From IMG/VR virus record IMGVR_UViG_3300014890_000015, positions 1 to 45,853 of that record: 45,853 nucleotides of DNA. One strand, written 5' to 3'. The position numbers and the translations under genes were made by a program. Within the stretch, counting starts at the first letter, position 1, and the number at the start of each line of letters is the position of its first letter. The notes under the pieces are model-generated. The model did no database searches, was not told where the DNA came from, and worked only from the letters and a program-made list of their open reading frames with translations. Source of the DNA: a virus. Lineage: Duplodnaviria; Heunggongvirae; Uroviricota; Caudoviricetes. Below are positions 1 through 45,853 of this stretch, piece after piece.

Positions 1-444
1 TTATTCTGGTACGAAATCCCTAACCGACTTCAAATCCTCCAGACTACTCAGCTCCTCTTTCATCTCACGCTGACGACGATAAATCTCGGCGTTGCGATCG
101 ACCTGCGCCTGCGCCAACATTTCTTCGAAGCGTTTCACCACGTCGGGTTTGAGGTCGCCTTCATCAAGGGCAGTCAGAAAGTCGTTCAGCGTGCCGGGCT
201 TTGAATCGTCGTATACGGCAATGTCGCCAACACAGTACTCGTCGCGCCAGTCCTGTTTCAGATATACGCAGTATTTTCCGGTCTGCGCCTTAAAACAGTA
301 CTCGCCACAGTTTCCTGTCACCACATCAGCAACTGTGCGCATCACCACTTCTGACGTGTTTACCCGGGATTTCAGAATTATGTGGCATCCGGACATGGGG
401 ATGCCTGCGCCATCAATCAGCGCACCTGATATCACTACAGACAT
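1..444 (-). CDS. hypothetical Cys-rich protein (147 aa) distal to tail fibre assembly gene
   Basis: Complete ORF ending at window position 1; sits after tfa in the tail-fibre module; no family recognised. Confidence 0.35.
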   Translation of the reverse strand: MSVVISGALIDGAGIPMSGCHIILKSRVNTSEVVMRTVADVVTGNCGEYCFKAQTGKYCVYLKQDWRDEYCVGDIAVYDDSKPGTLNDFLTALDEGDLKPDVVKRFEEMLAQAQVDRNAEIYRRQREMKEELSSLEDLKSVRDFVPE

Positions 445-467
445 AGTTTTTCTCGCAATAAATTAAA

Positions 468-1013
468 TCAGGAAGAGGCTTCCGGAGAGACGGGCCATTC
501 AATGGCGTTATATGAGCTTTTATCAGCGATGGTGCTGAAATCCATCGCCTGCAGCGATTTCGCGTATATACGGTACGCTTTCAGTTTTTCCCTGTCTTCG
601 TCGCTGATTAATCCCAGCAGCAGGTCTTTTTCCCATTCGCTGGTCATGATGCTGGCCCGTTGTAACAGGGCATCGCGCTCATCTTCCGCTTTAAGTTTGT
701 AGTCGAAGACAAATTTATCGTCGCGGTAAAACCAGTAACCAGGCACGGTAATACGGCGGTTAGCGGTAATATCAGGAACTTCAATAACACTAGCGTTACG
801 GGGTTCAATACCTGTCACATCCTTACCGACCCACACCACGCGCCCGTCTCCGGTGTAAACCATTTTTATGGTGTCACTGGCAAAATTTTTCAGCTCTTCA
901 TACCAGTTTCTGTCATCCTCCGAAAAAAGCCAGGTGATACCATGTTGTTTTGTCATCTGATATTGTTCTGCGGTTTTCGGATTGCCTGCAGTAATATTTT
1001 TTAAATGCAACAT
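468..1013 (-). CDS. tail fibre assembly protein (Tfa-like)
   Basis: 181 aa directly downstream of the tail fibre gene (2-nt gap); C-terminal EWP..P motif typical of Tfa chaperones. Confidence 0.6.
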   Translation of the reverse strand: MLHLKNITAGNPKTAEQYQMTKQHGITWLFSEDDRNWYEELKNFASDTIKMVYTGDGRVVWVGKDVTGIEPRNASVIEVPDITANRRITVPGYWFYRDDKFVFDYKLKAEDERDALLQRASIMTSEWEKDLLLGLISDEDREKLKAYRIYAKSLQAMDFSTIADKSSYNAIEWPVSPEASS

Positions 1014-1015
1014 TG

Positions 1016-2569
1016 TTAAACACTCGCCACGTTATACCAGGTGCCGTTAATCAGTTTCTGAAGCGGTCGATAATACACGCCGCCGATGTTATCTGCCGAA
1101 TTACTTCCGGTTTCCTGCACATTAATACCGGATAACCCGTGGCCTGAAGGTGAGCGAAATGTCCAGGATACTTGGTTACCTCCCGGTTTGTAATACATTT
1201 CGGAACCATAACGCACATCCTGCACGCCGCCATTTCGCTGCTGATAACGGGCATCGAAATTTCCATAGTTTAATGGGGTCATCTGTCCGTTTACAGCGAA
1301 TGTGATACTGCCATCGGTATTTCTCTGGCTGTAAAAATGCCAGCCGGAATCATCACCAAGCTCTGCAACTACAGGTCGGGATGAATTACCCCATAAATTA
1401 AACATTGCGTTTTTCGTGGAGTTGTTGGTGCTGGATAACGTGAATTTTTTAGCATTTCCGGCCTGAATATTTTTTAACGCTATCGCCACACCATTCCGGA
1501 AACGAAATACATGCTGTCCATTCGCATAAACATCCAGAATGCCGTCGCCGTTTTGTTTTATACCTGTATCGTTATCCCCGAGAGCAATTGAGTTTCCGCC
1601 CAGCGCGTTCTTAACGCCGATACCCAGTGCACCATTGACCTGAGAACCACCGCCAACAGACACTTTATGCGACATGGATATCTCTCCTGTCCGCAAATTA
1701 ATGGTGAGCGGACGCAGGGGACCAATATCTCCATTCTCGCCCTGACCTTCACTAGTAGGGATAAGGTGCAGGCACTCTTCAGAACGGCGAAAAATAAGGC
1801 CAAAAGCCTCGTTAAAAATCCTCAATGCATTAACACCACGTATTTTCAGCTCCCCGGTCATCAAATCACCAGATTTTTTTACATATCGCAGATCAAAATC
1901 TGAATAGATATTGCCGGGGTTTATCACACTGAAATAACTTTTCTCGCTATCAAGAAGGCAAATCAAAGGAATACCCTTAATGATATCATTCGCTACCAGC
2001 TCGGACTTGTTCCCCTTATAAAGTGGGAACGTACCAAGAACCTTTCCGCCTAGTGTTAGTTGAAGTGTCGCCGCGTTGGTATTGTTCTGAACGGGGAAAA
2101 CTATAATCGGAGTTCGTAGCGTCCAATCTGTACCTCCATTAACAAAAAACGTCGAGGGAAGTTCCAGCGTCAGTGCGTTTGCAGTGCCACCAGTAACACC
2201 CGCAATATAATGACCGCTCTGAAGCTGCGCTATCTGTACGAAATAGTTTTCCGATCCACGCGTGGCAAAGTTAGCCACAACGTCATTAAGGGACCAACCT
2301 TTCGCGGTTGTTCCTTCCTGCCCACGAATGACTTTCAGCACATCACCGCTTACCGATACCAGGTGACAAATCTCAAATGCAGACTCTTTATTATCGGTAA
2401 GCGTAATTTTTGCATAGACGCGTTGCCCGTTCGATTTATTTTCAAAATCGGCAGAAAGCAATTTTGCAAATTTAGCTCCCGTGCCCGGCATCACCGGAAT
2501 ATCAGTCTGAATCGTCGTAATATCACCAGCCAGTGCTGAAACAACGTTATTTCCGAATCCAAGAATCAT
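1016..2569 (-). CDS. tail fibre protein
   Basis: 517 aa, Gly/Asn/Ser-rich C-terminal half; ATGA overlap with upstream baseplate gene; position before tfa. Confidence 0.55.
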   Translation of the reverse strand: MILGFGNNVVSALAGDITTIQTDIPVMPGTGAKFAKLLSADFENKSNGQRVYAKITLTDNKESAFEICHLVSVSGDVLKVIRGQEGTTAKGWSLNDVVANFATRGSENYFVQIAQLQSGHYIAGVTGGTANALTLELPSTFFVNGGTDWTLRTPIIVFPVQNNTNAATLQLTLGGKVLGTFPLYKGNKSELVANDIIKGIPLICLLDSEKSYFSVINPGNIYSDFDLRYVKKSGDLMTGELKIRGVNALRIFNEAFGLIFRRSEECLHLIPTSEGQGENGDIGPLRPLTINLRTGEISMSHKVSVGGGSQVNGALGIGVKNALGGNSIALGDNDTGIKQNGDGILDVYANGQHVFRFRNGVAIALKNIQAGNAKKFTLSSTNNSTKNAMFNLWGNSSRPVVAELGDDSGWHFYSQRNTDGSITFAVNGQMTPLNYGNFDARYQQRNGGVQDVRYGSEMYYKPGGNQVSWTFRSPSGHGLSGINVQETGSNSADNIGGVYYRPLQKLINGTWYNVASV

Positions 2570-3192
2570 TTTTGAATCACCGTTGTTGCATAGGAATAAA
2601 TAAAAGGGAGTTTTACATATTTCTGGTCAATGGCATCTTTCAGAAAATAGCCTATACCATCACCATATTCTGGTATCTGAATAGAAAAAACACTGTCCGA
2701 TACAGTCACGCTCACATCAAAAGTGTGCTGCAACGGCGGGTCTATTCCGTTTTTCCCATGAATGAACCGTGCCACACGGCGCTTTAACCAGTCAATGCAG
2801 AAATGCGAACCGTCAGCCTTATAAAAATTCCAAGTTAATATTCGCTTGAAATAATCATCCGGAACATACGATGCCTGCCCCGGAACATAATTCCGCATTG
2901 CCGCATAAGGGATTGTATTGTATTCAATGGTATCGTATGCGCCGCGTGCAATAGCCTCCTCGGAAACCTGTAGTAAAGGCCTTTCAACGCCATAAATCCC
3001 GAGAGCAATCCAGTCCAGCAATTGCCCGGTTATTGATTCCGATGTCCAGCATGGCAATGCCAGATTGTTGAGTGAATCGAGGTATTCCTGAGCAATTTCA
3101 TTGTATGCATCAAAGAACGCAACAACATTCGGATCATCTCTGTACTGCACAAACGGATTAGCAGGGAGAATTTTTTCAGTCAGATATTGCAT
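2566..3192 (-). CDS. baseplate/tail protein (P2 gpI / Mu gp48-like position)
   Basis: ORF follows the J-like gene and precedes the tail fibre; start taken at internal ATG 3192 to limit overlap with J; start uncertain. Confidence 0.4.
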   Translation of the reverse strand: MQYLTEKILPANPFVQYRDDPNVVAFFDAYNEIAQEYLDSLNNLALPCWTSESITGQLLDWIALGIYGVERPLLQVSEEAIARGAYDTIEYNTIPYAAMRNYVPGQASYVPDDYFKRILTWNFYKADGSHFCIDWLKRRVARFIHGKNGIDPPLQHTFDVSVTVSDSVFSIQIPEYGDGIGYFLKDAIDQKYVKLPFIYSYATTVIQK

Positions 3193-4402
3193 ACTTGTTA
3201 ACTTGAACCTGTGATACCACCGTCGAAAAATAGGAATAGGTATCGCCATAAACCAGGCTTGTGTCTTTTGCCGGAGGAACAATATGGCCATTAATGCCAA
3301 TGCTCACACTGATTGTTGAGATCAACGTCGCATCAACCAACAATCTGACGGAACTGGTAAAAATATCCTGGATTCGCAGCAGATTTATCGGGTGTCCGAC
3401 TTCAATAGAATTGATGTAATCAGCAACGTTTTGCTGCACAGCCATAGCAATACCCGCCGGATCAACATAATCATCAGATACAGTGTTCCAGGTGATTAGC
3501 ACCATGACGTTTTGTGATGACGGGATAACGAACGGCACCTGATAAACATCTGGCGAAACGGTTATTGAAACCGTGCGTTTTTCCACTGCCGCACCAGATG
3601 GATTGCTAACATCGTTGGTCAGTTTCGAAATATCCGGTACAGATTTGTAAATAGCATAAGCCACATCATACGGATCACCGCCACCAACAACCGCAACCCA
3701 TTTCCCCAGCGACGACTGCCGGAAAGAAATCAGGTTTTCTCGCACACCGCTTACTGATTTGAGCATCGCTTTAAAGCAATCCGGTGTTCCCTGCACACCA
3801 AACATGCCGGACTCCATGACTTCGGCGCGGTAAGATGCCCACGTTTGCGCCTCCTGACCTGGCATCCCTGCGGTAAGGTTCGTGCATTTTACAGGCTGAT
3901 CTTTGGGTACCGATGTAATGACCTGCGTTACGGTTCCTTCCGGTACAGCCCATGAGCCTGACGTTGTGGCCACACAGTAGACTGGCTCAGTCTGCCCGCT
4001 TTCCGGCACCACCGTATCGCGGGAAACTGCATACTGGTAGTTGCCGTCACCGACAACAAATCCTTTAGGGATACCAAACCCCGGCAACGCCTCAAACACC
4101 ACGTATACCGCCGTATTTGTACTTAATCCCTTCTGTGCTCCATAAATGTTTCCGAGTTGCATCAGTAACGGAATATTTGCGCCGTATGGGCTTACGGAGT
4201 TAATAAGGTCCACCCGCGCCTGGTCTATTAATGCCAGCGCCCCGACTGCCGTGCTGGCAAGGTCAGTAATAAGCCCCGCCGGAAGGTTGGCTGTATATCC
4301 AGGTACTTTTTCAGCAACTCTGATGATAAGATTTGCAAGCAAATCATTGGGTGGCGTAGGCTGCGCCCCCGCACTGGTCATAGTAATTGGTATTTCTGAC
4401 AT
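3176..4402 (-). CDS. baseplate J-like protein
   Basis: 408 aa in conserved V-W-J-I-fibre order of P2/Mu-type baseplates. Confidence 0.5.
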   Translation of the reverse strand: MSEIPITMTSAGAQPTPPNDLLANLIIRVAEKVPGYTANLPAGLITDLASTAVGALALIDQARVDLINSVSPYGANIPLLMQLGNIYGAQKGLSTNTAVYVVFEALPGFGIPKGFVVGDGNYQYAVSRDTVVPESGQTEPVYCVATTSGSWAVPEGTVTQVITSVPKDQPVKCTNLTAGMPGQEAQTWASYRAEVMESGMFGVQGTPDCFKAMLKSVSGVRENLISFRQSSLGKWVAVVGGGDPYDVAYAIYKSVPDISKLTNDVSNPSGAAVEKRTVSITVSPDVYQVPFVIPSSQNVMVLITWNTVSDDYVDPAGIAMAVQQNVADYINSIEVGHPINLLRIQDIFTSSVRLLVDATLISTISVSIGINGHIVPPAKDTSLVYGDTYSYFSTVVSQVQVNKYAISD

Positions 4403-4414
4403 ATTTACTCCATT

Positions 4415-4440
4415 AAAAAACCCGCTTTCGCGGGTTTTTT
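4415..4440. terminator. bidirectional rho-independent terminator-like hairpin (A6-CCCGC-TTTC-GCGGG-T6)
   Basis: Perfect GC stem flanked by A-run and T-run, between cargo gene stop (4443) and J start (4402). Confidence 0.6.
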
Positions 4441-4442
4441 AC

Positions 4443-5561
4443 TTATTCAACCTCTTCTAAACTACTCGCTCTGGACCCTCGGCGGAAATTATCATCATTT
4501 TTAACATACTCGTATGAATCCAGAATCAAACCAGATATGCGAAGTATATCTTCCGGATTAGTTATATGTATCCTTTTACCATCCGTATCAAGTCGAGCTC
4601 GTCTTATTTCATTCAACTGAACTTCACTAAGCGAAATAGGTAAAGTTATAAATGAAGATTTTTTATCATAAAATCTTAACAGCCATCTATTAGTTTTACC
4701 ATTCAATAGTACACCAAAATATGACTCAGTATCTTTATATTCTATATTATCTTCTGTTTGTATGATTTGTTTTACCCTTTCAAATAGCTCCAATTCTTTG
4801 GCTGTGGTTATTATGTTGGGGTTTTCTTCATCAACAATGGCGTTATTAACTTGTGTATCCGTTGCATCATTTTCTTTAGTTTGCTCTACCGGTTGTGTAG
4901 ATAGCCCGGAAACCACCATTGCGCTAACAGCGCGCTCAACGGCCTGTTTAACTAATGGAGTCACGAACTCAAGAAATCTCTGATTAAGTTGTCTCTCAAT
5001 ATTTGAACGACTAGCAACATATCGAACAAACTCCAGATCAACTTCACGAAGACTAGAACTGATTGTTTTAGTAAATGAATTCAAATAAACACTTTCTTCA
5101 GCCAGTGTCCGTAAAGCCTCTGGTTTGAATTTATCATAACGAAAACGAAATAATTGTGTAATATCGGAGTGAGTTAGAGAATCCATTCTTATTTTTAAAA
5201 ACGGCGTTGAATCCATTATGTTTTTTTGTTTCAAATCCGTAAAAAAACGCCATTCAACACCATTTGTAATGGCTGATATAGTAACTTCCGGTGTTGAATT
5301 AAAATATCTTGATAGCTGTGGGCAGTGATTATCAATTTGTTCTGAAAACGATTTCGCCTCAATGAACATCACAGGAACATCATGACAAAATAAAGCGTAA
5401 TCAACCCGTTCATTAGCCTTAACCCCGGGGAAGTCAGCACTATACTCAGCTTTGACTTTTCTTGGATCATACGGAGTAAAACCAAGAATATCTAGTAATG
5501 GCATAATGAGTGCTTGTTTTGTCGTTTCTTCAGTTGTACAAAACACCCCATTTTGCAACAT
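4443..5561 (-). CDS. HsdR_N-like / PD-(D/E)xK nuclease-domain protein; moron, candidate phage-defence or exclusion gene
   Basis: N-terminal ~110 aa shows the HsdR N-terminal nuclease pattern (TEETTKQALIMPLLD..LGF, DYALF, VMFIEAK, Q..RY, TNGVEWRFF); C-terminal ~250 aa unassigned; gene visibly AT-rich versus flanks; own leader upstream and terminator downstream. Confidence 0.6.
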   Translation of the reverse strand: MLQNGVFCTTEETTKQALIMPLLDILGFTPYDPRKVKAEYSADFPGVKANERVDYALFCHDVPVMFIEAKSFSEQIDNHCPQLSRYFNSTPEVTISAITNGVEWRFFTDLKQKNIMDSTPFLKIRMDSLTHSDITQLFRFRYDKFKPEALRTLAEESVYLNSFTKTISSSLREVDLEFVRYVASRSNIERQLNQRFLEFVTPLVKQAVERAVSAMVVSGLSTQPVEQTKENDATDTQVNNAIVDEENPNIITTAKELELFERVKQIIQTEDNIEYKDTESYFGVLLNGKTNRWLLRFYDKKSSFITLPISLSEVQLNEIRRARLDTDGKRIHITNPEDILRISGLILDSYEYVKNDDNFRRGSRASSLEEVE

Positions 5562-5750
5562 GCTCTGTGTGTATTTTTAACTTATTTGCAAAATTTTCCA
5601 TACTTGTCTCCTCCATGGTAACAATATGTATTTTGCAAATCCGAAATAATATATGTCAATATGCTCCAGCTTAGAAAATTACTCGCCCCCCTAAAATATC
5701 TCTCTACAGCACTCCAAACCAAGGTAAAAGTTTTATCATAAAACTGTGAT

Positions 5751-6098
5751 TCATACCGGCACCTGCGCCCGGTAACTGGTCCCATTAAAAAACACAACAT
5801 CGATGTTATAGGTGGGGTTCGCTGCCCCATCTACCTTTGAAATTGCCAGCGATGCAAAATACCCGGCAAACTGTTGCTGAACCATGTTCACATAGTAGTC
5901 TGGGTAAATCTGCTGCACGATGCACTGCTGCGCAGGAATACCGTAATTCGCGTAAAACGGCGACTCCCCCAATCCCAGCTTTAACGTCTGAATGAGCGTC
6001 GTCAACCAGCCGTAGGAGAAATCACCGTTGGCGTCAGATTCTACTGCAACCCATTTTTTGTTGCCGTTCGCGTCGGTGACGCGGCCCCATGTTCTCAT
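5751..6098 (-). CDS. putative baseplate wedge protein (gpW/gp25-like position)
   Basis: 115 aa from ATG 6098 with GGTGAGGG RBS; position after spike-like gene; assignment by size and synteny only. Confidence 0.35.
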   Translation of the reverse strand: MRTWGRVTDANGNKKWVAVESDANGDFSYGWLTTLIQTLKLGLGESPFYANYGIPAQQCIVQQIYPDYYVNMVQQQFAGYFASLAISKVDGAANPTYNIDVVFFNGTSYRAQVPV

Positions 6099-6105
6099 CG
6101 TGCCC

Positions 6106-6204
6106 TCACCACCATCGGATCTGGCCAACAAAATAACCAGACGCCAGAATCAGAAAGACCAACCAAATAAGCAAAAACTTCCAAGTGGATAATTTTTCAG
6201 CCAT
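6106..6204 (-). CDS. small hydrophobic ORF (32 aa, MAEKLSTWKFLLIWLVFLILASGYFVGQIRWW)
   Basis: ATG preceded by GGGAGA RBS at 8 nt; one predicted TM helix; stop overlaps RBS of downstream gene; absent from ORF track (below 60 aa). Confidence 0.25.
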   Translation of the reverse strand: MAEKLSTWKFLLIWLVFLILASGYFVGQIRWW

Positions 6205-6274
6205 AACTCGAATCTCCCGAATCAGTTTGCTAAAATCAAACACGACTTCTCCTTGCCTTATTCAAGGTCAGAAA

Positions 6275-6307
6275 CAAAAAGCCCCGAACTGTTCCAGCAG
6301 CCGGGGC
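6275..6307 (-). terminator. terminator-like hairpin inside baseplate operon
   Basis: GCCCCG...CGGGGC stem followed by T-rich tract on the minus strand, downstream of spike-like gene. Confidence 0.3.
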
Positions 6308-6349
6308 TTTCGCTTTATGAGATAGAATTTAAAGTGAAATGAACCGGAA

Positions 6350-7063
6350 TTAACCCTGATTTGGTTGCTTCGACGTGATCGTGCTGCCGCCGCTTTGAAC
6401 GCCAGTCACATCGTGGCTGTGGCCGCTGGCACTGACACCTTTTATCACCGCGTCATTTTGCACAGTAAGCGGGCCAATCAGCGAAGCGGTTGTATCCTTC
6501 ATCTGGGCTTTGTCCTGGACGATTGGACCGTTGAGGTGAATTTTCCCGTTCAGGAAAATATCTTCGGCCTCGAGGTAAACAGCTTTCGACTTTTGCCTGA
6601 TTTCTTCCGGTGCCACCGTTACCGAGCTACTGCCGTCCTCTGTTTTGAGGATCGCGCCATCCGGACCGTACAAAACGATTTTTTGCGGATCTTCGTCGGA
6701 CCAGTCCTTGTTTGCCAGTGGCACGAAAAACAGTGGAGTGAGCGACATCGAGTAAGAGAGCGTCGCCATACCGGTTCCCAATCCGGACACACCGCGCAGG
6801 GATACATCAGCGGCAATTGTTACTCCTCGATCGCCCGGCTGTATCGGGTAACGAATATACGGGAATGTGGCGACAGGGATTGTTATCTGCGGAAAGTTGA
6901 TCCCCTCCGGCAGCATATCAAACTGAACTGTCACTATCTGCCCGCTGACACCGACAACATGGCAGGGCAATTCGCGGCCTTTAAGCTCGGCTTGCTGGTT
7001 ACCAGAACTGGTCATCATCTCCGACAGTGTTCGGAGAAACGGTAATTTTTGAGCGTTTGACAT
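6350..7063 (-). CDS. baseplate spike / assembly protein V-like
   Basis: 237 aa, Gly/Ser-rich C-terminus; 1-nt TAATG coupling with upstream gene; position in baseplate module. Confidence 0.45.
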   Translation of the reverse strand: MSNAQKLPFLRTLSEMMTSSGNQQAELKGRELPCHVVGVSGQIVTVQFDMLPEGINFPQITIPVATFPYIRYPIQPGDRGVTIAADVSLRGVSGLGTGMATLSYSMSLTPLFFVPLANKDWSDEDPQKIVLYGPDGAILKTEDGSSSVTVAPEEIRQKSKAVYLEAEDIFLNGKIHLNGPIVQDKAQMKDTTASLIGPLTVQNDAVIKGVSASGHSHDVTGVQSGGSTITSKQPNQG

Positions 7064-8070
7064 TACACCCTCGCCCAGTTCTCAGCATATGCCTCAAATA
7101 CCGTCACCCAGGCATCGCCATCGGCTGTCAGATACGAACCAATGTGTCTGACTGATTTCACAAGAAATTTCCCGGTGAACGTGGTCGAATTTTTTGCGAT
7201 AACGCTGGGTACCGTTGTATTAGCCATCACAATCGACGCAGCGCCAGAATATAGCCCCTCCGGCAGTTTAATCACATCACCACATCTGATATCGCCTCTC
7301 ATAGGGCATTTGAAACTGACGGTAAACGGCGCTATCCATGTCGGCTGCCCGACCAGTTCATGGGCATGAATTGTTTTTGGCTCACCCCACTTTGCCGATG
7401 CGTTATCGTAGATTCGTATTCTGTCGGAAAGAATACTGATGGCGATTCCGCTATACCTTTCATTACGCATCATCGCAATAGAGGCGTTTTTTACGACCAT
7501 AGCCAGCGAACCAATCTCCGTATATTTGCCCGTCCACGGCTCTGGCAAAACCAGGTTGTCGCTGACTGTGCAATCAATAAGTTTATTGGGATATGCTTTT
7601 TGCAAAGCGCGGACTAAAACATCGCCCACCCTTTCCCCTGCTTCCCCCTGCCCCTCAATTGAAAAAGGTTTACCGTCATCGGTTTTGCGTATGCTTGGAT
7701 TTATTACCAGGTTTAAAGTCTGGTTCGTGCCGATCCAGTTGGCATAGGCCAGATAAATTTCACCATAGATTACCTCCCCCTGTTGATCCTTATTTGCCAG
7801 TGGTAACCCCTGAACAAAGCCTGCTTTCATACGTACCAGACAACCCTGCAAACTTACGCTTTGCTTCAGCATGTCAATTGGTAATCCATAGATCGTCAGC
7901 ATCGTACCCGAACAGACTACATCCAGGCCGGTTACTTCAAAGTCAAATTCAACATGCAACCCACATCCTGGTGTTTCATTGGTATCAAAAGGTCCAATGG
8001 GTTTTCCATTGCTATCCACTGGCGGCTTGCCTGTTTTAGGATTAATAATTTCCAGTCGGTAATAACGCAT
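7063..8070 (-). CDS. tail/baseplate protein (335 aa)
   Basis: Translationally coupled ORF between tape measure and baseplate genes. Confidence 0.4.
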   Translation of the reverse strand: MRYYRLEIINPKTGKPPVDSNGKPIGPFDTNETPGCGLHVEFDFEVTGLDVVCSGTMLTIYGLPIDMLKQSVSLQGCLVRMKAGFVQGLPLANKDQQGEVIYGEIYLAYANWIGTNQTLNLVINPSIRKTDDGKPFSIEGQGEAGERVGDVLVRALQKAYPNKLIDCTVSDNLVLPEPWTGKYTEIGSLAMVVKNASIAMMRNERYSGIAISILSDRIRIYDNASAKWGEPKTIHAHELVGQPTWIAPFTVSFKCPMRGDIRCGDVIKLPEGLYSGAASIVMANTTVPSVIAKNSTTFTGKFLVKSVRHIGSYLTADGDAWVTVFEAYAENWARV

Positions 8071-8336
8071 TACGAAACCTCAAACTGATTCGTACTTTCG
8101 CGAAAAACAAGTTTCCCCGGTGAGCAAGGCAGCGCCAGATTGATGTCGTAACTGTCAGGTGACGCGATCAAAGGCATGTATACAATCACGTCGCCTGAAC
8201 TGTCTTTCAGTTCCAGGTAGTAACGATTTGCATACAGATTAAACGGAACGCGGGCGAATGTTTCATATTCTCCGATTCTGGCCGTGAACTGAAATGGTCC
8301 TCGCCCGTCAGGTTTGAAAGGAATTAACGTTGTCAT
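8070..8336 (-). CDS. small tail protein (88 aa)
   Basis: Coupled ORF in tail module. Confidence 0.4.
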   Translation of the reverse strand: MTTLIPFKPDGRGPFQFTARIGEYETFARVPFNLYANRYYLELKDSSGDVIVYMPLIASPDSYDINLALPCSPGKLVFRESTNQFEVS

Positions 8337-9001
8337 AAGCCAAAACCAAACTCCTGCACGACCTGGTTCTTAATACCTGACCACGATAGCGCCCCGTCTG
8401 ACGGCATCCCTTTATCAAATTTATCCAGAACGCTCGCCAGCGTTTTTACCGTTTGTTCGACAGACGACAATGGTTGCTCAAACTCAATCTGCCAGGTGTA
8501 CTGAACCTGCTTGTTCTGCTCAGAGAAACCGGATGTATCGATAAACGACCGCATCAGACAGCGCGTGTAGATGAAAGATGGCGTCATTACGGTGTAACAA
8601 CCGCCATACTGGTTATGCATATCGAGCGCCATTTTCAGCGCCGTGAATGTCATCCCCTTAGTGATGTAGCCACCGTCCTCCGTTGATGCCGGACGGATCA
8701 TCTGCATGACTACCCGGTTAGGCTTCTTGACGGTCGCATTCGCTGCCGTTACCTGGTTATAGAAATTCAGGTTGCAAATATCCTGCTGAACCAACGTTGT
8801 CCCCGCCATCGGGGTAAATGCCGCCATCGAGCGTGTACGAATCTCGCCATGCAGCAGACCGTTCACAATGCTTAGGCCTTCGGTCAAAACAGCAATCGGC
8901 ATCACCCCGCCGGGAATTTTCGACGCTATGCCATCAACTAAAAGAATGGGCGATACTTCAAACGCCAGTTTGAAAGCTTGTCCAAAGTAATTAAGTGACA
9001 T
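8333..9001 (-). CDS. tail protein (222 aa)
   Basis: Coupled ORF immediately after tape measure gene. Confidence 0.4.
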   Translation of the reverse strand: MSLNYFGQAFKLAFEVSPILLVDGIASKIPGGVMPIAVLTEGLSIVNGLLHGEIRTRSMAAFTPMAGTTLVQQDICNLNFYNQVTAANATVKKPNRVVMQMIRPASTEDGGYITKGMTFTALKMALDMHNQYGGCYTVMTPSFIYTRCLMRSFIDTSGFSEQNKQVQYTWQIEFEQPLSSVEQTVKTLASVLDKFDKGMPSDGALSWSGIKNQVVQEFGFGL

Positions 9002-9004
9002 GGT

Positions 9005-11068
9005 TTACCCCGATATTTGTTGCATTCCGGCGAGTTGTGCCAGTATGTCGGAACCTGGTTTTTGTTGAACGTCGAGCCTGATTACCTGAGAAGTATTATT
9101 TGGTGAATATACGTTCCCCCGGTTCATTGCCAGCGCCCGCATCACATCATCGCCACTTACTGCACGAGCGGCGTCCCCATTTTCATGGTTAATAATGCCC
9201 TGAATTAGCTTTCTCATTATCTCAAAATTAGAACCATCGATTTTCTCCTTAACACCTAATCCGGTGTACTGAGAGAGATAGCTTTTATAGGACGATGTGT
9301 TATTTCCATCAGATGAAGGGGCATAAATATCAATAATCTGATCAATCGTATTTTTGCCGCGTTTCAGGTATAGCATTACCTGCCGATCTAAGGCAGCAAT
9401 GCCTTCCAGCATCGTCGGGAAGCTGGCAAAACGGGCATTTGGCCCCGATTCCAGGGTAGCCCCTTTTTGTCCTGCGAAATTAAGATTTCCGGGATTGTTA
9501 TTCCTGATCCCTCTGGATAAATATGCAGATCTGTTTACTTGATTTGAAAATCCCTGCAATCCTCCAGGCCAGACCTTACCCGGATTGTTTTTTTGCCACT
9601 CCTGCACTTCGTTAAAATAATCAAAGTTGAAACGCCCCTCCAGCCCTTTCATTTCCTCACTGGTGGTAGGTGTGTCATTTGTAGGAATAGCCAATCCAGC
9701 TACTGTTCCGGCTGTAGCCCCAAGAAGACTTCCACCAACAACACGGGCGGCAACTCCGGTCGTTGTGGCGGCCACAGCACCAACTCTCGATGGTCCAGCA
9801 AGTACTGCGGCCCCAAAAAGCCAGGGATGTTCAACCGCAAAACCAACAAACCCGCTAAGTGCCTTAACAACCTTTGCAACATTTTCGGCAAAATTATTCA
9901 GGTCGTTATTAAAATCCGGGCCATTTACATACTTACCAAGTTTATCCAGACCTGTTTCAACATCAGTCAAAATTCTTTTAAAGTTCTCACCGTTAAGGAA
10001 ATTTAGACCAGCATTCTTTACACCATTAGATATTCTAATTAACTGTACAGAGTTACCCGACATTGCCCCCTGAAATCCGCTGGTAAGTTGATCCCAGTTA
10101 TTTTCTAAGTTGCTGGTAAGATTCTGATACTGGCTTGTATGTCCAGAGGTGAGCAACGAGTCATTCTGAGAAGCTCGCGATAAAAACTCTTTGTTGAGTT
10201 CAGGTATTTTGTCCTGATATTTGACTAACTGGTTAGCAATACCAAAATTTACCCATCCAAGGCCACGCCCCCTGAGCATGCTCTGAGTAAGTCCGGTTCC
10301 CTCATACTCCTTTGCAAGAGCAGCAACTCTTTCTAACAATACAGGAAGATTTTCTGCTGCCCCTTTTTTAGGATTTATCCCTAATCCAATTAGCCCGTTG
10401 TAGGCAGGATGCTGAGTGTCATTTTGCGCGGCTGCCAGTGTATTGAGCAAATTACCAACACCGGAAAAATAAGGCGAATAAGTGCTTTCTGCCGCCTTTA
10501 ACTCTCCTGGCGTTGCCTGCAATTCATCAGCATTTTTCTGTTTCTCTACAACATTACGAGCCATCATGCCAAAGCCGAACGGCCCGGCAACGCCCATAAC
10601 CGCAAGTTTTGTCCCCCACGATACGGTGGTTTTAAACAGGTTGTTTAATCTCGAAGTGGTCGTCCGTAGCGTAGAATTGATCTGCTTGTAAGTTTTCAGC
10701 GTCTGTTTGGCGTTTTTACCCAGACTACTGAGATACTTATCAAACATCGTTTCGCCGCGACCTTTATAGTTGCTCACCAGCGAATCAGGTGTTTTTCCGC
10801 TACCGACAAAGCGCCCTTTTTCATCCCTTAAACGTCCATCGGTGGGCGCAGGTGAAGATGGTTTTCTGGGAGCCTGATTGGCTTCTCCGCCTGTGGTTAT
10901 CTGCCGGGCGCCACCTCCCTGACCTGTATTTGAAGGTATTTTAAGCGGTGTCCCGGCAGGGCCAATCATCAGTCCGTTGCGATACTTTTCAAATATCGCC
11001 TCAAGCCGCTTGAGGTGTTCTTCATTAACGTCCAGCGTCAGAACTGGCATCTGGTTACCAGCCATCAC
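9005..11068 (-). CDS. tail tape measure protein
   Basis: 687 aa, Gly/Ala-rich hydrophobic central segment; follows tail chaperone pair; start overlaps stop of frameshift frame. Confidence 0.5.
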   Translation of the reverse strand: MMAGNQMPVLTLDVNEEHLKRLEAIFEKYRNGLMIGPAGTPLKIPSNTGQGGGARQITTGGEANQAPRKPSSPAPTDGRLRDEKGRFVGSGKTPDSLVSNYKGRGETMFDKYLSSLGKNAKQTLKTYKQINSTLRTTTSRLNNLFKTTVSWGTKLAVMGVAGPFGFGMMARNVVEKQKNADELQATPGELKAAESTYSPYFSGVGNLLNTLAAAQNDTQHPAYNGLIGLGINPKKGAAENLPVLLERVAALAKEYEGTGLTQSMLRGRGLGWVNFGIANQLVKYQDKIPELNKEFLSRASQNDSLLTSGHTSQYQNLTSNLENNWDQLTSGFQGAMSGNSVQLIRISNGVKNAGLNFLNGENFKRILTDVETGLDKLGKYVNGPDFNNDLNNFAENVAKVVKALSGFVGFAVEHPWLFGAAVLAGPSRVGAVAATTTGVAARVVGGSLLGATAGTVAGLAIPTNDTPTTSEEMKGLEGRFNFDYFNEVQEWQKNNPGKVWPGGLQGFSNQVNRSAYLSRGIRNNNPGNLNFAGQKGATLESGPNARFASFPTMLEGIAALDRQVMLYLKRGKNTIDQIIDIYAPSSDGNNTSSYKSYLSQYTGLGVKEKIDGSNFEIMRKLIQGIINHENGDAARAVSGDDVMRALAMNRGNVYSPNNTSQVIRLDVQQKPGSDILAQLAGMQQISG

Positions 11069-11747
11069 AATACTCCTGCGGGATTTTTGAGTTTGAGCAG
11101 CTCACGAAACTGAGCTGCTGTTTTTACATTCAAACCGGAATCTGCACAGATGTCTCTGAATCCGGCTCCGGCTGAGTAGTCGAGGATGTCGCTGATGATG
11201 TGTTCACCGTCGCGCCAGAACTGGCGGCAGACTTCAATGTCGGCAAGGAAGCAATCCAGTCCGTAAGATTCAAGGATGAGTATTGAGTGCTCCAGATTCC
11301 ATTGACCACATCCAGAGTCCCTTTCGCCTGCTCCGGCGAATTTATTGACGAGACGCATGTAAAAAAAACGAGTTCACCCGCAACATCATCCAGCTCAACG
11401 ATTTCACGCTCCAGCGCCATATCAAGAGGGATTGTGTCGTAACCTTTGCCCTCCACCGGATAAACAAGGTTTGCCAGGCGAATTATTTCGTTCACCAGCG
11501 TATTACGAACTCCCTTATCATCGTCCCAGATACCGGAATCACGCGAGATCCGCTCCAGCATCAGAAAAGCAACGCGCGGCCCGGCAACGACGCCAAGACC
11601 TTCGGAGAAAATGGCAGAAAAAGTTTTACTCAGAATGAAGAAATGCTCTTTAAACACCTCTTTGCTGATCGGCGTGGCATGGATCCAGCCATTACCCTTT
11701 TCTGTCCGGACAGGAATAATCAGATTCAGATTTCGGGAGATTTTCAT
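11065..11747 (-). CDS. tail assembly chaperone frameshift product (GT-like; predicted -1 slip at T8 run 11361-11368)
   Basis: Slippery GTTTTTTTTAC on coding strand; -1 frame stays open and ends in TGA overlapping tape-measure ATG. Confidence 0.4.
11130..11747 (-). CDS. tail assembly chaperone (G-like, zero-frame product)
   Basis: ATG at 11747 overlaps tube stop (ATGA); located between tube and tape measure. Confidence 0.5.
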   Translation of the reverse strand: MKISRNLNLIIPVRTEKGNGWIHATPISKEVFKEHFFILSKTFSAIFSEGLGVVAGPRVAFLMLERISRDSGIWDDDKGVRNTLVNEIIRLANLVYPVEGKGYDTIPLDMALEREIVELDDVAGELVFFTCVSSINSPEQAKGTLDVVNGIWSTQYSSLNLTDWIASLPTLKSAASSGATVNTSSATSSTTQPEPDSETSVQIPV

Positions 11748-12187
11748 ACCAGATCCCACATTTCAGAGTTGATGTAATACGTACCGGTAATGGTGATGGC
11801 CACACCCGGCTCGCCCCCGGCGAAGGTCATATCCTGCACGTTGGTGATCGCCGTGTTATAGATATCGAAGTCACCGAATACCGTGCTGTCGCTATACACT
11901 TTTGCGTCGCCGATCGTGGCGTTTTTTTCCCATTGCGCCTTGAATTGTTTTCCCAGCGCCTGGCTACGCAGCAGATGAACACGCGCCTGTAAAATCATGT
12001 ATGGCTGCGGCGACTGCACGGCTCCCGTCATAGCGGGTAAAAACTCCGTGATATTGCCCTGAAAGGACAATTCGACGCCTTCTTTTGCCAGAAATGAGGC
12101 GGACACATTCAGTTCGGAATGAGAGGTGAATTTAACGCTGGCGCGAACCCGGTTAAGGGTGCCAACGGGGATCATTGGATTAGGCAC
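11744..12187 (-). CDS. tail tube protein
   Basis: 147 aa directly after sheath gene; GTG start with GAGGGA RBS. Confidence 0.5.
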   Translation of the reverse strand: MPNPMIPVGTLNRVRASVKFTSHSELNVSASFLAKEGVELSFQGNITEFLPAMTGAVQSPQPYMILQARVHLLRSQALGKQFKAQWEKNATIGDAKVYSDSTVFGDFDIYNTAITNVQDMTFAGGEPGVAITITGTYYINSEMWDLV

Positions 12188-12198
12188 GGTTCAGTCCC

Positions 12199-13536
12199 TC
12201 ACGAAAGCTGCATTGTCACATTGATGTTAAAAATGATTTCGACAAATCCGCGCATCGGCGTATAGGAGGCCGAAAGGCCCGCATAACGCCCGATACCGTA
12301 ATCATTCGGATTAGTGTTGATATACTGGCGGAAAGGCACTGCATCGACGACAGGCTGACCGTTGACCAGGCCGTAAGATACGCCCGTATTGAACACCGCC
12401 TGTGCGACCTGCTGTAGACGGTCGATCCCGTCCTGGTTGTAGTAAAGCGGGTTAATTGGGTTATTGCTACCGTTGATCACCGTGTTGGCGAGCTGCATAT
12501 CGACGTTAATCTGCACCCAGTCCACGGAATACCAGTACGTCATATCGTTACCGTCACTGGTAACGCCTTTCACCAGAATCGTGTTGGAAATTCCCCCCTC
12601 AGCCCCCGTGTCGACGTAGTTAATATTCTGCTTTGTCATCGTGACCAGAATTGAATTTTTGCCCTTGTGGGCGTTTACCGCCTGTAGATAGCGAAATGCC
12701 ATCGGCGGCACCTTGTTGATTTCTGAAGGTGATGCGGAAACATAGTTCCACATTACGGCTGCTGCCGCGTTTGTCGCCGGGTACGTATCATCCGCCGTTG
12801 CAATAACCGACTTAATACCGGCATAAGGCGAAACGTAATTCGTGTCGTCCGGCGTTTTCGTCAGCACGAAAAAATACTGCATCGCTTCGTTTGCGGTGTG
12901 GAGTTTTGCCAGACTGATAAACTCTGCGTCACCATCCCACGGCTGCGGCACCAGATACGCATAAAAACGCAGGAGCGGATCTTCCATATAAGCTTTCAGT
13001 GCAGCGATTTCCTTACTGACTCCGCCTTTCTGTGCTCCCAGCTCCAGCAGGTAAATCCCCACTGAATTTCCCTGGGCAAAAAACGTGTTTACTGCCGTCA
13101 CCAGATTTTCACTGCCAACAATGGAAAACTGCCCCAGTGTCACTGGCGAACCGGAAAGCTGAGAATCAGCAATCGTCCAGGTCAGTGTTTTTTCATCCGT
13201 GACGGTAGCAGTATATTCGCCATTCCACGCGTCGGGCGAACACCCGGAAACAACAATTTTCACCTCAGAACTGTTTTCGCGTCGGATGTTGCTCCCTTCC
13301 GGAAGCGTCATCGTAACGGTGACGTTTGCCGCAGATTTTCCTGCGGCAGCCGCCGACAACGCAGCAATCGGATTTCTTACCAGATCGTTAATATCCTGAT
13401 TACGGGTGAGTAATACAGGCTTTCCCGACTCATGAGTCGTGGAGCCAAACGAGAGAACCGCAGACATCTGCTGCAAATTCGAGGGAATGGCCCCGATGGT
13501 CTGGGACACATTCACCGTGACGATATTAAACCCCAT
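12199..13536 (-). CDS. tail sheath protein
   Basis: 445 aa, typical size and position ahead of tube gene. Confidence 0.55.
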   Translation of the reverse strand: MGFNIVTVNVSQTIGAIPSNLQQMSAVLSFGSTTHESGKPVLLTRNQDINDLVRNPIAALSAAAAGKSAANVTVTMTLPEGSNIRRENSSEVKIVVSGCSPDAWNGEYTATVTDEKTLTWTIADSQLSGSPVTLGQFSIVGSENLVTAVNTFFAQGNSVGIYLLELGAQKGGVSKEIAALKAYMEDPLLRFYAYLVPQPWDGDAEFISLAKLHTANEAMQYFFVLTKTPDDTNYVSPYAGIKSVIATADDTYPATNAAAAVMWNYVSASPSEINKVPPMAFRYLQAVNAHKGKNSILVTMTKQNINYVDTGAEGGISNTILVKGVTSDGNDMTYWYSVDWVQINVDMQLANTVINGSNNPINPLYYNQDGIDRLQQVAQAVFNTGVSYGLVNGQPVVDAVPFRQYINTNPNDYGIGRYAGLSASYTPMRGFVEIIFNINVTMQLS

Positions 13537-14480
13537 TATTTAACCTCATATTTACAAATAACTTTTTCAATCAACTGCCGGGATATTTTCCGGGCGGTGC
13601 TCTGGTAGTAATTCACGTCAAAATCGACAATCTTTTTCTTCGCCAGAGCGTTGATTTCAACCTGTCCCGACTTTGCGTCCTGAACCACCGGAATATTGGT
13701 TACACCAAACTTTTCCTCCTCCAGCGCCCTGTTCACCACCGAGTCGACAAGATCCAGCGCCATTTTGTTGCTGAATCCGTAAAGCGTCAGGCGAACCGAA
13801 TCCTGGACGAGCTGAAACCGCTCACCGCCGAAAACAACGGGAGCCACCTGCAATGGAATACTGTTGCGAACATCCACCGCGATATACGGTGGGCGAAGGT
13901 TCTGCGGTACCAGGTAAGACGGATACACGGTCGCGGCATCTTTCATTTGCAGCCAGATCGGGATGCTGTTGGAGATGATCTGCTCGTCGCTGATATCCTC
14001 CTCGCAGTCGATAATCTGGGAACGCATGGTTGGCAAAATCGCCATGCCGCGATAATGAAAAATACCCGACTGCTGATAACGGCTCTCCATTCGTGAAAAA
14101 GCGAACTGGACGCCTCCGTACTCACCGAGATAGATCGCATCGGGATTTTCCACATTAAAATCATCAACCTGCTGAACAGGCGTGAAAATAATGTTGTTCA
14201 CATCCTTCGAGACAGACTCGTCCTGAATCGCAATAACCTGACGATGCAGGCTGCCTTTGATTTTCAGACGAGTTGGTGACTCAATATTCAGGCGACACAG
14301 TTCATCGCAACTGATGATTTCCGCATAAACCCAATAGACAAAGCCATCCAGCGGCAGAACCTGCCGGACATAGAGCCTGAACGTGATTTCCTGGTCTGAC
14401 GAGATGGTTTCAACTGCGGATTTAAGAACGGACGAGAGCTGCGAACTGTGCTGTTCGGCTAATTCCTCAAGACTCGGCAT
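13536..14480 (-). CDS. hypothetical neck/tail-completion protein (314 aa)
   Basis: Coupled ORF between head-completion genes and sheath. Confidence 0.35.
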   Translation of the reverse strand: MPSLEELAEQHSSQLSSVLKSAVETISSDQEITFRLYVRQVLPLDGFVYWVYAEIISCDELCRLNIESPTRLKIKGSLHRQVIAIQDESVSKDVNNIIFTPVQQVDDFNVENPDAIYLGEYGGVQFAFSRMESRYQQSGIFHYRGMAILPTMRSQIIDCEEDISDEQIISNSIPIWLQMKDAATVYPSYLVPQNLRPPYIAVDVRNSIPLQVAPVVFGGERFQLVQDSVRLTLYGFSNKMALDLVDSVVNRALEEEKFGVTNIPVVQDAKSGQVEINALAKKKIVDFDVNYYQSTARKISRQLIEKVICKYEVK

Positions 14481-14907
14481 TATTATCTATCCACGCTATA
14501 AAGCTGCCCTTAAACAGGCCGCCGTCTATGAATGACGGACGCCGCTCTCCGGTATATTTGTCCTTAAGCCTGGAGTTAACGCCCAGTAGCGCGGCCTGAG
14601 TTGGCACAGGGTTTCCGTTAATCGTCATCCCGGCCATTTCTTCAGTTTCAAGAAAAATATGGAAAATCTTCCCGGTCCCTTCCAGAAAATGCTCGCCAGG
14701 TAGTGGAGCCTTATACTTGAAGTGATTGACCAACTGGTACGCCAGTTCAGTACCTGCCTCCTGGATAATCTCGTCCTTATGCATTTCCCAGAAGTGCGTA
14801 AAAATTTCGTATCGCTCCTCGAGGTCACAGGCCACGTCAAACGTGGTTTTTCCCGGTTCGTCGCCGTAGTCATACGGCTGGTCGATAACCCCAAAACAAA
14901 GTTTCAT
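14467..14907 (-). CDS. hypothetical head-tail joining protein
   Basis: ATG 14907 forms ATGA overlap with upstream stop. Confidence 0.35.
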   Translation of the reverse strand: MKLCFGVIDQPYDYGDEPGKTTFDVACDLEERYEIFTHFWEMHKDEIIQEAGTELAYQLVNHFKYKAPLPGEHFLEGTGKIFHIFLETEEMAGMTINGNPVPTQAALLGVNSRLKDKYTGERRPSFIDGGLFKGSFIAWIDNNAES

Positions 14908-15344
14908 GGCGTGTAACCCCATACCGTGCCCATCTGCATCAGCACCGCAACAACCTGTCGTCCATACGGATCCTGTAACATCTGCAAATCCAGCAAAGAC
15001 AGATTACTCAGCGCGTCGCTGATGGTGATCGAACCAGATGTCCCCTGGTCTGCTGCCGCGCTGACAAGCCCGGTAGCCAGTTTCCCAAGGTTGAGTTTTT
15101 TTCTCAGGTCGGCAAACCACGAGCCGGGAGCGAAATTCAGGAGAAATGAGGCGGCAGCGTTATAAACCGTTCGCACATAGATGATGGGTAAACGCTCCAG
15201 CCCCTGATCGTGAGGGATTAGCTCCATCGCAGACTGAAAGCAACATTCCAGCGTCGGATCATCGTCAGCAATAGCGTGAACCGGTACTTTCATGTCGTCA
15301 CGAACAAAGCGAATAAATCCCTCCAGTGACGGACGCAAGGTCAT
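14904..15344 (-). CDS. hypothetical head-tail joining protein
   Basis: 146 aa coupled ORF. Confidence 0.35.
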   Translation of the reverse strand: MTLRPSLEGFIRFVRDDMKVPVHAIADDDPTLECCFQSAMELIPHDQGLERLPIIYVRTVYNAAASFLLNFAPGSWFADLRKKLNLGKLATGLVSAAADQGTSGSITISDALSNLSLLDLQMLQDPYGRQVVAVLMQMGTVWGYTP

Positions 15345-15814
15345 TATTTTTTAACCTTAATATTTCGCTTTGTGCTGGGCGGATTTTCCTGTTCAGTGTT
15401 AATCGCTTCCCCGGTGATTTCCATTTCAATACCACCCGGTTGAGGTTTTTCGCCACTTTGAATCACTGCCTGATCCACTGCGTTATTCAGCGATACGGCG
15501 CTGGCTGCAAGAATTTCTTCTGACAGGGATTCCAGATTTTCCGTTTTCTGCTCCGCGCAATCCTCAATGCGACCGACGCTCACAGGTTTATCGATGGAAT
15601 AGCAGATACCGGAAAAATTCTTGTCCACCTTGTCACAACGCTGGAATCCGTAAGGCTCATGCTGTCGGATGATGTGGTCGATAATATCGGACTGATTTTC
15701 GATCATATGCTGACGTCCGGACGGAATTGTCACACCGAACGACTGCGTTTTTTCGGGGAGTTTGTAGTTGAACGTGTGCGGCTGACGTGAGCAGTTAGCG
15801 ATGTAGAGCTTCAT
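15344..15814 (-). CDS. hypothetical head-completion protein
   Basis: Start placed at ATG 15814 just after the post-capsid terminator hairpin; the longer ORF would run through that hairpin. Confidence 0.35.
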   Translation of the reverse strand: MKLYIANCSRQPHTFNYKLPEKTQSFGVTIPSGRQHMIENQSDIIDHIIRQHEPYGFQRCDKVDKNFSGICYSIDKPVSVGRIEDCAEQKTENLESLSEEILAASAVSLNNAVDQAVIQSGEKPQPGGIEMEITGEAINTEQENPPSTKRNIKVKK

Positions 15815-15826
15815 AAATTTTTCCCA

Positions 15827-15852
15827 CAAAAAAGGGGAGCATTTAGCTCCCC
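15827..15852 (-). terminator. rho-independent terminator downstream of major capsid gene
   Basis: GGGGAGC-TAAAT-GCTCCCC stem-loop followed by T6 on the coding strand. Confidence 0.5.
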
Positions 15853-15871
15853 GCATTATCAGATTGAACGT

Positions 15872-16900
15872 TTATGCGTATTTGGCAGACAACAGGGTGA
15901 TCCCCTCAGGGCGGAAGTTCCAGCCCGGCGTCGCGCGCATGGTATACAACGTGGTCAGGCCGCCATCCGGCATAGGGGACGGAATTTCCGTCGGCGCTGC
16001 CATATCACAGAACATCACGTTGACGGCCTGCTGGTTAGGTACCAGCGTGGAGAAAATATTGGTGTTAATGGTGTGACGCGCTTCCGGAACCTCAATCGTC
16101 GGGTTCGTAACGATGATCAGGTCATTACCACCAGCGCCTTTACCGATCAGCGTGTCGTCCTGGCAGAAAATGATGTCGTCGCCTGTCGCCTTATCGGCGA
16201 CTTCTTTAACCATCGTTCCCACCGTTCCGGTACCACCACCAGGACGCTGGTAACTGGTCAGCTCAACAATTCCTGTCCACTCCAGCGCCTTCATGAATCG
16301 CTGTGGGCTCAGAATAACAGTCGTTAATGGCTGCCCCAGCAGCAACATGCGGGTTTTCTGGTCAGCAATCAGGCCAAGCATAAATTTAGCCATCTCACCG
16401 GAATCCCAAGTGGTATATGAATCATTCCCTTTGCTGTCGTTGCCCAGATTCAGCGTCACTGCGTTCGGGGAGTTGGTGATCCCCTCGTTATTAGCTGCAT
16501 TCACGCCATGCAGCAGCATATTACGCAACATTTGAGCGTGTCCCTGACGGTTAGCCAGGCGCAGGCCTTCAATCAGAGAATAGCCCCAGCGATCTGCTGC
16601 ATCAGTATCGAGATAGCTGTATTGCGAGCGGGAAGAAATTCGGTAAGTCATCATTCCGTCATAGCCGCCAGAGATACTGGAAGACGGTAACTGACCCGGC
16701 AGAGACTGGCTGACCTGCGCCTGCGAGGTCATGCGCAGATATTTCTGATAGACCATCAAATCACTGGAACTGATTTTTACCGCTGGAGCACCACCAGCCA
16801 GGACTTCAAACGCCCCGGAAGCCATGCTCTGTTGCACGATCATTTCCGGCAGCACCATTGACGGCGACACAATAGTAGTCGCAGGAGTAAATGCGCTCAT
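15872..16900 (-). CDS. major capsid protein
   Basis: 342 aa, GGGGA RBS, followed by terminator; position after scaffold/protease genes. Confidence 0.55.
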   Translation of the reverse strand: MSAFTPATTIVSPSMVLPEMIVQQSMASGAFEVLAGGAPAVKISSSDLMVYQKYLRMTSQAQVSQSLPGQLPSSSISGGYDGMMTYRISSRSQYSYLDTDAADRWGYSLIEGLRLANRQGHAQMLRNMLLHGVNAANNEGITNSPNAVTLNLGNDSKGNDSYTTWDSGEMAKFMLGLIADQKTRMLLLGQPLTTVILSPQRFMKALEWTGIVELTSYQRPGGGTGTVGTMVKEVADKATGDDIIFCQDDTLIGKGAGGNDLIIVTNPTIEVPEARHTINTNIFSTLVPNQQAVNVMFCDMAAPTEIPSPMPDGGLTTLYTMRATPGWNFRPEGITLLSAKYA

Positions 16901-16914
16901 TAATTAATATCCCC

Positions 16915-17532
16915 TTAAATTAAAAACAGGCCGCACGGTTTGCCGATTTCCCAGACAACGTTACCGCCATCCTCTTTTTTCACCGTCAGGTTTCCGTCAA
17001 CTGAAACCATCAGCAGCTTAATATCCACTTTCGGATTAGCGCCGGGTGATCCCGAATAAACATCAACCATGTTTTTCGTCGGATCCCACACAAAACCACT
17101 GGCAGCAACGGTGTTATTTCCATCAGCCAGCGCAACAACTTCTGCACTGACAGGGAGAGGAATGCGGGCACCTGAGCCAACGCGGTAATAGTGAACAAAG
17201 CCACCCGCGAGATATAACGGCACCGGATTATCCGGCGTGGTAATGCCATGAAATGCCTGATTAAAGACAGTAAAGGCGTTACAGGCGTCATTCGTGGCTT
17301 GTTTAATTACCGCACCGTTAACGCTGTCTTTCGCGGGAGCAATGCACTCCATAACTCCAACGCCACCCCATACCGGTTCAGTGATTTTGCTGTCCAGCCG
17401 ACCGGAGCAAAGTTGCAGACGAATTGCCGGATCATCCTGCGCATCCCCCTGCATCAGCCCACGGGATTCGACGTTAAAAAGGCCACCAAATGCTCCACGG
17501 TTTTTAAACGGATGAAAGTTAATATCAGCCAT
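16915..17532 (-). CDS. head protein (decoration or scaffold-associated)
   Basis: 205 aa between protease/scaffold and capsid genes. Confidence 0.35.
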   Translation of the reverse strand: MADINFHPFKNRGAFGGLFNVESRGLMQGDAQDDPAIRLQLCSGRLDSKITEPVWGGVGVMECIAPAKDSVNGAVIKQATNDACNAFTVFNQAFHGITTPDNPVPLYLAGGFVHYYRVGSGARIPLPVSAEVVALADGNNTVAASGFVWDPTKNMVDVYSGSPGANPKVDIKLLMVSVDGNLTVKKEDGGNVVWEIGKPCGLFLI

Positions 17533-18847
17533 TGTTCAGGCTCCCTTGAGTGTTAATTTTTGCCAGCCGACGCCCCGGAATTTTGAAAGCACTCAGCCAG
17601 ACGTTCGGATCGCCCTGATATTCAGTAATGCGACGTCCGGCTTCATCGTTGCGGATACGTTTATGCAGTTGCCCCTGCGTACTCATCATTTCTTTTTCGA
17701 TGGACTGACGGGCGGCACTGAAAATTGCGTCCTCAAGCACAGCCAGCGTTGCAGAATCCGCAATCGCGCGAATATTGACGTCCTTATGTGCCGGAGAGTG
17801 TTTCTGCATAGCGATTAGCGCACGCTTGCGGTAGTCCAGCGCATTTTCACCAGAAAACGGTGCTGGCGCGTTTTTACCGCAGGCACTGAATGCGGAGTCG
17901 GCTTTTGCCTGTGCTTCTGCCAGGGCTGAGTCATTGCGTTCTTTTTCTGCCTCCTCGTCGGCCTTACGCTGTTCTTCTGCTTCGGAATCAGCCTTTGCTT
18001 TCTCCTCAGCATCTTTGGCTGCAGCCTCGTCAGCTTTGGCTTTTTCTTCCGCCTCCTTTGCCGCAGCTTCATCAGCTTTACGCTGTTCCTCTGCGGCTTC
18101 ATCGGCTTTGGCCTTTTCTTCGGCCTCTTTTTTCGCCTGCTCTTCGGCATCCGCCCGCGCTTTGTCCCGCTGTTCCAGTGAGTCCATGCGCGTGACTACT
18201 CCATCGATTTTCTGATTAATGCCGCTCAGGGCATCGTTCACCACCCCCTGTAACAGGGCCTGGAGTTCTTCTTTTTCCATCTCAATTTCACCTGTATTTG
18301 TCACTTCAACCCCTGCGGGGATCCGGTCTTTATCCCACACGCCCAGCGAGCCGTGGGCTTTCGTCACCAGGGCGATGTGATCAACAAGGAAAGGAACGCC
18401 TTCGATTAAAAAATTGGTGTCACCTTCCTGTACTTCCACATTTCCTGATGTGCTGTTGAACACCACCGACGGGCTTGTCGAAACATCCCCCTCAGTGATT
18501 TCTTCAACAATGCTCTGGAGGTAAACGCGGCACACCGCCCATACCTCATCACCCCGGATATACGGCAGCATGACGCTACCGACGATCCGCGATTTAAAGT
18601 CCTCCTCCGTCAGAACTGCGTCGTCAGGATGGTTTGCGATAACCGGAAGGCCATAGCATCGCCTTAAAAACTCCTCGTTCAGATAGAGCTTTGGATCACG
18701 CCAGACGTGCTCTTTCAGCCCGGCGCGATAGGCAAGCCCGGTTCCGGTTATTCGCAAATTCACCAGCCACATGTTGGAGAATTTCACCGGAGACGGTACG
18801 GTTCCGTCCCTGATGCGTTCTGCCACTTCAAGCTCGGTTAAACTCAC
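17525..18847 (-). CDS. prohead protease/scaffolding protein with Ala/Glu/Lys-rich coiled-coil repeat
   Basis: 440 aa; central AEEKAKADEAA repeats; Mu gpI/Z-like position. Confidence 0.45.
   Translation of the reverse strand: MSLTELEVAERIRDGTVPSPVKFSNMWLVNLRITGTGLAYRAGLKEHVWRDPKLYLNEEFLRRCYGLPVIANHPDDAVLTEEDFKSRIVGSVMLPYIRGDEVWAVCRVYLQSIVEEITEGDVSTSPSVVFNSTSGNVEVQEGDTNFLIEGVPFLVDHIALVTKAHGSLGVWDKDRIPAGVEVTNTGEIEMEKEELQALLQGVVNDALSGINQKIDGVVTRMDSLEQRDKARADAEEQAKKEAEEKAKADEAAEEQRKADEAAAKEAEEKAKADEAAAKDAEEKAKADSEAEEQRKADEEAEKERNDSALAEAQAKADSAFSACGKNAPAPFSGENALDYRKRALIAMQKHSPAHKDVNIRAIADSATLAVLEDAIFSAARQSIEKEMMSTQGQLHKRIRNDEAGRRITEYQGDPNVWLSAFKIPGRRLAKINTQGSLNNG
17930..18180. repeat. in-frame tandem nucleotide repeats encoding the A/E/K-rich segment
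   Basis: Repeated gcttt(g/t)gc(c/t)ttttcttc(g/c)gc units visible across ~250 bp. Confidence 0.5.
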
Positions 18848-19661
18848 GTTTGCCCTTCTCCGTTAAAAATTCGTCGGGTAGTTTCTGAGGGGCGTAGATC
18901 GGCAGTGCATCGCAACTGCAATAAACCTCCTCCCCGGCAGCAGTGATTTCGTCATAAAAACCATATACGGGCTTAATCAGCCCCTGCTCCAGCGCCCACG
19001 AATCGCGGAGGAGATAAATTTTCTCGTCGCGCTCTTTGTGGTCCTGTCGGTATTTGTAGCCCGGACGCCGCCAGTTAGAATGCCAGCGCAGAGCAATCGC
19101 ACCACTCTGAACAGCCAGCAGATACTTAACGTTGCTCGCCAGCTTATGTCCCTGGTCAATTGCCACCCGGCGACTGATAAAATCCATATCCTTCACGGAC
19201 TTCTGAAAACCGGACTTCACTTCCCGGCGATCAATTTCGCTCACCCCGTCAGGCGGAATGGACGTAACCCATCCCTGAAAACGCTGTATGGTTTTCTCGA
19301 TAGCCTGTTCGCGGTTGAGTTTTATCAGGTTGGCACTGGCGAAAATTCGCCTGTCGAGTTCCTTGCGAAACTCAGGTTTCAGTTTTTCAACAGTGATTTT
19401 TTTAGGGCCGTCAGGAGGCTGATCCCGTAATGCCCCGCCGTCGATGACAAGACGGCTGTAGATAGCGGTGAGGTGTTTTCTGGCTACGGTATCATCAGGG
19501 GTTTCTCGCTGAGCGGCTACACGGAGTTTCCGGCACCATTCGAGCAATGATTTTTCGCTATCCCACCCGTGATTTACGTAGTAGTTAACGGCATCCGTCA
19601 GAACCTCATATAGCGTCCTGATCCGTTTCTTCTTCCTCACCGCCCGGCTGGAAATTGCCAT
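18828..19661 (-). CDS. head morphogenesis protein (Mu gpF / SPP1 gp7-like position)
   Basis: Start at ATG 19661 with GGAGA RBS; follows portal gene. Confidence 0.4.
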   Translation of the reverse strand: MAISSRAVRKKKRIRTLYEVLTDAVNYYVNHGWDSEKSLLEWCRKLRVAAQRETPDDTVARKHLTAIYSRLVIDGGALRDQPPDGPKKITVEKLKPEFRKELDRRIFASANLIKLNREQAIEKTIQRFQGWVTSIPPDGVSEIDRREVKSGFQKSVKDMDFISRRVAIDQGHKLASNVKYLLAVQSGAIALRWHSNWRRPGYKYRQDHKERDEKIYLLRDSWALEQGLIKPVYGFYDEITAAGEEVYCSCDALPIYAPQKLPDEFLTEKGKREFNRA

Positions 19662-21042
19662 CAGGCGTCTCCTGCTTCGGTGGTTCATAATTCGCCAGCG
19701 CGTCCACATCAATGATGAGTGGAGCTTCGCCATAGGTTTGCGTGGCATTAACAAGGCTTGCCAGCCATTCAGTGACGGCGGCACGGTTTTCAGGATCAAC
19801 CTGTGGCGACACGGCAGAGAAAAGTGCTATCGCCTGTTGAATCACTTTACTGTCGCTTTCCCGGCGTTTGTCCGGCGACTCCTCCACCAGCTCCTGCCAT
19901 GTCGCGGTAAATTCACGTCGCCACTGGTAAAACGTGGTTTTATAGTCATCAGTTATGATGTCCGGGTAATCATTTTTCAGCGACTGATAAAATTCCTCGT
20001 TCCAGGCGATGTACTGCACCAGGCGCTCGAAATAATCCATCACAGGTTCAATCTGCTGGCGTACACCATCGATATACTGGCTGATGGCTTTCGAATCTTC
20101 GGTCCCCTCACCGAAACCATTCGAAAAGGCTTCCTCTTTAATGAGGATCGCCGGAACGTCACTCCCTGACGCAATATCGGAAATAATATTGTCGCGTGCA
20201 GCGTTTAGCGCACCATCGATGTTTTGTAGATTCAGCGAGGTAACGTCCTCATCCTTCCCGATACTAAGCACACCTTTATTTTTTGCCTCTTTGACGTTTT
20301 CCCTTTTTCGTCCCGTGGCGGCAGCCATGATCCCGTCAAGTTTCGAACCGTACTGCACAACTTTAGCTACCAGTACGCCCGCCTTCTGGCTGACGAGATC
20401 ATTCGCCTCCATCGTGTTGATATAGGATTTCAGGGAATAAAGAACGCGCTGAAACACACTTCGTCCGGTGAATCCGAACGATGAACTCTGAAACTCCAGA
20501 TAAATCGGTGTGCCGTTGAAGATTTTCAGTGTGCGTGACGGATGCCAGTCTTTCCCACCAATCTTCAGTTTTTTATTGGCTTCCTGGAAAAACGGGCTGT
20601 TGGGGTTCTGGTCAGTCACCATCGAACCGGAAGCGTTCAACGGGTCCCACGCGTTGATATACACGTCATCTTCTGTCAGTCCGAACGTCGGAAGCGGTTC
20701 ACGACATGGAACGCTGTCGGTGCCCACGCCGATCGCTGCAGCACCGTAGCAACGAGACAGAAAAAACAGATTTTTAATCTTCTCGTTGACCTTCATGCGT
20801 TCCCATACCTCCTGAAAACGCCTCACAACCCTCTCGTCAGGGTCTGTCTCCACGTTATACTGGCGCGGCTTACACATCGCCATCAGTATGGGTTTTTCGA
20901 CAAGTTTTCCGCCCAGAGGATGGAATTGCCACAGCTGCTTACACAATTCATAGCCAATGTCGGTTCCCGGCTGAATTTCTTCAGCCTCAAGAATATGCAT
21001 CAGTGCTGAACCGAGGCCGCCAGTAATCTCGATCTCTGCCAT
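19606..21042 (-). CDS. portal protein
   Basis: 479 aa directly after terminase large subunit; acidic C-terminus. Confidence 0.5.
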   Translation of the reverse strand: MAEIEITGGLGSALMHILEAEEIQPGTDIGYELCKQLWQFHPLGGKLVEKPILMAMCKPRQYNVETDPDERVVRRFQEVWERMKVNEKIKNLFFLSRCYGAAAIGVGTDSVPCREPLPTFGLTEDDVYINAWDPLNASGSMVTDQNPNSPFFQEANKKLKIGGKDWHPSRTLKIFNGTPIYLEFQSSSFGFTGRSVFQRVLYSLKSYINTMEANDLVSQKAGVLVAKVVQYGSKLDGIMAAATGRKRENVKEAKNKGVLSIGKDEDVTSLNLQNIDGALNAARDNIISDIASGSDVPAILIKEEAFSNGFGEGTEDSKAISQYIDGVRQQIEPVMDYFERLVQYIAWNEEFYQSLKNDYPDIITDDYKTTFYQWRREFTATWQELVEESPDKRRESDSKVIQQAIALFSAVSPQVDPENRAAVTEWLASLVNATQTYGEAPLIIDVDALANYEPPKQETPDGNFQPGGEEEETDQDAI

Positions 21043-21060
21043 CAAAAATATCCTGATTTT

Positions 21061-22389
21061 TTACAACGCCGCGTAATTACCGTGCGCGATAATCAATCCA
21101 TAGGTATAACAATCGAAAAGGTCATCAGCACGTTTATGCGCGTCTTTGTCTGCCAGGTGGAACCCGGCGATTTGTTTAATGAGGTGGTTTGCGGTGGTAC
21201 GTTTGAATGAAACGGTCTTGTCGTAAGCCTCCCGGACGATTTTGCACATCCCCTGATAGTGGTAGCTGGATGCCATCACCGCCCGTTCGTCTTTACCTTT
21301 GCTGGTCAGTGCCGATTTAATCGGCGTCATATCCCAGCCTTCGGTTTCCGCCTTCTGGGTGAGGATTGCCCCCATCGCGGCGTCTTCCATAAAAATTCCC
21401 TGGCTGCCCAGACGCGGACGGCATAATTTCGCGAGGCGCTCGAGGTTGTCATAAACGCCGGGGATATATTCAGGAAGCAATGACGCTTTAATTTGCGTCA
21501 CATCCCAGTCAATAATCGTCAGTTTTGGCTCGTCCGAATACGTTGACTCATAAGCGAAATACACCACGCCAGTACCATCATTTTCGGTCCCGCCTTTCAA
21601 CGCCGTATCCATCACTGCGAAAATCATGTCGCAGTGCGGCGGCATCTCAACCGGCTGACCGTCCACCAGCAGCTTATCGACATCGAGTAACGCATCTTTG
21701 GACCAGTCCACGAACTCGGCAAGATATTCCTGCTGCCAGACGCGCGGATCGGATTTCTTCTCCGTTTCCTCCAGTTCTTCTTTCGGAATGTACGGATTCG
21801 ACGAAGTTGGCGCATGGTGCATGACAAATCCCAGGGATTCATCGTGGCATATCGCGTAGAAAAAATTGCTCTCGTCGATGCCGTTTGGTGTGGAAAATAC
21901 CCACGCACAGCCGCGGTAATCGACAAGCGTCGGGCGTATAGCGCGGGGCCAGATTTCCTCGAGCATTTCCGGCGATTTAGTGAATGCGGCCTCATCAATC
22001 AGCACAGCGTGATATTTACGCCCACGCCCGGCCAGTTTGTTATTGTCCGTTACCCAAAAGTCGATGCGCCCCCCATTACGGAGAATGATGCGCTTTTCAT
22101 TTTTTGACTGACTGAGGATCAGCGGTTGCAGAACGGCGCTAATTTCATCCCAGATTTCCTGGTACTGGCGGTATTGCGCGGTAAAAATCCCCACCCTACC
22201 CGCGATAAGTTGCCCGGTGGTAGGAACGGCAAATTTCCGCGTAGCGAAACTGGTAGCGATGTTCACCAGCATCACCGTTTTACCCCAGCGACGACCACAG
22301 CATACCGCGTGGAAGCGTTCCTCTATTGCCGCCGTCCATGCAGCTATTTGCCCCTCATGAGGTTTTGGGAGGTAGATTTCAATCGACAT
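21061..22389 (-). CDS. terminase large subunit
   Basis: Walker A-like CCGRRWGKT, Walker B-like VLIDEAA, and STPNG / EYLAEF nuclease-region motifs. Confidence 0.7.
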   Translation of the reverse strand: MSIEIYLPKPHEGQIAAWTAAIEERFHAVCCGRRWGKTVMLVNIATSFATRKFAVPTTGQLIAGRVGIFTAQYRQYQEIWDEISAVLQPLILSQSKNEKRIILRNGGRIDFWVTDNNKLAGRGRKYHAVLIDEAAFTKSPEMLEEIWPRAIRPTLVDYRGCAWVFSTPNGIDESNFFYAICHDESLGFVMHHAPTSSNPYIPKEELEETEKKSDPRVWQQEYLAEFVDWSKDALLDVDKLLVDGQPVEMPPHCDMIFAVMDTALKGGTENDGTGVVYFAYESTYSDEPKLTIIDWDVTQIKASLLPEYIPGVYDNLERLAKLCRPRLGSQGIFMEDAAMGAILTQKAETEGWDMTPIKSALTSKGKDERAVMASSYHYQGMCKIVREAYDKTVSFKRTTANHLIKQIAGFHLADKDAHKRADDLFDCYTYGLIIAHGNYAAL

Positions 22390-23470
22390 TATCCACTCCC
22401 GGCATCGGCAAAGAGTTGTGGATAATTATTTCGTTATTCTCACCACCCACGCCTTTTTTGAGGTTTTCAATCTCAGTGCGCAGCTTTTCGTTGCGAAGCC
22501 TCAGTCCTTCAAGCTCCAGATCATTGCGACTGTCAGTTGCACCACCAGCAGAACTTCCTTTCGTCGCCATTATCAGCTTGATAAGTTCGCGCCGGGCGGC
22601 AGCCTTATCCTCCAGCAGGATCTCAACACCAAATTTCCCGAGCTTTGCCCCTGCATATAATTGCCGCGCATCCCCATCAAGCAGAGTGGTATCAGCCATA
22701 TAAAGCTGCCCCGTTCCCTCACCGCAGCACTTCGGGCAGTCCGGATTGGGTATGGCGTTATCAACAAAGCCGAGGCCTCCATATTCCGGCTCGGGTTTGC
22801 CATCTCTGGAGGCCTGTGCCGCTGCCTTATCGAATTCTGCAATATCACGCCACTGGTAGAGATGATTCTCGCCCCAGCAATAACGGCAGTTAACACGGCG
22901 AAATTGTGCAAGCTGATTGGGGTCGGCCTGGACAATGGCCATCAACTGACTCACCAGTAAATCCAGGTCTGCGGTATAGCGTTTCTGGTACTGATTGCGG
23001 AAATAGCTGATGGCACGATAAACCTTAGGATTTCTTAGGAGCTGGCTGGCAGTGACGTAGGCCGCATTCCCCTCTGACTCGTATCCTGCCAGGCGATATG
23101 CCTCAACGAGTTTTCTCCCCTGTGCAACCAGCATCGCAAACTTAGCCTGCTGGTCAGAAATGCCGAATTCATCGGGACAGAATGAAATTTTCTCTGCGTC
23201 GCCCTCATTCAGGCGCGCATCGGATACTGACTTTTTTATCTGAGATTTTCCGTTCCGCTTTTGCGCAGTCTGCGCAGATTTTTTCTGCGCACTTTTTTGC
23301 GCAGTTTTGCACATTTCTGTCTGCGCATTTTTCGGAGGTTTTTTGATGTAACGACGGGCTGTTGCGTAATTCAGTCCCCTTGCTTCACACCATGCCACCG
23401 GAGATATACCGTAGCGGGTGTATTCAGCAATATACTCCTGCTGCAACGCCCCCCAGTCCGGTCTGCTCAT
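22379..23470 (-). CDS. terminase small subunit (DNA-binding, Zn-ribbon containing)
   Basis: N-terminal HTH-like segment, CPKCCGEG motif, overlaps terL start; contains AQK-type repeats. Confidence 0.5.
   Translation of the reverse strand: MSRPDWGALQQEYIAEYTRYGISPVAWCEARGLNYATARRYIKKPPKNAQTEMCKTAQKSAQKKSAQTAQKRNGKSQIKKSVSDARLNEGDAEKISFCPDEFGISDQQAKFAMLVAQGRKLVEAYRLAGYESEGNAAYVTASQLLRNPKVYRAISYFRNQYQKRYTADLDLLVSQLMAIVQADPNQLAQFRRVNCRYCWGENHLYQWRDIAEFDKAAAQASRDGKPEPEYGGLGFVDNAIPNPDCPKCCGEGTGQLYMADTTLLDGDARQLYAGAKLGKFGVEILLEDKAAARRELIKLIMATKGSSAGGATDSRNDLELEGLRLRNEKLRTEIENLKKGVGGENNEIIIHNSLPMPGVDNVD
23262..23328. repeat. five spaced copies of TGCGCA(G/C/T) inside terS 5' region (candidate pac/terminase-binding repeats)
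   Basis: Copies at about 23262, 23271, 23286, 23298, 23322. Confidence 0.4.
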
Positions 23471-23736
23471 CAGTTAGTCCTGATTTTTATCCACCCTGAG
23501 TAGTTCGCGCAGGGCAAAGGCATCCCCTTTTCTGGCAAGCTTAAACAATGCCGCCCGTAGCTCGGCTTCACCTTTCGCTCTGCCCTTACGGATGGACGCA
23601 TAAAAATTTCTCGCTCATACAGCCTCGCTTTATGAATAAAAAAGCCCGCTATCGGCCAGTGCGCTGGGTGCGCGGCGGGTGCCGATGACGAGCTTTGGCA
23701 TTATCGCAGCCCCTCACAGAAGAGCTGCTGTAATGC

Positions 23737-23916
23737 CTAACCATCCTGATGTTGTTGTGATTTCGCATTAACTAAGTCAATGAAGTCCTGGCACATTTCA
23801 AGACGATGACCATGATCATCGACAAAGTTATAACGCCGAAATATATCAATAATTTCATTGGGACTTTTCCCCGCAATATGAGGATATTGTTTTGATTCGT
23901 AATTATGTTTCATCAT
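23737..23916 (-). CDS. hypothetical protein (59 aa)
   Basis: ATGATG start preceded by GGAGA RBS; no family recognised. Confidence 0.4.
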   Translation of the reverse strand: MMKHNYESKQYPHIAGKSPNEIIDIFRRYNFVDDHGHRLEMCQDFIDLVNAKSQQHQDG

Positions 23917-24104
23917 CAAATCTCCAGTCAGTTGGGTATGATTCAGCAACTCTCACACTGGAAATAGCCTTTCACAATGGAGGTATCTATCAATACTCTG
24001 GTGTTCCATCCAGGATCTATCAGGGTCTTATGAATGCCAGTTCAAAAGGCCAGTATTTTCACCAATTCATTAAAAATGTGTATCCATACCGTAAGGTAGG
24101 CTAA
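23892..24104 (+). CDS. KTSC-domain protein
   Basis: SSSNLQSVGYD...LEIAFHNGGIYQYSGVP..IYQGLMNASSKGQYF pattern typical of KTSC domain; TTG start inferred; followed by hairpin 24110-24133. Confidence 0.5.
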   Translation: MIRNYVSSSNLQSVGYDSATLTLEIAFHNGGIYQYSGVPSRIYQGLMNASSKGQYFHQFIKNVYPYRKVG

Positions 24105-24230
24105 CCTTCAGTGGGGGAGAAGAGCATCCCCCACATTCATATATCAACCAGATTAGATAACAGAATTTCATGCCTCCTAGACAATGGCGCCCTTTCATTT
24201 TTCAGCGAAATATTCTGCCCTTACAGGTGA

Positions 24231-24413
24231 TCAGTTCTGCAGGCACTGCCGAACACCGTCGACAATTTCACAGACCTGAGAAGCTGTATCGAAAAGCTGG
24301 CGCGCCTTATCCAGACTGACGCATCCCACCAGAAAAAAAGGCACCAGTATCGCTACCAGTGCCCATTTCGCCGCCGTTCGCGGCATTCTGTGCGTCCAGT
24401 GTTTTCTGCTCAT
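24231..24413 (-). CDS. lysis-associated lipoprotein (possible o-spanin-like)
   Basis: Basic N-region, hydrophobic core and LVGC lipobox; AGGTG RBS; immediately downstream of endolysin. Confidence 0.4.
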   Translation of the reverse strand: MSRKHWTHRMPRTAAKWALVAILVPFFLVGCVSLDKARQLFDTASQVCEIVDGVRQCLQN

Positions 24414-24427
24414 AACACACCTGGTTA

Positions 24428-24811
24428 TCAGCGTTTCAACTGAAAGTGAGGCCCGTCTTTCAGTGTTTTCCAGTCCCCGCCCCATTCGATGGCAGTCCCC
24501 AGCTCTGCGGCAGCCTGCTTAAATGCCTGCGCGATTTTCTCGTACAGAGGCCAGTCCCATGACACCTGGCTGCCAACGTAGGCCACAACATCCACCGCAT
24601 CACCGGTCAGGTGGCGGCTGTTCATGGTCTGGCTCTTACCTTCTGCAACCAGCTGTTTCTGGCGATACTTACTGCGCAGGCCTTCCGTAATACCGAAATC
24701 AACCTCCGTCAGCTCCAGCGCACGGCGAACGACAGCAACCAGCTGTGGTTTGACGCCCTCCAGATTTTTTTCACTGCGACGGCTGAATCTGAATTTACCC
24801 GACATATTCAC
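24428..24811 (-). CDS. endolysin, peptidase M15-type (L-Ala-D-Glu / D-Ala-D-Ala peptidase fold)
   Basis: SRHLTGDAVD and WGGDW...DGPHFQ motifs; ATGA coupling to upstream membrane protein. Confidence 0.65.
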   Translation of the reverse strand: MNMSGKFRFSRRSEKNLEGVKPQLVAVVRRALELTEVDFGITEGLRSKYRQKQLVAEGKSQTMNSRHLTGDAVDVVAYVGSQVSWDWPLYEKIAQAFKQAAAELGTAIEWGGDWKTLKDGPHFQLKR

Positions 24812-25083
24812 CTCAACAATGGAAAGATTTTTGTGACGTTCCCGCGTGCGCGTATTACCAGCACGCAGAACAAGAGATTAAAAAACACTTCCAGCCAGCC
24901 CGTTACTAACGGACGACCGCACAGATAGCTGAGGGGCACAAGGGCATAAAGCAGCATCAGCAGCCAGGCCAGCCATGACATCAGCGGTTTGTGTCTCGAC
25001 TCACCACGACGATAAAAAAAGAGCGTCAGCACGATAACCGTGCTTAACACCACATTCAGTAATCCGGGAAGGTTACTTAACAT
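24808..25083 (-). CDS. small membrane protein (holin/antiholin-like)
   Basis: About 91 aa with two hydrophobic helices; GGAGG RBS; between holin-like gene and endolysin. Confidence 0.4.
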   Translation of the reverse strand: MLSNLPGLLNVVLSTVIVLTLFFYRRGESRHKPLMSWLAWLLMLLYALVPLSYLCGRPLVTGWLEVFFNLLFCVLVIRARGNVTKIFPLLR

Positions 25084-25462
25084 TACCGCCTCCACCCCGC
25101 AGACGGGAGAACAGCCCGGATACCAGCGATGCGATATCCTGCTGGTGGATGAATGAGAGAATCTTCACCGACACCACCGATACCAGTACCGCGCAAAGCG
25201 CGTCGAGAGATGTGCTGTGGAGATTCAGTTTTTCAACCAGGTAAGACGCCATCACATCCGCCCCCAGCACGCCAACAATGAACGACACCAGAAAATGCGC
25301 TGCCACACGCCAGACAGAAATCTGCTGTGGTATCGTGGCCACAAACAGCGCCCCTGCGAATGCACCAAACACAATCCCGAAATCCGTTCCGGTAAACAGC
25401 CCGAATACCGTCGCCCCACCGAGCGCCGCAGCCGTGCCGGAACCGGACAAGGGTTCAGGCAT
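25073..25462 (-). CDS. holin-like membrane protein
   Basis: 130 aa, Gly/Ala-rich TM helices; AGGAGA RBS 6 nt upstream of ATG 25462; first gene of lysis cassette. Confidence 0.45.
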   Translation of the reverse strand: MPEPLSGSGTAAALGGATVFGLFTGTDFGIVFGAFAGALFVATIPQQISVWRVAAHFLVSFIVGVLGADVMASYLVEKLNLHSTSLDALCAVLVSVVSVKILSFIHQQDIASLVSGLFSRLRGGGGNVK

Positions 25463-25778
25463 ACTTTTTCTCCTGTAAATAAAAAAGGGCCTCCAGCGGC
25501 CCGGTAATTGACAACATCCCATCAAAAGCACCCGAAAATGCCTTTTGTGTGACGTTGTCTGATGGAATGAATAAAAAGTTAAGCGGATAAATAAGGGTTA
25601 CCAGAAATTAAGATTAATTTATATGTTTAAACAATATCTTTTTATTAGTAGTATTCATGTGCTCCGGAAGGAGAATGTAATTAAGTCAAACTTCATGGAC
25701 TTTGTCCCGCGGTCTTAATCCGACGACCGCGCTACTTTTTCACCCTCTCGCAAATTGCTATCTAAAGGACTTTGTCCC

Positions 25779-25810
25779 ACGAGTATTCCAGGATGCTCGT
25801 GTCTTTTTTT
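25779..25810 (+). terminator. plus-strand terminator-like hairpin (CACGAG...CTCGTG + T7)
   Basis: Stem-loop followed by TCTTTTTTT on the plus strand, antisense to late operon. Confidence 0.35.
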
Positions 25811-25826
25811 GTCCTGAGGAAGGAAT

Positions 25827-25852
25827 AAAAAAAACCGCCAGATATGGCGGTT
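25827..25852 (-). terminator. strong rho-independent terminator on late-operon strand
   Basis: AACCGCC-ATATCT-GGCGGTT followed by T8 on the minus strand. Confidence 0.55.
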
Positions 25853-26210
25853 GGTCAATGCATGAGATAAATCATTTTATTGTAATAAGAATCGAGGTAT
25901 CGGGTGCCTCCCGAAATATCCATCCCTACAACAGATATTGTGATTCCCCGCTAAACCACTATCTAAACCACCCTCGCACTGAGGAACACCTCTGCGGTGC
26001 TTTTACAACACCAGAATGATGCATCACCGACCCTGCCAGGAAATACAAAATCTCCACCGATAATGCACCATTCTGCTGCCGTAAAAAAATTAGCACTGTG
26101 ACTACAACCGACCTCCAATCATAGTCAGAGAACGGATTGTCTTTTTAAAACAACCCACCCCACGTAATAAAAAATACGCCAGTGCCACGATACAATAAGG
26201 CTTGTTTCTC

Positions 26211-26285
<75 letters not shown>

Positions 26286-26288
26286 ATA

Positions 26289-26364
<76 letters not shown>

Positions 26365-26600
26365 ATTGGTTCTTCAGGGGAGCGATATCACCGAGCAAAG
26401 AAGAGTTCCCCCTCAGAACCGTTTTCGATGATACGATTTAATATTCCAATCGCAACAACACTTTGCGTCAAGTTATGTAAATTATTTATATGTTTTTATT
26501 TTATGTGAATAATTCACTTTCACTTAAAATATATACAACAACATATAAATAAATTTATTTTGAAGGCGATGATTAAATGTCGTTTCTGATATCACACCAC

Positions 26601-26630
26601 AGAAACAACAAAACCCGCTCAATGGCGGGT
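26601..26630 (-). terminator. tR-prime-like terminator downstream of Q
   Basis: ACCCGC-CATTGA-GCGGGT hairpin followed by T-rich tract on the late-transcript strand. Confidence 0.45.
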
Positions 26631-26714
26631 TCTGGTAAAGTTCATGCGCTTGACTCGCCTCGCGATACAGCTTTGCGAAGCATACCGGAATTGAAGCAGT
26701 TTATGCGTAAAAAA

Positions 26715-27257
26715 TCAAACTATTTTTTGAGCAAATGATTCTCGCATGGGAATATATAGGGCATACTCAGCAACAGCCAACCAATTAGCAATTCGCTTTT
26801 CGCATGTGCTAAAACACCACTCAGGATGTGCATCATTCAGCAATTCAGCCATTTTGCGCTTAGTCATCCCCCTCCCTTCATATCGTTGCCGGAGGATACA
26901 AATCAATCCTGGGTGTTCTGCCAGCACTTCACTAATCACACGATCAATGCATAACGCCTCTGCATCAGTACAATGCACCAGCCAGCTTTTTTGCTTGCCG
27001 TTGATCATATCCCGCAAAAAAGCCTCAAGTTCAGGTTTGTCCAGACCTGCTTTTTTCATCCTCCGGAGCGCCTCGTTAATTGCCGTTTTTGTCAGCTTTT
27101 TAGAGGTCAGCAACTGGTTGAACATATTTCCCGTCTTACCGCCGCCAATATACGACCAGCGCCCCCACATGCGCAGTTTTCCCTGAATCCAGACACTTTC
27201 CAGCGTGGTGAGACGAAGGTGTTCCCCGCTTTTGCCTGTATTTGTTGGGTAAATCAT
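26715..27257 (-). CDS. late-gene antitermination protein Q-like
   Basis: 180 aa from ATG 27257 (ATGA overlap with upstream gene); lambdoid position before late promoter, tRNAs and lysis genes. Confidence 0.6.
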   Translation of the reverse strand: MIYPTNTGKSGEHLRLTTLESVWIQGKLRMWGRWSYIGGGKTGNMFNQLLTSKKLTKTAINEALRRMKKAGLDKPELEAFLRDMINGKQKSWLVHCTDAEALCIDRVISEVLAEHPGLICILRQRYEGRGMTKRKMAELLNDAHPEWCFSTCEKRIANWLAVAEYALYIPMRESFAQKIV

Positions 27258-27544
27258 AAATAACCTTCCTTTCTCCAGATTTCTTGCGTACGAAAAACAC
27301 CTTCTGCATGCATCAGGCGTAATTCTTCTTTGGTGTAATCGCTGGTTTTTACCCGCCCGTCGATTAAATCGTGGCATGAGCTGCAGGCAATCGCTGCCTG
27401 CATATCGTGTGGTTTTGTCGCTGTTCCGCACGTCCCCGCCAGCCTGTAATGCGCCAGCACAGATGTTTCGGGATTGTGATTGCAGTAGCCAGGAATTCTG
27501 ACGGTGCACATCTGCCCCCGCGCCGCTTTACGTAAATCCACCAT
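27254..27544 (-). CDS. DUF1364-like Cys-rich nin-region protein (YbcO-like)
   Basis: 96 aa with C..C...C..H Cys/His pattern; resemblance to DLP12 YbcO recalled from memory. Confidence 0.5.
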   Translation of the reverse strand: MVDLRKAARGQMCTVRIPGYCNHNPETSVLAHYRLAGTCGTATKPHDMQAAIACSSCHDLIDGRVKTSDYTKEELRLMHAEGVFRTQEIWRKEGYL

Positions 27545-28143
27545 TACGCAAACTCCAGTAACTGTGCGGCCACATTTTCGACTTCCTCCGGAGAGGAAAA
27601 TTTACGGAACAGGATCCAGTTCCACAGCACATTCAGTACAGATTTATAAACCTGCTGAAACTCGGTTTCGTCCATGTTCGCAAATGCGATAGATTTTGCC
27701 CTGCGCCCACGACTACCATCAGGATAAATATGCTCGGTGTAAAATCCTGCCTGAATGGTTACCCACTCGCGGAAAGCGTCAAACGACTTTAGCAATGCCG
27801 TATCCCGGGTTCTGCGTGTCGCAACTGTATTCAGATATTGCTCTGCGGCTTCGCTCAGAGCTGGCGTATGTTCCCGGCCTACTGATTCGCACAGATAATC
27901 AACGAAACCGGACACCAGTTTTCGTTCGCGAGGAGTGATCGCCCCACCGACCGGAGTCCAGTAATCGAATCCGAGTTGCAGAAGTTTGAAAAAACGCTTA
28001 TGGAATGCGTAGTTACGAACGCGCTTAAAATCAGCGTGTATCCACTCGCCTATTTTGATTTGATGCAGAAAATCACAACTCTCCGGCGTCGCCGGGAGAA
28101 GTAATCCGGAAGAGGTTTGTTTGACCAGTTGTATATGCGCCAT
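27544..28143 (-). CDS. DUF1367-like nin-region protein (YbcN-like)
   Basis: ATG 28143 with TGGAGA RBS; family assignment from memory and synteny. Confidence 0.45.
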   Translation of the reverse strand: MAHIQLVKQTSSGLLLPATPESCDFLHQIKIGEWIHADFKRVRNYAFHKRFFKLLQLGFDYWTPVGGAITPRERKLVSGFVDYLCESVGREHTPALSEAAEQYLNTVATRRTRDTALLKSFDAFREWVTIQAGFYTEHIYPDGSRGRRAKSIAFANMDETEFQQVYKSVLNVLWNWILFRKFSSPEEVENVAAQLLEFA

Positions 28144-28202
28144 TGCTGTCTCCAATGGCGCTGTAGGTTGCCAGTTGTTCAGGCTGGCTTACGAATTATA
28201 AC

Positions 28203-28376
28203 TCATTCGCGAACCACCTTGAAACCGAGCCTTTCAAGGTATTCAATGAATGCCTCGATAGATAAAATTACATGATCATCAGGGATTAACGTTGTGTAGA
28301 CAACTTTCCCATTCTCAACGCGCACAGCATAGAGGCCATTTTCACTAAAAATTTCACGCAATTCTTCGATTTTCAT
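28203..28376 (-). CDS. hypothetical protein (57 aa)
   Basis: ATG preceded by GGAAGGA RBS. Confidence 0.35.
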   Translation of the reverse strand: MKIEELREIFSENGLYAVRVENGKVVYTTLIPDDHVILSIEAFIEYLERLGFKVVRE

Positions 28377-28566
28377 CTTCAGAATCCTTCCAGATAAATA
28401 GCTCTTCCCCTTCGGGGTCCATCCCTCTTCTCCCTGCGCGCTACTTAAGAGCCTCGATTCTAGCCGTGAAGACATACCGATCAACAGCAATAAGCCACCT
28501 GAATAACAGAATCAGCCAGCCACATCAGTACAACCAGATGCATCATGCTCACCGAAAATAAACAAC

Positions 28567-28590
28567 AAAAAACCCGCCGAAGCGGGTTTT
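28567..28590 (-). terminator. terminator hairpin downstream of Doc-like gene
   Basis: AAAAAACCCGCCGAAGCGGGTTTT; T-run on coding strand. Confidence 0.55.
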
Positions 28591-28604
28591 CATTAGAAGC
28601 ATCT

Positions 28605-29090
28605 TTAGTTTTGCTGTTCTATTTTAAGCTTGATAGTTTCATACAAAACAATAGTTGCGCCTGTTTTACATAATTCCCGACTGTCATACGCACGAGACCA
28701 ATAACACAACCAATTTTCAAGCTCTTCTCGTGTATAAATTTTACAGGCCAGCCCCTCAGCCATCTCCACAACTTCATCGCCTGGTGCGGTTAATTCGTAT
28801 CCATTTAACAATAAAAAAACCGCACCAGCCATCATTGCTGTGCGCTTGTTTGCATTGGCAAATGGATGATTCTGAATCAGACTTTCAATCAATACCGATG
28901 CCAGTACAAACATGTCGTTGGTTTGCTCATACCATCGAACCATACTGGGACGAGACTGAGAAGAGCTTAAATTATCAACACTCAGCACACCAACAGGTTC
29001 ATCTGGTGTTTGAAGCTCAATTAAAAGGCGATTAATTTCAGTAAGATCATCAACCGAAAGGTAGTGCACTCCTTCAACAATCTCAGCCAT
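28605..29090 (-). CDS. Doc-like (Fic/Doc family) toxin
   Basis: HPFANANKRTAMMAG matches the Doc H-x-F-x-(D/N)-(A/G)-N-K-R signature; 9-nt gap after an upstream small ORF. Confidence 0.65.
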   Translation of the reverse strand: MAEIVEGVHYLSVDDLTEINRLLIELQTPDEPVGVLSVDNLSSSQSRPSMVRWYEQTNDMFVLASVLIESLIQNHPFANANKRTAMMAGAVFLLLNGYELTAPGDEVVEMAEGLACKIYTREELENWLCYWSRAYDSRELCKTGATIVLYETIKLKIEQQN

Positions 29091-29108
29091 AGAGCACAAT
29101 ACCCATCA

Positions 29109-29288
29109 TTACACTTTTGAAAGATCTTCCATTGCCTTCTCGTAACGAGAAAAACCGAAATCGAAAGCATTTTTCACCTGCTCACGATGAGTGCAATTTT
29201 CATCGATAGCCGGGCGCGGAGCTGCCACAACGCTTTTATCGCGAGGGGGAATAGTCAATCGCGGGTGTTTTTTTAGTGCGTAGCTCAT
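29109..29288 (-). CDS. putative antitoxin partner of Doc-like toxin (59 aa; not in ORF track)
   Basis: ATG with AAGGG RBS; stop 9 nt before toxin start; palindromic operator-like sequence (29351-29374) in its upstream region. Confidence 0.4.
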   Translation of the reverse strand: MSYALKKHPRLTIPPRDKSVVAAPRPAIDENCTHREQVKNAFDFGFSRYEKAMEDLSKV

Positions 29289-29406
29289 TGGTGTACCCTT
29301 ACTTCTCTGTCCTGTTCTTTAACAAAAATTAAGTCAATACAAAATTAGTCAGGCTAATGTTGTTAGCATAGCCTAATACCAATCGTATTCACAACCACAG
29401 TACGTG

Positions 29407-29427
29407 AAAAAACCCGCCGAAGCGGGT
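29407..29427 (-). terminator. terminator hairpin downstream of hok (same 22-nt core as 28567-28590)
   Basis: AAAAAACCCGCCGAAGCGGGTT; T6 on the minus strand. Confidence 0.5.
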
Positions 29428-29497
29428 TAAGTGCGGGTGCGTTGAGGATGCCAACACATCAGAGGTGGCGGGAGATTACTCTCCCGCCTGGTCACTC

Positions 29498-29653
29498 TTA
29501 CTTCTCAGATACGTAGTCCACGAAGACAGCGACCTCCGTCTGGCCGGTTCGGATTCGTACCTCGCAGAGGTCTTTCCTCGTTACCAGTGCCGTCACTATG
29601 ACGGTTAAACAGATGACGATCAGGGCGATTAACATCGCCTTTTGCTGCTTCAT
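29498..29653 (-). CDS. hok: Hok/Gef-family type I toxin
   Basis: 51 aa MKQQKAMLIALIVICLTVIVTALVTRKDLCEVRIRTGQTEVAVF... ; AAGGAG RBS; upstream in-frame/overlapping leader consistent with mok-like region. Confidence 0.8.
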   Translation of the reverse strand: MKQQKAMLIALIVICLTVIVTALVTRKDLCEVRIRTGQTEVAVFVDYVSEK

Positions 29654-29992
29654 AGCCTGCTTCTCCTTGCCTTTCGGCACGTAAGAGGCTAACCTGATGT
29701 TGTCATGCATAGGGAGCCTCAGATTAATGTTAAGCGTCTTGCCGGACGCGTAATGTTAACTGGGGCTTTTCTCTGCCTGCCTTACAGTGGCATGCCCGAG
29801 GCAGACAGCCTCAAGCACCCGCAGCAATCTTACCGACACCGATAAGAAAACGCTATTTTTTATTGCCAGCACCTTCTATCCAGGCTAATTTATCTGCGTC
29901 AGAACGGCGCAATGCGCTCGCCTGAGATACGTTTACTTGCCATGGTAACAACAGATAACGGCAATTGTTGTTTCTGTTTTGTTTCCTTCAAA

Positions 29993-30025
29993 AACCCCGG
30001 ACCATCAATCCGGGGTTTTTGTTTG
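29993..30025. terminator. bidirectional terminator-like hairpin (CCCCGG...CCGGGG)
   Basis: Flanked by A5 and T5 runs; between the 274-aa gene and the hok leader. Confidence 0.4.
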
Positions 30026-30105
30026 TTATCCCCAACGGCAAATCGAATACACCACCAGCGCCACCGCCATTGCAATTCCTACCGTTGTGAACGCTTCAGA
30101 CCAGG

Positions 30106-30930
30106 TCATCGCAAAACATCCTCTGCACTTATCAGTTCGTTCCGCTTCAGGTAGTCCATCGCCTTATCCGGCAATTTACAGTCCGGCTTCACTTTCTTCA
30201 GTTGACTGACCAATTGCTTAACCAGCATGGTTAATTCGTCAGTCTGTTTGCCTGGTACTGGTGGATTGTCGGTTGTTCCATGACTGGCAGTACAGTTGGC
30301 ACTTCCTCCCTTCTCCTCCCGCAGCGGTTCAGGCAACGCATCCAGTGAAGCTTTCACAAACCACGCTGCCTGTACTATAACGCCATGAATCCAGCGCAAA
30401 TCAGCATCACGATCTTTCTTTTTCATCTTCTCGCCACTTAAAGCCTGGCTTATGTGGCTGCGTACCAGGTCTTCATGTAACTCCTTCGCATCCTCAATAG
30501 TGAAACCACCAGGCAGGCGAGCCGAGGTTACATGAGGGTTGCCTTCCCTCTGACTCTGAAGCATGGCGGCGCGGCAGGCGTTCCAGCCATCAACATAATC
30601 AAACGTATTGCTATCGTCTGGCTCGATTTCAGCCGGCACTATCAGCGCAGGCTGGACGGCAACATTGGCAAAGGCTGCACGCAAACCGGCCTTAATTTCC
30701 TCTACTTCATCAGCGCCTAGCGATGAATCTGACAATGCGTGATGGAATGCGTAAGCCATGTCGTCGTTGATTTCTACAGACACACTATCAGCCTTGCGGC
30801 GCTCCTGTAGCTCGCGCAGAGCCGCTGCAACATAATGACTATTGTGCTGGTCAGCCCACAGAATGAGCCGAATCAACGTTGCATTTGAAACGTATTCGTC
30901 TGTTAGTTTGCTATTGGTAAAAGTGGTCAT
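30106..30930 (-). CDS. hypothetical protein (274 aa)
   Basis: Long ORF in nin-like region; no family recognised. Confidence 0.4.
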   Translation of the reverse strand: MTTFTNSKLTDEYVSNATLIRLILWADQHNSHYVAAALRELQERRKADSVSVEINDDMAYAFHHALSDSSLGADEVEEIKAGLRAAFANVAVQPALIVPAEIEPDDSNTFDYVDGWNACRAAMLQSQREGNPHVTSARLPGGFTIEDAKELHEDLVRSHISQALSGEKMKKKDRDADLRWIHGVIVQAAWFVKASLDALPEPLREEKGGSANCTASHGTTDNPPVPGKQTDELTMLVKQLVSQLKKVKPDCKLPDKAMDYLKRNELISAEDVLR

Positions 30931-30982
30931 GCCGTAGCCCCTTCTTGATATTTTTCAAACCAGAACACAACCGGGTCAGATT

Positions 30983-31270
30983 TCATTTCAACCAATCCCN
31001 NNNNNNNNNAAGGAATTCACGACGACCATCACTGATAATTCGCCGATAATCTTCCAGGCTACTGCAATGCTTGTGCAGATTGCATGGGTGGCATGCCGGA
31101 ACCATGTTGGATATATCGTCACGATCCTGGTGAAGCATATTTCCAGCAAAACGAATGACCGGTTTTACGTGGTCTGCGTGCCACTTTTCGCCAAGTTCGC
31201 AGCCGCAATAAGCACAGCGACCGCCGAACTTCATGCGTAATTCTGCACGTTGTTTTTTCGTCAGTGCCAT
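30983..31270 (-). CDS. HNH endonuclease (3' end interrupted by 10-N gap)
   Basis: CAYCGC...HADHVKP...CHPCNLHK HNH/Zn motif; AAGGAA RBS at ATG 31270; Ns at 31000-31009 fall inside the C-terminal codons. Confidence 0.55.
   Translation of the reverse strand: MALTKKQRAELRMKFGGRCAYCGCELGEKWHADHVKPVIRFAGNMLHQDRDDISNMVPACHPCNLHKHCSSLEDYRRIISDGRREFLXXXXDWLK
31000..31009. other. run of 10 ambiguous bases (assembly gap or mask)
   Basis: Literal n characters in the sequence. Confidence 0.95.
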
Positions 31271-31271
31271 T

Positions 31272-31490
31272 TCAGTTTTCCTTATATGGATTAATTTTAT
31301 TGTGCAGTGTATTGAACGACGCCCATACCACGTCGTTATACAATTCAATAAATAGCTCAATTATTTTTCCGATTCCCCATACCAGAATTAAAGGGGATAT
31401 CGGTATCATCAACACGATAAACAGAATGAGAAACAGGAGTTCTATTACCCTGCTTTTTCGCGGATAAATTTTTTTAAATAATGTAGGCAT
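31272..31490 (-). CDS. small membrane protein (72 aa)
   Basis: AAAGGAGAG RBS; one long hydrophobic segment; AT-rich; 1-nt gap to HNH start. Confidence 0.45.
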   Translation of the reverse strand: MPTLFKKIYPRKSRVIELLFLILFIVLMIPISPLILVWGIGKIIELFIELYNDVVWASFNTLHNKINPYKEN

Positions 31491-31491
31491 A

Positions 31492-31686
31492 TCACTCTCC
31501 TTTAGTGCGGAAGTGGTTTTTCCAGCGGTTTTGTGCCGCGCTTCTGTTTCGCCAGACACCGTAAAAACGAATAGAGGACCACTCCCTAAAACCAAGATAT
31601 CTATAGCGAACAACAAGTCGATTTGAGATACGAATAAGTTGCCCTGGCTTTGCTATCAGCAGTCTTGCCTTACGGTTTTTCATCAT
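31492..31686 (-). CDS. hypothetical basic protein (64 aa)
   Basis: AGGAGA RBS; ATGATG start overlapped by stop of upstream small ORF. Confidence 0.35.
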   Translation of the reverse strand: MMKNRKARLLIAKPGQLIRISNRLVVRYRYLGFREWSSIRFYGVWRNRSAAQNRWKNHFRTKGE

Positions 31687-31853
31687 TTTGCTCTCCTGCG
31701 TTTCTTTGCTTCGCGTCGTGCAGCAGCAATACCGGTATGGCGCTTTGGTGCCGGGATGATGTTGTCAGCCATCAGGATATTCGGCTTTGCAATTAGCGCA
31801 GAAGCCCAAAAACGAGTCGGGTACGGTAACAGGCCGATACATGCCACACGCAT
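31683..31853 (-). CDS. hypothetical protein (56 aa; not in ORF track)
   Basis: AAGGAGGTGA RBS and ATG overlapping upstream stop (TAATG); stop overlaps next start. Confidence 0.35.
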   Translation of the reverse strand: MRVACIGLLPYPTRFWASALIAKPNILMADNIIPAPKRHTGIAAARREAKKRRRAK

Positions 31854-32332
31854 TACTCACCTCCTTTGGCGTCAATATTTACAGCCTGGCAAGCCTCGTT
31901 GAGCACCCAGTCAACCGCGTCTTTCCATGCTCCGGTTTCAGCTGGCGGATTCTCACACTTTACCTGTTCATAGAAGCGTACAGCCTTAACCAGTCCGTCC
32001 GGCACTGCCTGTACCATCTGCGCCCTGACCCACGCCACCCGCGACGGGTTCATATGGCACATGTTGTTCCTTTTTTCTTCATGGTAATGCCCATTACTCT
32101 CGTTAAATGGCAACACCTCATACAGCCCGGCACTTCTGAAATCCGTGTGTAATTGTTCCAGTGCCGCTTCGCTGGGGGCACCAATTAATGTGAGATAATC
32201 AAAAAGATTGGCGCATAAACCATAACTTTGAGAAAACACCCCGCCGGGTTTCGCCCCATTACTCAGCCACAAATCATAAGCAATATAAAACCCGTAAAGC
32301 TGTTGTCTGATATTTTCTTTGATGTCTTGCAT
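31853..32332 (-). CDS. hypothetical protein (159 aa)
   Basis: GGTGA RBS before ATG 32332. Confidence 0.4.
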   Translation of the reverse strand: MQDIKENIRQQLYGFYIAYDLWLSNGAKPGGVFSQSYGLCANLFDYLTLIGAPSEAALEQLHTDFRSAGLYEVLPFNESNGHYHEEKRNNMCHMNPSRVAWVRAQMVQAVPDGLVKAVRFYEQVKCENPPAETGAWKDAVDWVLNEACQAVNIDAKGGE

Positions 32333-32427
32333 TATTTATCACCGCCCTTTAGGGCGGCCTCCTGATGTTCTGAGGGTGCAGAAATCCCTCCGGTTAAGGA
32401 TTAAATTTTTAACAGTGCTAAATTTAT

Positions 32428-32784
32428 TTATTCAGTTCTGGGTTTTGTCGCCCTGCGTATCCGCGCTTTCGCGTTACGCTCAATCTGAATTAACTTTTCT
32501 ATATTTTTCCGTCTTTCCTGTTCCTCCTGGCGCAATAGCCTTACATCATCTGCCAGTCTGGTTTCTCTTTTCGCCACAGAGAGCATCCAGTCAAACGGCT
32601 CCACAACTGCACCGCAGATTTTACAGCGGACCTGACGCTCTTTTTCGTCAACCCGGACAGAGGCGTGATGGCAATATGGTCTTTCCGATGGCTCATAAAG
32701 AAAATTAACCTGATTACGTGGGTCATCCTCTTTTGCCGGAAATAAAACAATATTACTTAACTCATCTTCTGGTTTTATTTCCAT
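32428..32784 (-). CDS. hypothetical Cys/His-containing protein (118 aa)
   Basis: AAGGAGAGGAG RBS before ATG 32784; CHH...C..C pattern. Confidence 0.4.
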   Translation of the reverse strand: MEIKPEDELSNIVLFPAKEDDPRNQVNFLYEPSERPYCHHASVRVDEKERQVRCKICGAVVEPFDWMLSVAKRETRLADDVRLLRQEEQERRKNIEKLIQIERNAKARIRRATKPRTE

Positions 32785-33253
32785 ACTCCTCTCCTTTGAT
32801 ATGAATGCCAGCAACACGTAGTTCATGTTCTAAGTCAGCCAGATAAAGCCAGCAGCCATTTTCTTTAGGTATCATGACGTGGCGCTCATCATCATTTATC
32901 GGGTGTCCATATCGAAGACCGTAGCGAGTCGGCAAATGAACTTCCCGCGCTTCCAGCTCTTTAACGCGTCCCTCGAGTTCGTAGACTCTGCATTGTTCTT
33001 TATCATCAATCAGATATAACCCAAGACATTCGCTTTCTACCCAGCCACCGAAATCATGATCGTAACGCTCACACGAAAACTCACCATCGCTGTCCTTTGT
33101 TGGAATGGTGTAACTGTCTAATGGGCCGCCATACGTCGGCACATTGCCCAATTTCGGATGCTCAATCCACATGAAAAATGCACGTCCGGTTATAGGACAA
33201 ATATCTGGTCGCCATTGGTTACTCACTGTTTGCCTCCTGGAAAATAACTGCAT
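32762..33253 (-). CDS. hypothetical protein (start ambiguous: ATG 33253 or GTG 33226)
   Basis: ORF in nin-like block; AGGAGG lies 7 nt before GTG 33226. Confidence 0.35.
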   Translation of the reverse strand: MQLFSRRQTVSNQWRPDICPITGRAFFMWIEHPKLGNVPTYGGPLDSYTIPTKDSDGEFSCERYDHDFGGWVESECLGLYLIDDKEQCRVYELEGRVKELEAREVHLPTRYGLRYGHPINDDERHVMIPKENGCWLYLADLEHELRVAGIHIKGEEYGNKTRR

Positions 33254-33518
33254 GCCCCAGTTTCTCCGCCAGCGCCAGTTCTGCCTTAGCGCCTGCTGAC
33301 CGCTGCCAGCCTTTCAGCATGTAAATCGCATCCACACAACGAATCATTGCCATGCAAATATCCATGTAGTGTGGCTGTGTCAGCCCGTCTGGAAGTACTG
33401 CCAGGTTTAAGACTGTATGCCCTTCCCGTTTCAGTTCCTCTTCCGCCTTGTGGAACGCCTCACGGTTGAAATTTTTATACCCGGTCATTGGACCGGCAAT
33501 ATAGACTCTCACCCTCAC
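33219..33518 (-). CDS. DUF4406-like protein
   Basis: N-terminal VYIAGPMTG..NF..F pattern recalled as DUF4406; GTG start with AGGAGGTGA RBS. Confidence 0.45.
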   Translation of the reverse strand: MRVRVYIAGPMTGYKNFNREAFHKAEEELKREGHTVLNLAVLPDGLTQPHYMDICMAMIRCVDAIYMLKGWQRSAGAKAELALAEKLGHAVIFQEANSE

Positions 33519-33937
33519 GTCATCACCTCCTGAAAATTACCCTGATAAAACGCCAGCACACGCTGCATAACCTTGCTTTTCCGGCACTCGCGACAGATTA
33601 TGTTCTGACGCCTGTCGTAGCGGCGTATTTCTCCGTCTGGTAACGACCAGATAAGGTCCGGATCAACCACAGATGTTTTCTTCAGCTTTGCTCTCGAGAG
33701 TTTTTTGCGGGCGTTTTGCCAGTCCTTACGAGCCTGTTCAGACGGGAATAACCCGTAACCAGAGTTGTATACATCGCCACTGGCAACCAGCTCTCTTGCG
33801 AGAACGCTCATCAGATATCTTGTCGCACCTGTCTTGGCTTCCAATTGTCGTAACGTCTCGCGTCCACTCAGACGTACAAGTTCAACAACCTGCCCTTTAA
33901 TTTTTTCCCGCTCTTCTTGTGTAAATACTTTTGCCAT
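33515..33937 (-). CDS. hypothetical protein (140 aa)
   Basis: ATG 33937 placed after upstream stop; basic C-terminus. Confidence 0.35.
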   Translation of the reverse strand: MAKVFTQEEREKIKGQVVELVRLSGRETLRQLEAKTGATRYLMSVLARELVASGDVYNSGYGLFPSEQARKDWQNARKKLSRAKLKKTSVVDPDLIWSLPDGEIRRYDRRQNIICRECRKSKVMQRVLAFYQGNFQEVMT

Positions 33938-33953
33938 AAGCGCCCCCCGGCAA

Positions 33954-34715
33954 TCACTTTTCCGACACAATACGACTGGAGGAATCGACAATCTGTCGAA
34001 CAATATCCCGGTGCTTGTTCAGCTCCCGCAGCGCGGCGCAGACTCGCTCCCACTTCTGGACATGACTTTTCGCCCGACGCAGTTCACGGTTTGCCATATG
34101 CAGCGATGGTAAAACCAGGTCATCCGCTTGCGTTTCGGTGAACGATGGCAACGACTGCACAATGTCCGTCACAGTTTCTGTTTTAATATCTTCCTGTGCG
34201 GCAGCTTCCTGTACCGGTAACGCAACACCTGCTGGCTGAAGAGAGGCTTTACCATCAGTTTTCTCTACCGATGCTGCTTTCGGCTCTGCTGGTAAATTAT
34301 CGCCCGGTATGCAGTAACGAAATTTACCGCCCTGATTTACGCGAATCAGACGACCTTTGCTGATTGCCATTGCCAGCGTTGAAGCCACTTTGCGTGATGT
34401 GGTACCAAACAATGTAGCCAGCTCATCAGCCGTTTGTGGTCCGCGTTGTTCAATCGTCGCGGTTAAATCGCACTCTGAGATTTTCGCTACTGTTGCTGTG
34501 GTGGTTTCTTCCGGCAGTTCTGCCTGCGCTGGCTGTTCCTGCTGAACGTTGTTATCAGCCACACGCCAGGTGTACGCGCTTTTATCAACAAAACCAGCCT
34601 TTTTCAGTTCCCATAGTTCGTTCAGCACTTCTTCACGACTGATATCAAGTCGCGCAGCAAGTTCTATGGATGTGGCTTTTCCCATTGCTTTCAGTGCGTC
34701 AAAAACAGTCTCCAT
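33954..34715 (-). CDS. hypothetical protein, possible winged-helix DNA-binding N-terminus
   Basis: GGGAGA RBS before ATG 34715; follows DnaC-like gene. Confidence 0.4.
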
Positions 34716-34737
34716 TAAATTTTTCTCCCGATAAAAA

Positions 34738-35484
34738 TTACTTCGCAATTCCTGGCTGGACGACATTCGGACGCCAGCTCTCCCAGTTAAAATTCACCCA
34801 ACACCCGCCGTTCATGGTCATGCGATCCATAATCCTCTCGCCGAGCAATGTTTTCATGTCCTCATAGTTCAGGTTTGTCAGCATTCCCACGCTACGCATC
34901 GACGCTGTCCGTCGATCAATAATCTGGTGCAGTACCACCTGCTCGTTTTTCGTCTCTCGCTGAATGCCAATTTCATCAAGAACCAGCAGATCCACTTCGC
35001 ACAGTTCCCGCAAAAATTTTTCGCCTGACTGCCCGTCGTCATAACTGGCGTGCAGGGCGCTCATAACATCAGCCACGGTAACCACAATCACTGTCTGACC
35101 GTCTTTCAGCAGGCGATTCCCGATAGCTGCCGCTAAGTGGTTCTTCCCGGTACCAGGTTTTCCGCTGAACGCAAAATTTGTACACCCTGACATCAGTTCA
35201 TCAGCGATGGATTTCGCCTGACTCAACGCGTATCGCTGACCGTCGTTCTGCACCTGGTAATTCGCAAACGAACATTTGCGGTGCAACGACTGGATGCCAG
35301 AGCGATTCAGGATTTTTTCCACCCGCAACTGACGATTCAGGCGGTTGATCTCCTCGCAACGTTTCTGGCCTTCAGCAAGTTGCCACTCGCGCCACTCCGC
35401 AACCGTTCTGAATGGGGCGGTTACATGTGGTGGGGTCAGTCGGCGGATGCGTTCCAGAACGCCGCCTGTCGCAATATTTTTCAT
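34738..35484 (-). CDS. DnaC-like replicative helicase loader (AAA+ ATPase)
   Basis: Walker [16 protein letters not shown] and Walker B LLVLDEIG. Confidence 0.7.
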
Positions 35485-35490
35485 GGTCCG

Positions 35491-36279
35491 TTACCCCCTG
35501 AAGCCTGGCGGGATCGCACTGTCCGGCAACGAGACGGTGTTAACCTGTCGGAGCAACGTCTCAGGCCGAACACCTTTCGGCGCGAACAGGCCCTGGTATT
35601 CATTGGCGATGCTGTGTCGAATCACCTGCTCAGGTGTAAAACCCTGCTGACGGAATTTTTCCAGTTCCCGTATCGCCCCGTTAGCGCCCTGCTCCGTTCG
35701 AATCGGTTTTCGCAATGCCTGTCTGAACCGGACCCACTCATGCCAGAGTGTTTCCGGCAACCAATCGGGCAGCTCAATAGCCTCCGGCTCGAATTTTTTA
35801 GACGCTCGTTTTTGGCGAGGGGGATTTAGGGGGAGATCAGTATTTATATCTTCCTCTTCCTCTTCCTCTGGTAACGCTTTTTGATCCGTTTGTGTAACGC
35901 TGGCAGCGTTACCTTTTCGTTTCAGTTCGCGTATTTTTGTAACTCGCTCGTTTGTAACCGCCCGTTTTTTAGAGCTTTTTCCGTTATGACGTTCAAAGTT
36001 AGGTAGAGAAAGCCCAACGTCATTTTCGACCAGCCATCCAACCTGAATTAACGCATCAGCAAAACCAGCCATAAAAGTGATGCGATCTATTGCACTTTTT
36101 GTAACGCCGCGAGCGTTACAATCTGCATTACCGTCTATCATTTGTTGATCCGCCCATGCCCAGAAGCGAATAACCTTCCCTAATGCGGCATCTGGATCAA
36201 TATTCAGAATCTCAGCAAGCCTGAATATTTCCGGCTTATCCGGCGTAATAACCTCGAGCTTTATCCAGTTTGAAGCCAT
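35491..36279 (-). CDS. replication initiation / replisome organiser protein
   Basis: 262 aa immediately upstream of DnaC-like gene; acidic E-run linker. Confidence 0.45.
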   Translation of the reverse strand: MASNWIKLEVITPDKPEIFRLAEILNIDPDAALGKVIRFWAWADQQMIDGNADCNARGVTKSAIDRITFMAGFADALIQVGWLVENDVGLSLPNFERHNGKSSKKRAVTNERVTKIRELKRKGNAASVTQTDQKALPEEEEEEDINTDLPLNPPRQKRASKKFEPEAIELPDWLPETLWHEWVRFRQALRKPIRTEQGANGAIRELEKFRQQGFTPEQVIRHSIANEYQGLFAPKGVRPETLLRQVNTVSLPDSAIPPGFRG

Positions 36280-36356
36280 TTGTTTTCACCTTGTAACGCT
36301 CGCAGCGTTACATTTAACTGATACCGAACAAAACAGTCCGGCGCGATTAATTTCAA

Positions 36357-36779
36357 TCAATGCACTACGACAGAATCGCCAGGCGACCCGCCGCCGCTGA
36401 AATGTGCTTTACGGTAAACGGCCTGGACTGCATCATCATGCGCATCAATTGCCGTACTCAACGCTTCCTGCGCCGCCAGTAATGCACGGCGTTCCAGGGT
36501 ATCGAAGATGCAGAGTCGGTGACGCAGCTCGCGCGGAAGGATTGCCAGAATTGCAGGGATCAGTTTCTGAATTTTTTCCCTTTGCGCTTCCGTTTCACCT
36601 TTTAACCAACGGTGATAGATGTTCTGCTGATTATTCCAGTCCTTGCCTGGTACCAGGGGCAATTCGCCGCCCCCCTGGCGCAGATATTCTTCAGTAATTG
36701 CGTTAGCGACCCACGCCTGCCCTTTTTCAGCGGCTAGGGCTAACAACACTGATTCGATGTGCTCATGCCTGATTTTCAT
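36357..36779 (-). CDS. YdaT-like (CII-position) protein
   Basis: 140 aa; resembles Rac prophage YdaT from memory; overlaps Cro-like gene end. Confidence 0.5.
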   Translation of the reverse strand: MKIRHEHIESVLLALAAEKGQAWVANAITEEYLRQGGGELPLVPGKDWNNQQNIYHRWLKGETEAQREKIQKLIPAILAILPRELRHRLCIFDTLERRALLAAQEALSTAIDAHDDAVQAVYRKAHFSGGGSPGDSVVVH

Positions 36780-37038
36780 GAATCAACTCCTGTGCATTTT
36801 GTGTGTTAGCCTTACATCCAACAGGTAAACCATCGGTCGGATTCGGGTAGATATCAGGCCGGAGTTCATGAGGTGTAACCTCGAAATTCGTAGCCTCTGC
36901 GATACGCAATACCTTTTCAGGGCTTAACTGACTACGTCCAGTAGCAGCGAGGCTAATCATTGATTGCGAACAACCAGCCAGCGCGGCCAAACAAGACTGT
37001 CGTACACGATTTTTTTTCAAATATTCATCTAATGTCAT
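36763..37038 (-). CDS. Cro/YdaS-like HTH protein
   Basis: GAGGTGA RBS; HTH-like segment; first gene of rightward early operon, divergent from repressor. Confidence 0.5.
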   Translation of the reverse strand: MTLDEYLKKNRVRQSCLAALAGCSQSMISLAATGRSQLSPEKVLRIAEATNFEVTPHELRPDIYPNPTDGLPVGCKANTQNAQELIHENQA

Positions 37039-37114
37039 AAGTGTCACCTCAGTAATGCTCACCAAAATATTAACCATACTAATTTAAATGATCAATACCT
37101 ATATCAGTTTGAGA

Positions 37115-37133
37115 TTATGAACTGTATTCATAA
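37115..37133. promoter_or_regulatory. operator-like palindrome TTATGAA-N5-TTCATAA in divergent promoter region
   Basis: 7-bp inverted arms 10 nt upstream of repressor start codon. Confidence 0.35.
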
Positions 37134-37142
37134 GATGGTGGT

Positions 37143-37607
37143 ATGAGAAGAAAACGCGAAGAAATCGCATCGCCGGAAGCTACGCAACGTCTGCGCGCAA
37201 TCTGGGATGCAAAAAAAAGAGAGCTCAAACTGACTCAGGAGCTTGCTGCCGAGCTAATGGGTTTTGAGGCGCAATCTGCGGTTAGCCATTATCTCAACGG
37301 AAAGGCTCCACTTAATACTGATGCGGCATTAAAATTCGCTGTATTACTAAGAGTTAAGCCTGAAGAGTTGAGGCCTGATTTAGCTGATCTGATGAATTAC
37401 GTCCGTTCCTCAGGAACTTATGACGAAAGTTTCGAAGGCGAAGGTTGGCGGATGGTTAACAAGCAACAAGCTGATTTACTAGATCTTTTTGATATCCTTC
37501 CCGAATCAGAAAAAGCAAAACTAATCGAAAGACTTAAAGGTCAGAATGAACTCTACAAAGAAGCATTTGAAAATATGCTGGCAGCTCAAAAACGCATGAA
37601 GAAATAG
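37143..37607 (+). CDS. prophage repressor (RacR-like, HTH)
   Basis: 154 aa with Xre-type HTH segment; divergent from Cro-like gene; followed by terminator. Confidence 0.55.
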   Translation: MRRKREEIASPEATQRLRAIWDAKKRELKLTQELAAELMGFEAQSAVSHYLNGKAPLNTDAALKFAVLLRVKPEELRPDLADLMNYVRSSGTYDESFEGEGWRMVNKQQADLLDLFDILPESEKAKLIERLKGQNELYKEAFENMLAAQKRMKK

Positions 37608-37626
37608 CTCCCACCACCTCGTAACT

Positions 37627-37652
37627 AAACCGCCATTTTTGGCGGTTTTTTT
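37627..37652 (+). terminator. rho-independent terminator after repressor gene
   Basis: AAACCGCCA-TTTTT-GGCGGTTT followed by T-run. Confidence 0.6.
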
Positions 37653-37846
37653 GTCCCCTCCGCCCGCCCCGCCTTACTTTTTATCAAAAAAAACACTAAA
37701 AATTTCATTAGGATAGTACATTTTTATCAACAAAATGCATATTTCTATTGATCATCAATATGAACATTACTAATATTATTACAGAAGCAGCACGGCGCTG
37801 TAGGTTTTAGTTCCGCCACCCGGCGTTAAGGGGAAATGAGGTCAAC

Positions 37847-37999
37847 ATGGATACTATCGATCTTGGCAACAACGAATCTCTGGTATGTGGCGTGTTTCCC
37901 AATCAGGACGGCACATTCACCGCCATGACGTATACCAAAAGCAAATCGTTTAAAACCGAAGCTGGCGCACGTCGCTGGCTTGCCAAAAATACCAGCTAA
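37847..37999 (+). CDS. small protein (50 aa; DUF1391/YdaF-like; not in ORF track)
   Basis: GAGGT RBS before ATG; assignment from memory of Rac ydaF region. Confidence 0.4.
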   Translation: MDTIDLGNNESLVCGVFPNQDGTFTAMTYTKSKSFKTEAGARRWLAKNTS

Positions 38000-38245
38000 A
38001 CCATTTATTGGATTAATTCAATATTCTTGCTGTAGGGGTATAGCCGAGGCCACCAAAGCCCGGAGGTGGTGAAATAAAACCGGGCACAACACGAAGGCGC
38101 ATTTCCGGTATCCATAAAGAGTCGGTCTTGTCTGTTAAATTTAAATGGTGGGAGTGCGCCTCCGGTTGTGAATAACAACACTGCTGTGTGTAGTCCTGGC
38201 GGCATCAGTTTTTTCTTGAAGTTCGACTGATGTCCGCCCTTTTTA

Positions 38246-38391
38246 AAGTGAATTTTGTGATGCGGTGAATGCGGCTCAGCGCACGCGGAACAGTTAAAAC
38301 AAGCGACCTTATGGGTGAAATGCTCCGGCGTTAATTGTTAACTGGTTAACGTCACCTGGAGGCACCAGGCACCGCATCACAAAATTCACTT
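38246..38391. repeat. 22-bp perfect inverted repeat pair (38246-38267 / 38370-38391) flanking a 102-bp spacer
   Basis: AAGTGAATTTTGTGATGCGGTG and its exact reverse complement; spacer contains GTTAACTGGTTAAC. Confidence 0.7.
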
Positions 38392-38412
38392 AGTAACCAA
38401 GAAGGGAATTAT

Positions 38413-38685
38413 ATGCAAGAGATAAGTTTTGAAGTAACAGCAAAAGATGTACAGGTTAAGCCCGATTACAATCAAAAATTATGTATTGAAGTCAATGGCG
38501 TGAAGTTATCAGACCTGATTGATTCAGTTGAAGATAACGACGCTATTATTGAAATGGTTGGAGCCGAAGAAATAGCAGAATACTTTTCAACAGAGGGGCG
38601 TCTTCATGAGCTTCTGGAAGAATTTCCATATCAGGATATCGCTACATTTCTGGAAATTAATGGTTATAAAATTACCGAGGAATAA
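38413..38685 (+). CDS. hypothetical acidic protein (90 aa)
   Basis: ORF starting 20 nt after the inverted-repeat structure. Confidence 0.4.
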   Translation: MQEISFEVTAKDVQVKPDYNQKLCIEVNGVKLSDLIDSVEDNDAIIEMVGAEEIAEYFSTEGRLHELLEEFPYQDIATFLEINGYKITEE

Positions 38686-38703
38686 AGTAGCTCAGGTGGC
38701 GTT

Positions 38704-38913
38704 ATGGAACGTAATCATCTAACAGCTATCAGTGCCGCACAGAGTAAATTCGCCATCGCTGTATTTTTACAGGATGAAGAAATGTTTGAGCAGGCCATTA
38801 TTCAGTTTGCAATTGCGACCGGGAGTAAAATAAATGAACACTTTGTTCGCTCTTGTCATGACCGTTTTTCTGACATCAGGCGAAACTCAGGATGTTGTTA
38901 CCGGAATTTATAA
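38704..38913 (+). CDS. hypothetical protein (overlaps next gene by 80 nt; extent uncertain)
   Basis: ORF-track frame only. Confidence 0.25.
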   Translation: MERNHLTAISAAQSKFAIAVFLQDEEMFEQAIIQFAIATGSKINEHFVRSCHDRFSDIRRNSGCCYRNL

Positions 38914-39070
38914 CTCCGAATCTGAATGCAAGGCCGCAGCTATTGAGCAAAAAGTAGCTGGTGAATGTTTCCCTGTTGAGAAATTTATCCGGCCTGTAGA
39001 TGAAGAAATTCCCGCAGACCTCACAGGAGAAAATCATGAAAATAAAATGTGGTTACCACCTTTGCAATAA
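38834..39070 (+). CDS. hypothetical protein with N-terminal hydrophobic segment (78 aa)
   Basis: GGGAG RBS before ATG. Confidence 0.4.
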   Translation: MNTLFALVMTVFLTSGETQDVVTGIYNSESECKAAAIEQKVAGECFPVEKFIRPVDEEIPADLTGENHENKMWLPPLQ

Positions 39071-39275
39071 AGACGTTGAAGAAAGCAAAACCATTAAAAG
39101 ACCACTTCATTTCATGCGTGGAGTTATCCCAACGACGGAAATGAAAAAAATATTGTAGTGAAAGTTGTGCCGAAAAAGACCAGATGGCACACGAACTTTA
39201 ATTAACTGACTATCCGAAACTGAATTTATGCCAGCAATGGCAGGGATTCGCTCAACCTTAATTAAGGAGAAAAAC

Positions 39276-39551
39276 ATGATTACCAGTTATGAAGCCACTG
39301 TTGTTACTACTGATGACATCGTTCACGAAGTCAGCCTGGAAGGAAAGCGTATTGGCTACGTGATTAAAACAGAAAATAAAGAAACCCCTTTCACTGTGGT
39401 TGATATCGACGGTCCATCAGGCAACGTTAAAACACTTAACGAAGGCGTCAAAAAAATGTGCCTGGTGCATATCGGAAAGAATCTGCCCGCAGAAAAAAAA
39501 GCCGAATTTCTGGCAACTCTGATTGCAATGAAATCAAAGGGTGAAATCTGA
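39276..39551 (+). CDS. hypothetical protein (91 aa; RacC-like position)
   Basis: AAGGAGA RBS before ATG 39276; immediately upstream of recE. Confidence 0.4.
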   Translation: MITSYEATVVTTDDIVHEVSLEGKRIGYVIKTENKETPFTVVDIDGPSGNVKTLNEGVKKMCLVHIGKNLPAEKKAEFLATLIAMKSKGEI

Positions 39552-39651
39552 AAAAAAAGAAAGCCTGCACACTGTGCAGGCCTGAGTGAAGAACCTGGGA
39601 CATTTATTCATCACTCGCAGTAATTTTAATCTGAGTTGAGGTTAAAAAACA

Positions 39652-42600
39652 ATGAGCACAAAACCACTCTTCCTTTTACGGAAAGCGAAAAAATCATCCG
39701 GTGAACCTGACGTCGTCCTGTGGGCAAGCGACGATTTTGAATCAACCTGTGCCACTCTGGACTACCTGATCGTTAAGTCAGGTAAAAAACTGAGCAACTA
39801 TTTTAAAGCTGTTGCCACAAATTTTCCTGTCGTTAATGAACTTCCCCCTGAAGGTGAGATCGATTTTACCTGGTGTGAACGCTATCAACTCAGCAAAGAC
39901 TCCATGACCTGGGAACTAAAACCGGGAGCAGCGCCAGACGACGTTCACCATCAGGAGGATGCACAGGAAACCGAAGAACCGACGGGAGGCCAGGAAGAAA
40001 ACGCGCAGGCAGACGCCCACGAGGATTGCCAGGATTGCGAAGTCTCTGTAGCCACTTTGCGGTTCACACAGCGTCTTCTGCACATTTTTACGTATGCAGC
40101 CGGGGATCGAAAATACCTGCATCATGCCACCCGTGAACAACGCAAACACATTACTGCTCTTGAGATGGATCAGGAAAACAGCTATGTCCAGAATCTGCTG
40201 TTGGCCATACGCAGCATGGCAGAACCGACAACTCTGGATAATGCCGCCCTGCTCCGCCTGACTGATGCAATTAAGGCAGTGTTCTCTATCACGAAAAAAC
40301 ATCAGCCCTATGAATTTAAGAATTTCATTTCAGCCTGGCTGGATACCGAACACATTGATCGCGGTCTTCTGACAAAAGAATGGCGAAAAGGGAATCGTGT
40401 TTCACGCATCACTCGCACGGCTTCCGGTGCTAATGCTGGCGGCGGGAACCTCACCGATCGCGGCGAAGGTTTCGTCCACGATCTGACGTCACTGGCGCGC
40501 GATGTAGCCACTGGCGTACTGGCCCGTTCAATGGACGTGGACATCTATAACCTTCATCCGGCACACGCTAAACGCATTGAGGAAATTATCGCTGAAAATA
40601 AACCGCCCTTTTCTGTTTTCCGCGACAAATTCATCACCATGCCTGGCGGGCTGGATTATTCCCGCGCCATCGTGGTTGCGTCCGTGAAAGAAGCACCAAT
40701 AGGGATCGAGGCCATCCCCGCACACGTCACTGAATATCTGAACAAAGTACTGACTGAAACCGATCATGCCAACCCTGATCCGGAAATCGTGGATATTGCC
40801 TGCGGTCGTTCCTCTGCCCCGATGCCGCAGCGTGTAACAGAAGAAGAAAAACAGGATGATGAAGAAAAACTGCAACCATCTTGCGCAATGGCAGATGAAC
40901 AGGCAACGGCTGAAACAGTGGAACCGGATGCAACTGAACATCATCAGGACACGCAGCCGCTGGATGCTCAGTCACAGGTAAATTCTGTTGATGCGAAATA
41001 TCAGAAACTGCGGGCAGAACTCTATGAAGCCCGGAAAAACATTCCGCCCAAAAATCCTGTCGATGCAGACAAATTACTGGCTGTCTCTCGCGGAGAATTT
41101 GTTGAAGGGATTAGCGACCCGAATGATCCGAAATGGGTTAAGGGGATCCAGACCCGCGATTCTGTGTACCAGAATCAGCCAGAAACGGAACAGAACGACC
41201 CAAATACGCAACAAAACGAGCCAGAAACGAAACAGCCTGAGCCAGTAGTGCAACAACAGGAAACGGAGAAAGTTTGCACCGCCTGCGGTAAGGCTGGCGG
41301 CGGCAACTGTCCTGACTGTGGTGCGGTGATGGGCGACGCAACGTATCAGAAAACCTTTAATGAAGAAAATCAGAATGAATATCAGGAAAAAGGTCTGGAG
41401 GAAATGGAAGGTGCTGAACATCCGCACAAGGAGAACGCTGGCAGCAATCCGCATTGCGATTGCAGTGATGAAGCTGGTGAAACGACAGCACCTGTAGTAA
41501 CTGAAATCATGTGGCCGTCATATTTCGAGCCTGGCCGCTATGAAAACCTCCCGAACGAGGTTTATCACTCCGCCAACGGAATAAGCAGCACAATGCTGAA
41601 GGATGCCCGCATCAGCCTGATGTATTACCACGGACGGCACATTGCCGGAACTATTCCGGGCGAGGAAAGTGATGCATTGCTGCGTGGGCGGATTATTCAC
41701 AGCTATGTTCTGGAAACGGATAAATTCGCTGATGAGTATGCCATTCCGGTACCGGTTCCTGAATATGTGGTTACTACTTCTAACGAACTGATCGCCATCA
41801 TTAAAAAACACAATGCCAGTCTGCCAGCACTGATGACACCAGAGCAGATGAAAGAGTGGATCGAAAGCTACAACAGCACTCTTATACAGCCACTGTCGGT
41901 AAGTGCCGGGGCCGAAGAAACAGGCATCCTTTACGGTTCGCTTCCGGAGGAATTCCGGCGTATTCCTGAGGGGGAAAAACACACAGCATCAGCAATGAAA
42001 GCCTGTATTAAAGAATACAACGCAAGCCTCCCTCCTCTGCTGAAAGCCAGTGGAACACGAGAGCAGCTCCTGGAGCAAATTGAAACTGTAGATCCAGAAC
42101 TGGCAAAAAAAGAACGTGCTAAATCTTTGCCTTACAACATCAGTGGCACAAAAGAGCAATTAACCGAAATCGCCCGGAAAATTCGCCCGGAACTGGTAAC
42201 ACTGGAGGACTGGCAAAAACGCCAGCAAGAAGAAAACGCCGGGAAAACGTTTATCAGTCCGGATATGTATGAACAGGCAAAAAATATTCACGCAGCACTG
42301 CAAAACAATACTGATGCAGCAAGGCTACTCAACCACCCGGATCGCAAATCTGAAATCAGCTATTTCGGGTTTGATGAAGAAACCGGGCTGGAAATCAGGG
42401 TCCGTCCTGATATCGAAATCCGGCTGCCATACGAAAGCATTTGCGCCGACGTGAAGTCAGTCAGCCTCGGTTATGTGCGACAGGAACGACTGAAAGATCG
42501 CCTGCACCGTGAAATTATTGAACGTGATTATCACCTCAGCGCAGCAATGTATTGCGATGTGGCAAACCTGGACAAATTTTTCTGGATCTTCGTCAACAAA

Positions 42601-42798
42601 GATGCTGGCTATCACTGGGTGGCCGTCGTGGAAGCCTCGCAGGAACTCCTGGAACTTGGTCGACAGGAATATCGCCGGACACTACGACAGATAAACGAAG
42701 CTCTGGAGACAAACAACTGGCCAGCACCGATTACCGAAAGTTATACCGACGAATTAAACGACTTTGATCTTCGTCGTCTTGAAGCACTGAGCATCTGA
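39652..42798 (+). CDS. recE: exodeoxyribonuclease VIII (RecE-like)
   Basis: N-terminus [26 protein letters not shown] recalled as RecE-like; C-terminal PD-(D/E)xK-type nuclease region (RPDIEI...ADVKS); Q/E/P-rich low-complexity linker near 41160-41260. Confidence 0.7.
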
Positions 42799-42809
42799 GG
42801 AAGGACACA

Positions 42810-43862
42810 ATGAACGAATTAACTCAACAAGAAAATATTAACTCTAATGTTGCGGTTTTCAGCCCTCAGTCCCTGGCTGCAATTCAGACATTTTCCCAGG
42901 TAATGGCTTCCGGCATGGCTACTGTACCGGAACACCTCCGGGGAAATCCATCAGACTGCATGGCCATCACCATGCAGGCGATGCAGTGGCAAATGAACCC
43001 TTACGCAGTAGCTCAGAAAACTTTCGTTGTGAATGGTGTGCTCGGATATGAAGCGCAACTGGTTAATGCCGTAATCAGTACTCGTGGGCCGCTAACCGGG
43101 CGTATTGAATATGACTGGTTCGGGCCGTGGGAAAAAATTATCGGGAAATTTGAAATCAGGAAGAACGACAAGGGGAAAGAATATCGTGTACCTGGCTGGA
43201 AGCTGGCCGATGAAAACGGGATCGGAGTTCGCGTCCAGGCAACACTACGCGGAGAGAGCAAGCCACGCGTACTGGAGTTACTTCTGGCGCAGGCCAGAAC
43301 ACGTAACTCAACGTTATGGGCCGATGATCCTCGCCAGCAGCTTGCCTATCTGGCACTGAAACGCTGGGCGCGCCTTTATTGCCCTGAAGTGATTCTTGGA
43401 GTGTACACCCGGGACGAACTGGACGAACCACAGGAAAAAATCATTAATCCGGTTCAGGAACATAAAAATACATCCGCCTGCCGTGCGGAACGTGAAACAA
43501 CAATTATTGAGCAGGATGCCGGGGAAAACTGGATCAGTGCTTTCCGTGAACGTATTGAGCAGGCACAAAGCACCGGAGAAACAACATCACTTCGCCAGGA
43601 AGTGGAAGATCATAAAAATACACTTGGCGCTCTCTACACAGAACTTAAAGGAAAAGTGGTTCAGCGTCATCACCGTCTCAATGCTATTGCCCGTATTGAG
43701 ACGATGATAAATGACCTGCCTTCATCAGGTGATCCAGAAGCAGAACAAAAATTTATTGCTCTGGAAAATACGCTGAATGCTGCACGACCACATCTGGGAG
43801 AATTATATGAGGCGTATAAAACGACACTGACAGATATGAAACCAGAATATATCGGCTCCTGA
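42810..43862 (+). CDS. putative single-strand annealing recombinase (RecT-like partner, assigned by position)
   Basis: 350 aa immediately downstream of recE with good RBS; sequence not clearly RecT-like by eye. Confidence 0.4.
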   Translation: MNELTQQENINSNVAVFSPQSLAAIQTFSQVMASGMATVPEHLRGNPSDCMAITMQAMQWQMNPYAVAQKTFVVNGVLGYEAQLVNAVISTRGPLTGRIEYDWFGPWEKIIGKFEIRKNDKGKEYRVPGWKLADENGIGVRVQATLRGESKPRVLELLLAQARTRNSTLWADDPRQQLAYLALKRWARLYCPEVILGVYTRDELDEPQEKIINPVQEHKNTSACRAERETTIIEQDAGENWISAFRERIEQAQSTGETTSLRQEVEDHKNTLGALYTELKGKVVQRHHRLNAIARIETMINDLPSSGDPEAEQKFIALENTLNAARPHLGELYEAYKTTLTDMKPEYIGS

Positions 43863-43925
43863 TATTTACTATGGCGGTGTAGCCTCACCGCCATAACAAA
43901 ACTTTATTTTATGAGAGAAAAGACA

Positions 43926-44120
43926 ATGCGGTATGAAAAAGTCAAAGCATGTCCGTTTTGTGGTTGTCCATCAGTAACGGTGAAAGCTATTTCAGGATAT
44001 TACCGCGCGAAGTGTAACGGATGCGAATCCCGAACCGGCTATGGTGGAAGTGAAAAAGAAGCACTCGAACGATGGAATAAACGAACCACTGGAAATAATA
44101 ATGGAGGTGTTCATGTATAA
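43926..44120 (+). CDS. Lar-family restriction alleviation protein
   Basis: MRYEKVKACPFCGC...C..C...ERWNKR zinc-ribbon pattern typical of Lar/RalR. Confidence 0.55.
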   Translation: MRYEKVKACPFCGCPSVTVKAISGYYRAKCNGCESRTGYGGSEKEALERWNKRTTGNNNGGVHV

Positions 44121-44301
44121 AATTACCGCCACTATTGAAAAGGAAGGTGGCACTCCTACTAACTGGACAAGGTACTCAAAAACAAAGTTAACCAAATCGG
44201 AATGCGAAAAAATGCTCTCGGGGAAAAAAGAAGCAGGCGTTTCCAGAGAGCAGAAAGTAAAGCTGATAAATTTTAATTGCGAGAAACTTCTGCCCTCGTG
44301 A
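44113..44301 (+). CDS. hypothetical small protein (62 aa)
   Basis: GGAGGTG RBS before ATG 44113. Confidence 0.4.
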   Translation: MYKITATIEKEGGTPTNWTRYSKTKLTKSECEKMLSGKKEAGVSREQKVKLINFNCEKLLPS

Positions 44302-44400
44302 GTTGCATTATATCCAAATTATAACTTCATAGCTGATTATTAATAATCAACGTCGGGCGTCAATTTCAGTCTAATATTGTCGCCCGCCAGAGGTGATGCG

Positions 44401-44616
44401 ATGGCACAAGTGATTTTTAATGAAGAGTGGATGGTTGAATACGGTCTGATGCTTCGTACTGGTCTGGGGGCCAGACAAATTGAAGCATACCGTCAGAATT
44501 GCTGGGTGGAAGGCTTTCACTTCAAACGAGTATCTCCTTTAGGTAAGCCAGACAGCAAGCGAGGGATTATCTGGTACAACTATCCGAAGATAAATCAGTT
44601 TATCAAAGACTCATGA
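44401..44616 (+). CDS. xis: excisionase-like protein
   Basis: 71 aa, GAGGTGA RBS, stop 1 nt before integrase ATG. Confidence 0.55.
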
Positions 44617-44617
44617 T

Positions 44618-45853
44618 ATGTCTAAATTACCAACAGGTGTCGAGATTCGGGGTAAATACATTCGCATCTGGTTCATGTTTCGAGGAAAACGATGTCGGGA
44701 AACACTGAAAGGCTGGGAGGTAACTAACAGTAACATTAAAAAGGCCGGGAATTTAAGAGCGTTGATAGTTCATGAAATCAACTCCGGTGAATTTGAGTAT
44801 TTAAGGCGTTTTCCCCAGTCCAGCACTGGGGCAAAAATGGTGACAACGAGGATCATAAAAACGTTCGGGGAGCTTTGTGATATCTGGACAAAAATTAAAG
44901 AGACAGAGTTAACAACAAACACAATGAAGAAAACGAAATCACAATTAAAAACACTCAGAATAATAATTTGTGAGAGCACCCCAATATCACATATTCGTTA
45001 TAGCGATATCTTAAACTATCGGAATGAACTGCTGCATGGAGAAACGCTTTACCTGGATAATCCAAGATCCAACAAAAAAGGAAGAACTGTGCGCACAGTT
45101 GATAACTATATCGCCCTGCTCTGTTCGTTGTTACGTTTTGCATATCAGTCGGGATTTATATCAACCAAACCATTTGAAGGTGTAAAAAAATTACAGCGAA
45201 ACAGAATAAAGCCTGATCCGTTATCTAAAACAGAATTCAATGCATTAATGGAAAGTGAAAAAGGACAGAGCCAGAACTTGTGGAAATTTGCCGTTTACTC
45301 CGGGCTTCGTCACGGGGAACTGGCTGCTCTGGCGTGGGAGGATGTGGATTTCGAGAAGGGAATTGTGAATGTCAGAAGAAACCTGACGATACTTGATATG
45401 TTCGGCCCCCCAAAAACAAATGCGGGGATCCGGACGGTAACACTACTACAGCCTGCTCTTGAAGCACTGAAAGAGCAATACAAACTGACCGGGCATCATC
45501 GCAAAAGCGAAATCACTTTTTATCATCGGGAGTACGGCAGAACCGAAAAGCAAAAACTGCATTTTGTTTTCATGCCCAGGATGTGTAACGGAAAACAGAA
45601 ACCTTATTACTCGGTAAGCAGTTTAGGTGCGAGATGGAATGCAGCTGTAAAACGTGCTGGTATTCGCCGCCGTAATCCGTACCATACGCGGCATACTTTT
45701 GCCTGCTGGCTGTTGACGGCAGGAGCGAACCCGGCGTTTATAGCCAGCCAGATGGGGCATGAAACTGCGCAGATGGTGTATGAAATTTACGGTATGTGGA
45801 TTGATGACATGAACGACGAACAGGTAGCCATGTTGAATGCGCGGTTATCGTAG
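44618..45853 (+). CDS. int: tyrosine recombinase, phage integrase
   Basis: 411 aa; catalytic-region pattern VYSGLRHGEL ... HTRHTFACWLL ... MGHETAQMVYEIYGMW (R, H-x-x-R, Y); ends at last base of window. Confidence 0.85.
   Translation: MSKLPTGVEIRGKYIRIWFMFRGKRCRETLKGWEVTNSNIKKAGNLRALIVHEINSGEFEYLRRFPQSSTGAKMVTTRIIKTFGELCDIWTKIKETELTTNTMKKTKSQLKTLRIIICESTPISHIRYSDILNYRNELLHGETLYLDNPRSNKKGRTVRTVDNYIALLCSLLRFAYQSGFISTKPFEGVKKLQRNRIKPDPLSKTEFNALMESEKGQSQNLWKFAVYSGLRHGELAALAWEDVDFEKGIVNVRRNLTILDMFGPPKTNAGIRTVTLLQPALEALKEQYKLTGHHRKSEITFYHREYGRTEKQKLHFVFMPRMCNGKQKPYYSVSSLGARWNAAVKRAGIRRRNPYHTRHTFACWLLTAGANPAFIASQMGHETAQMVYEIYGMWIDDMNDEQVAMLNARLS

What the first reader, a model, noticed from the sequence alone, without database searches (positions are those of the whole stretch)
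1..45853. Mosaic prophage: Rac-like early region joined to a Mu/SfV-like contractile-tail late region, apparently intact
Early genes (int, xis, lar, recE, RacR-like, YdaS/T-like, DnaC-like) follow Rac order, yet the element has a full lysis cassette, terminase, portal, capsid and a sheath/tube/baseplate tail, unlike the defective K-12 Rac. The window starts and ends exactly on stop codons, so att sites and any further cargo past the tail-fibre end are outside view.
Basis: partly seen in the sequence, partly recalled or inferred. Interest (0 to 1): 0.45.

Follow-up and report, generated by a model that had tools for sequence, protein, structure and literature searches.

The report
Full-length Rac-type prophage, contractile tail
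This is an ordinary, nearly complete member of the already described family of full-size Rac prophages of E. coli, not a new Rac/Mu hybrid; its tail is contractile but belongs to a different lineage from Mu or SfV, and one of its two tail-fibre gene sets has been deleted.

Summary
The window is one prophage running from tail-fibre genes to intR, and both ends fall on stop codons. The early region is Rac: IntR, XisR, RcbA, RalR (plus RalA sRNA), RacC, YdaT, YdaV and YdaW are 94-99% identical to K-12. Four modules are swapped. The repressor shows no similarity to RacR, RecT and Kil are other types, and the RecE nuclease domain is only 29% identical.

The late region has terminase, portal, capsid, sheath, tube, frameshifted chaperone, tape measure, baseplate and fibre, all full length. 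A confident model of the 445-aa protein matches only contractile-sheath structures.

"Mu/SfV-like" holds only for gene order, Baseplate_J and the fibre/chaperone pair. The module is collinear with Pantoea phage PdC23 over 22 genes.

The combination is not new. Rac-SA53 (KU052037) carries the same late region at about 95%, as do 73 complete E. coli genomes at about 97%. Active full-size Rac phages (KingRac) are published.

"Intact" needs three qualifiers:
- ORF 1-444 is a deletion fusion that removed the second fibre and its chaperone.
- An accessory nuclease gene has a 2-bp frameshift.
- A 10-N assembly gap lies at 31000-31009.

Low interest.

The parts
44618..45853 (+). intR, tyrosine integrase (411 aa)
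   Evidence: 99% aa identity to K-12 IntR. Pfam Arm-DNA-bind_2 plus Phage_integrase. The identical protein lies next to ttcA-dbpA in 6 of 6 places read.
44377..44616 (+). xisR excisionase (DUF1233)
   Evidence: 99% to K-12 XisR. PF06806 E 4e-19.
43911..44301 (+). ralR (Lar-type toxin) and rcbA/ydaC (DUF1187), with RalA antitoxin sRNA antisense at 44119-44297 (-)
   Evidence: 94-95% to K-12. PF14354 and PF06688. Rfam RF02694 RalA at 216.7 bits against a gathering score of 170.
39652..43862 (+). recE (1048 aa) and recT (350 aa) recombination pair
   Evidence: Exonuc_VIII plus PDDEXK, and RecT. RecE is 63% identical to K-12 over aa 1-761 and 29% in the nuclease domain. RecT has no significant match to K-12 RecT and is 63% identical to Rac-SA53 RecT.
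37847..39551 (+). early-left small genes: YdaF-like, 90-aa ORF, lambda-Kil-type, DUF1482, YdaE, RacC
   Evidence: PF07151, PF06301 and PF07358. RacC is 95% and YdaF 88% identical to K-12; there is no hit to KilR.
36357..37607 (.). immunity region: HTH repressor 37143-37607 (+), YdaS-family Cro 36763-37077 (-), YdaT (cII-like) 36357-36779 (-)
   Evidence: The repressor has an HTH_3 domain only and no S24 peptidase. It has no similarity to RacR and is 70% identical to SA53 'dicA'. Cro is 42% identical to YdaS. YdaT is 95% identical.
33954..36279 (-). replication genes: O-like YdaU, DnaC/IstB-like YdaV, YdaW (DUF1627, full length 270 aa)
   Evidence: phrog_2509 replication initiation, E 2e-89. 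IstB_IS21 and DUF1627. YdaV is 95%, YdaW 99% and the YdaU C-terminal half 81% identical to K-12.
26715..33518 (-). nin-like region and cargo: DUF4406, small ORFs, HNH (spans the N gap), 274-aa ORF, hok/sok, Phd-like plus Doc, Rem-like, DUF1367, YbcO, DUF1133 Q-like antiterminator
   Evidence: Pfam. Doc TIGR01550 at 120.6 bits against a cut-off of 38.65. sok RF01794. No PADLOC hits.
31000..31009 (.). 10-N assembly gap inside the HNH gene
   Evidence: In the collinear homolog L017, 32 bp sit in this position and the flanks are identical, so the join is genuine and about 32 bp are missing.
26211..26364 (-). tRNA-Gly(TCC) and tRNA-Thr(TGT) between Q and the lysis genes
   Evidence: ARAGORN and Rfam.
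24231..25531 (-). lysis cassette: two holin-family genes, M15 endolysin, 60-aa lipoprotein (Rz1-like)
   Evidence: PF16931, PF05449 and PF13539. The lipoprotein has a lipobox and a weak hit to SfV Rz1. No i-spanin ORF was found.
21061..23470 (-). terminase small (363 aa) and large (442 aa) subunits
   Evidence: PF03592. PF03237 and phrog_2. TerL is 60% identical to PdC23 TerL.
15872..21045 (-). head module: portal, MuF-like head morphogenesis, DUF2213 scaffold/protease-like protein with a TolA-like repeat, 205-aa head protein, major capsid (342 aa)
   Evidence: PF06381 and phrog_146 portal, E 1e-74; phrog_324; PF09979. The capsid is 44% identical to the annotated PdC23 major capsid protein. 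All are full length against C7 and SA53.
13536..15856 (-). four head-tail connector / neck genes (170, 146, 151, 314 aa)
   Evidence: Assigned by position. Full-length PHROG families of unknown function. 34-41% identical and collinear with PdC23 gp08-gp11.
12199..13536 (-). contractile tail sheath (445 aa, DUF3383-type)
   Evidence: phrog_205 'tail sheath', E 1.9e-52. AF2 model with pLDDT 88.1 and pTM 0.85. Foldseek top hits are the sheaths of Bas63, Sf14 and PhiTE, E 3e-13 to 1e-9, TM about 0.55-0.58; the chain in the Mu baseplate entry ranks 20.
11744..12187 (-). tail tube (147 aa), inferred
   Evidence: It lies directly after the sheath. It is 40% identical to PdC23 gp13 in the same position. 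phrog_6566 has no annotation. It was not tested by fold.
11065..11759 (-). tail assembly chaperone with a -1 programmed frameshift (slippery T_TTT_TTT at about 11366)
   Evidence: Two overlapping ORFs, 11130-11759 and 11065-11358, with the heptamer at the start of the overlap.
9005..11068 (-). tape measure protein with a C-terminal lytic transglycosylase-like region (687 aa)
   Evidence: phrog_7694, phrog_2276 (tape measure) and phrog_7182. Homologs carry PF01464 SLT.
2566..9001 (-). baseplate: 222-aa and 88-aa proteins, hub (335 aa), spike/V-like (237 aa), W-like (115 aa), Baseplate_J (408 aa), gpI/DUF2612-like (208 aa)
   Evidence: phrog_196 hub, phrog_6 and PF04865. Weak P2 gpV hit. Collinear with PdC23 gp16-gp22.
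4443..5610 (-). accessory gene inside the baseplate operon: HSDR_N-domain nuclease-like protein, with a 2-bp frameshift after codon 17
   Evidence: PF04313 and PF13588; phrog_4225 'endonuclease'. 386 aa in C7 and L004. Here a 2-bp deletion leaves a 372-aa ORF from an internal ATG. GC is 0.39-0.42. Rac-SA53 and pPE4 carry an antirepressor cassette at this position.
468..2569 (-). tail fibre (517 aa) and its assembly chaperone (181 aa)
   Evidence: phrog_6859 and phrog_454; PF02413. 29% and 46% aa identity to Mu S and U'.
1..444 (-). deletion remnant: in-frame fusion of the N-terminal 113 aa of the second tail fibre to the last 34 aa of its chaperone
   Evidence: PF08400 covers aa 1-119. aa 1-110 are 96% identical to SA53 tail3 (1061 aa). 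The 3' 103 nt are 89% identical to the 3' end of SA53 tail4. The junction lies at a shared M(A/V)AQAQ motif.

Best explanation
The window is the body of a temperate phage of the Rac family, the lambdoid-regulated prophages that integrate into the ttcA gene of E. coli. Only the two att sites are missing from view.

Inferred life cycle:
- IntR and XisR integrate and excise it at ttcA.
- A DicA-like HTH repressor, a YdaS-family Cro and the cII-like YdaT form the lysis/lysogeny switch.
- The leftward early operon supplies Kil, RecE/RecT recombination and the RalR/RalA toxin-antitoxin pair.
- YdaU (O-like) and YdaV (DnaC-like) start replication.
- A DUF1133 Q-type antiterminator turns on a single late operon. 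That operon carries two tRNAs, holins and endolysin, terminase, portal, capsid, and a contractile tail built from sheath, tube, frameshifted chaperone, tape measure, baseplate and fibre.

The late module is the standard one of full-size Rac prophages such as Rac-SA53. It belongs to the PdC23/Certevirus-type lineage of temperate myoviruses, not to Mu or SfV. K-12 Rac is a different, heavily deleted member.

This copy has lost its second (accessory) tail-fibre gene and that fibre's chaperone through a short-homology deletion. It also carries a frameshifted accessory nuclease gene. Everything known to be essential is full length, so it is probably still able to make particles.

Shown here: gene content, homologies and the sheath fold. 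Inferred: function, regulation and inducibility.
For: - Nucleotide matches. Rac-SA53 covers 78% of the late half at 95% and 51% of the early half at 93%. 73 complete E. coli genomes hold at least 80% of the late half at about 97%. In strain C7 the element abuts uspF-ompN, the Rac locus. ETEC4090 and W13-16 carry both the tail-fibre end and the early half in one region.
- Rac backbone proteins are 94-99% identical to K-12. RalA sRNA is present. The identical IntR always sits beside ttcA.
- Every structural protein aligns end to end with its C7 and/or SA53 homolog.
- Sheath fold is confirmed.
- 22 late genes are collinear with PdC23 at 31-60% aa.
- Sheath homologs (37% aa) occur in mitomycin-inducible Yersinia phages shown by EM to have contractile tails.
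- A frameshift site is present in the chaperone.
- Full-size and active Rac-like phages are published.
- Record PP818812 is the excised, attP-joined form of a 94-96% identical phage.
Against: - att sites and flanks cannot be seen, and the source genome was not found.
- The terminal ORF is a deletion fusion.
- The repressor lacks an S24 autocleavage domain, and the antirepressor cassette found in SA53 and pPE4 is replaced here by the nuclease gene. The induction route is therefore unknown.
- No i-spanin was recognised.
- About 32 bp are unread at the N gap.
- The tube and capsid assignments rest on position and on homology to annotated phage genes, not on a fold test.
Confidence: 0.88

Rival explanations
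1. It is a cryptic, non-inducible remnant like K-12 Rac. It looks complete but can no longer excise, replicate or form infectious particles, because of the fibre deletion, loss of the antirepressor route, or damage to att sites outside the window.
For: - The second fibre and its chaperone are deleted.
- There is no antirepressor and no cleavable repressor.
- In other genomes with the identical stub, the attR arm is joined to non-uspF contexts exactly at the att core.
- KingRac is only weakly induced by mitomycin C.
Against: - There is no IS element, stop or frameshift in any core gene.
- The first fibre and its chaperone are intact.
- Side fibres with this N-terminal domain are dispensable in lambda (established knowledge: lambda PaPa stf frameshift).
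- The stub allele is widespread, in 83 collection blocks. This fits a circulating phage as well as vertical inheritance.
Confidence: 0.3
2. One reading: a recent, unusual recombinant in which a Rac early arm was joined to the tail module of a Mu- or SfV-like phage.
For: - The gene order sheath-tube-chaperone-TMP-hub-spike-W-J-I-fibre is the same as in Mu.
- Baseplate_J falls in the same PHROG as Mu gp47.
- The fibre and Tfa are 29-46% identical to Mu S/U.
Against: - There is no BLAST or profile similarity to Mu or SfV sheath, tube, hub, capsid or portal.
- The chain in the Mu baseplate entry (493 aa, the length of gpL) is only rank 20 by fold.
- The same early-plus-late combination already exists in Rac-SA53 and in many genomes.
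Confidence: 0.04
3. The window is an assembly chimera: two unrelated contigs (late arm and early arm) scaffolded across the N run at 31000-31009.
For: A 10-N run is present, and the source assembly is a draft that could not be retrieved.
Against: Both flanks of the gap are contiguous and near-identical in a complete E. coli genome, with 32 bp in place of the Ns. The gap lies within the nin region, not at the early/late boundary.
Confidence: 0.03

Closest known systems
Escherichia phage Rac-SA53 (KU052037; full-size Rac-like prophage of LT-II ETEC, Jobling 2016, cited in PMC5917428)
   Same: It has the same architecture from intR to the tail fibres at ttcA/uspF. The late module is about 95% nt identical over 78% of the late half, and structural proteins are mostly 96-100% aa identical. 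It has the same type of repressor/Cro (65-70% aa) and RecT (63%).
   Different: SA53 carries the LT-IIa and pertussis-like toxin genes, an IS1, an antirepressor cassette in the baseplate operon, and an intact second fibre (tail3, 1061 aa) plus chaperone. The window has none of these. It has instead tRNAs, Doc/Phd, an HSDR_N nuclease gene and a different endolysin type.
Cryptic prophage Rac of E. coli K-12
   Same: intR, xisR, rcbA, ralR/RalA, racC, ydaT, ydaV and ydaW are 94-99% aa identical and in the same order.
   Different: K-12 Rac has RacR/YdaS immunity, KilR, a different RecT and sieB. It has lost lysis, head and tail genes, and its late remnants (ynaA tape-measure fragment, lomR, stfR, tfaR) are of another tail type. 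Only the StfR N-terminal domain (43%) matches the window.
KingRac (active 46.8-kb Rac-like prophage, Frazao et al. 2019, PMC6731689)
   Same: It is a full-size Rac-like prophage at ttcA of almost the same length, and it forms particles and lysogenises K-12 in the mouse gut.
Pantoea phage PdC23 (genus Certevirus), Klebsiella phages Chronis/RothC/RothD, Yersinia vB_YenM_06.16-1 group
   Same: The whole morphogenesis module from TerL to the fibre N-terminus is collinear with PdC23 over 22 genes at 31-60% aa. The other phages listed were matched through the sheath only: the Yersinia group at about 37% aa, with contractile tails shown by EM, and Chronis/Roth at about 36-37%.
   Different: The early, regulatory and integration regions are unrelated, and the late genes are only distantly related.
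Phages Mu and SfV
   Same: They have a contractile tail with the same baseplate gene order, a Baseplate_J homolog, and a Mu S/U-like fibre and chaperone.
   Different: The sheath, tube, hub, W, I, capsid and portal families differ. There is no Mu N-type DNA-circulation protein. The head is not HK97/SfV-type or Mu gpT-type.

Membership tests
Rac-family (ttcA-integrating) prophage | IntR-type integrase and XisR excisionase | tested here: met
   99% aa identity to K-12 IntR and XisR; Pfam domains.
Rac-family (ttcA-integrating) prophage | Integrated in ttcA with the Rac att core at both ends | not testable with these tools
   The window stops at the intR stop codon and at the last tail ORF. The source genome was not found. 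Indirect evidence: the identical IntR lies beside ttcA in 6 of 6 places, and other genomes with the identical stub have the Rac P-arm 321 bp downstream.
Rac-family (ttcA-integrating) prophage | Early-left operon kil-ydaE-racC-recE-recT-ralR-rcbA in that order | tested here: met
   The order is conserved. RacC, RalR and RcbA are 94-95% identical. RecT and Kil are replaced by non-orthologous types, and the RecE nuclease domain has diverged.
Rac-family (ttcA-integrating) prophage | RacR / YdaS / YdaT immunity region | tested here: inconclusive
   YdaT is 95% identical and Cro is 42% identical to YdaS. The repressor has no similarity to RacR (E 4.5) and is DicA-like. Immunity modules are known to vary within phage families.
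Rac-family (ttcA-integrating) prophage | YdaU/YdaV/YdaW replication block | tested here: met
   YdaV 95%, YdaW 99% (aa 1-167), YdaU C-terminal half 81%.
Mu/SfV-like tail module | Sheath and tube in the Mu gpL / gpM families | tested here: not met
   Mu and SfV sheath fall in phrog_165 and the Mu tube in phrog_185; the window proteins fall in phrog_205 and phrog_6566. No tblastn hit. hhalign probability 0.1-0.4%. Only generic fold similarity, at rank 20.
Mu/SfV-like tail module | Mu-type hub (gpP), W (gp46), I (gp48) and DNA-circulation protein (gpN) | tested here: not met
   Different PHROG families (196 against 177, 7986 against 180, 8212 against 203). No DNA-circulation domain was found.
Mu/SfV-like tail module | Baseplate_J protein and S/U-type fibre plus chaperone, with Mu-like gene order | tested here: met
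   phrog_6 and PF04865 are shared. The fibre is 29% and Tfa 39-46% identical to Mu S/U/U'.
Contractile-tailed (myovirus-type) phage | Protein with the contractile sheath fold | tested here: met
   AF2 pLDDT 88.1. 62 PDB matches at E <= 0.001. The matches listed come from contractile tails, CIS or R-type bacteriocins; the best are Bas63, Sf14 and PhiTE.
Contractile-tailed (myovirus-type) phage | Tube, frameshifted chaperone, tape measure and P2/Mu-type baseplate downstream of the sheath | tested here: met
   Gene order and PHROG/Pfam hits. Slippery T_TTT_TTT. The tube is assigned by position and homology only.
Contractile-tailed (myovirus-type) phage | Contractile tail seen by EM | not testable with these tools
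   Known only for relatives: the Yersinia vB_YenM group 1, whose sheath is 37% identical.
Intact (inducible) prophage | All core genes full length, with no IS or frameshift | tested here: met
   End-to-end alignments to C7 and SA53 homologs for all head, tail, terminase and replication genes.
Intact (inducible) prophage | No deletions in the structural region | tested here: not met
   The second fibre and its chaperone have been reduced to a 147-aa fusion ORF. There is a 2-bp frameshift in the accessory HSDR_N gene.
Intact (inducible) prophage | A recognisable induction route and a complete lysis set | tested here: inconclusive
   The repressor lacks an S24 domain, and no antirepressor was found. 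Holins and endolysin are present, but only an Rz1-like lipoprotein and no i-spanin. The same lysis type is conserved in C7 and matches phiP27.

The most novel reading that the evidence does not exclude
The slot between the W-like and J baseplate genes may be an exchangeable accessory-gene hotspot of full-size Rac phages. It holds an antirepressor cassette in Rac-SA53 and pPE4, and an uncharacterised HSDR_N-domain nuclease in this window, C7 and L004. The nuclease could be a new single-gene prophage-encoded defence that no PADLOC model covers.

Separately, in other genomes the Rac attR arm is joined to unrelated loci exactly at the att core. This may mean that IntR drives secondary-site integration or large inversions.
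Probability: 0.15. Interest if true: 0.35.

Novelty: new member of a known kind. Interest (0 to 1): 0.12.

Why it matters
It matters little beyond annotation. The window adds one more mosaic variant to the known full-size Rac prophages. It has no toxin cargo, a swapped immunity region, and a deleted accessory fibre.

Three points are useful:
- The late module of these common E. coli prophages is poorly annotated. Most genes are 'hypothetical', and PGAP names the portal as an anti-CBASS Acb1 protein. The module can now be labelled as a PdC23/Certevirus-type contractile tail, with a sheath confirmed by fold.
- It should not be called Mu- or SfV-like.
- The short terminal ORF of such elements is a deletion scar, not a gene boundary.

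Tried and rejected
- **Source genome.** An exact look-up of the 517-aa fibre found nothing. Exact 60-mer scans of genome contigs and viral contigs found nothing. Flanks could therefore only be inferred from other genomes.
- **Sequence searches of the PDB.** Searches with sheath, capsid, tube and portal, and with two sheath profiles, gave nothing usable.
- **First sheath model.** A shallow alignment (26 sequences, at least 66% identity) gave pLDDT 52.9 and the model was discarded. A 51-sequence alignment from the representative search gave pLDDT 88.
- **hhalign against Mu/SfV sheath.** No signal.
- **PADLOC on ten cargo proteins.** No hits.
- **Literature.** The Jobling 2016 paper is not held. 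Searches for PdC23 and for DUF3383 with sheath were uninformative.
- **Operators.** No operator-like inverted repeats were found between repressor and cro.
- **Assembly chimera at the N run.** Considered and rejected.
- **K-12 Rac as a simple deletion derivative of this exact type.** Considered and rejected. Its tail remnants are of another type, and only ynaK links it to the C7-type region upstream of terS.

Full report
**What is in the window.** The 45,853-bp window is a single prophage body. Genes on the minus strand run from tail fibres (position 1) through baseplate, tail, head, terminase, lysis, two tRNAs, a Q-like gene, a nin-like region and the replication genes, up to about 37,077. 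A repressor gene at 37,143-37,607 and a leftward early operon lie on the plus strand and end in xis and int at 45,853.

**Early region.** Against K-12 Rac, fetched as L003, the following are 94-99% identical in protein and in the same order: IntR, XisR, RcbA, RalR, RacC, YdaT, YdaV and the first 167 aa of YdaW. Rfam finds the RalA antitoxin sRNA antisense to ralR/rcbA. The identical IntR protein lies next to ttcA-dbpA-zntB in all six places read.

Several modules are swapped:
- The 154-aa HTH repressor has no similarity to RacR (E 4.5) and is 70% identical to the 'dicA' of Rac-SA53.
- The Cro-like protein is only 42% identical to YdaS.
- Kil is the lambda-Kil type, not KilR.
- RecT is a different lineage.
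- The RecE nuclease domain is 29% identical.

So 'Rac order' is right, and 'RacR-like' is wrong.

**Late region.** Identified parts:
- two holin-family genes, an M15 endolysin and a 60-aa lipoprotein
- TerS and TerL
- a PF06381 portal
- a MuF-like head-morphogenesis protein
- a DUF2213 scaffold/protease-like protein
- a capsid protein
- four connector genes
- a 445-aa sheath candidate and a 147-aa tube candidate
- a chaperone pair
- a 687-aa tape measure with a transglycosylase-like end
- a hub, a spike, a W-like protein, Baseplate_J and a gpI-like protein
- a fibre and its Tfa chaperone

The chaperone ORFs overlap at a T_TTT_TTT slippery site, which fits the usual -1 frameshift. Every structural protein aligns end to end with its homolog in Rac-SA53 and/or E. 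coli C7, mostly at 96-100%. In C7, by contrast, an IS3 interrupts the DUF2213 gene.

**Is the tail contractile?** Pfam and NCBIfam have no model that hits the sheath, tube or capsid. Sequence searches of the PDB found nothing. PHROGs places the 445-aa protein in a 'tail sheath' family (E 1.9e-52), and some homologs carry DUF3383. A first AlphaFold model from a shallow alignment failed (pLDDT 53). A 51-sequence alignment drawn from the 50%-cluster library gave pLDDT 88.1 and pTM 0.85. Foldseek against the PDB returned 62 matches at E <= 0.001. The matches listed come from contractile tails or contractile injection systems, led by Bas63, Sf14 and PhiTE (TM about 0.55-0.58). Homologs with about 37% identity occur in the Yersinia vB_YenM_06.16-1 group. 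Those phages are mitomycin-inducible and have contractile tails by EM (PMC9224151). The contractile-tail reading is therefore supported. The tube rests on position and on homology only.

**Is it Mu/SfV-like?** I fetched Mu and SfV and compared all window proteins to them. Only the fibre (29%) and its chaperone (39-46%) hit Mu S/U/U'. Nothing structural hits SfV. Mu and SfV proteins fall in different PHROG families for sheath, tube, hub, W, I, capsid and portal, and only the large Baseplate_J family is shared. Profile-profile comparison of the sheath alignments gives probability below 1%. By fold, the chain in the Mu baseplate entry ranks twentieth. The resemblance is thus limited to the gene order common to P2/Mu-type baseplates and to an exchangeable fibre cassette. 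The true relatives are Pantoea phage PdC23 (genus Certevirus), Klebsiella phages Chronis/RothC/RothD and the Yersinia group. PdC23 is collinear with the window over 22 genes, from TerL to the fibre N-terminus, at 31-60% aa identity.

**Is the combination new?** No.
- Rac-SA53 (KU052037) is annotated from ttcA/attP/intR to tail fibres/attB/uspF. It carries the same late module at about 95% nt and a related early region.
- 73 of 5,426 complete E. coli genomes hold at least 80% of the late half at about 97%.
- In C7 the element abuts uspF-ompN-nifJ, the Rac locus.
- In pig ETEC strains (ETEC4090, W13-16) the tail-fibre end and the early half lie in one region of about 45 kb.
- Full-size Rac-like prophages were described by Jobling (cited in PMC5917428).
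- An active 46.8-kb one, KingRac, replaces K-12 Rac at ttcA in the mouse gut (PMC6731689).
- K-12 Rac's own late remnants (ynaA, lomR, stfR, tfaR) are of another type. Only the StfR N-terminal domain matches the window. K-12 YnaK is a fragment of a ParB-like gene that sits upstream of terS in C7 and is absent here.
- Unlike SA53, the window has no LT-II or pertussis-like toxin genes.

**Is it intact?** Nearly. There are three qualifiers.

(1) ORF 1-444 (147 aa) is a scar. Its first 113 aa are the N-terminal domain of the second tail fibre, which is 1,061 aa in SA53 and 477 aa in C7. Its last 34 aa are the C-terminus of that fibre's chaperone. The two are joined in frame at a shared M(A/V)AQAQ motif. 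The deletion removed the rest of both genes. No complete E. coli genome has this junction, but the identical protein is in 83 blocks of the large collection. In those genomes the stop is followed by a hairpin and 321 bp that are 84% identical to the Rac-SA53 attR arm, ending at the att core. The window therefore probably stops about 320 bp short of attR.

(2) The HSDR_N nuclease-like accessory gene inside the baseplate operon has a 2-bp deletion after codon 17 relative to C7 and L004.

(3) The N run replaces about 32 bp within an HNH gene. The flanks are contiguous in a complete genome, so it is a small assembly gap and not a chimeric join.

Two uncertainties affect function. The repressor has no S24 domain, and the antirepressor cassette that SA53 and pPE4 carry in the baseplate slot is absent. 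No i-spanin was found.

**Verdict.** The element is a new mosaic member of a known kind, a full-size Rac-type temperate phage with a PdC23/Certevirus-type contractile tail. It is probably still functional but lacks its accessory fibre. The 'Mu/SfV-like', 'RacR-like' and 'intact' labels need correction, and the 'mosaic joining' is not new. Interest is low.

Noticed in passing
L019 (PP818812.1), whole record: The GenBank record 'Actinobacillus phage vB_Apl-pPE4' (47.5 kb) is 94-96% identical to this E. coli Rac-type element over most of its length. It is written in the excised form (tail fibres, attP, int). The host label looks doubtful, but the record suggests that a phage of this type was recovered as excised or virion DNA.
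   Followed up: partly
window 5561-5610 (-): A 2-bp deletion in an A/G run shifts the frame after codon 17 of the HSDR_N nuclease-like gene, which is 386 aa in C7 and L004. A 372-aa ORF remains from an internal ATG. This could be a sequencing error or a real lesion.
   Followed up: yes
window 4443-6131, compared with L001 42225-44093 and L019 38401-39456: The slot between the W-like and J baseplate genes is variable. It holds an antirepressor plus two ORFs on the opposite strand in Rac-SA53 and pPE4, and a low-GC HSDR_N nuclease gene in the window, C7 and L004. The nuclease has no PADLOC hit.
   Followed up: partly
L004 10445-10900; L005 10445-10900: In genomes with the identical stub, the Rac attR arm is followed by two different non-uspF contexts, starting exactly at the att core TTGTT. 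One is a SPASM-gene fragment next to yeaE-gapA. The other is another prophage's holin/endolysin/terminase region. This suggests Int-mediated secondary-site events or inversions between prophages.
   Followed up: partly
window 19606-21045 (-); L002 30864-32300: RefSeq/PGAP names the homolog of this gene 'anti-CBASS protein Acb1 family protein'. Here it scores as a portal (PF06381 E 8e-12; phrog_146 E 1e-74) and sits in the portal position. This is probably a naming artefact.
   Followed up: partly
L003 16378-16641 (K-12 ynaK) against L002 35844-36632: K-12 YnaK (87 aa) is 94% identical to the N-terminus of a 262-aa ParB/Srx protein that lies upstream of terS in the C7 Rac-type prophage. ynaK is therefore a gene fragment. 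That gene and its neighbour are absent from the window.
   Followed up: yes
window 28605-29288, 29498-29820, 43911-44297: There are three toxin-antitoxin-type modules in one prophage: a Phd-like 59-aa ORF plus Doc (TIGR01550), hok/sok, and RalR/RalA.
   Followed up: partly
window 23470-24485: After the M15 endolysin there is only a 60-aa lipoprotein (Rz1-like) and no Rz-like inner-membrane spanin ORF. A KTSC-domain ORF lies on the opposite strand at 23892-24104.
   Followed up: partly
window 17987-18079: A 42-bp tandem repeat (2.2 copies) encodes the Ala/Glu/Lys-rich 'TolA-like' stretch in the middle of the DUF2213 head protein. This accounts for the 'TolA' and 'nudix' names given to homologs.
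   Followed up: no

What the first reader, a model, noticed from the sequence alone, without database searches (positions are those of the whole stretch)
4403..5750. AT-rich single-gene moron with nuclease fold inserted between baseplate genes
A 1.35-kb segment, visibly lower in G+C than its neighbours (by eye, not computed), sits between the W-like (5751..6098) and J-like (3176..4402) baseplate genes, which are normally adjacent and coupled. It carries a ~190-bp AT-rich leader, one gene (4443..5561) and a clean bidirectional terminator (4415..4440). The protein starts with an HsdR N-terminal / PD-(D/E)xK-type domain (DYALF ... VMFIEAK ... TNGVEWRFF) joined to ~250 residues I cannot assign. 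Standalone nuclease-domain cargo in prophage structural operons is a known pattern for anti-phage or exclusion systems, but this location and domain pairing is not one I can name.
Basis: partly seen in the sequence, partly recalled or inferred. Interest (0 to 1): 0.8.

Follow-up and report, generated by a model that had tools for sequence, protein, structure and literature searches.

The report
Prophage cargo nuclease between baseplate genes
A swappable 1.3-kb slot between two baseplate genes of an E. coli Rac-like prophage carries a stand-alone nuclease from a large, untested family of temperate-phage genes that usually sit beside the phage repressor, so it is a reasonable but unproven candidate anti-phage gene, and this copy has a frameshift at its start.

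Summary
Window 4408-5739 is a low-GC cassette (35.5% against 47.9% for the window; GC3 0.26 against 0.42-0.63). It lies exactly between the stop of the W-position gene and the start of baseplate J in a Rac-SA53-like E. coli prophage.

It is one of several interchangeable cargoes. Of 91 complete E. coli genomes with this baseplate block, 25 carry this gene and 66 carry other genes, mostly antirepressors.

The protein has three parts:
- an HsdR-type PD-(D/E)xK nuclease whose D, ExK and QxxxY residues are 99-100% conserved in 124 diverse relatives
- a helical region and an acidic linker
- a C-terminal domain with a YdhG/YjbR/T4 MotA-CTD-like fold that no Pfam model covers

It has no motor domain, no methylase and no conserved partner gene, so the database name "type I restriction endonuclease" is wrong.

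Relatives are widespread in temperate phages. In 26 of 80 species loci the gene lies directly downstream of a CI-like repressor, the lambda rexAB position.

I found no characterised member and no PADLOC match. A lysogen-expressed anti-phage nuclease is the best reading, but it is inference.

The window's allele has a reproducible 2-nt frameshift that removes the normal start and ribosome-binding site, so it may be impaired.

The parts
4408..5739 (.). Replaceable cargo cassette (moron) between the W-position gene and baseplate J
   Evidence: Homology to Rac-SA53, pPE4, STEC308, ETEC1706 and E. coli W prophages ends at 4407 (4425 in ETEC1706) and resumes at 5740 (5751 in E. coli W). GC is 0.355 against 0.479 for the window. 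25 of 91 related E. coli prophages carry it and 66 carry other cargo.
4443..5561 (-). ORF of the cargo gene as it stands in the window (372 aa, stop codon included); an N-terminally shortened allele of a 386-aa protein
   Evidence: PHROG 4225 full-length match at E = 1.8e-143. The exact 372-aa sequence was read on only 2 contigs, both apparently from one sample, whereas a 386-aa form is on at least 1000 contigs.
5199..5561 (-). HsdR-type PD-(D/E)xK nuclease domain. Window residues 1-121; catalytic E11, K15, D54, E68, K70, Q82, Y86, which are E25, K29, D68, E82, K84, Q96, Y100 of the 386-aa form
   Evidence: Pfam HSDR_N 4e-14 and HSDR_N_2 2e-9. Foldseek hits to HsdR fragment 3h1t (prob 0.99), EcoR124I HsdR and BpuSI. 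These residues are 99-100% conserved in 124 diverse sequences. The QxxxY motif of HsdR/RecB nucleases is described in PMC2475608.
4899..5186 (-). Helical middle region (386-aa form residues about 140-235)
   Evidence: AlphaFold2 model: helices 145-152, 161-185, 190-199 and 206-234. pLDDT is 80-86 for residues 131-160 and falls to 42-61 for 161-230. No family match.
4824..4898 (-). Variable, acidic, predicted disordered linker
   Evidence: pLDDT < 50 for residues 225-254. The least conserved and most gapped columns of the family alignments.
4479..4820 (-). C-terminal alpha/beta domain with a YdhG / YjbR / T4 MotA-CTD-like ('double-wing') fold; putative nucleic-acid or ligand recognition domain
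5546..5554 (-). Frameshift site: AAAATGGGG here, AAAAATGGGGG in the OkiPb01675 copy aligned here
   Evidence: Alignments. All 3 indels in 4.6 kb against OkiPb01675 fall at 5546-5691. The same allele appears in the Logan assembly of SRR1920966.
5599..5614 (-). Ancestral translation start (ATG 5601-5599) with ribosome-binding site GGAGGAG (5614-5608). In the window it opens only a 23-codon ORF that ends at TGA 5532-5530
   Evidence: Sequence read. PGAP calls the 386-aa gene from this ATG in OkiPb01675. Homology to the Stx-prophage copy ends at this ATG (query 74-1199).
5630..5659 (-). Sigma-70-like promoter candidate (TTGACA, 18 nt spacer, CAAAAT)
   Evidence: Best consensus match in the region, 10 of 12. 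A consensus match only; the region has 10 such sites against 5.8 expected.
4414..4441 (.). Intrinsic terminator hairpin with flanking A and T runs (could act in both directions), 12 nt upstream of the J start codon
   Evidence: Bases 4408-4425 are shared with the LprI-family cassette of ETEC1706, which has the same orientation.
5751..6098 (-). Upstream neighbour, the 'W-position' baseplate-block gene
   Evidence: PHROG 7986, unknown function, E = 1.7e-63; no Pfam hit. W-like only by gene order: hub, V-like spike, this gene, J.
3176..4402 (-). Downstream neighbour, baseplate J
   Evidence: Pfam Baseplate_J 7e-8; PHROG 6 baseplate wedge 3e-37.

Best explanation
Window 4408-5739 is one of several interchangeable accessory cassettes in a hotspot between the W-position gene and baseplate J of a Rac-SA53-like, Q-antiterminated E. 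coli prophage.

Its single gene belongs to a large temperate-phage family of stand-alone nucleases. The parts are an HsdR/RecB-type PD-(D/E)xK + QxxxY catalytic domain, a helical region, a floppy acidic linker, and a C-terminal YdhG/YjbR/MotA-CTD-like domain. There is no translocase motor, no methyltransferase and no conserved partner gene.

The most likely role is a gene expressed in the lysogen that cuts incoming phage or other foreign DNA. In this model the variable C-terminal domain supplies target or trigger recognition and the N-terminal domain does the cutting.

Shown here: the cassette nature, the composition, the domain architecture, the intact and conserved active site, the single-gene status, and the repeated placement in repressor operons and lysogeny modules.

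Inferred: expression in the lysogen, DNA as the substrate, the anti-phage effect, and the way self DNA is spared.

In this window the gene carries a 2-nt frameshift that disconnects it from its ribosome-binding site and removes 14 N-terminal residues, so this copy may be weak or dead.
For: Cassette and hotspot. Foreign composition. Terminator. Promoter-like site. A Q antiterminator in the same prophage would let late transcription read through the terminator into J; that step rests on established lambdoid biology, not a test here.

Nuclease:
- Pfam and PHROG matches and fold matches to HsdR and BpuSI.
- E25, K29, D68, E82, K84, Q96 and Y100 are 99-100% conserved in 124 sequences that are at most about 50% identical to each other.
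- The motif definition is from PMC2475608.

C-terminal domain:
- It is less conserved than the nuclease domain, as expected for a specificity or sensor module.

Context, lysogeny-side placement:
- Directly after a CI-like repressor in Klebsiella phage KpF5, Citrobacter koseri and Morganella.
- In 26 of 80 species-level loci, 18 of them with a gap of 50 nt or less.
- Between repressor and integrase in the Streptococcus phage and apparently the Lacticaseibacillus phage (annotated only as hypothetical), and just downstream of HTH regulators in the Clostridium phage.
- Beside HicAB in a Porphyromonas phage.
- After Q in an Stx2 prophage.
- In tail modules of Yersinia and Phocoenobacter prophages, and apparently in Avibacterium and Gallibacterium, where the upstream ORF looks like a tail or baseplate protein by eye only.

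No conserved neighbour other than the repressor.
Against: - No family member has been tested, as far as the held literature shows.
- No PADLOC v2 model matches.
- Nothing here shows how host and prophage DNA would be spared.
- The promoter is only a consensus match.
- The window's allele is frameshifted at the 5' end, and 3 of 80 species loci have split or truncated copies, so the gene is dispensable and sometimes decays.
Confidence: 0.55

Rival explanations
1. Abortive-infection or toxin-type nuclease. The protein is kept inactive in the lysogen, and a phage cue sensed by the C-terminal domain switches it on. It then degrades DNA indiscriminately, host DNA included, and the infected cell dies. 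This is still defence, but by suicide rather than by selective restriction.
For: No methylase and no recognisable modified-base reader to tell self from non-self. The domain layout of effector, flexible linker and variable domain resembles sensor-effector defence proteins. One relative lies beside a HicAB toxin-antitoxin pair.
Against: No antitoxin-like or other conserved partner gene. No direct evidence of toxicity. The top fold matches include DNA-binding proteins (MotA CTD) and predicted ones (YjbR family) rather than protein sensors.
Confidence: 0.2
2. A nuclease used by the phage itself, for example in recombination, replication-intermediate processing or host-DNA breakdown during lytic growth, and not a defence gene.
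For: PHROG places the family under 'DNA, RNA and nucleotide metabolism'. Some copies lie near replication or recombination genes.
Against: - It is present in only 25 of 91 otherwise near-identical prophages, so it is not needed for the phage life cycle.
- It usually sits in the repressor operon or lysogeny module, which in established temperate-phage biology is expressed in the lysogen.
- It is retained next to the repressor in what looks like a degraded Citrobacter koseri prophage remnant.
- Its composition is foreign and it has its own terminator.
Confidence: 0.1
3. A selfish, homing-like endonuclease gene that spreads between phage genomes by cutting sites that lack it, with no benefit to the host.
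For: The same ORF is found at many different positions in unrelated phages. Between the E. coli baseplate copy and the Stx-prophage copy only the ORF itself is homologous.
Against: - The baseplate slot is never empty and holds unrelated cargo without any nuclease.
- The position after the repressor is kept across many genera.
- At 386 aa with three regions it does not resemble known homing endonuclease families.
- No target-site duplication or intron/intein context was seen.
Confidence: 0.07
4. A genuine type I restriction endonuclease subunit, as the RefSeq product name says.
For: The product names 'type I restriction endonuclease' and 'subunit R'. A weak local NCBIfam hit to PRK11448 (19 bits against a 729-bit cut-off).
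Against: The protein has 386 aa and only the HSDR_N domain, with no helicase or translocase domains. No HsdM or HsdS gene lies next to it here or in 77 other loci. No methylase was found among the window ORFs scanned.
Confidence: 0.02

Closest known systems
Nuclease domain of type I restriction HsdR subunits (EcoR124I HsdR; Vibrio vulnificus HsdR fragment 3h1t) and of the type IIG enzyme BpuSI
   Same: Same Pfam families (HSDR_N, HSDR_N_2). Same fold by Foldseek. Same catalytic D...ExK plus QxxxY motif set.
   Different: No SF2 motor, no C-terminal HsdM-contact domain, no HsdM/HsdS partners and no fused methyltransferase. Instead it has a helical region and a YdhG/YjbR-like C-terminal domain.
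Single-chain type IV (modification-dependent) restriction enzymes such as the PvuRts1I/AbaSI and MspJI families (comparison from general knowledge, not tested here)
   Same: One polypeptide, a PD-(D/E)xK-type nuclease joined to a separate beta-rich recognition domain, no cognate methylase, and carried on mobile DNA.
   Different: Those enzymes use SRA-like base-flipping readers. The domain here matches YdhG, YjbR/DUF419 and MotA CTD instead. No dependence on DNA modification is shown.
Exclusion genes in the slot downstream of the lambdoid repressor: lambda rexAB, 933W stk, HK022 nun (from general knowledge)
   Same: Relatives of this gene occupy that slot, 9-50 nt after a CI-like repressor on the same strand, in 18 of 80 species loci, and within 300 nt in 26 of 80.
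   Different: The protein type differs (nuclease rather than ion channel/sensor, kinase or transcription terminator). The window's copy is not in that slot; it is in the tail block under its own signals.
Morons and accessory or defence hotspots inside late or tail operons of temperate phages (HK97/HK022 morons from general knowledge; P2 hotspot within the tail genes, PMC13586616)
   Same: An extra gene with foreign base composition, its own terminator and a promoter-like site, present in some close relatives only, embedded in a structural operon.
   Different: A different phage type and junction (W-position gene / J of a Rac-SA53-like phage). The usual cargo here is an antirepressor cassette on the opposite strand.
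T4 MotA C-terminal 'double-wing' DNA-binding domain and the YjbR/DUF419 and YdhG-like families
   Different: Sequence identity is 10-14%. No Pfam or PDB sequence match. DNA binding by this domain is inferred, not shown.

Membership tests
Type I restriction enzyme HsdR subunit | N-terminal PD-(D/E)xK nuclease domain with motifs I-III and QxxxY | tested here: met
   Pfam HSDR_N 4e-14. D68, E82, K84, Q96 and Y100 are 99-100% conserved. Motif definition from PMC2475608.
Type I restriction enzyme HsdR subunit | SF2 helicase/translocase motor domains in the same polypeptide | tested here: not met
   372/386 aa; only HSDR_N and HSDR_N_2 match in Pfam. The model shows no RecA-like domains. NCBIfam PRK11448 scores 19 bits against a 729-bit cut-off.
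Type I restriction enzyme HsdR subunit | Adjacent hsdM and hsdS genes | tested here: not met
   The neighbours are baseplate genes. No conserved neighbour in 77 loci. No methylase among the window ORFs scanned.
Moron (accessory gene unit in a phage operon) | Present in some, absent from other closely related phage genomes, at a precise junction | tested here: met
   25 of 91 E. coli prophages with flanks at least 90% identical carry it. Breakpoints are at 4407/4408 and 5739/5740.
Moron (accessory gene unit in a phage operon) | Base composition different from the surrounding genes | tested here: met
   GC 0.355 against 0.479; GC3 0.255 against 0.42-0.63.
Moron (accessory gene unit in a phage operon) | Own promoter and own terminator | tested here: inconclusive
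   The terminator hairpin is strong. The promoter is only a 10-of-12 consensus match. No transcript data.
Type IV (modification-dependent) restriction enzyme | Nuclease without a cognate methyltransferase | tested here: met
   Single-gene unit.
Type IV (modification-dependent) restriction enzyme | A recognised modified-base reader domain (SRA, EVE/YTH/ASCH, Mrr-N and similar) | tested here: not met
   The C-terminal domain has no Pfam match. Its fold matches are YdhG, MotA CTD and YjbR/DUF419.
Type IV (modification-dependent) restriction enzyme | Cleavage depends on DNA modification | not testable with these tools
   Needs enzyme assays on modified and unmodified DNA.
Defence systems catalogued in PADLOC-DB v2.0.0 | Match to any of the 5027 models | tested here: not met
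   No hit at E <= 1 for the window protein or at E <= 0.01 for the 386-aa form.
PHROG 4225 ('endonuclease') | Full-length profile match | tested here: met
   E = 1.8e-143; residues 5-356 against profile positions 19-357 of 357.

The most novel reading that the evidence does not exclude
This family could be a previously undescribed, very widespread single-protein immunity module of temperate phages. It would be a motor-less, methylase-less HsdR-type nuclease that is co-transcribed with the prophage repressor. A MotA-like double-wing domain would recognise a feature of invading DNA (a modification, a structure or a sequence class) or a phage-made trigger. That would make it a restriction-like defence with a new recognition module, found in Proteobacteria, Firmicutes, Bacteroidota and Actinobacteria phages.
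Probability: 0.3. Interest if true: 0.65.

Novelty: new variant of a known kind. Interest (0 to 1): 0.45.

Why it matters
If the intact protein protects lysogens, it would add a compact, one-gene nuclease system with a new recognition domain to the catalogue of phage-borne defences. It would also explain a gene that sits in the classic rexAB slot of many lambdoid prophages and in the lysogeny modules of Gram-positive phages.

It would correct a misleading product name ('type I restriction endonuclease') attached to a gene seen on well over a thousand contigs.

The baseplate slot described here holds either an antirepressor cassette or this nuclease. It is a clean natural system for studying how cargo is exchanged inside an essential tail operon.

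The experiment is straightforward, because intact and naturally frameshifted alleles both exist.

Tried and rejected
- **PADLOC v2 scan** of the window protein, the 386-aa form and the alternative cargo proteins: no hits.
- **PDB sequence searches** with the protein and with two family profiles: only chance-level hits.
- **Pfam scan of 22 C-terminal domains** at E <= 10: noise only.
- **Pfam scan of ten longer relatives** to look for domain swaps: only HSDR_N, plus one TerD fragment that is probably a gene-call fusion.
- **Foldseek of the whole model against PDB:** weak E-values (> 0.01) because the model is multi-domain. It was useful only for the HsdR and YdhG leads.
- **BFVD search with the C-terminal domain:** weak.
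- **AFDB50 library:** not available.
- **Rfam on 4300-6400:** only sub-threshold matches driven by the terminator.
- **Repeat search for attachment-like or duplication signatures:** only one exact 12-nt direct repeat near both ends, which may be chance.
- **Literature searches** (PF04313, DUF450, HSDR_N, DUF5655, HsdR + prophage + defence, lysogeny module, WP_000426901, and the DefensePredictor supplements): no characterised member. Brenes & Laub 2025 is not held.
- **SNIPE** (membrane nuclease, PMC13190303) was considered and dropped. From the abstract it is membrane-bound, which does not fit this predicted soluble architecture; no homology test was run.
- **First attempt to scan genomes** with a 40-sequence alignment failed for lack of conserved stretches. 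A smaller alignment worked.
- **Assembly artefact as the cause of the frameshift** was rejected, because an independent Logan assembly shows the same bases. A platform-specific homopolymer error cannot be fully excluded.
Full report
**1. The observation**

The window has an ORF at 4443..5561 on the minus strand (372 aa). It lies between a baseplate J gene (3176..4402) and a 115-aa gene (5751..6098) that occupies the W position of the hub / V-like spike / W / J order.
- J is supported by Pfam Baseplate_J at 7e-8 and PHROG 6 at 3e-37.
- The 115-aa gene has no Pfam hit and matches PHROG 7986, of unknown function.
- The segment 4403-5750 has 35.5% G+C against 47.9% for the window. The gene's GC3 is 0.255 against 0.42-0.63 for six neighbouring tail genes.
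- The hairpin at 4414-4441 folds at -17.4 kcal/mol (z = -4.8; none of 200 shuffles fold as well) and has A and T runs on its two sides.
- A sigma-70-like site (TTGACA, 18 nt spacer, CAAAAT) lies at 5659-5630. It is only a consensus match.

**2. What the surrounding element is**

The window is a Rac-type lambdoid prophage of E. coli with a contractile-tail module.
- Regulatory and recombination genes: integrase, RecE, RecT, a RacR-like repressor, YdaT and a Q antiterminator.
- Lysis and structural genes: holin, terminase, portal, tape measure, hub and baseplate.
- Its closest deposited relatives are Escherichia phage Rac-SA53 and a record named Actinobacillus phage pPE4. Both are 95.6% identical over the baseplate flanks but differ in between.

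**3. The slot is a cargo hotspot**

Homology to five sister prophages stops at window 4407 (4425 in one) and resumes at 5740 (5751 in one). That is, it stops at the J start and resumes at the stop of the W-position gene.

Among 5426 complete E. coli genomes, 91 carry this baseplate block at 90% identity or more.
- 25 have the same nuclease cassette at this position.
- 66 have other cargo of varying length: an AntA/AntB antirepressor with one or two hypothetical genes on the opposite strand, an LprI-family gene, or combinations of these.
- In the genomes listed and the five loci examined the slot was never empty.
- Two further variable points lie close by, at about 6094-6098 and 6216-6271.

The prophage has a Q antiterminator. 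By established lambdoid biology, that would let late transcription pass the cassette's terminator and reach J; this step is inference.

**4. The protein**

The window's ORF is a shortened allele. In the OkiPb01675 copy aligned here, the gene starts 40 nt further upstream, at the equivalent of ATG 5601-5599, which has a GGAGGAG ribosome-binding site six bases before it. All 25 complete genomes carry 2-3 extra bases in this segment. The product is 386 aa.

The AlphaFold2 model of the 386-aa form (mean pLDDT 74) has four regions:

| Region (386-aa numbering) | Character | Confidence |
|---|---|---|
| 1 to about 135 | nuclease domain | mostly confident (block means 73-93; a dip at 126-129) |
| 140-235 | helical | mixed: block means 80-86 for 131-160, then 42-61 |
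| 236-260 | acidic linker, disordered | pLDDT < 50 |
| 262-375 | C-terminal domain | confident |

- **N-terminal domain.** It matches Pfam HSDR_N and HSDR_N_2. By fold it matches the HsdR fragment 3h1t, EcoR124I HsdR and the BpuSI nuclease domain.
- **Active site.** I aligned the protein with 123 full-length representatives from clusters at 50% identity. E25, K29, D68, E82, K84, Q96 and Y100 are 99-100% conserved. These are the PD-(D/E)xK motifs plus the QxxxY motif that defines HsdR/RecB-type nucleases (PMC2475608). The active site is intact and under selection.
- **What is missing.** There is no motor domain, and no methylase or specificity gene nearby. The RefSeq name 'type I restriction endonuclease' is therefore not justified.

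**5. The family and where it lives**

The family is large:
- 1510 proteins at E <= 1e-5 in the 90%-clustered collection.
- 1762 representatives of 50% clusters at E <= 1e-10, and 292 at E <= 1e-30, mostly 345-400 aa.
- It equals PHROG 4225 (E = 1.8e-143).
- A strict two-motif scan of one genome per species found 272 species.

Every context I examined closely was a prophage or phage:
- Directly downstream of a CI-like HTH-S24 repressor on the same strand, in Klebsiella phage KpF5, Morganella, and what looks like a decayed Citrobacter koseri prophage remnant that keeps just the repressor and this gene.
- Between repressor and integrase in a Streptococcus pneumoniae phage and apparently a Lacticaseibacillus phage (whose genes are annotated only as hypothetical), and just downstream of HTH regulators in a Clostridium phage.
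- Beside HicAB near the tail genes of Porphyromonas phages.
- After Q, on the opposite strand, in an E. coli Stx2 prophage (78% DNA identity, confined to the ORF).
- After Arc/Mnt-type repressors inside the baseplate block of a Yersinia prophage.
- Between the tail chaperone and the tape measure, with a Bro-N gene, in Phocoenobacter.
- Next to AntA in Salmonella.

In 80 species-level loci, the upstream same-strand neighbour is CI-like in 26, and in 18 of those the gap is at most 50 nt. This is a lower bound from a home-made profile. No other neighbour, upstream or downstream, is conserved. The unit is therefore a single gene whose commonest home is the repressor operon, which is the lambda rexAB position (the lambda comparison is from general knowledge).

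**6. How it most likely works**

- **Shown:** the cassette nature, the architecture, the conserved active site, the single-gene status, and the lysogeny-side placement.
- **Inferred:** the protein is made in the lysogen and cuts incoming phage or other foreign DNA, or is switched on by infection. The variable C-terminal domain would provide recognition and the HsdR-type domain would cut.

I cannot tell direct restriction from abortive infection, and nothing here shows how self DNA is spared. I put the defence reading at about 0.55. Within it, direct restriction-like cutting is somewhat more likely than suicide. A lytic-cycle housekeeping nuclease, a selfish homing-type gene and a true type I subunit are less likely, for the reasons given under rivals.

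**7. This particular copy**

The window reads AAAATGGGG at 5554-5546 (minus strand), where the OkiPb01675 copy aligned here reads AAAAATGGGGG.
- The upstream ATG then opens only a 23-codon ORF. The long ORF restarts at ATG 5561 with no obvious ribosome-binding site, and it lacks the first 14 residues of helix 1.
- The exact 372-aa protein was read on only two contigs, both apparently from one sample. A 386-aa form is on at least 1000 contigs.
- An independent Logan assembly of SRR1920966 shows the same bases, so this is not an assembler artefact.
- All three indels in 4.6 kb against the nearest complete genome fall within about 150 bp at the 5' end and leader of this gene.

I read this as a probably genuine mutation that weakens or inactivates the gene. 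Three of the 80 species loci also carry split or truncated copies.

**8. Comparison with what is known, and novelty**

- The catalytic domain is a member of the HsdR_N family, but the protein is not a type I enzyme, because the motor and partner tests fail.
- It resembles single-chain type IV enzymes in layout, but it lacks a known modified-base reader.
- Its genomic behaviour matches morons and the defence hotspots described inside the tail genes of P2-like phages (PMC13586616), and relatives sit in the rexAB slot.
- I found no PADLOC v2 model and no experimental paper (and the searches listed under Tried and rejected). Subscription papers such as Brenes & Laub 2025 could not be read.

I rate it a new variant of a known kind: a plausible, testable, widespread single-gene nuclease candidate, neither a strange object nor a proven system. 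Interest is 0.45, held down by the lack of functional evidence, the abundance of similar candidates, and the frameshift in this copy.

Noticed in passing
window 6106-6286: A 181-bp stretch matches, at about 84% identity, a mostly unannotated spot in roughly 860 complete E. coli genomes and many Stx phages. It covers a 45-aa ORF (6106..6243, minus strand) that looks hydrophobic by eye, and the start of a 27-nt inverted repeat (6260-6328). In phage CP-1639 the matching spot is a 138-nt ORF immediately upstream of Rz.
   Followed up: partly
window about 6094-6098 and 6216-6271: Two more variable points lie in the same baseplate block. A Rha-family regulator gene is inserted after the W-position gene in E. 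coli ETEC1706. E. coli W has a replacement of about 500 bp further on.
   Followed up: partly
window 28605-29099 (minus strand): A 164-aa Fic/DOC-family ORF (Pfam E = 1.7e-11) lies in the early/nin region of the prophage. It may be another accessory or toxin-type gene.
   Followed up: no
window 4410-4421 and 5782-5793: An exact 12-nt direct repeat, CCATTAAAAAAC, lies just inside the J-side cassette boundary and again 42 bp inside the W-position gene. It could be a recombination microhomology or chance.
   Followed up: no
L021 (Yersinia), L023 (Salmonella), L025 (Phocoenobacter); L001, L002, L006-L008 (E. coli): The nuclease gene keeps turning up beside antirepressor-type genes: Arc/Mnt upstream, AntA divergent, Bro-N downstream. 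An Ant cassette is the alternative cargo at the window's own slot. The slot looks like a P22 immI-type region embedded in the tail operon (the P22 comparison is from general knowledge).
   Followed up: partly
L009-L012 (Citrobacter koseri): What appears to be a decayed prophage remnant next to phoPQ keeps a CI-like repressor and the nuclease gene with few other phage genes. The same arrangement recurs in four assemblies, which suggests the pair has been retained by the host.
   Followed up: no
window 5686-5691: The G-run in the cassette leader is G6 in the window and G7 in OkiPb01675. The match lengths in other genomes (1350 or 1351 against 1348 here) suggest the run varies among them. It lies upstream of the promoter-like site.
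   Followed up: no
PP818812.1 (L002): The record named 'Actinobacillus phage vB_Apl-pPE4' is 95.6% identical to E. coli Rac-type prophage DNA over the baseplate region. That is unexpected for a phage of a Pasteurellaceae host and may reflect an induced E. coli prophage or a mislabelled record.
   Followed up: no

Follow-up and report, generated by a model that had tools for sequence, protein, structure and literature searches.

A Mobile Cassette between Baseplate Genes of a Rac-Type Prophage Encodes a Predicted Small Membrane Protein and Carries a Candidate Antisense Element

Organization of the Locus

The window considered here is a 45,853 nucleotide stretch of DNA from a virus of the Caudoviricetes (IMG/VR record IMGVR_UViG_3300014890_000015), taken as a whole, and the region of interest is a gap at 6099-6349 between the genes for a V-like baseplate spike and a W-like baseplate protein, Table 1. 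All genes in and around this region are on the minus strand. The V-like product gives a weak match to TIGR01644 (phage_P2_V) and its counterpart is annotated as bppV in Escherichia phage Rac-SA53, which is 95% identical to the window over the locus. At 251 nt the V/W gap is far wider than the neighbouring junctions at 7063, 8070 and 8333-8336, where successive genes overlap by 1-4 nt, so that the contrast drawn in an earlier note on this DNA between the wide spike/W spacing and the tight coupling elsewhere is borne out.

Reading along the minus strand, the gap contains a spacer of ∼40 nt, a hairpin, a T-tract, a small stem-loop, the Shine-Dalgarno (SD) sequence AAGGAG and a short reading frame that opens with GTG 6243. 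The stop codon of this frame (6108-6106) overlaps the SD of the W-like gene, GAGGG at 6107-6103, as the earlier note had remarked of the stop and the next ribosome binding site (RBS). Rac-SA53 is a lambdoid phage whose late genes, according to its annotation, form one long operon with Q as antiterminator, and a terminator placed among the baseplate genes is therefore not necessarily harmful to the phage.

Table 1. Positions in the window of the features in the V/W gap and of the two flanking genes
Feature	Position	Strand	Basis
W-like baseplate gene, downstream neighbour, 115 aa, PHROG 7986	5751-6098	-	start ATG 6098
45-codon gene (MFDFSKLIREIRVMAEKLSTWKFLLIWLVFLILASGYFVGQIRWW, GTG start read as Met); N-terminal amphipathic helix and one transmembrane helix (predicted)	6106-6243	-	PHROG 6632, homologues, pN << pS, AlphaFold2
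32-codon frame, ATG 6204 = invariant Met14, possible second start	6106-6204	-	GGGAGA 6218-6213 upstream
Predicted extended -10 promoter element TGCTAAAAT, inside codons 3-6	6228-6236	+	TGnTAnnnT conservation
Predicted cis-antisense RNA, ∼74 nt	6243-6316	+	geometry of promoter element and hairpin
Shine-Dalgarno AAGGAG, 5 nt before GTG 6243	6249-6254	-	SD here in all copies
Small stem-loop CCUUG-N7-CAAGG, 3' arm running into the SD	6251-6267	-	read by eye
Hairpin T-tract on the sense (late-operon) strand, UUUUUGUUUCUG	6269-6280	-	U/C-rich tail in all copies
G+C-rich hairpin, intrinsic-terminator-like, with a U-rich tail on either strand; forms the 5' boundary of the cassette	6277-6311		fold and covariation
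Antisense-strand T-rich tail of the hairpin, UUUCGCUUUAU; the antisense RNA is proposed to end here	6308-6318	+	sequence
V-like baseplate spike gene, upstream neighbour, 237 aa	6350-7063	-	TAA stop 6352-6350; ORF list

The Gene and Its Product

The gap had been described as holding a 32-codon ORF with a GGGAGA RBS. That frame, from ATG 6204 to the TGA at 6106, exists, as does the GGGAGA at 6218-6213, but the conserved gene is longer: the frame stays open for 13 codons upstream of ATG 6204, to GTG 6243, and has 45 codons. Residues 1-45 of the longer product align with profile positions 1-45 of 45 in PHROG 6632 (E = 2.1e-28), rac58 of phage Rac-SA53 is its annotated counterpart, and distant homologues, some of which start with ATG and others with GTG, retain the N-terminal motif x[FI]SK[LI]I[RK]E[LI]R[VIL]M ahead of the hydrophobic helix. 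From the full-length profile match, the motif and the structural predictions described below we therefore take the 45-residue form to be the real product. Both GTG 6243 and ATG 6204 have an SD of their own and both are conserved. A second product of 32 residues is possible, since Met14 is invariant in 30 unique ORFs, the GGAG ahead of it is kept in nearly all of them, and in one copy (L101) the GTG is replaced by GCG with loss of the upstream start. On these comparisons the conserved product is the 45-residue protein from GTG 6243, with ATG 6204 serving, if at all, as a second start.

The family is small. A profile search of 1.84 billion representative proteins returned only 34 relatives, all of 32-86 aa, and the peptide has no match in Pfam, NCBIfam or PADLOC. 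Rates of synonymous (pS) and nonsynonymous (pN) change were compared among seven copies, located through protein similarity or gene context. Over codons 22-45 pS is 0.55-1.1; pN is 0.00-0.18 for close homologues and rises to 0.40 in comparisons that span the major groups. For Brenneria versus Symbiopectobacterium the values over the same codons are 0.62 and 0.00. Conserved residues are encoded by 2-5 different codons, and frame, length and stop position are retained from Escherichia to Pantoea and in GC-rich metagenomes. Judged by this pattern of substitution the mini-ORF is a real gene under purifying selection, with a single-pass membrane peptide as its predicted product. The earlier note had named a conserved non-coding spacer in relatives as the finding that would count against a gene; with pN much lower than pS over codons 22-45, the opposite is found.

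An AlphaFold2 model of the peptide (pLDDT 82.6) consists of helices at residues 4-17 and 20-44 with a break at 18-19. The transmembrane segment is placed at residues 23-42, the 19-residue Kyte-Doolittle mean being 2.0-2.2 over residues 22-42, and hydropathy and model together uphold the single hydrophobic helix proposed before. Residues 2-21 are amphipathic with a net charge of +2, so that the N-terminus should be cytoplasmic. The chain ends ∼5 residues after the transmembrane helix in GQIRWW, with one charged residue.

A Conserved Terminator-Like Hairpin

Read on the minus strand, 6311-6277, the hairpin is GAAAGCCCCGGCUG...CAGUUCGGGGCUUUU and is followed by UGUUUCUG; its stem pairs GAAAGCCCCGG with UCGGGGCUUUU, with an inner CUG/CAG. 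The predicted folding energy is -24.6 kcal/mol (z = -3.06), and 1 of 200 shuffled sequences folds equally well. Among 16 diverse copies 5 of the 12 stem pairs have changed on both sides, G-C having become A-U in 6 copies, for example, and 97.9% of alignment cells are paired, as against 36-60% when the partners are slid relative to one another; none of 500 shuffles reaches the covariation score. The hairpin is a conserved structured element in which structure, and not sequence alone, has been kept in evolution. Its position is kept as well, the core ending 35-43 nt before the start codon in 13 of 13 members retrieved by protein similarity, a set that includes two GC-rich metagenome copies.

A stable G+C-rich stem-loop placed directly before a U-rich tract is the structure of an intrinsic (Rho-independent) terminator, and by this structure the element is terminator-like. 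The hairpin and T-tract that had been noticed on the coding strand thus stand, with the fold and the five covarying pairs behind them. A simple terminator scan flagged only a sub-hairpin on the plus strand, the loop and bulge of the complete structure being beyond its limits. Of the two U-tracts in the window, the antisense one (UUUCGC) is the weaker. On the sense strand ∼10 nt located 5' of the hairpin (ATAAAGCGAA) travel with it in several contexts.

The small stem-loop beside the SD varies in sequence while its pairing, as judged by eye, is kept. Its arms are CCUUG/CAAGG in most copies, CGUUA/UAACG in three (L102, L106, L313), CCUG/CAGG in two others (L091, L103) and GACU/AGUC in Stx phages; MAFFT and RNAalifold resolve it poorly.

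Insertion and Spread of the Cassette

With the W-like gene as query, 80 related tail modules were fetched. In 27 related loci belonging to more distant relatives, with W-like proteins 77-85% identical, the V/W gap is 0-17 nt, and an accessory insertion in the window, as the earlier note had supposed, is well supported. E. coli-type tail modules have V/W gaps of 242-1528 nt that always open with the hairpin. What follows it is this ORF, a 53-55-aa 'VINFSGGDW...' ORF, a ∼50-aa 'AETTPQGADKAARII...' ORF, a ∼35-aa ORF, a Rha/Ant-like gene, or an array of several cargo types.

The same unit also occupies other slots. Its core, 6106-6286 (181 nt), is ∼84% identical to sequence in Stx prophages, where it sits between endolysin and Rz, a slot that the unit also occupies in other lambdoid prophages with the ORF stop 1 nt before the Rz start. 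Further copies are flanked by a GH19-type endolysin and a spanin, or lie ahead of another Rz; those in other tail modules lie ahead of a lambda-type J or, in Pantoea, between Mu-type gp45 and gp46. The travelling unit comprises the hairpin, the small stem-loop, the SD and the ORF, it ranges from Escherichia to Pantoea and GC-rich metagenomes, and the ORF always adjoins a late gene of the same orientation. In the lambdoid slot it is at the 5' edge of the hairpin that alleles begin to differ, and similarity to the window runs as far as the ORF stop; we therefore take these two points as the boundaries of the cassette. Its G+C content is 0.46-0.47, compared with 0.50-0.54 in the flanking genes.

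Judged by this distribution the interval is an accessory insertion, an independent mobile cassette, and there are two recombination hot spots, V/W in Rac-type tails and R/Rz in lambdoid lysis cassettes, both of which swap small transmembrane ORFs and antirepressor-like genes. The gene itself is, from the profile match and its contexts, a member of PHROG 6632 and a phage moron that encodes a predicted small membrane protein. When the pattern of the 5' elements was searched for ahead of other ORFs the matches were mostly due to chance, and the 14 loci that survived filtering all carry the VINFS allele. An integron-like cassette array was considered on account of the stacked hairpin-plus-ORF units and set aside, as the hairpins are terminator-like, with T-tracts, and there is no associated integrase.

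Part of the interval is matched in 920 of 5426 complete E. coli genomes (∼17%), Shiga-toxin prophages included, the match being mostly to the 181-nt core, and in most of the matching genomes the interval is without a feature annotated by PGAP. Carriers of the cassette include the strains UTI89, 042, 214-4 and SA53 (in Rac-SA53) and the phages H-19B and CP-1639. A literature search returned no relevant paper for the peptide or for Rac-SA53, and reviews of phage sRNAs and of spanins make no mention of an ORF or RNA between R and Rz; PHROG 6632 and rac58 thus appear to be known as database entries, with the cis elements and the distribution not described in the literature found.

A Candidate Antisense Promoter within the Coding Sequence

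For the same sequence pairs pS is 1.5-11 times lower over codons 2-21 than over codons 22-45, and this despite variation at residues 2, 9, 11 and 13. Of the 13 members retrieved by protein similarity, 12 have the extended -10 motif TGnTAnnnT on the opposite strand within the 5' part of the gene; 11 of these share one register, and in L316 the motif lies 3 nt further downstream. Codon choice preserves it: AGC is the only codon used there for Ser and ATC the only one for Ile, the Phe/Ile/Leu codon has a final T throughout, and Arg is AGA in a GC-rich copy. We estimate the chance that at least 8 of 9 lineages would keep the motif with random synonymous codons at ∼1e-7, a figure to be read with the knowledge that the motif was picked post hoc and that the lineages share ancestry. 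This pattern suggests that codons 1 to ∼20 carry an extra, nucleotide-level constraint that preserves an antisense TGnTAnnnT element. A low 5' pS could also have another source, in the initiation constraints of two nested starts or in an mRNA stem, for which there is one covarying pair between codons 2 and 11.

An RNA begun at this element and ended at the hairpin would be perfectly complementary to the SD and start region of the ORF, and in the predicted fold it consists of a 5' anti-SD tail, the small stem-loop, an A-rich spacer and the terminator. From this geometry the protein may well be held in check by a small antisense RNA. A consensus promoter scan called no antisense promoter here, the -35 region being poor (3/6), and neither the scan nor inspection by eye gave a sense promoter between the hairpin and the start (6244-6276) or just upstream. 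No Rfam family is reached at gathering level for the cassette; sub-threshold matches to sar, ohsC and rimP fall on both strands and cover the hairpin only, and were discarded.

In the Hfq-CRAC sRNA table of E. coli O157 Sakai (PMC4104026, Table S2) nothing is entered at the cassette element, an absence that carries no weight, since the four Sakai prophages inspected, Sp6, Sp9, Sp10 and Sp15, have another allele, ant plus a 48-aa ORF, in place of the cassette. The Sakai RNAs EcOnc22 (I/J gap), EcOnc11/12 (downstream of Rz) and EcOnc33 (inside nanS-p) belong to other elements (PMC4104026).

Relation to Known Systems

In its classical form a moron is preceded by a sense promoter of its own and followed by a terminator. 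Morons of lambdoid phages reportedly include HK97 gp15, in the tail operon, and lambda bor and lom, as Juhala et al. (2000; cited in PMC4104026) are said to have described. Like these, the cassette lies in the late region between genes that are adjacent in related phages, has an intrinsic terminator-like hairpin, moves independently and encodes a (predicted) membrane protein. Unlike the classical arrangement, the terminator-like hairpin here precedes the ORF, which is coupled to the late gene that follows and for which no sense promoter is seen; the one promoter-like element faces in the opposite direction, and a promoter-plus-terminator layout is obtained only for the predicted antisense unit.

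A second comparison is with type I toxin-antitoxin systems such as hok/sok, symE/symR, ibs/sib, shoB/ohsC and hokW-sokW. Shared features are a small hydrophobic single-helix ORF of less than 60 aa, carriage by a prophage, and a cis-antisense RNA, here predicted and of ∼75 nt, that covers the RBS and ends at an intrinsic terminator. The cassette differs in that it is without sequence or Rfam relation to the described families, and its gene lacks a promoter of its own and is embedded and co-translated in a late operon.

In phage P22, sar (RF00262) is a short antisense RNA that starts just inside the 5' end of ant, is complementary to its RBS and ends at the upstream intercistronic hairpin. The antisense RNA predicted for the cassette has the same geometry, starting inside the 5' end of the gene, complementing its RBS and ending at the upstream hairpin. 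The Rfam sar match, however, is 17.7-21.5 bits against a gathering threshold of 43, occurs on either strand and is confined to the hairpin, and the gene that would be regulated encodes a membrane peptide and not an antirepressor.

Lambda S is a dual-start gene whose holin and antiholin products, S105 and S107, begin 2 codons apart. The cassette gene resembles holin/antiholin genes in encoding a small (predicted) membrane protein in a late operon, often in the lysis cassette, with two in-frame candidate starts each having an SD, and differs from S105/S107 in that the starts are 13 codons apart, a charged C-terminal tail is absent and the location in the window is a tail module. The product itself was rejected as a holin, since GQIRWW with its one charged residue is not a hydrophilic, highly charged C-terminal domain and every lysis cassette seen has a separate holin. 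It was likewise rejected as an i-spanin or spanin substitute, since an i-spanin has a periplasmic domain able to reach across the periplasm and here ∼5 residues follow the transmembrane helix, with Rz adjacent in the lambdoid copies.

Interpretation

Taken as a whole, the locus is best read as encoding a late small inner-membrane protein under terminator and antisense control of a type I toxin-antitoxin-like or sar-like kind, a reading that we hold tentatively and would place slightly short of probable.

The main rival, to which we give an appreciable but clearly minority share of belief, is a moron that operates without an antisense RNA. The hairpin would then be a sense terminator or insulator, or a stabilizer of an mRNA end, read through by Q-modified polymerase, and the first ∼60 nt of the gene would be conserved for the sake of nested starts, giving the 45-aa and 32-aa proteins in holin/antiholin fashion, and of an mRNA fold that sets their ratio. 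Such an account draws support from the sense T-tract, which is the better of the two, from the conservation of both SD/start pairs together with the invariant Met14, from the copy that has lost the upstream start, and from the promoter scan, which called none. It is also consistent with sense-specific helices containing G-U pairs that RNAalifold places around the GTG, in which one pair covaries (U-A to A-U, in 5 copies), although these start-region helices rest on that single covariation event. It leaves unexplained the Ser and Ile third positions that are always C and the AGA codon for Arg in a GC-rich copy, which supply the TG of the extended -10, as well as the ∼10 nt beyond the hairpin, corresponding to the antisense T-tract, that travel with the cassette.

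Expression in the lysogen of a membrane protein that guards the host, through superinfection exclusion or anti-phage defence in the manner of the HK97 gp15 moron of the tail operon, seems to us distinctly unlikely. What favours this role is that a temperate phage carries a small (predicted) inner-membrane protein at a moron hot spot, and that other small transmembrane ORFs can fill the slot, which suggests pressure to diversify; against it are the terminator-like hairpin directly upstream with no sense promoter between hairpin and start, the constant adjacency to a late gene of the same orientation and the absence of a PADLOC match.

The earlier note had further suggested that the mini-ORF may share an insertion with the AT-rich moron, and had raised the adjacent nuclease-domain protein as a possible partner. 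Proximity alone favours this, the HSDR_N nuclease gene (4443-5561) being two genes downstream in a region where G+C falls to 0.30-0.39. A shared insertion is contradicted by the conserved W-like gene that intervenes and by Rac-SA53, where the mini-gene is kept together with another moron, one made up of ant and two ORFs on the other strand, and the cassette at its own G+C content is not AT-rich. Nor does a partnership fit the many cassette loci, among them Rac-SA53, endolysin/Rz, gp45/gp46 and pre-J, that are without any such nuclease, and we consider the link very improbable. A non-coding spacer with a chance ORF, to which the missing PGAP annotation in most E. coli genomes and the lack of a Pfam or NCBIfam family might point, can be virtually discounted given a frame, length and stop that persist from Escherichia to Pantoea and GC-rich metagenomes with synonymous changes saturated and replacements few.

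Returning to a late membrane protein under terminator and antisense control, we infer from the arrangement of the elements an antisense RNA, silencing in the lysogen and a role at the membrane or in lysis, as follows. The cassette, a moron, is inserted between baseplate genes that would once have been translationally coupled, in the Q-antiterminated late operon of a Rac-type lambdoid prophage. As the gene has no sense promoter of its own, its transcription would take place only within the late operon, and with the ORF stop at the next RBS the delivery of ribosomes to the W-like gene would be restored. The product of the cassette gene, 45 residues long, would sit in the inner membrane by a single transmembrane helix, with an amphipathic helix on the cytoplasmic side and a short tail, RWW. 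The hairpin would serve as a two-way intrinsic terminator: on the sense strand it would block read-through of polymerase that is not antiterminated into the membrane-protein gene, and on the antisense strand it would end an RNA of ∼75 nt begun at the extended -10 in codons 3-6, running from ∼6243 to ∼6316. In the lysogen the upstream terminator and the cis-antisense RNA would together keep the protein off, as in type I toxin-antitoxin systems or P22 sar, and in the lytic cycle the two blocks would be overcome by strong transcription of the late operon, leaving the protein to act on the inner membrane. Its likeliest task there would be to assist or time lysis, the least certain step of all.

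A lysis role is suggested, by analogy, by the recurrence of the cassette in several kinds of lysis cassette and by the precedent of hokW-sokW, a toxin-antitoxin pair of type I in prophage Sp5 that aids lysis and the release of Sp5 (PMC8621323). In tail-module contexts the gene is distant from the lysis genes and a lysis role there is a guess.

If correct, this picture would add a widespread small membrane protein, possibly a lysis-timing factor, to the phage late programme, and a factor of this sort beside the lysis genes of Stx phages could bear on toxin release. It would also provide a new antisense-controlled module and a clear example of synonymous codon choice preserving a promoter. The V/W and R/Rz hot spots should be useful in prophage annotation and in the discovery of small proteins. 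More broadly, the cassette could represent a new family of type I toxin-antitoxin-like modules in phage late operons, in which a Q-driven protein is silenced by a two-way terminator and a cis-antisense RNA whose promoter resides in synonymous sites, and which hop between lysis and tail hot spots across the Enterobacterales, tuning lysis timing or excluding rivals; in this full form we think the proposal possible but rather unlikely.

As a separate observation on the described type I families, a genuine sok is also present in the window.

Cargo sites in the tail and lysis regions

The space between the V-like spike gene and the W-like baseplate gene (the V/W gap) is, from comparison of its contents, a recombination hot spot. 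In some relatives it is filled by arrays of small transmembrane ORFs, as many as four or five and from different families, together with Rha/Ant-like genes; these arrays also contain repeated hairpins and, where they meet the W-like gene, the remnant '...IAILIWAIRWW*'. Cargo of the same types, namely an antirepressor gene with a small transmembrane ORF, also occupies the slot between endolysin and Rz (R/Rz) in the lambdoid prophages of E. coli O157 Sakai, where the insert begins with a terminator-like hairpin of its own and the ORF, of 48 aa (MGWLMISDKLITLVKSLCVLVGISFLVMLVAIFFSTAWRVLTLSGLVG), differs from that of the cassette.

Coordinates of the features discussed; L numbers are retrieved comparison loci, each in its own coordinates
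Feature	Location	Strand	Remarks
V/W arrays	L107 3640-4860; L228, L266, L250, L273		V/W gap contents
Sakai R/Rz insert	L309 825-971; L311 1249-1964, 1964-2235		Sp10, Sp15
RalA	window 44119-44297	(-)	Rfam, gathering-level
sok	window 29648-29820	(-)	Rfam, gathering-level
Two tRNA genes	window 26214-26364	(-)	Rfam, gathering-level
Lysis cassette	window 24231-25531	(-)	84-aa ORF last
AT-rich moron	window 4443-5561	(-)	W/J slot
EcOnc22	L308 2015-2075 (Sakai 2902714-2902774)	(+)	Antisense, I/J gap of Sp15
Promoter and terminators	L313 630-850		5' of cassette copy
IS66-family transposase gene	L026 ~2330-2380		Replaces hairpin
Codon 2 position 1 with codon 11 position 1	window 6238-6240 with 6211-6213	(-)	U-A to A-U swap

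Variation around and within the cassette

One distant cassette copy is preceded by a near-consensus sigma-70 promoter (TTGACA-17-TAATAT) and by two further sense-oriented terminators within ~250 nt, elements that possibly represent a small RNA gene or the remnants of other cassettes. In one relative the hairpin upstream of the 45-aa ORF has given way to a transposase gene, with the SD and the ORF still intact. Across cassette copies the amino-acid changes F2I and I11L are always paired, and together they amount to a base-pair swap in a predicted mRNA stem that would bury the GTG start; as a single covariation event, this is no more than a hint of such a stem.

EcOnc22, a published Hfq-bound sRNA of ~85 nt (PMC4104026), adjoins a 39-codon ORF and overlies a terminator hairpin, and so provides a further antisense RNA in a tail-operon gap; it shares this setting with the antisense RNA predicted for the cassette, but the two sequences are unrelated.

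Identity and accessory genes of the prophage

Matches to RalA (the antitoxin RNA of RalR), to the hok/sok type I antitoxin sok and to two tRNA genes, along with a 95% match to Escherichia phage Rac-SA53, identify the window as a Rac-family lambdoid prophage. Its lysis cassette holds two holin-like ORFs and a peptidase-type endolysin of 127 aa. Next comes an ORF of 84 aa whose product carries a lipobox (LVGC) and resembles a short outer-membrane lipoprotein. This cassette shows no evident i-spanin partner for it, and a spanin annotation is absent from Rac-SA53 as well.

The AT-rich moron in the W/J slot (G+C 0.30-0.39) codes for a protein of 372 aa in which an HSDR_N (type I restriction R, N-terminal) domain is recognised; the protein matches PHROG 4225 'endonuclease' and gave no match in PADLOC. 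The cargo of this slot in Rac-SA53 is ant plus two ORFs on the opposite strand.

What the first reader, a model, noticed from the sequence alone, without database searches (positions are those of the whole stretch)
11065..11747. Likely programmed -1 frameshift in the tail assembly chaperone
The coding strand has GTTTTTTTTAC (plus-strand A8 at 11361..11368). The zero frame continues to 11130, while the -1 frame stays open from the slip site and stops in a TGA that overlaps the tape-measure ATG at 11065. Position between tube and tape measure and the slippery run match the conserved G/GT arrangement, though here the zero-frame product is nearly as long as the fusion, which is atypical.
Basis: partly seen in the sequence, partly recalled or inferred. 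Interest (0 to 1): 0.4.

Follow-up and report, generated by a model that had tools for sequence, protein, structure and literature searches.

The report
Frameshift site in tail chaperone gene
A run of T's in a prophage tail-assembly gene very probably makes some ribosomes slip back one base, giving two proteins with the same front half and different back halves; this is a known phage trick, but here the slip sits unusually far from the gene's end.

Summary
On the minus strand, the gene between the sheath and tube-like genes and the tape-measure gene (11747..11130, 205 aa) reads GTT TTT TTT ACA at codons 127-130. That is a U_UUU_UUU heptamer in the correct register (11367..11361).

- **Reading frame.** The -1 frame has 12 stops in the first 374 nt. 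It opens 6 nt before the heptamer and stays open for 309 nt, ending in a TGA that overlaps the tape-measure ATG at 11065.
- **Conservation.** The heptamer is kept in all 54 unique close relatives. It is also kept, in register, in 8 distant lineages at 30-47% protein identity.
- **Coding signal.** Wobble-position variation moves to the -1 frame downstream of the site, and the -1 peptide is conserved family-wide.
- **Rivals.** The ATG just after the run is absent in distant relatives, so independent initiation is rejected.
- **Atypical feature.** The long zero-frame extension is real and selected. Residues 130-172 are conserved and are modelled with high confidence, contiguous with the confidently modelled residues 1-129. 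A disordered tail with a conserved terminal Pro motif follows. The frameshift therefore swaps C-terminal modules across 54-76 dual-coding codons.

No database annotates this frameshift. Verdict: a new variant of the G/GT tail-chaperone frameshift. No experiment has been done, and transcriptional slippage is not excluded.

The parts
11130..11747 (-). Zero-frame chaperone gene (205 aa plus stop). Its ATG overlaps the stop of the upstream tube-like gene (ATGA).
   Evidence: phrog_11810 matches over the full length. More than 1200 homologues of 186-205 aa exist. The AlphaFold model has pLDDT above 90 for residues 1-172.
11361..11367 (-). Slippery heptamer T_TTT_TTT (U_UUU_UUU) in the zero-frame register. 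It is part of the T8 run 11361..11368.
   Evidence: It is invariant in 54/54 unique close relatives (one is T_TTT_TTC) and in 8 distant lineages.
11065..11361 (-). -1 frame extension (98 codons plus TGA), read after re-reading the T at 11361. The fusion is join(11747..11361, 11361..11065), 227 aa.
   Evidence: phrog_14324 matches it. The motif YG.D.F.AD.E..RQFWRDGE...GF...R is conserved down to 30% identity.
11133..11360 (-). Dual-coding overlap of 76 codons, read in both the zero frame and the -1 frame.
   Evidence: Variation is spread over codon positions and overall diversity is reduced. Both translations are conserved, while the third frame holds 1-6 stops in every lineage.
11065..11129 (-). 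Stretch after the zero-frame stop that looks intergenic in annotations but codes in the -1 frame only.
   Evidence: Variation peaks at the -1 frame wobble position (0.315 against 0.106 and 0.128). RefSeq leaves it unannotated.
9005..11065 (-). Tape-measure protein gene with a C-terminal lytic-transglycosylase domain. AGGAG lies 7 nt upstream of its ATG, and the ATG overlaps the stop of the -1 frame.
11744..12187 (-). Tube-like gene (147 aa; PGAP starts it at 12175). It is assigned by position and size only.
   Evidence: phrog_6566 has unknown function. A gene of 146-149 aa holds this place after the sheath gene in all relatives.
12199..13536 (-). Tail sheath gene.
   Evidence: phrog_205, tail sheath, E = 5.7e-53.

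Best explanation
The gene at 11747..11130 is the tail assembly chaperone of an Escherichia coli myovirus-type prophage. Most ribosomes read it straight through and make a 205-aa protein. That protein has a folded domain (about residues 1-172), a disordered Ser/Thr-rich tail, and a conserved terminal hydrophobic-Pro motif.

A minority of ribosomes, with the two Phe-tRNAs on UUU UUU (codons 128-129), slip back one base on U_UUU_UUU. They continue in the -1 frame (…ELVFF-YMRLVNK…) for 98 more codons. They terminate on the TGA that overlaps the tape-measure ATG, giving a 227-aa protein.

The two products share residues 1-129 and carry different C-terminal modules. By analogy with lambda G/GT, the shared part would coat the tape-measure protein, and the -1 module would recruit the tube protein.

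Shown here: the site, its register, its conservation, selection on both frames, and the synteny. Inferred: that slippage occurs, its efficiency, that the ribosome is what slips, and the binding partners.
For: - **Heptamer.** It is in register and is the only one in the permissive window. The -1 frame opens 6 nt before it and closes on the tape-measure start.
- **Conservation against a synonymous background.** The heptamer is kept in 54/54 unique close relatives while neighbouring codons 124-126 and 131 vary synonymously. Other conserved Phe codons are about half TTC.
- **Distant lineages.** Eight lineages keep NNT TTT TTT at residues 126-131: six metagenomic or MAG loci, Klebsiella phage Chronis and Pantoea phage PdC23, at 30-47% identity. 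Seven of the eight have exactly seven T's (Chronis has eight). The codon before is ACT, AGT, GTT or TGT, always ending in T.
- **Wobble shift.** Diversity by zero-frame codon position 1/2/3 is 0.12/0.09/0.44 upstream of the site and 0.11/0.32/0.13 after the zero-frame stop. There, position 2 is the -1 wobble.
- **-1 peptide.** It is conserved at 33% mean identity across lineages, with 8 invariant residues. Homopolymer-length variants that encode the fusion in one frame align over all 227 residues. One of them differs from its 201-aa twin exactly after VFF.
- **Known slippery motifs.** U_UU.U_UU.U and U_UU.U_UU.C belong to the efficient H_HH.U_UU.Y class in E. coli. UUUUUUU is otherwise avoided in E. 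coli genes (PMC4066793).
- **Position and fold.** The gene lies between the sheath and tube-like genes and the tape measure. Weak fold matches are enriched for annotated tail assembly chaperones.
Against: - There is no experimental evidence for the fusion protein.
- No conserved downstream RNA structure was found (consensus -1.7 kcal/mol), so efficiency rests on the heptamer alone.
- There is no sequence match to any Pfam or NCBIfam chaperone family and no match to any PDB chain by sequence. The PDB fold search found nothing significant. The chaperone role therefore rests on position, the recoding signature and weak BFVD matches.
- The slip is 76 codons before the zero-frame stop, unlike canonical G/GT.
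- The -1 domain model is of low confidence.
- The in-frame 'fusion' proteins in databases are most simply homopolymer errors, so they are not independent proof.
Confidence: 0.8

Rival explanations
1. The fusion is made by transcriptional slippage. RNA polymerase adds one extra U on the T8 run (T7 in most relatives), giving a minority of U9 mRNAs. Normal translation of these yields the identical 227-aa protein.
For: The run is a homopolymer of 8 in this lineage. UUUUUUU is avoided in all three frames in E. coli genes, and the authors suggest transcriptional slippage or indel mutation as possible reasons (PMC4066793). T9 variants turn up in assemblies. The protein product would be indistinguishable from that of a ribosomal shift.
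Against: Seven of the eight distant lineages have only T7, and one close relative has T7 followed by C. From my own knowledge, bacterial RNA polymerase slips efficiently mainly on runs of 9 or more. The run is always in the X_XXY_YYZ register, with the preceding wobble base fixed as T. A ribosomal shift requires that register; a polymerase does not, although the conserved Phe-Phe pair partly explains it.
Confidence: 0.12
2. There are two separate overlapping genes. The 97-aa ORF (11358..11065) starts independently at the ATG just after the T-run, and no fusion is made. This is how the ORF is clustered in PHROGs (phrog_14324).
For: An ATG follows the run by two bases and is kept in all close relatives. 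A PHROG family of 97-aa proteins exists.
Against: There is no Shine-Dalgarno sequence: the 11 bases before the ATG are TTTTTTTTAC preceded by G. In 8 distant lineages the -1 frame has no start codon near the run (Y-G, Y-I, Y-S, Y-L, Y-C), yet the heptamer and the -1 domain are kept. The Tyr codon before the ATG, the first -1 codon after the slip, is conserved in nearly all sequences. The -1 frame opens only 6 nt before the heptamer.
Confidence: 0.04
3. It is an assembly error or a decaying gene. The true gene would be a single in-frame 227-aa ORF (T9), and T8 would be a homopolymer miscall or a pseudogene.
For: Rare T9 versions exist: L029 and L073, and P0271-P0274, P0139 and P0241.
Against: T8 or T7 is found in over 97% of loci. 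The 205-aa form occurs on many hundreds of independent contigs, including complete genomes; P0065 alone is on at least 1000 contigs. The zero-frame extension is conserved (W152 and L168 invariant, P204 nearly so) and residues 130-172 are modelled with high confidence. A frame exposed by an error would not show this.
Confidence: 0.02

Closest known systems
Bacteriophage lambda G/GT tail assembly chaperones, and the conserved -1 frameshift of tailed-phage chaperone genes (Levin et al. 1993; Xu et al. 2004, 2013, 2014; summarised in PMC5009743)
   Same: The gene lies immediately upstream of the tape-measure gene and downstream of the tail tube gene. It has an in-register X_XXY_YYZ heptamer. The -1 ORF has no start of its own in most lineages and ends at the tape-measure gene. 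Two products share an N-terminal part. There is no obligatory downstream RNA structure.
   Different: - In lambda and most phages the shift is 'near the 3' end' of G, so GT contains essentially all of G (PMC5009743).
- The mean distance from slip site to zero-frame stop in 2,476 annotated actinophage frameshift genes, 2,397 of them tail assembly chaperones, is 26 nt (PMC10274946). Here it is 228 nt (162-228 nt across the family).
- The bypassed 40 or so residues are conserved and confidently modelled, so the shift replaces a module instead of appending one.
- There is no detectable sequence similarity to G or T.
- The heptamer is U_UUU_UUU, not G_GGA_AAG.
Phage P2 E / E+E' (myovirus tail chaperones; -1 shift on a T-rich heptamer; from my own knowledge)
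   Same: It is a contractile-tail phage. The chaperone gene lies between the tube and tape-measure genes. The slippery site is a T-run.
   Different: The P2 slip is a few codons from the end of E, and E is only about 91 aa. No sequence similarity was found here.
Pakpunavirus and Andersonviridae myophage chaperone locus with a conserved GTTTTT motif (PMC12846349)
   Same: The frameshift is unannotated in public genomes and was inferred in the same way: an uninterrupted -1 frame across diverged alleles and a conserved poly-T motif.
   Different: That motif lies at the 3' end of the short-isoform gene. It is a different protein family, and no long dual-coding region is described.
Recoding sites that switch C-terminal modules, such as E. 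coli dnaX tau/gamma (from my own knowledge and PMC5009743)
   Same: A -1 shift well inside a long ORF gives two products with a common N-terminal part.
   Different: The dnaX shift leads almost at once to a stop, producing a truncation. Here both frames run on for 76 and 98 codons and both are conserved.

Membership tests
G/GT-type tail assembly chaperone with programmed -1 frameshift | The gene lies between the tail tube gene and the tape-measure gene. | tested here: met
   The sheath gene (phrog_205) is followed by a 147-aa gene, this gene, and a 686-aa tape-measure protein with an SLT domain. The same order is found in 10 other lineages. The tube assignment rests on position only.
G/GT-type tail assembly chaperone with programmed -1 frameshift | An X_XXY_YYZ slippery heptamer in the zero-frame register, conserved among relatives. 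| tested here: met
   T_TTT_TTT lies at 11367..11361. It is kept in 54/54 close and 8/8 distant lineages.
G/GT-type tail assembly chaperone with programmed -1 frameshift | The -1 ORF is open from the slip site, has no initiation signal of its own, is under purifying selection, and ends at or near the tape-measure start. | tested here: met
   This lineage has an ATG after the site, but it lacks a Shine-Dalgarno sequence and is not conserved in distant lineages.
G/GT-type tail assembly chaperone with programmed -1 frameshift | [quoted passage not shown] | tested here: not met
   The slip is at codons 127-129 of 205, which leaves 76 zero-frame codons downstream (54-65 in distant relatives). Residues 130-172 are conserved and modelled at pLDDT above 90, and helix 119-135 spans the site.
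G/GT-type tail assembly chaperone with programmed -1 frameshift | Sequence or fold homology to recognised chaperone families. | tested here: inconclusive
   Pfam, NCBIfam and the PDB sequence search give nothing. The PDB fold search has no match at E <= 0.001. In BFVD the best match (E = 1e-4) is an uncharacterised protein. Weaker matches follow (probability up to 0.93, TM-score 0.3-0.5), several of them annotated as tail assembly or tape-measure chaperones.
G/GT-type tail assembly chaperone with programmed -1 frameshift | Both products are made at a fixed low ratio, both are required for tail assembly, and both are absent from virions. The short part binds the tape measure and the -1 part binds the tube protein. 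| not testable with these tools
   This needs proteomics, genetics and binding assays.
Programmed transcriptional slippage site | A homopolymer long enough for efficient polymerase slippage (about 9 or more A/T; from my own knowledge), with no requirement for a reading-frame register. | tested here: not met
   The run is T8 here, T7 in seven of eight distant lineages, and T7 followed by C in L064. It is always in the ribosomal register. Low-level slippage on T7-T8 is not excluded.
Independently translated overlapping gene | A conserved start codon with a ribosome-binding site for the embedded ORF. | tested here: not met
   No Shine-Dalgarno sequence precedes ATG 11358. No start codon lies near the site in 8 distant lineages.

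The most novel reading that the evidence does not exclude
In this large, uncharacterised family of simple-myophage chaperones, the frameshift is not an 'append a T domain' device. It is a mid-domain switch. Ribosomes choose, inside a helix of the folded chaperone, between two alternative and independently conserved C-terminal modules. One is the last 40 or so residues of the confidently modelled region plus a disordered tail ending in a conserved hydrophobic-Pro motif. The other is a roughly 98-residue helical domain. The two are encoded by the same 54-76 codons in two frames, and this dual coding has been kept across lineages that share only 30-47% protein identity. It would be among the longer conserved dual-coding regions known in phage structural genes. 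It would also imply that the long isoform has a differently shaped chaperone core than the short one.
Probability: 0.6. Interest if true: 0.5.

Novelty: new variant of a known kind. Interest (0 to 1): 0.4.

Why it matters
- **Annotation.** This gene family has more than 1200 members in E. coli, Salmonella, Klebsiella and Pantoea phages and in environmental Pseudomonadota. It is labelled 'hypothetical protein' everywhere, no frameshift is recorded, and the last 60-130 nt before the tape-measure gene are left as a false intergenic gap or as a spurious 97-aa gene. Naming it a frameshifted tail assembly chaperone fixes the tail-module annotation for a whole phage group, which includes the recently proposed Chronis/Roth lineage.
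- **Prediction tools.** Frameshift predictors use closeness of the slip site to the stop codon as a feature. PRFect was trained on annotated frameshifts with a mean distance of 26 nt and found only two of 43 test cases beyond 51 nt. Such tools will miss this class.
- **Biology.** The family gives a clean natural case for asking how a chaperone works when its long isoform lacks part of the short isoform's fold, and how two protein modules co-evolve in one stretch of DNA.

Tried and rejected
- **Downstream RNA stimulator.** A small hairpin in the window starts 20 nt after the site and is not conserved. The consensus fold of 15 diverged sequences is -1.7 kcal/mol with essentially no covariation.
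- **Rosetta-stone evidence from in-frame fusion proteins** (P0125, P0128, P0133, P0139, P0241). P0139 is 98% identical to the 201-aa P0275 from a sister sample and diverges exactly after VFF. These are therefore best read as one-base homopolymer differences. I use them only to show that the -1 frame is open and conserved. DNA for those contigs was not available.
- **Profile-based locus searches in genome contigs.** They failed for lack of a conserved 7-residue stretch.
- **Single-protein scans of viral contigs** with three distant members found nothing.
- **Sequence family searches.** Pfam, NCBIfam and the PDB sequence search gave nothing. The PDB fold search gave only noise.
- **Model of the fusion.** It was too shallow to interpret beyond 'helical'.
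- **Upstream Shine-Dalgarno-like stimulator.** A Gly codon preceded by purines sits about 7-13 nt upstream in several lineages. It is not separable from the conserved Glu-Gly residues, so I did not pursue it.
- **Literature.** Searches found no description of this family's frameshift.
Full report
**What is there**

All genes discussed are on the minus strand. The window carries a contractile-tail module:
- a sheath gene at 12199..13536 (phrog_205, E = 5.7e-53);
- a 147-aa tube-like gene at 11744..12187;
- a 205-aa gene at 11747..11130;
- a 686-aa tape-measure protein with a C-terminal lytic-transglycosylase domain, starting at ATG 11065.

The region is 99.9% identical to a prophage in E. coli JNEC-KY178 and 91% identical to phage Rac-SA53.

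**The observation**

- The coding strand reads GAA CTC GTT TTT TTT ACA TGC (codons 125-131).
- The T8 run is the plus-strand A8 at 11361..11368.
- Its last seven bases form T_TTT_TTT in the zero-frame register.
- The -1 frame has 12 stops in gene nt 1-374, the last 6 nt before the heptamer. It has none for the next 309 nt, up to the TGA at 11067..11065, which overlaps the tape-measure ATG.
- No other in-register heptamer lies in that window.
- The fusion would be 227 aa (…AGELVFF-YMRLVNK…).

Every coordinate in the finding is correct.

**Conservation of the site**

*Close relatives.* I examined 73 related loci (two phage records and 71 IMG/VR loci, 66-100% nucleotide identity).
- 70 have T8.
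- One has T7 followed by C, which is still a valid T_TTT_TTC.
- Two have T9.
- In the 54 unique sequences, codon 127 is GTT or ATT, codon 128 is TTT in 54/54, and codon 129 is TTT in 53 and TTC in 1.
- Neighbouring codons vary synonymously, and other conserved Phe codons of the gene are TTC:TTT = 111:101.

*Distant relatives.* I checked eight lineages at 30-47% protein identity: six metagenomic or MAG loci (L074-L079), Klebsiella phage Chronis and Pantoea phage PdC23.
- All keep NNT TTT TTT at residues 126-131, and seven of the eight have exactly seven T's.
- The preceding codon is ACT, AGT, GTT or TGT, always ending in T.
- In each, the -1 frame runs from the site to within a few bases of the tape-measure start.

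U_UU.U_UU.U and U_UU.U_UU.C are experimentally efficient -1 motifs in E. coli, and UUUUUUU is otherwise avoided in its genes (PMC4066793).

**Which frames code**

Mean pairwise diversity by zero-frame codon position:

| Region | Position 1 | Position 2 | Position 3 |
|---|---|---|---|
| Upstream of the site | 0.12 | 0.09 | 0.44 |
| Overlap | 0.12 | 0.21 | 0.20 |
| After the zero-frame stop | 0.11 | 0.32 | 0.13 |

- Zero-frame position 2 is the -1 wobble position. The table therefore shows ordinary zero-frame coding upstream and -1 coding after the zero-frame stop.
- Across eight lineages (the window, close relative L069 and six distant loci), mean protein identity is 48% for the shared N-terminal part, 39% for the zero-frame extension and 33% for the -1 extension.
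- The third frame holds 1-6 stops in every lineage.
- Synonymous-resampling tests give P = 0.03-0.29 per lineage for the zero frame staying open given the -1 protein, and 0.008-0.13 for the converse. Over seven lineages these multiply to about 2e-7 and 1e-9. One codon table was used for all lineages, so these values are rough.

**The atypical part is real**

- The zero-frame product is 186-205 aa throughout a family of more than 1200 proteins, with F128/F129, W152 and L168 invariant and P204 nearly so.
- An AlphaFold model built on 60 sequences has mean pLDDT 84 and pTM 0.79, with pLDDT above 90 for residues 1-172.
- In that model helix 119-135 spans the slip site, two further helices and a strand follow it, and residues 173-205 are disordered.
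- The frameshift product therefore lacks the last 40 or so residues of the short form's confidently modelled region and carries a different, helical 98-residue module (low-confidence model).
- Canonical G/GT shifts occur near the 3' end of G (PMC5009743). Annotated actinophage frameshift genes, nearly all of them tail assembly chaperones, average 26 nt from slip to stop (PMC10274946). Here the distance is 228 nt.

**Rivals**

- *Independent initiation at ATG 11358.* Rejected. There is no Shine-Dalgarno sequence, and the start is absent in all distant lineages, which nevertheless keep the heptamer and the -1 domain.
- *Assembly error.* Rejected, given the abundance of the T8 form and the selection on the zero-frame extension.
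- *In-frame fusion proteins in databases.* These are best explained as one-base homopolymer differences.
- *Transcriptional slippage.* Not excluded, since it would give the same protein. It is disfavoured by the T7 runs and the fixed register.
- *Downstream RNA structure.* No conserved one exists.

**What it is called**

- There are no Pfam, NCBIfam or PDB matches, and the PHROG entries are 'unknown function'.
- BFVD fold matches are weak but include several annotated tail or tape-measure chaperones.
- GenBank and RefSeq annotate only a hypothetical 205-aa protein with no slippage.
- The papers that mention these phages do not discuss the site.

**Verdict**

This is a well-supported but experimentally untested programmed -1 frameshift in a tail assembly chaperone. 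It belongs to the known G/GT kind by position and logic. It departs from that kind in where the shift occurs and in having a long, conserved dual-coding region.

Noticed in passing
window 11130..11230 (minus strand; residues 173-205 of the zero-frame product): The short chaperone ends in a disordered Ser/Thr-rich tail (pLDDT below 50) that finishes with a hydrophobic-Pro-[Ser/Gly/Val] motif. P204 is kept in at least 90% of 60 diverse homologues. It looks like a short docking motif.
   Followed up: partly
window 9005..11065 (minus strand): The tape-measure protein carries a C-terminal lytic transglycosylase or lysozyme-like domain (about residues 494-650). Relatives have SLT or Phage_lysozyme2 domains in the same place.
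   Followed up: no
L082 3131 against 3197 (Klebsiella phage vB_Kpn_Chronis, MN013086): The annotated tape-measure start is probably 66 nt too far upstream. ATG 3197, preceded by AAGAAAGAGG, fits the end of the -1 ORF at 3207 and matches the N-terminus seen in relatives.
   Followed up: partly
L002 (PP818812, 'Actinobacillus phage vB_Apl-pPE4'): This record is 97% identical over the queried tail-gene stretch (window 10900..12300) to an E. coli prophage family found in 92 complete E. coli genomes. The stated Actinobacillus host looks doubtful.
   Followed up: no
L029, L073; proteins P0271-P0274, P0139, P0241: About 1-3% of relatives carry one extra T (T9), which encodes the fusion in one frame. 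These could be homopolymer sequencing errors or real indel variants that make only the long isoform.
   Followed up: partly
window 25827..25834, 37010..37017, 37211..37218, 37686..37693, 39493..39500, 39551..39558: There are six further A8/T8 runs, five of them clustered in the lower-GC stretch at about 37-39.6 kb, where GC skew changes sign. I did not examine them.
   Followed up: no
window 11744..11747 and 11063..11068: The gene junctions are tightly coupled. The tube-like stop overlaps the chaperone start (ATGA), and the -1 frame stop overlaps the tape-measure start (TGATG). The zero-frame stop lies 62 nt short of the tape-measure start.
   Followed up: yes

What the first reader, a model, noticed from the sequence alone, without database searches (positions are those of the whole stretch)
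25463..26210. About 750 bp of structured, AT-rich non-coding DNA inside the late operon
Between the tRNAs and the holin start there is no convincing ORF on the transcribed strand, unusual for a phage. The segment has a strong minus-strand terminator (25827..25852), a plus-strand terminator (25779..25810), and two copies of the palindromic motif GGACTTTGTCCC (25697..25708 and 25767..25778), each followed by a hairpin. This is where other lambdoid phages carry morons, so it may be a deleted cargo site, or an sRNA or cis-regulatory locus.
Basis: seen in the sequence. Interest (0 to 1): 0.5.

Follow-up and report, generated by a model that had tools for sequence, protein, structure and literature searches.

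The report
Convergent small-RNA genes before prophage lysis genes
The "empty" 750 bp between the phage tRNAs and the holin gene most likely holds two conserved, structured small-RNA genes facing each other, a layout already known from Shiga-toxin phages, so it is a new variant of a known kind, not junk or a novelty.

Summary
The interval has no credible ORF, both terminators and both GGACTTTGTCCC copies sit at the stated coordinates, and GC is modestly low.

The interval is not a scar. It is conserved in about 400 E. coli genomes and about 90 viral contigs, with base-pair covariation.

On the late-operon (minus) strand, a roughly 390-nt RNA follows tRNA-Gly:
- a four-way junction;
- a 34-bp G·U-rich hairpin that folds only on this strand;
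- a 196-nt domain (26019→25824) ending in the strong terminator.

This 196-nt domain is a divergent relative of the prophage sRNA STnc100. Rfam scores it only 17.7 bits, below the cut-off of 47. A model built from this family finds genuine STnc100 at E = 4.5e-7 and 1.8e-4. Its tail resembles the anti-sRNAs AsxR and AgvB.

On the plus strand, a promoter (TTTAAA-N17-TAGTAT) is kept in 28 of 28 distinct relatives. It would drive an sRNA of about 80 or 150 nt. The two GGACTTTGTCCC motifs are mini-hairpins in front of its two tandem terminators.

Convergent sRNA pairs at this "moron" site are known (Tree 2014) and I confirmed one in phage 933W. Expression and function are untested.

The parts
26428..26471 (-). 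Promoter-like boxes upstream of the tRNA cluster. One candidate is TTGACG (26471-26466), N17, TGGAAT (26448-26443). An overlapping candidate is TTGCGA (26455-26450), N16, TATCAT (26433-26428). This is the probable start of the tRNA plus structured-RNA transcript in the lysogen.
   Evidence: The scan reports TTGCGA-16-TATCAT with 9 of 12 matches. The boxes are conserved among relatives that have a Thr-Gly cluster. Phage 933W has an annotated 'pT putative tRNA promoter' in the equivalent position. Its function here is inferred.
26211..26364 (-). tRNA-Thr(UGU) at 26289-26364 and tRNA-Gly(UCC) at 26211-26285. The structured RNA starts directly after tRNA-Gly.
   Evidence: ARAGORN and Rfam at 73.8 and 65.6 bits. 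In 57 of 60 related viral loci scanned, a tRNA-Gly(UCC) ends about 150-160 nt upstream of the hairpin loop.
26091..26187 (-). 5' domain, four-way junction. The closing helix H0 pairs 26180-26187 with 26091-26098. It encloses hairpins H1 (26162-26179), H2 (26132-26158) and H3 (26108-26128).
   Evidence: MFE fold of 25825-26210 on the minus strand has z = -6.84. There are compensatory changes in H0 (CG 29 / UA 4), H2 (AU 33 / GC 4) and H3 (GC 32 / AU 5).
26002..26085 (-). Long hairpin H4, 34 bp including the tip helix, with 8 G·U pairs. It is a candidate RNase III or other processing site between the tRNA part and the sRNA part.
   Evidence: The minus strand folds at -44.6 kcal/mol (z = -6.55). 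The plus strand folds at -19.4 (z = -2.1). In 40 distinct sequences all variation is G·U to A-U or G-C, plus one double change, and 98% of cells are paired.
25824..26019 (-). STnc100-like sRNA domain. Its helices are the closing helix P2 (25987-25992 with 25894-25899), P3, P4, P5, the hairpin P6 UCGGGAGGCACCCGA (25900-25914), an AU-rich single strand, and the terminator.
   Evidence: Rfam STnc100 gives a full-length match at 17.7 bits, below the cut-off of 47. Model R1, built from 35 family members, finds genuine STnc100 in E2348/69 at 38.7 bits (E = 4.5e-7) and in 933W at 23.8 bits (E = 1.8e-4), at Rfam's own coordinates. Compensatory pairs: CG 27 / UA 12, GC 28 / AU 11, and CG 31 / UA 5 / UG 4.
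25827..25893 (-). Tail of the late-sense RNA, resembling the anti-sRNAs AsxR and AgvB but lying in the sense orientation. An internal promoter-like site, CCGATA-N18-TAAAAT (25903-25874), could give a short species of about 45 nt.
   Evidence: Local alignment to 933W AsxR scores 30, against shuffles 17.2 +/- 2.1 (0 of 1000). Alignment to AgvB scores 33, against 15.0 +/- 2.1 (0 of 500). The Rfam AgvB model gives only 14.9 bits against a cut-off of 56. The E. coli W relative has CCGACA-18-TAAAAT with 9 of 12 matches.
25825..25852 (-). Intrinsic terminator of the late-sense RNA: stem 25852-25833 (8 bp, 5 G-C) followed by U8.
   Evidence: Scan. The stem is conserved in all 44 long-form relatives, with 98.6% of cells paired.
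25626..25654 (+). Promoter of the plus-strand sRNA: TTTAAA (25626-25631), N17, TAGTAT (25649-25654). The predicted start is about 25660-25662.
   Evidence: The boxes and their spacing are present in 28 of 28 distinct relatives (67 loci), while the spacer sequence differs. It is a weak match to consensus (8 of 12). Promoter activity has not been shown.
25661..25810 (+). Candidate plus-strand sRNA. The short form would end about 25740, the long form at 25810. It contains a 5' hairpin CUCC-GGAA-GGAG (25662-25673), a variable single strand, mini-hairpin 1 with terminator 1, a linker, and mini-hairpin 2 with terminator 2. It is fully antisense to the late transcript just upstream of the holin.
   Evidence: On 34 distinct sequences, 95.7% of cells are paired, against 34-50% when partners are slid. 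61 cells carry double changes, against 18.7 +/- 3.3 in shuffles. U·G wobbles form only on this strand (UG 22 / UA 6 and UG 20 / CG 10). The fold has z = -3.0 on the plus strand and -1.4 on the minus strand. No Rfam family matches.
25697..25740 (+). Module 1: motif copy 1, GGACTTTGTCCC (25697-25708), which forms the mini-hairpin GGAC-UUU-GUCC. It is followed by terminator hairpin GCGGUC/GACCGC (25709-25730) and U5 (25736-25740).
   Evidence: Compensatory variants GCGGCU/AGCCGC and GCGGC/GCCGC occur in relatives (UA 21 / CG 13).
25767..25810 (+). Module 2: motif copy 2, GGACTTTGTCCC (25767-25778). It is followed by terminator stem 25778-25801 and U7 (25804-25810).
   Evidence: Relatives replace it with GGCAUUGCC plus ACGGACA/UGUCCGU, which keeps both hairpins through compensatory changes.
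25481..25502 (-). Third terminator-like hairpin, GGGCCGCUGGAGGCCC plus U6, immediately upstream of the holin ribosome-binding site and start codon (ATG at 25462). It probably insulates the lysis genes from RNA polymerase that has not been modified by Q.
   Evidence: Scan. It is conserved in all 7 relatives aligned and is found in E. coli W. The insulating role is inferred.

Best explanation
The interval is a compact non-coding RNA island at the moron site of a lambdoid prophage. It holds a convergent pair of small-RNA genes.

(A) Late-operon (minus) strand. A structured RNA of about 390 nt is probably co-transcribed with tRNA-Thr and tRNA-Gly. In the lysogen it would start at a promoter just upstream of the tRNAs. 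During lytic growth it would start at pR'. It consists of a four-way junction, a 34-bp hairpin, and a 196-nt domain that is a divergent relative of the Hfq-associated prophage sRNA STnc100 (PasD, EcOnc13). Its AU-rich tail resembles the anti-sRNAs AsxR and AgvB, and it ends at the strong terminator at 25852-25825. Probably tRNA-processing enzymes, and RNase III or RNase E acting at the long hairpin, release the 3' part. That part would then act in trans as an Hfq-dependent base-pairing or sponge RNA.

(B) Plus strand. A conserved weak sigma-70 promoter at 25626-25654 drives an sRNA of about 80 nt that ends at terminator 1. Read-through to terminator 2 gives about 150 nt. The two GGACTTTGTCCC motifs are the mini-hairpins in front of these two tandem terminators. 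This RNA is perfectly complementary to the Q-dependent late transcript just upstream of the holin. It may therefore damp leaky lysis-gene expression in the lysogen, through antisense pairing or transcriptional interference. It may also act in trans, like PasA, PasC and AsxR, which occupy the same position in other prophages.

Shown: conservation, strand-specific structure, covariation, relationship to STnc100, and the architecture. Inferred: transcription, processing, Hfq dependence, and targets.
For: - Conservation: 407 E. coli records match the interval (400 of 5426 genomes), and 83 match it full length at 75-90% identity, with nothing annotated there in nearly all. Segment 25691-26210 travels with the tRNAs even when the lysis cassette differs (essD/rrrD in L002 and L004).
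- Minus-strand RNA: z = -6.84. The hairpin folds at -44.6 kcal/mol on the minus strand and -19.4 on the plus strand. On 40 distinct sequences, 97.6% of cells are paired, against 40-50% when slid. 18 pairs carry double changes, against 6.2 +/- 1.4 in shuffles (0 of 500).
- STnc100 link: Rfam gives a full-length hit sharing the hairpin CGGGAGGCACCCG. The reciprocal model R1 finds genuine STnc100 at 38.7 bits (E = 4.5e-7) and 23.8 bits (E = 1.8e-4), at Rfam's own coordinates. Synteny and orientation match 933W and E2348/69. STnc100 lies 80 nt after a tRNA cluster in L116.
- Tail: similarity to AsxR and AgvB is beyond every shuffle.
- Plus-strand gene: the promoter boxes are kept in 28 of 28 distinct relatives. 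95.7% of cells are paired, with compensatory changes and plus-strand-only U·G pairs.
- Precedent: convergent Hfq-bound sRNAs 3' of pR' have been reported in eight EHEC prophages (PMC4104026). PasA has 85-nt and 236-nt forms ending at two terminators, lies just upstream of the holin, and is antisense-oriented (PMC8550237 Table S6).
Against: - There are no expression data for this locus or its relatives.
- The Rfam STnc100 score (17.7 bits) is far below the gathering score (47). R1's background reached 16.2 bits, so its hits on PasD (15.7-18.9 bits) carry no weight on their own.
- The sequences are closely related (88-89% mean identity). The shuffle control therefore overstates significance, and several helices never vary.
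- The loop of the long hairpin was the search pattern, so its invariance in the viral set comes from how the sequences were collected.
- The plus-strand promoter is weak (8 of 12), and the tool's own scan did not call it.
- Eight long-form relatives lack the plus-strand modules altogether, so that gene is dispensable.
- Similarity of the tail to AsxR and AgvB is weak or absent in most relatives. The Rfam AgvB model gives only 14.9 bits, no better than unrelated Hfq-type sRNA 3' ends.
Confidence: 0.7

Rival explanations
1. The interval is purely cis-acting insulation. The hairpins are only transcription terminators, possibly bidirectional, that stop transcription from the tRNA promoter and stray antisense transcription from reaching the lysis genes. 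The RNAs made would have no function of their own.
For: There are three to four intrinsic terminators in 400 bp, against 2.1 expected in 2 kb. One lies directly before the holin ribosome-binding site and is conserved in all relatives. A Q-dependent late operon needs such terminators.
Against: Terminators account for about 100 of the 750 bp. They do not explain about 300 nt of conserved, covarying, strand-specific structure upstream of the minus terminator. They do not explain the relationship to the sRNA STnc100. They do not explain a promoter kept in 28 of 28 distinct relatives that faces the plus-strand terminators.
Confidence: 0.12
2. The interval is a decayed cargo or moron gene, or small proteins are encoded here. 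Relatives carry annotated hypothetical ORFs of 86, 105 and 132 aa over this stretch.
For: PGAP and phage annotators called CDSs here: WP_064226585.1 (132 aa), WP_000904532.1 (86 aa) and URC09393.1 (105 aa). Other phages carry cargo at this site, for example stx2 in 933W.
Against: The annotated products agree only over about 31 residues and then diverge through frameshifts. One-base indels segregate among relatives. No ORF hits Pfam or PHROGs. The nucleotide changes preserve base pairs rather than codons. The 105-aa plus-strand ORF runs through the plus-strand terminator and the minus-strand terminator hairpin.
Confidence: 0.05
3. The GGACNNNGTCC palindromes are DNA sites for a dimeric DNA-binding protein, such as a regulator of late or lysis genes, rather than RNA hairpins.
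For: There are two exact 12-bp near-palindromes 70 bp apart, unique in the window. Copy 1 is invariant in all 34 relatives.
Against: In relatives, copy 2 changes to GGCATTGCC. That keeps self-complementarity but not the sequence (GC 22 / UA 8; AU 24 / GC 10), and the central loop bases vary between T, G and A. This is the pattern of a hairpin, not of a protein-binding site. Each copy is part of a hairpin-plus-T-run module.
Confidence: 0.05
4. The 5' domain (junction plus long hairpin) is a cis-acting RNA that modifies RNA polymerase or ribosomes. One possibility is a put-like processive antiterminator that lets transcription pass the downstream terminators without Q.
For: It is a large conserved structure placed upstream of two strong terminators on the same strand.
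Against: A Q-type antiterminator gene and a tR'-like terminator lie just upstream, so a second mechanism is not needed. There is no similarity to any Rfam cis-regulatory family. Short-form relatives combine the same 5' domain with a different 3' sRNA-like tail and terminator, which fits a carrier or processing role better.
Confidence: 0.05

Closest known systems
STnc100 (Rfam RF02076), including its relatives PasD1/PasD2 of EPEC E2348/69 and EcOnc13 of EHEC
   Same: Both are prophage-encoded RNAs of about 170-200 nt in late-operon sense, lying between Q and the lysis genes. Both have a multi-stem body closed by one helix, the hairpin CGGGAGGCACCCG, an AU-rich single strand, and an intrinsic terminator. 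The model-to-sequence hits are reciprocal. STnc100 can also follow a tRNA cluster directly (L116).
   Different: This RNA is below Rfam's gathering score (17.7 against 47). It has no good promoter of its own at the 5' end. Instead it is fused to a 190-nt structured tRNA trailer. Its tail and terminator are replaced by an AsxR/AgvB-like sequence. The PasD seed UGUGAG is absent.
Convergent sRNA pairs at the moron site 3' of pR' in EHEC lambdoid prophages (Tree et al. 2014, PMC4104026), for example STnc100 facing AsxR in phage 933W
   Same: The position, the convergent orientation, and terminators a few bases apart are the same. The sense member is of STnc100 type. I verified this in 933W: STnc100 at 3778-3983 (+) and AsxR at 3985-4037 (-).
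   Different: Here there is no protein cargo at all. The antisense-oriented member is not AsxR or AgvB (no Rfam hit). It is 80-150 nt long rather than 51-60 nt, and it has two tandem terminators.
Anti-sRNAs AsxR (RF02703) and AgvB (RF02702)
   Same: The tail of the late-sense RNA (25893→25827) can be aligned to the whole of AsxR or AgvB, including UAUCUCAUGC-AUUG-CC and the terminator position.
   Different: It lies in the opposite orientation relative to the late operon and is attached to a longer RNA. Rfam's AgvB model scores 14.9 bits against a cut-off of 56. The similarity fades in most relatives.
PasA and PasC (EcOnc51/52) of EPEC and EHEC prophages
   Same: They are antisense-oriented sRNAs immediately upstream of the holin. 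PasA has a short major form (85 nt) and a long minor form (236 nt), from two successive terminators. The window also carries the PasA/PasC promoter boxes TTGACAACATCC-N14-GAAAATG at 25508-25540.
   Different: The RNA bodies show no detectable sequence similarity. Those boxes lie 120 bp upstream of the conserved TTTAAA-N17-TAGTAT promoter and are absent from the window's relatives.
tRNA-operon spacer and trailer RNAs such as 3'ETS-leuZ of E. coli (my own knowledge; named only in a supplement table read)
   Same: A regulatory RNA would be released from the 3' trailer of a tRNA transcript by tRNA-processing nucleases.
   Different: The RNA here is much larger and more structured, is phage-borne, and its processing has not been demonstrated.

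Membership tests
STnc100 (RF02076) | Score at or above Rfam's gathering threshold (47 bits) | tested here: not met
   17.7 bits, a full-length match to model positions 1-206 at 25823-26019 (-). For comparison, PasD1 and PasD2 score 37.7 and 41.4 bits, and genuine STnc100 scores 123.6 and 207.7 bits.
STnc100 (RF02076) | Reciprocal detection: a model of this family finds accepted STnc100 members | tested here: met
   R1 scores 38.7 bits (E = 4.5e-7) on E2348/69 L010 671-858, and 23.8 bits (E = 1.8e-4) on 933W L213 3787-3981. Both coincide with Rfam's own hits. The highest other hit was 16.2 bits.
STnc100 (RF02076) | Shared architecture: a closing helix enclosing several hairpins, including CGGGAGGCACCCG, followed by a linker and an intrinsic terminator | tested here: met
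   Alignments. The helices are kept with compensatory changes within the family (CG 27 / UA 12 in the closing helix).
STnc100 (RF02076) | Location in a lambdoid prophage between Q and the lysis genes, in late-operon sense | tested here: met
   for the window. for the reference loci.
STnc100 (RF02076) | Expressed as a discrete, Hfq-associated RNA | not testable with these tools
   No transcriptome or Hfq data exist for this locus. The literature itself says the role of STnc100 remains unclear (PMC12370729).
PasD1/PasD2 | Sequence and structure match to PasD, and the seed UGUGAG upstream of the terminator | tested here: not met
   R1 scores 15.7 and 18.9 bits on PasD, within background. The window tail reads UCUCAUGCAUUGACC and has no UGUGAG.
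Anti-sRNAs AsxR/AgvB (RF02703/RF02702) | Score at or above the Rfam gathering threshold | tested here: not met
   AgvB scores 14.9 bits against a cut-off of 56 at 25827-25888 (-). AsxR is not listed at E up to 10.
Anti-sRNAs AsxR/AgvB (RF02703/RF02702) | Conserved 3' region of about 42 nt with a variable 5' end | tested here: inconclusive
   The window tail aligns at 27 of 33 positions to AsxR (score 30 against 17.2 +/- 2.1), and over 55 nt to AgvB (33 against 15.0 +/- 2.1). Most relatives score at the level of shuffles.
Anti-sRNAs AsxR/AgvB (RF02703/RF02702) | A separate 51-60 nt gene, antisense to the late transcript and convergent with the sense sRNA | tested here: not met
   The similar stretch is on the late-sense strand and continuous with the STnc100-like body. 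The plus-strand gene, which has the right orientation, shows no similarity (score 16; no Rfam hit).
Convergent sRNA pair at the moron site (Tree 2014) | Two sRNA genes facing each other downstream of Q and pR', upstream of the lysis genes | tested here: met
   The minus-strand terminator is at 25852-25825 and the plus-strand terminators at 25709-25740 and 25778-25810. Both units are conserved with structure. The reference case was verified in 933W.
Convergent sRNA pair at the moron site (Tree 2014) | Both RNAs bound by Hfq in vivo | not testable with these tools
   This requires CLIP or RIL-seq on a strain that carries the prophage.
PasA/PasC | Sequence similarity of the RNA body | tested here: not met
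   blastn with word size 7 finds only the 12-mer TTGACAACATCC. MAFFT does not align the regions. All but one of the other viral-contig matches to the two-box pattern are near-identical PasA/PasC loci.
IpeX (nmpC 3'UTR of DLP12) | Sequence similarity to the K-12 DLP12 region between quuD and essD | tested here: not met
   blastn against NC_000913 570000-580000 finds no match with E below 1.

The most novel reading that the evidence does not exclude
The late-sense RNA is a single modular non-coding operon. It would run tRNA-Thr, tRNA-Gly, a four-way junction, an RNase III-type hairpin, an STnc100 body, and an anti-sRNA-like tail. Processing would release several regulators from one transcript, and the promoter of an ancestral STnc100 gene would have been replaced by a tRNA-linked processing platform. 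The unannotated plus-strand sRNA would be a cis-antisense guard that keeps the holin silent in the lysogen. Both the 190-nt 5' domain and the plus-strand RNA would then be new RNA families.
Probability: 0.25. Interest if true: 0.6.

Novelty: new variant of a known kind. Interest (0 to 1): 0.4.

Why it matters
Prophage sRNAs at the moron site of Shiga-toxin and EPEC phages rewire host regulation. AsxR and AgvB sponge the core sRNAs FnrS and GcvB. The Pas sRNAs target virulence genes.

This locus shows the same convergent sRNA layout in tRNA-carrying prophages of commensal and laboratory E. coli such as strain W, with no protein cargo. Three of its pieces are missed by current annotation:
- a sub-threshold relative of STnc100;
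- a 190-nt structured tRNA trailer with a long double-stranded hairpin;
- an sRNA antisense to the holin leader.

If they are expressed, they add members to a poorly understood class whose best-known family, STnc100, still has no established function. They would also offer a simple system for asking how such RNAs are made from tRNA transcripts, and whether the antisense partner restrains lysis genes.

On the practical side, several "hypothetical proteins" annotated over this stretch in RefSeq and GenBank are probably spurious.

Tried and rejected
- Rfam over the whole window at gathering thresholds finds nothing in the gap, only the two tRNAs, RalA and sok. Permissive scans give only sub-threshold hits. 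The microRNA-precursor hits at 26000-26088 reflect hairpin shape only.
- Pseudogene of the 132-aa ORF annotated in ETEC1734 was rejected. The products diverge by frameshift after about 31 residues and have no family hits.
- IpeX of DLP12 shows no similarity.
- Homology of the plus-strand RNA to PasA or PasC was rejected for the RNA body. The shared TTGACAACATCC-N14-GAAAATG boxes at 25508-25540 are absent from the window's own relatives. Elsewhere they occur almost only in near-identical PasA/PasC loci. I keep them as a lead only.
- A sigma-70 promoter directly in front of the STnc100-like domain: no acceptable -35 box was seen by eye, so processing or the internal CCGATA-N18-TAAAAT site is proposed instead.
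- The genome-contig scan with the hairpin-loop 20-mer gave 5 hits. Only Escherichia ruysiae is a real relative (90.8% identity). The other four show no further similarity and are chance matches. Two viral hits (L059, L089) are also chance matches.
- A literature search for the exact motifs found nothing relevant.
- RNAalifold on the full alignment gave a different long-range pairing for the 3' domain. I replaced it with the STnc100-like structure, which I tested explicitly.
- Source organism: no complete E. coli genome exceeds about 90% identity over the locus, so the host remains unidentified. It is Escherichia-like.
Full report
**Context**

The window is a lambdoid prophage of Escherichia type. 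Rfam finds RalA at 44119-44297 and a sok-like RNA at 29648-29820.

Around the finding the late operon runs on the minus strand:
- a Q-like antiterminator at 26715-27251 (phrog_753, E = 6.7e-78);
- a tR'-like terminator at 26634-26609;
- tRNA-Thr(UGU) at 26364-26289 and tRNA-Gly(UCC) at 26285-26211;
- the 748-bp gap;
- two holins (25462-25073 and 25095-24808) and an M15 endolysin (24811-24428).

**Checking the observation**

- The consensus scan finds the minus-strand terminator (stem 25852-25833 plus T8) and the plus-strand terminator (stem 25778-25801 plus T7).
- It also finds a third, minus-strand terminator at 25502-25487, directly before the holin ribosome-binding site.
- GGACTTTGTCCC occurs exactly at 25697-25708 and 25767-25778 and nowhere else. 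With up to one mismatch, 0.23 matches are expected per window.
- The gap ORFs are 45-51 aa on the minus strand and 105 aa on the plus strand. None hits Pfam or PHROGs.
- GC is 41.6% against 47.9% for the window. Only 25463-25690 is strongly AT-rich.

**Conservation and mosaic structure**

The interval matches 407 E. coli records, in 400 of 5426 complete genomes. 83 of them cover it full length at 75-90% identity, nearly always with no annotation. It also occurs in phage vB_EcoS-683R6 and in the LT-IIb prophage.

Matches break at window positions of about 25691, 25823 and 26003. The part 25691-26210 stays with the tRNAs even where the lysis cassette is of the essD/rrrD type. The first roughly 100 bp stay with the holin.

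Three relatives carry "hypothetical protein" annotations over the stretch. Their products agree only for about 31 residues and then diverge by frameshift. One-base indels segregate among relatives. The region is therefore conserved, but not as a coding sequence.

**The late-sense (minus-strand) RNA**

The 386 nt from the end of tRNA-Gly to the terminator fold with z = -6.84.

An exact 20-mer from the loop of the long hairpin retrieved 93 viral contigs. These gave 64 distinct 500-nt segments:
- 44 are "long form", like the window;
- 15 are "short form", with the same 5' part and a different tail of about 75 nt plus a terminator;
- two are unrelated chance matches.

In 57 of 60 loci scanned, a tRNA-Gly(UCC) ends about 150-160 nt upstream of the loop. 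The tRNAs before it vary: Thr-Gly, Met-Lys-Thr-Gly, Met-Lys-Lys-Gly, or Gly alone.

I wrote a 12-helix structure and counted it on the 44-sequence alignment.
- 97.6% of cells are paired, against 40-50% when partners are slid.
- 18 pairs carry double changes, against 6.2 +/- 1.4 in shuffles (0 of 500).
- The sequences are close relatives (89% identity), so these figures overstate significance. The individual compensatory pairs are nevertheless clear: CG 27 / UA 12, GC 28 / AU 11, CG 31 / UA 5 / UG 4, GC 32 / AU 5, AU 33 / GC 4 and CG 29 / UA 4.

The 5' domain has two parts:
- a four-way junction (26091-26187);
- a 34-bp hairpin (26002-26085) with eight G·U pairs.

The hairpin folds at -44.6 kcal/mol on the minus strand (z = -6.55) and only -19.4 on the plus strand. 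Its variation is almost entirely G·U to A-U or G-C. This is an RNA-level feature of the transcribed strand. The loop was the search pattern, so its invariance in the viral set proves nothing. It is, however, also invariant in the seven sequences found by BLAST.

**Relationship to STnc100**

Rfam's permissive scan gave a full-length match of 25823-26019 (-) to STnc100. The score was 17.7 bits, well below the gathering score of 47. The hairpin CGGGAGGCACCCG is identical, and the closing helix lies in the same place with compensatory differences.

A 2026 preprint (10.64898/2026.05.13.724894) and Pearl Mizrahi et al. 2021 (PMC8550237) describe the prophage sRNAs PasA, PasC and PasD of EPEC E2348/69. 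They link PasD to STnc100.

I fetched those loci.
- PasD1 and PasD2 score 37.7 and 41.4 bits against STnc100.
- A genuine STnc100 scores 123.6 bits.
- All lie in late sense between Q and the holin.

I then built a covariance model (R1: 196 positions, 36 base pairs) from 35 members of the window's family.
- Searched with filters off, R1 found the genuine STnc100 of E2348/69 at 38.7 bits (E = 4.5e-7).
- It found the STnc100 of phage 933W at 23.8 bits (E = 1.8e-4).
- Both hits coincide with Rfam's own coordinates.
- Its hits on PasD (15.7-18.9 bits) are no better than the best background hit (16.2 bits).

I conclude that 26019→25824 is a divergent relative of STnc100. Rfam's threshold misses it.

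The literature gives no established function for STnc100. It lies 75 nt downstream of stx2 and has been detected in outer-membrane vesicles (PMC12370729).

**The tail**

After the closing helix the RNA continues with 41 AU-rich unpaired nucleotides and then the terminator. This tail (25893→25827) aligns to the anti-sRNA AsxR of 933W at 27 of 33 positions. The score is 30, against 17.2 +/- 2.1 for shuffles (0 of 1000). It aligns to AgvB over 55 nt, with score 33 against 15.0 +/- 2.1 (0 of 500).

Three points limit this similarity:
- it lies in the sense orientation, whereas AsxR and AgvB are antisense to the late operon;
- it is weak or absent in most relatives;
- Rfam's AgvB model gives only 14.9 bits.

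I treat it as a resemblance that may reflect module exchange, not as family membership.

A promoter-like site, CCGA(T/C)A-N18-TAAAAT, lies at 25903-25874 and scores 9 of 12 in E. coli W. It could produce a short species of about 45 nt.

No acceptable -35 box precedes the STnc100-like domain. I therefore infer that the domain is made by processing a longer transcript. That transcript would start at promoter-like boxes upstream of the tRNAs (26471-26428). The equivalent site in 933W is annotated "pT".

**The plus-strand gene**

The two GGACTTTGTCCC copies belong to two tandem modules. Each is a mini-hairpin (GGAC-UUU-GUCC) followed by a larger hairpin and a U-run.
- In relatives, module 2 becomes GGCAUUGCC plus ACGGACA/UGUCCGU, which keeps both hairpins.
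- The stem of module 1 switches from GCGGUC/GACCGC to GCGGCU/AGCCGC.

Upstream, TTTAAA-N17-TAGTAT (25626-25654) is present in all 28 distinct relatives (67 loci), although the spacer sequences differ. It is followed by a 5' hairpin that shows compensatory changes.

On 34 distinct sequences the five-helix structure behaves as follows.
- 95.7% of cells are paired, against 34-50% when slid.
- 61 cells carry double changes, against 18.7 +/- 3.3 in shuffles.
- U·G wobbles exist only on the plus strand (UG 22 / UA 6 and UG 20 / CG 10).

The predicted RNA starts near 25661. It ends near 25740 (about 80 nt) or at 25810 (about 150 nt). The single-stranded stretch between the 5' hairpin and module 1 differs between the window and its relatives, as a seed region might.

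No Rfam family matches this RNA. Its body resembles neither PasA/PasC nor AsxR.

The promoter is weak (8 of 12). Eight long-form relatives lack the cassette altogether.

**Comparison with what is known**

Tree et al. 2014 (PMC4104026) reported convergent Hfq-bound sRNA genes 3' of pR', at the moron site, in eight EHEC prophages.

I verified the archetype in phage 933W. The order there is Q, pR', terminators, pT, three tRNAs, stx2AB, STnc100 at 3778-3983 (+) facing AsxR at 3985-4037 (-), esterase, and holin. Another viral contig has STnc100 facing AgvB. In another, STnc100 lies 80 nt after a tRNA cluster.

The window has the same plan without any protein cargo. Its differences are:
- the sense member is a sub-threshold STnc100 relative fused to a structured tRNA trailer;
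- that member carries an anti-sRNA-like tail;
- the antisense member belongs to an undescribed family with two terminators. PasA is similar in that respect, with 85-nt and 236-nt forms.

**Mechanism**

Shown:
- two conserved, strand-specific, structured RNA units with terminators facing each other;
- the relationship of one of them to STnc100.

Inferred:
- In the lysogen, the tRNA promoter drives tRNA-Thr, tRNA-Gly and the structured RNA up to the terminator at 25852-25825.
- tRNA-processing enzymes, and RNase III or RNase E acting at the hairpin, release an Hfq-binding sRNA that acts in trans.
- The plus-strand sRNA is complementary to the Q-dependent late transcript just upstream of the holin. 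Together with the terminator at 25502-25487, it helps keep the lysis genes silent until Q acts. It may also have trans targets.

**Verdict**

The sRNA reading is supported, and the deleted-cargo reading is not. The locus is a new variant of a known kind. Interest is moderate (0.4). A specialist would recognise the layout at once. The structured tRNA trailer with its long hairpin, the chimeric STnc100/anti-sRNA-like RNA, and the unannotated antisense sRNA are nevertheless worth a Northern blot.

Noticed in passing
window 25508-25540 (+): TTGACAACATCC-N14-GAAAATG matches both boxes and the spacing of the PasA/PasC promoter region of E2348/69, where TTGACA lies 35 nt upstream of the mapped PasA and PasC 5' ends. 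It points away from the holin, as it does there. The window's own relatives lack it. In viral contigs all but one of the other matches (L163) are near-identical PasA/PasC loci.
   Followed up: partly
window 25555-25577 and 25809-25831 (+): An imperfect 23-nt direct repeat (78% identity: TTGTCTGATGGAATGAATAAAAA and TTGTCCTGAGGAAGGAATAAAAA) brackets the whole plus-strand sRNA cassette, with a spacing of 254 bp. Some relatives lack the cassette. The repeat could mark an insertion, or it could be chance.
   Followed up: no
window 25481-25502 (-): A terminator-like hairpin plus U6 sits directly before the holin ribosome-binding site inside the late operon. It is conserved in every relative aligned.
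   Followed up: partly
window 44119-44297 (-) and 29648-29820 (-): RalA antitoxin RNA of the Rac-type RalR/RalA system (216.7 bits) and a sok-like antitoxin RNA (109.6 bits). These are two type I toxin-antitoxin RNAs in the same prophage.
   Followed up: no
L006 3233-3631 (-), L005 3334-3594 (-), L002 3233-3550 (+): Database CDS annotations WP_064226585.1 (132 aa), WP_000904532.1 (86 aa) and URC09393.1 (105 aa) lie over the structured RNA in relatives. They are probably spurious.
   Followed up: partly
L003 (KU052038.1, phage SerU-LTIIb) 1461-1852 and 3001-3745: The LT-IIb prophage carries the unit tRNA-Gly, structured RNA, holin1 twice in tandem. The second copy has a different four-way-junction sequence but the same long hairpin, with one compensatory AU to GC change.
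   Followed up: partly
L005, L027, L034 and other 'short form' loci: 15 distinct relatives keep the tRNA trailer and the long hairpin but replace the STnc100-like domain with an unrelated tail of about 75 nt plus a terminator. This suggests the 5' domain is a carrier onto which different sRNA 3' modules are swapped.
   Followed up: partly
L042 3703-4202 (-): A recombinant whose breakpoint lies in the loop of the long hairpin. The 5' arm and the tRNAs are replaced by unrelated sequence, while the 3' arm and the STnc100-like domain remain.
   Followed up: no
L004 6370-7520 (-) and L002 6091-6741 (-): In relatives, an S8-family anti-phage peptidase (IteS) lies a few genes upstream of Q, next to these tRNA clusters. 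I did not check whether the window carries it.
   Followed up: no
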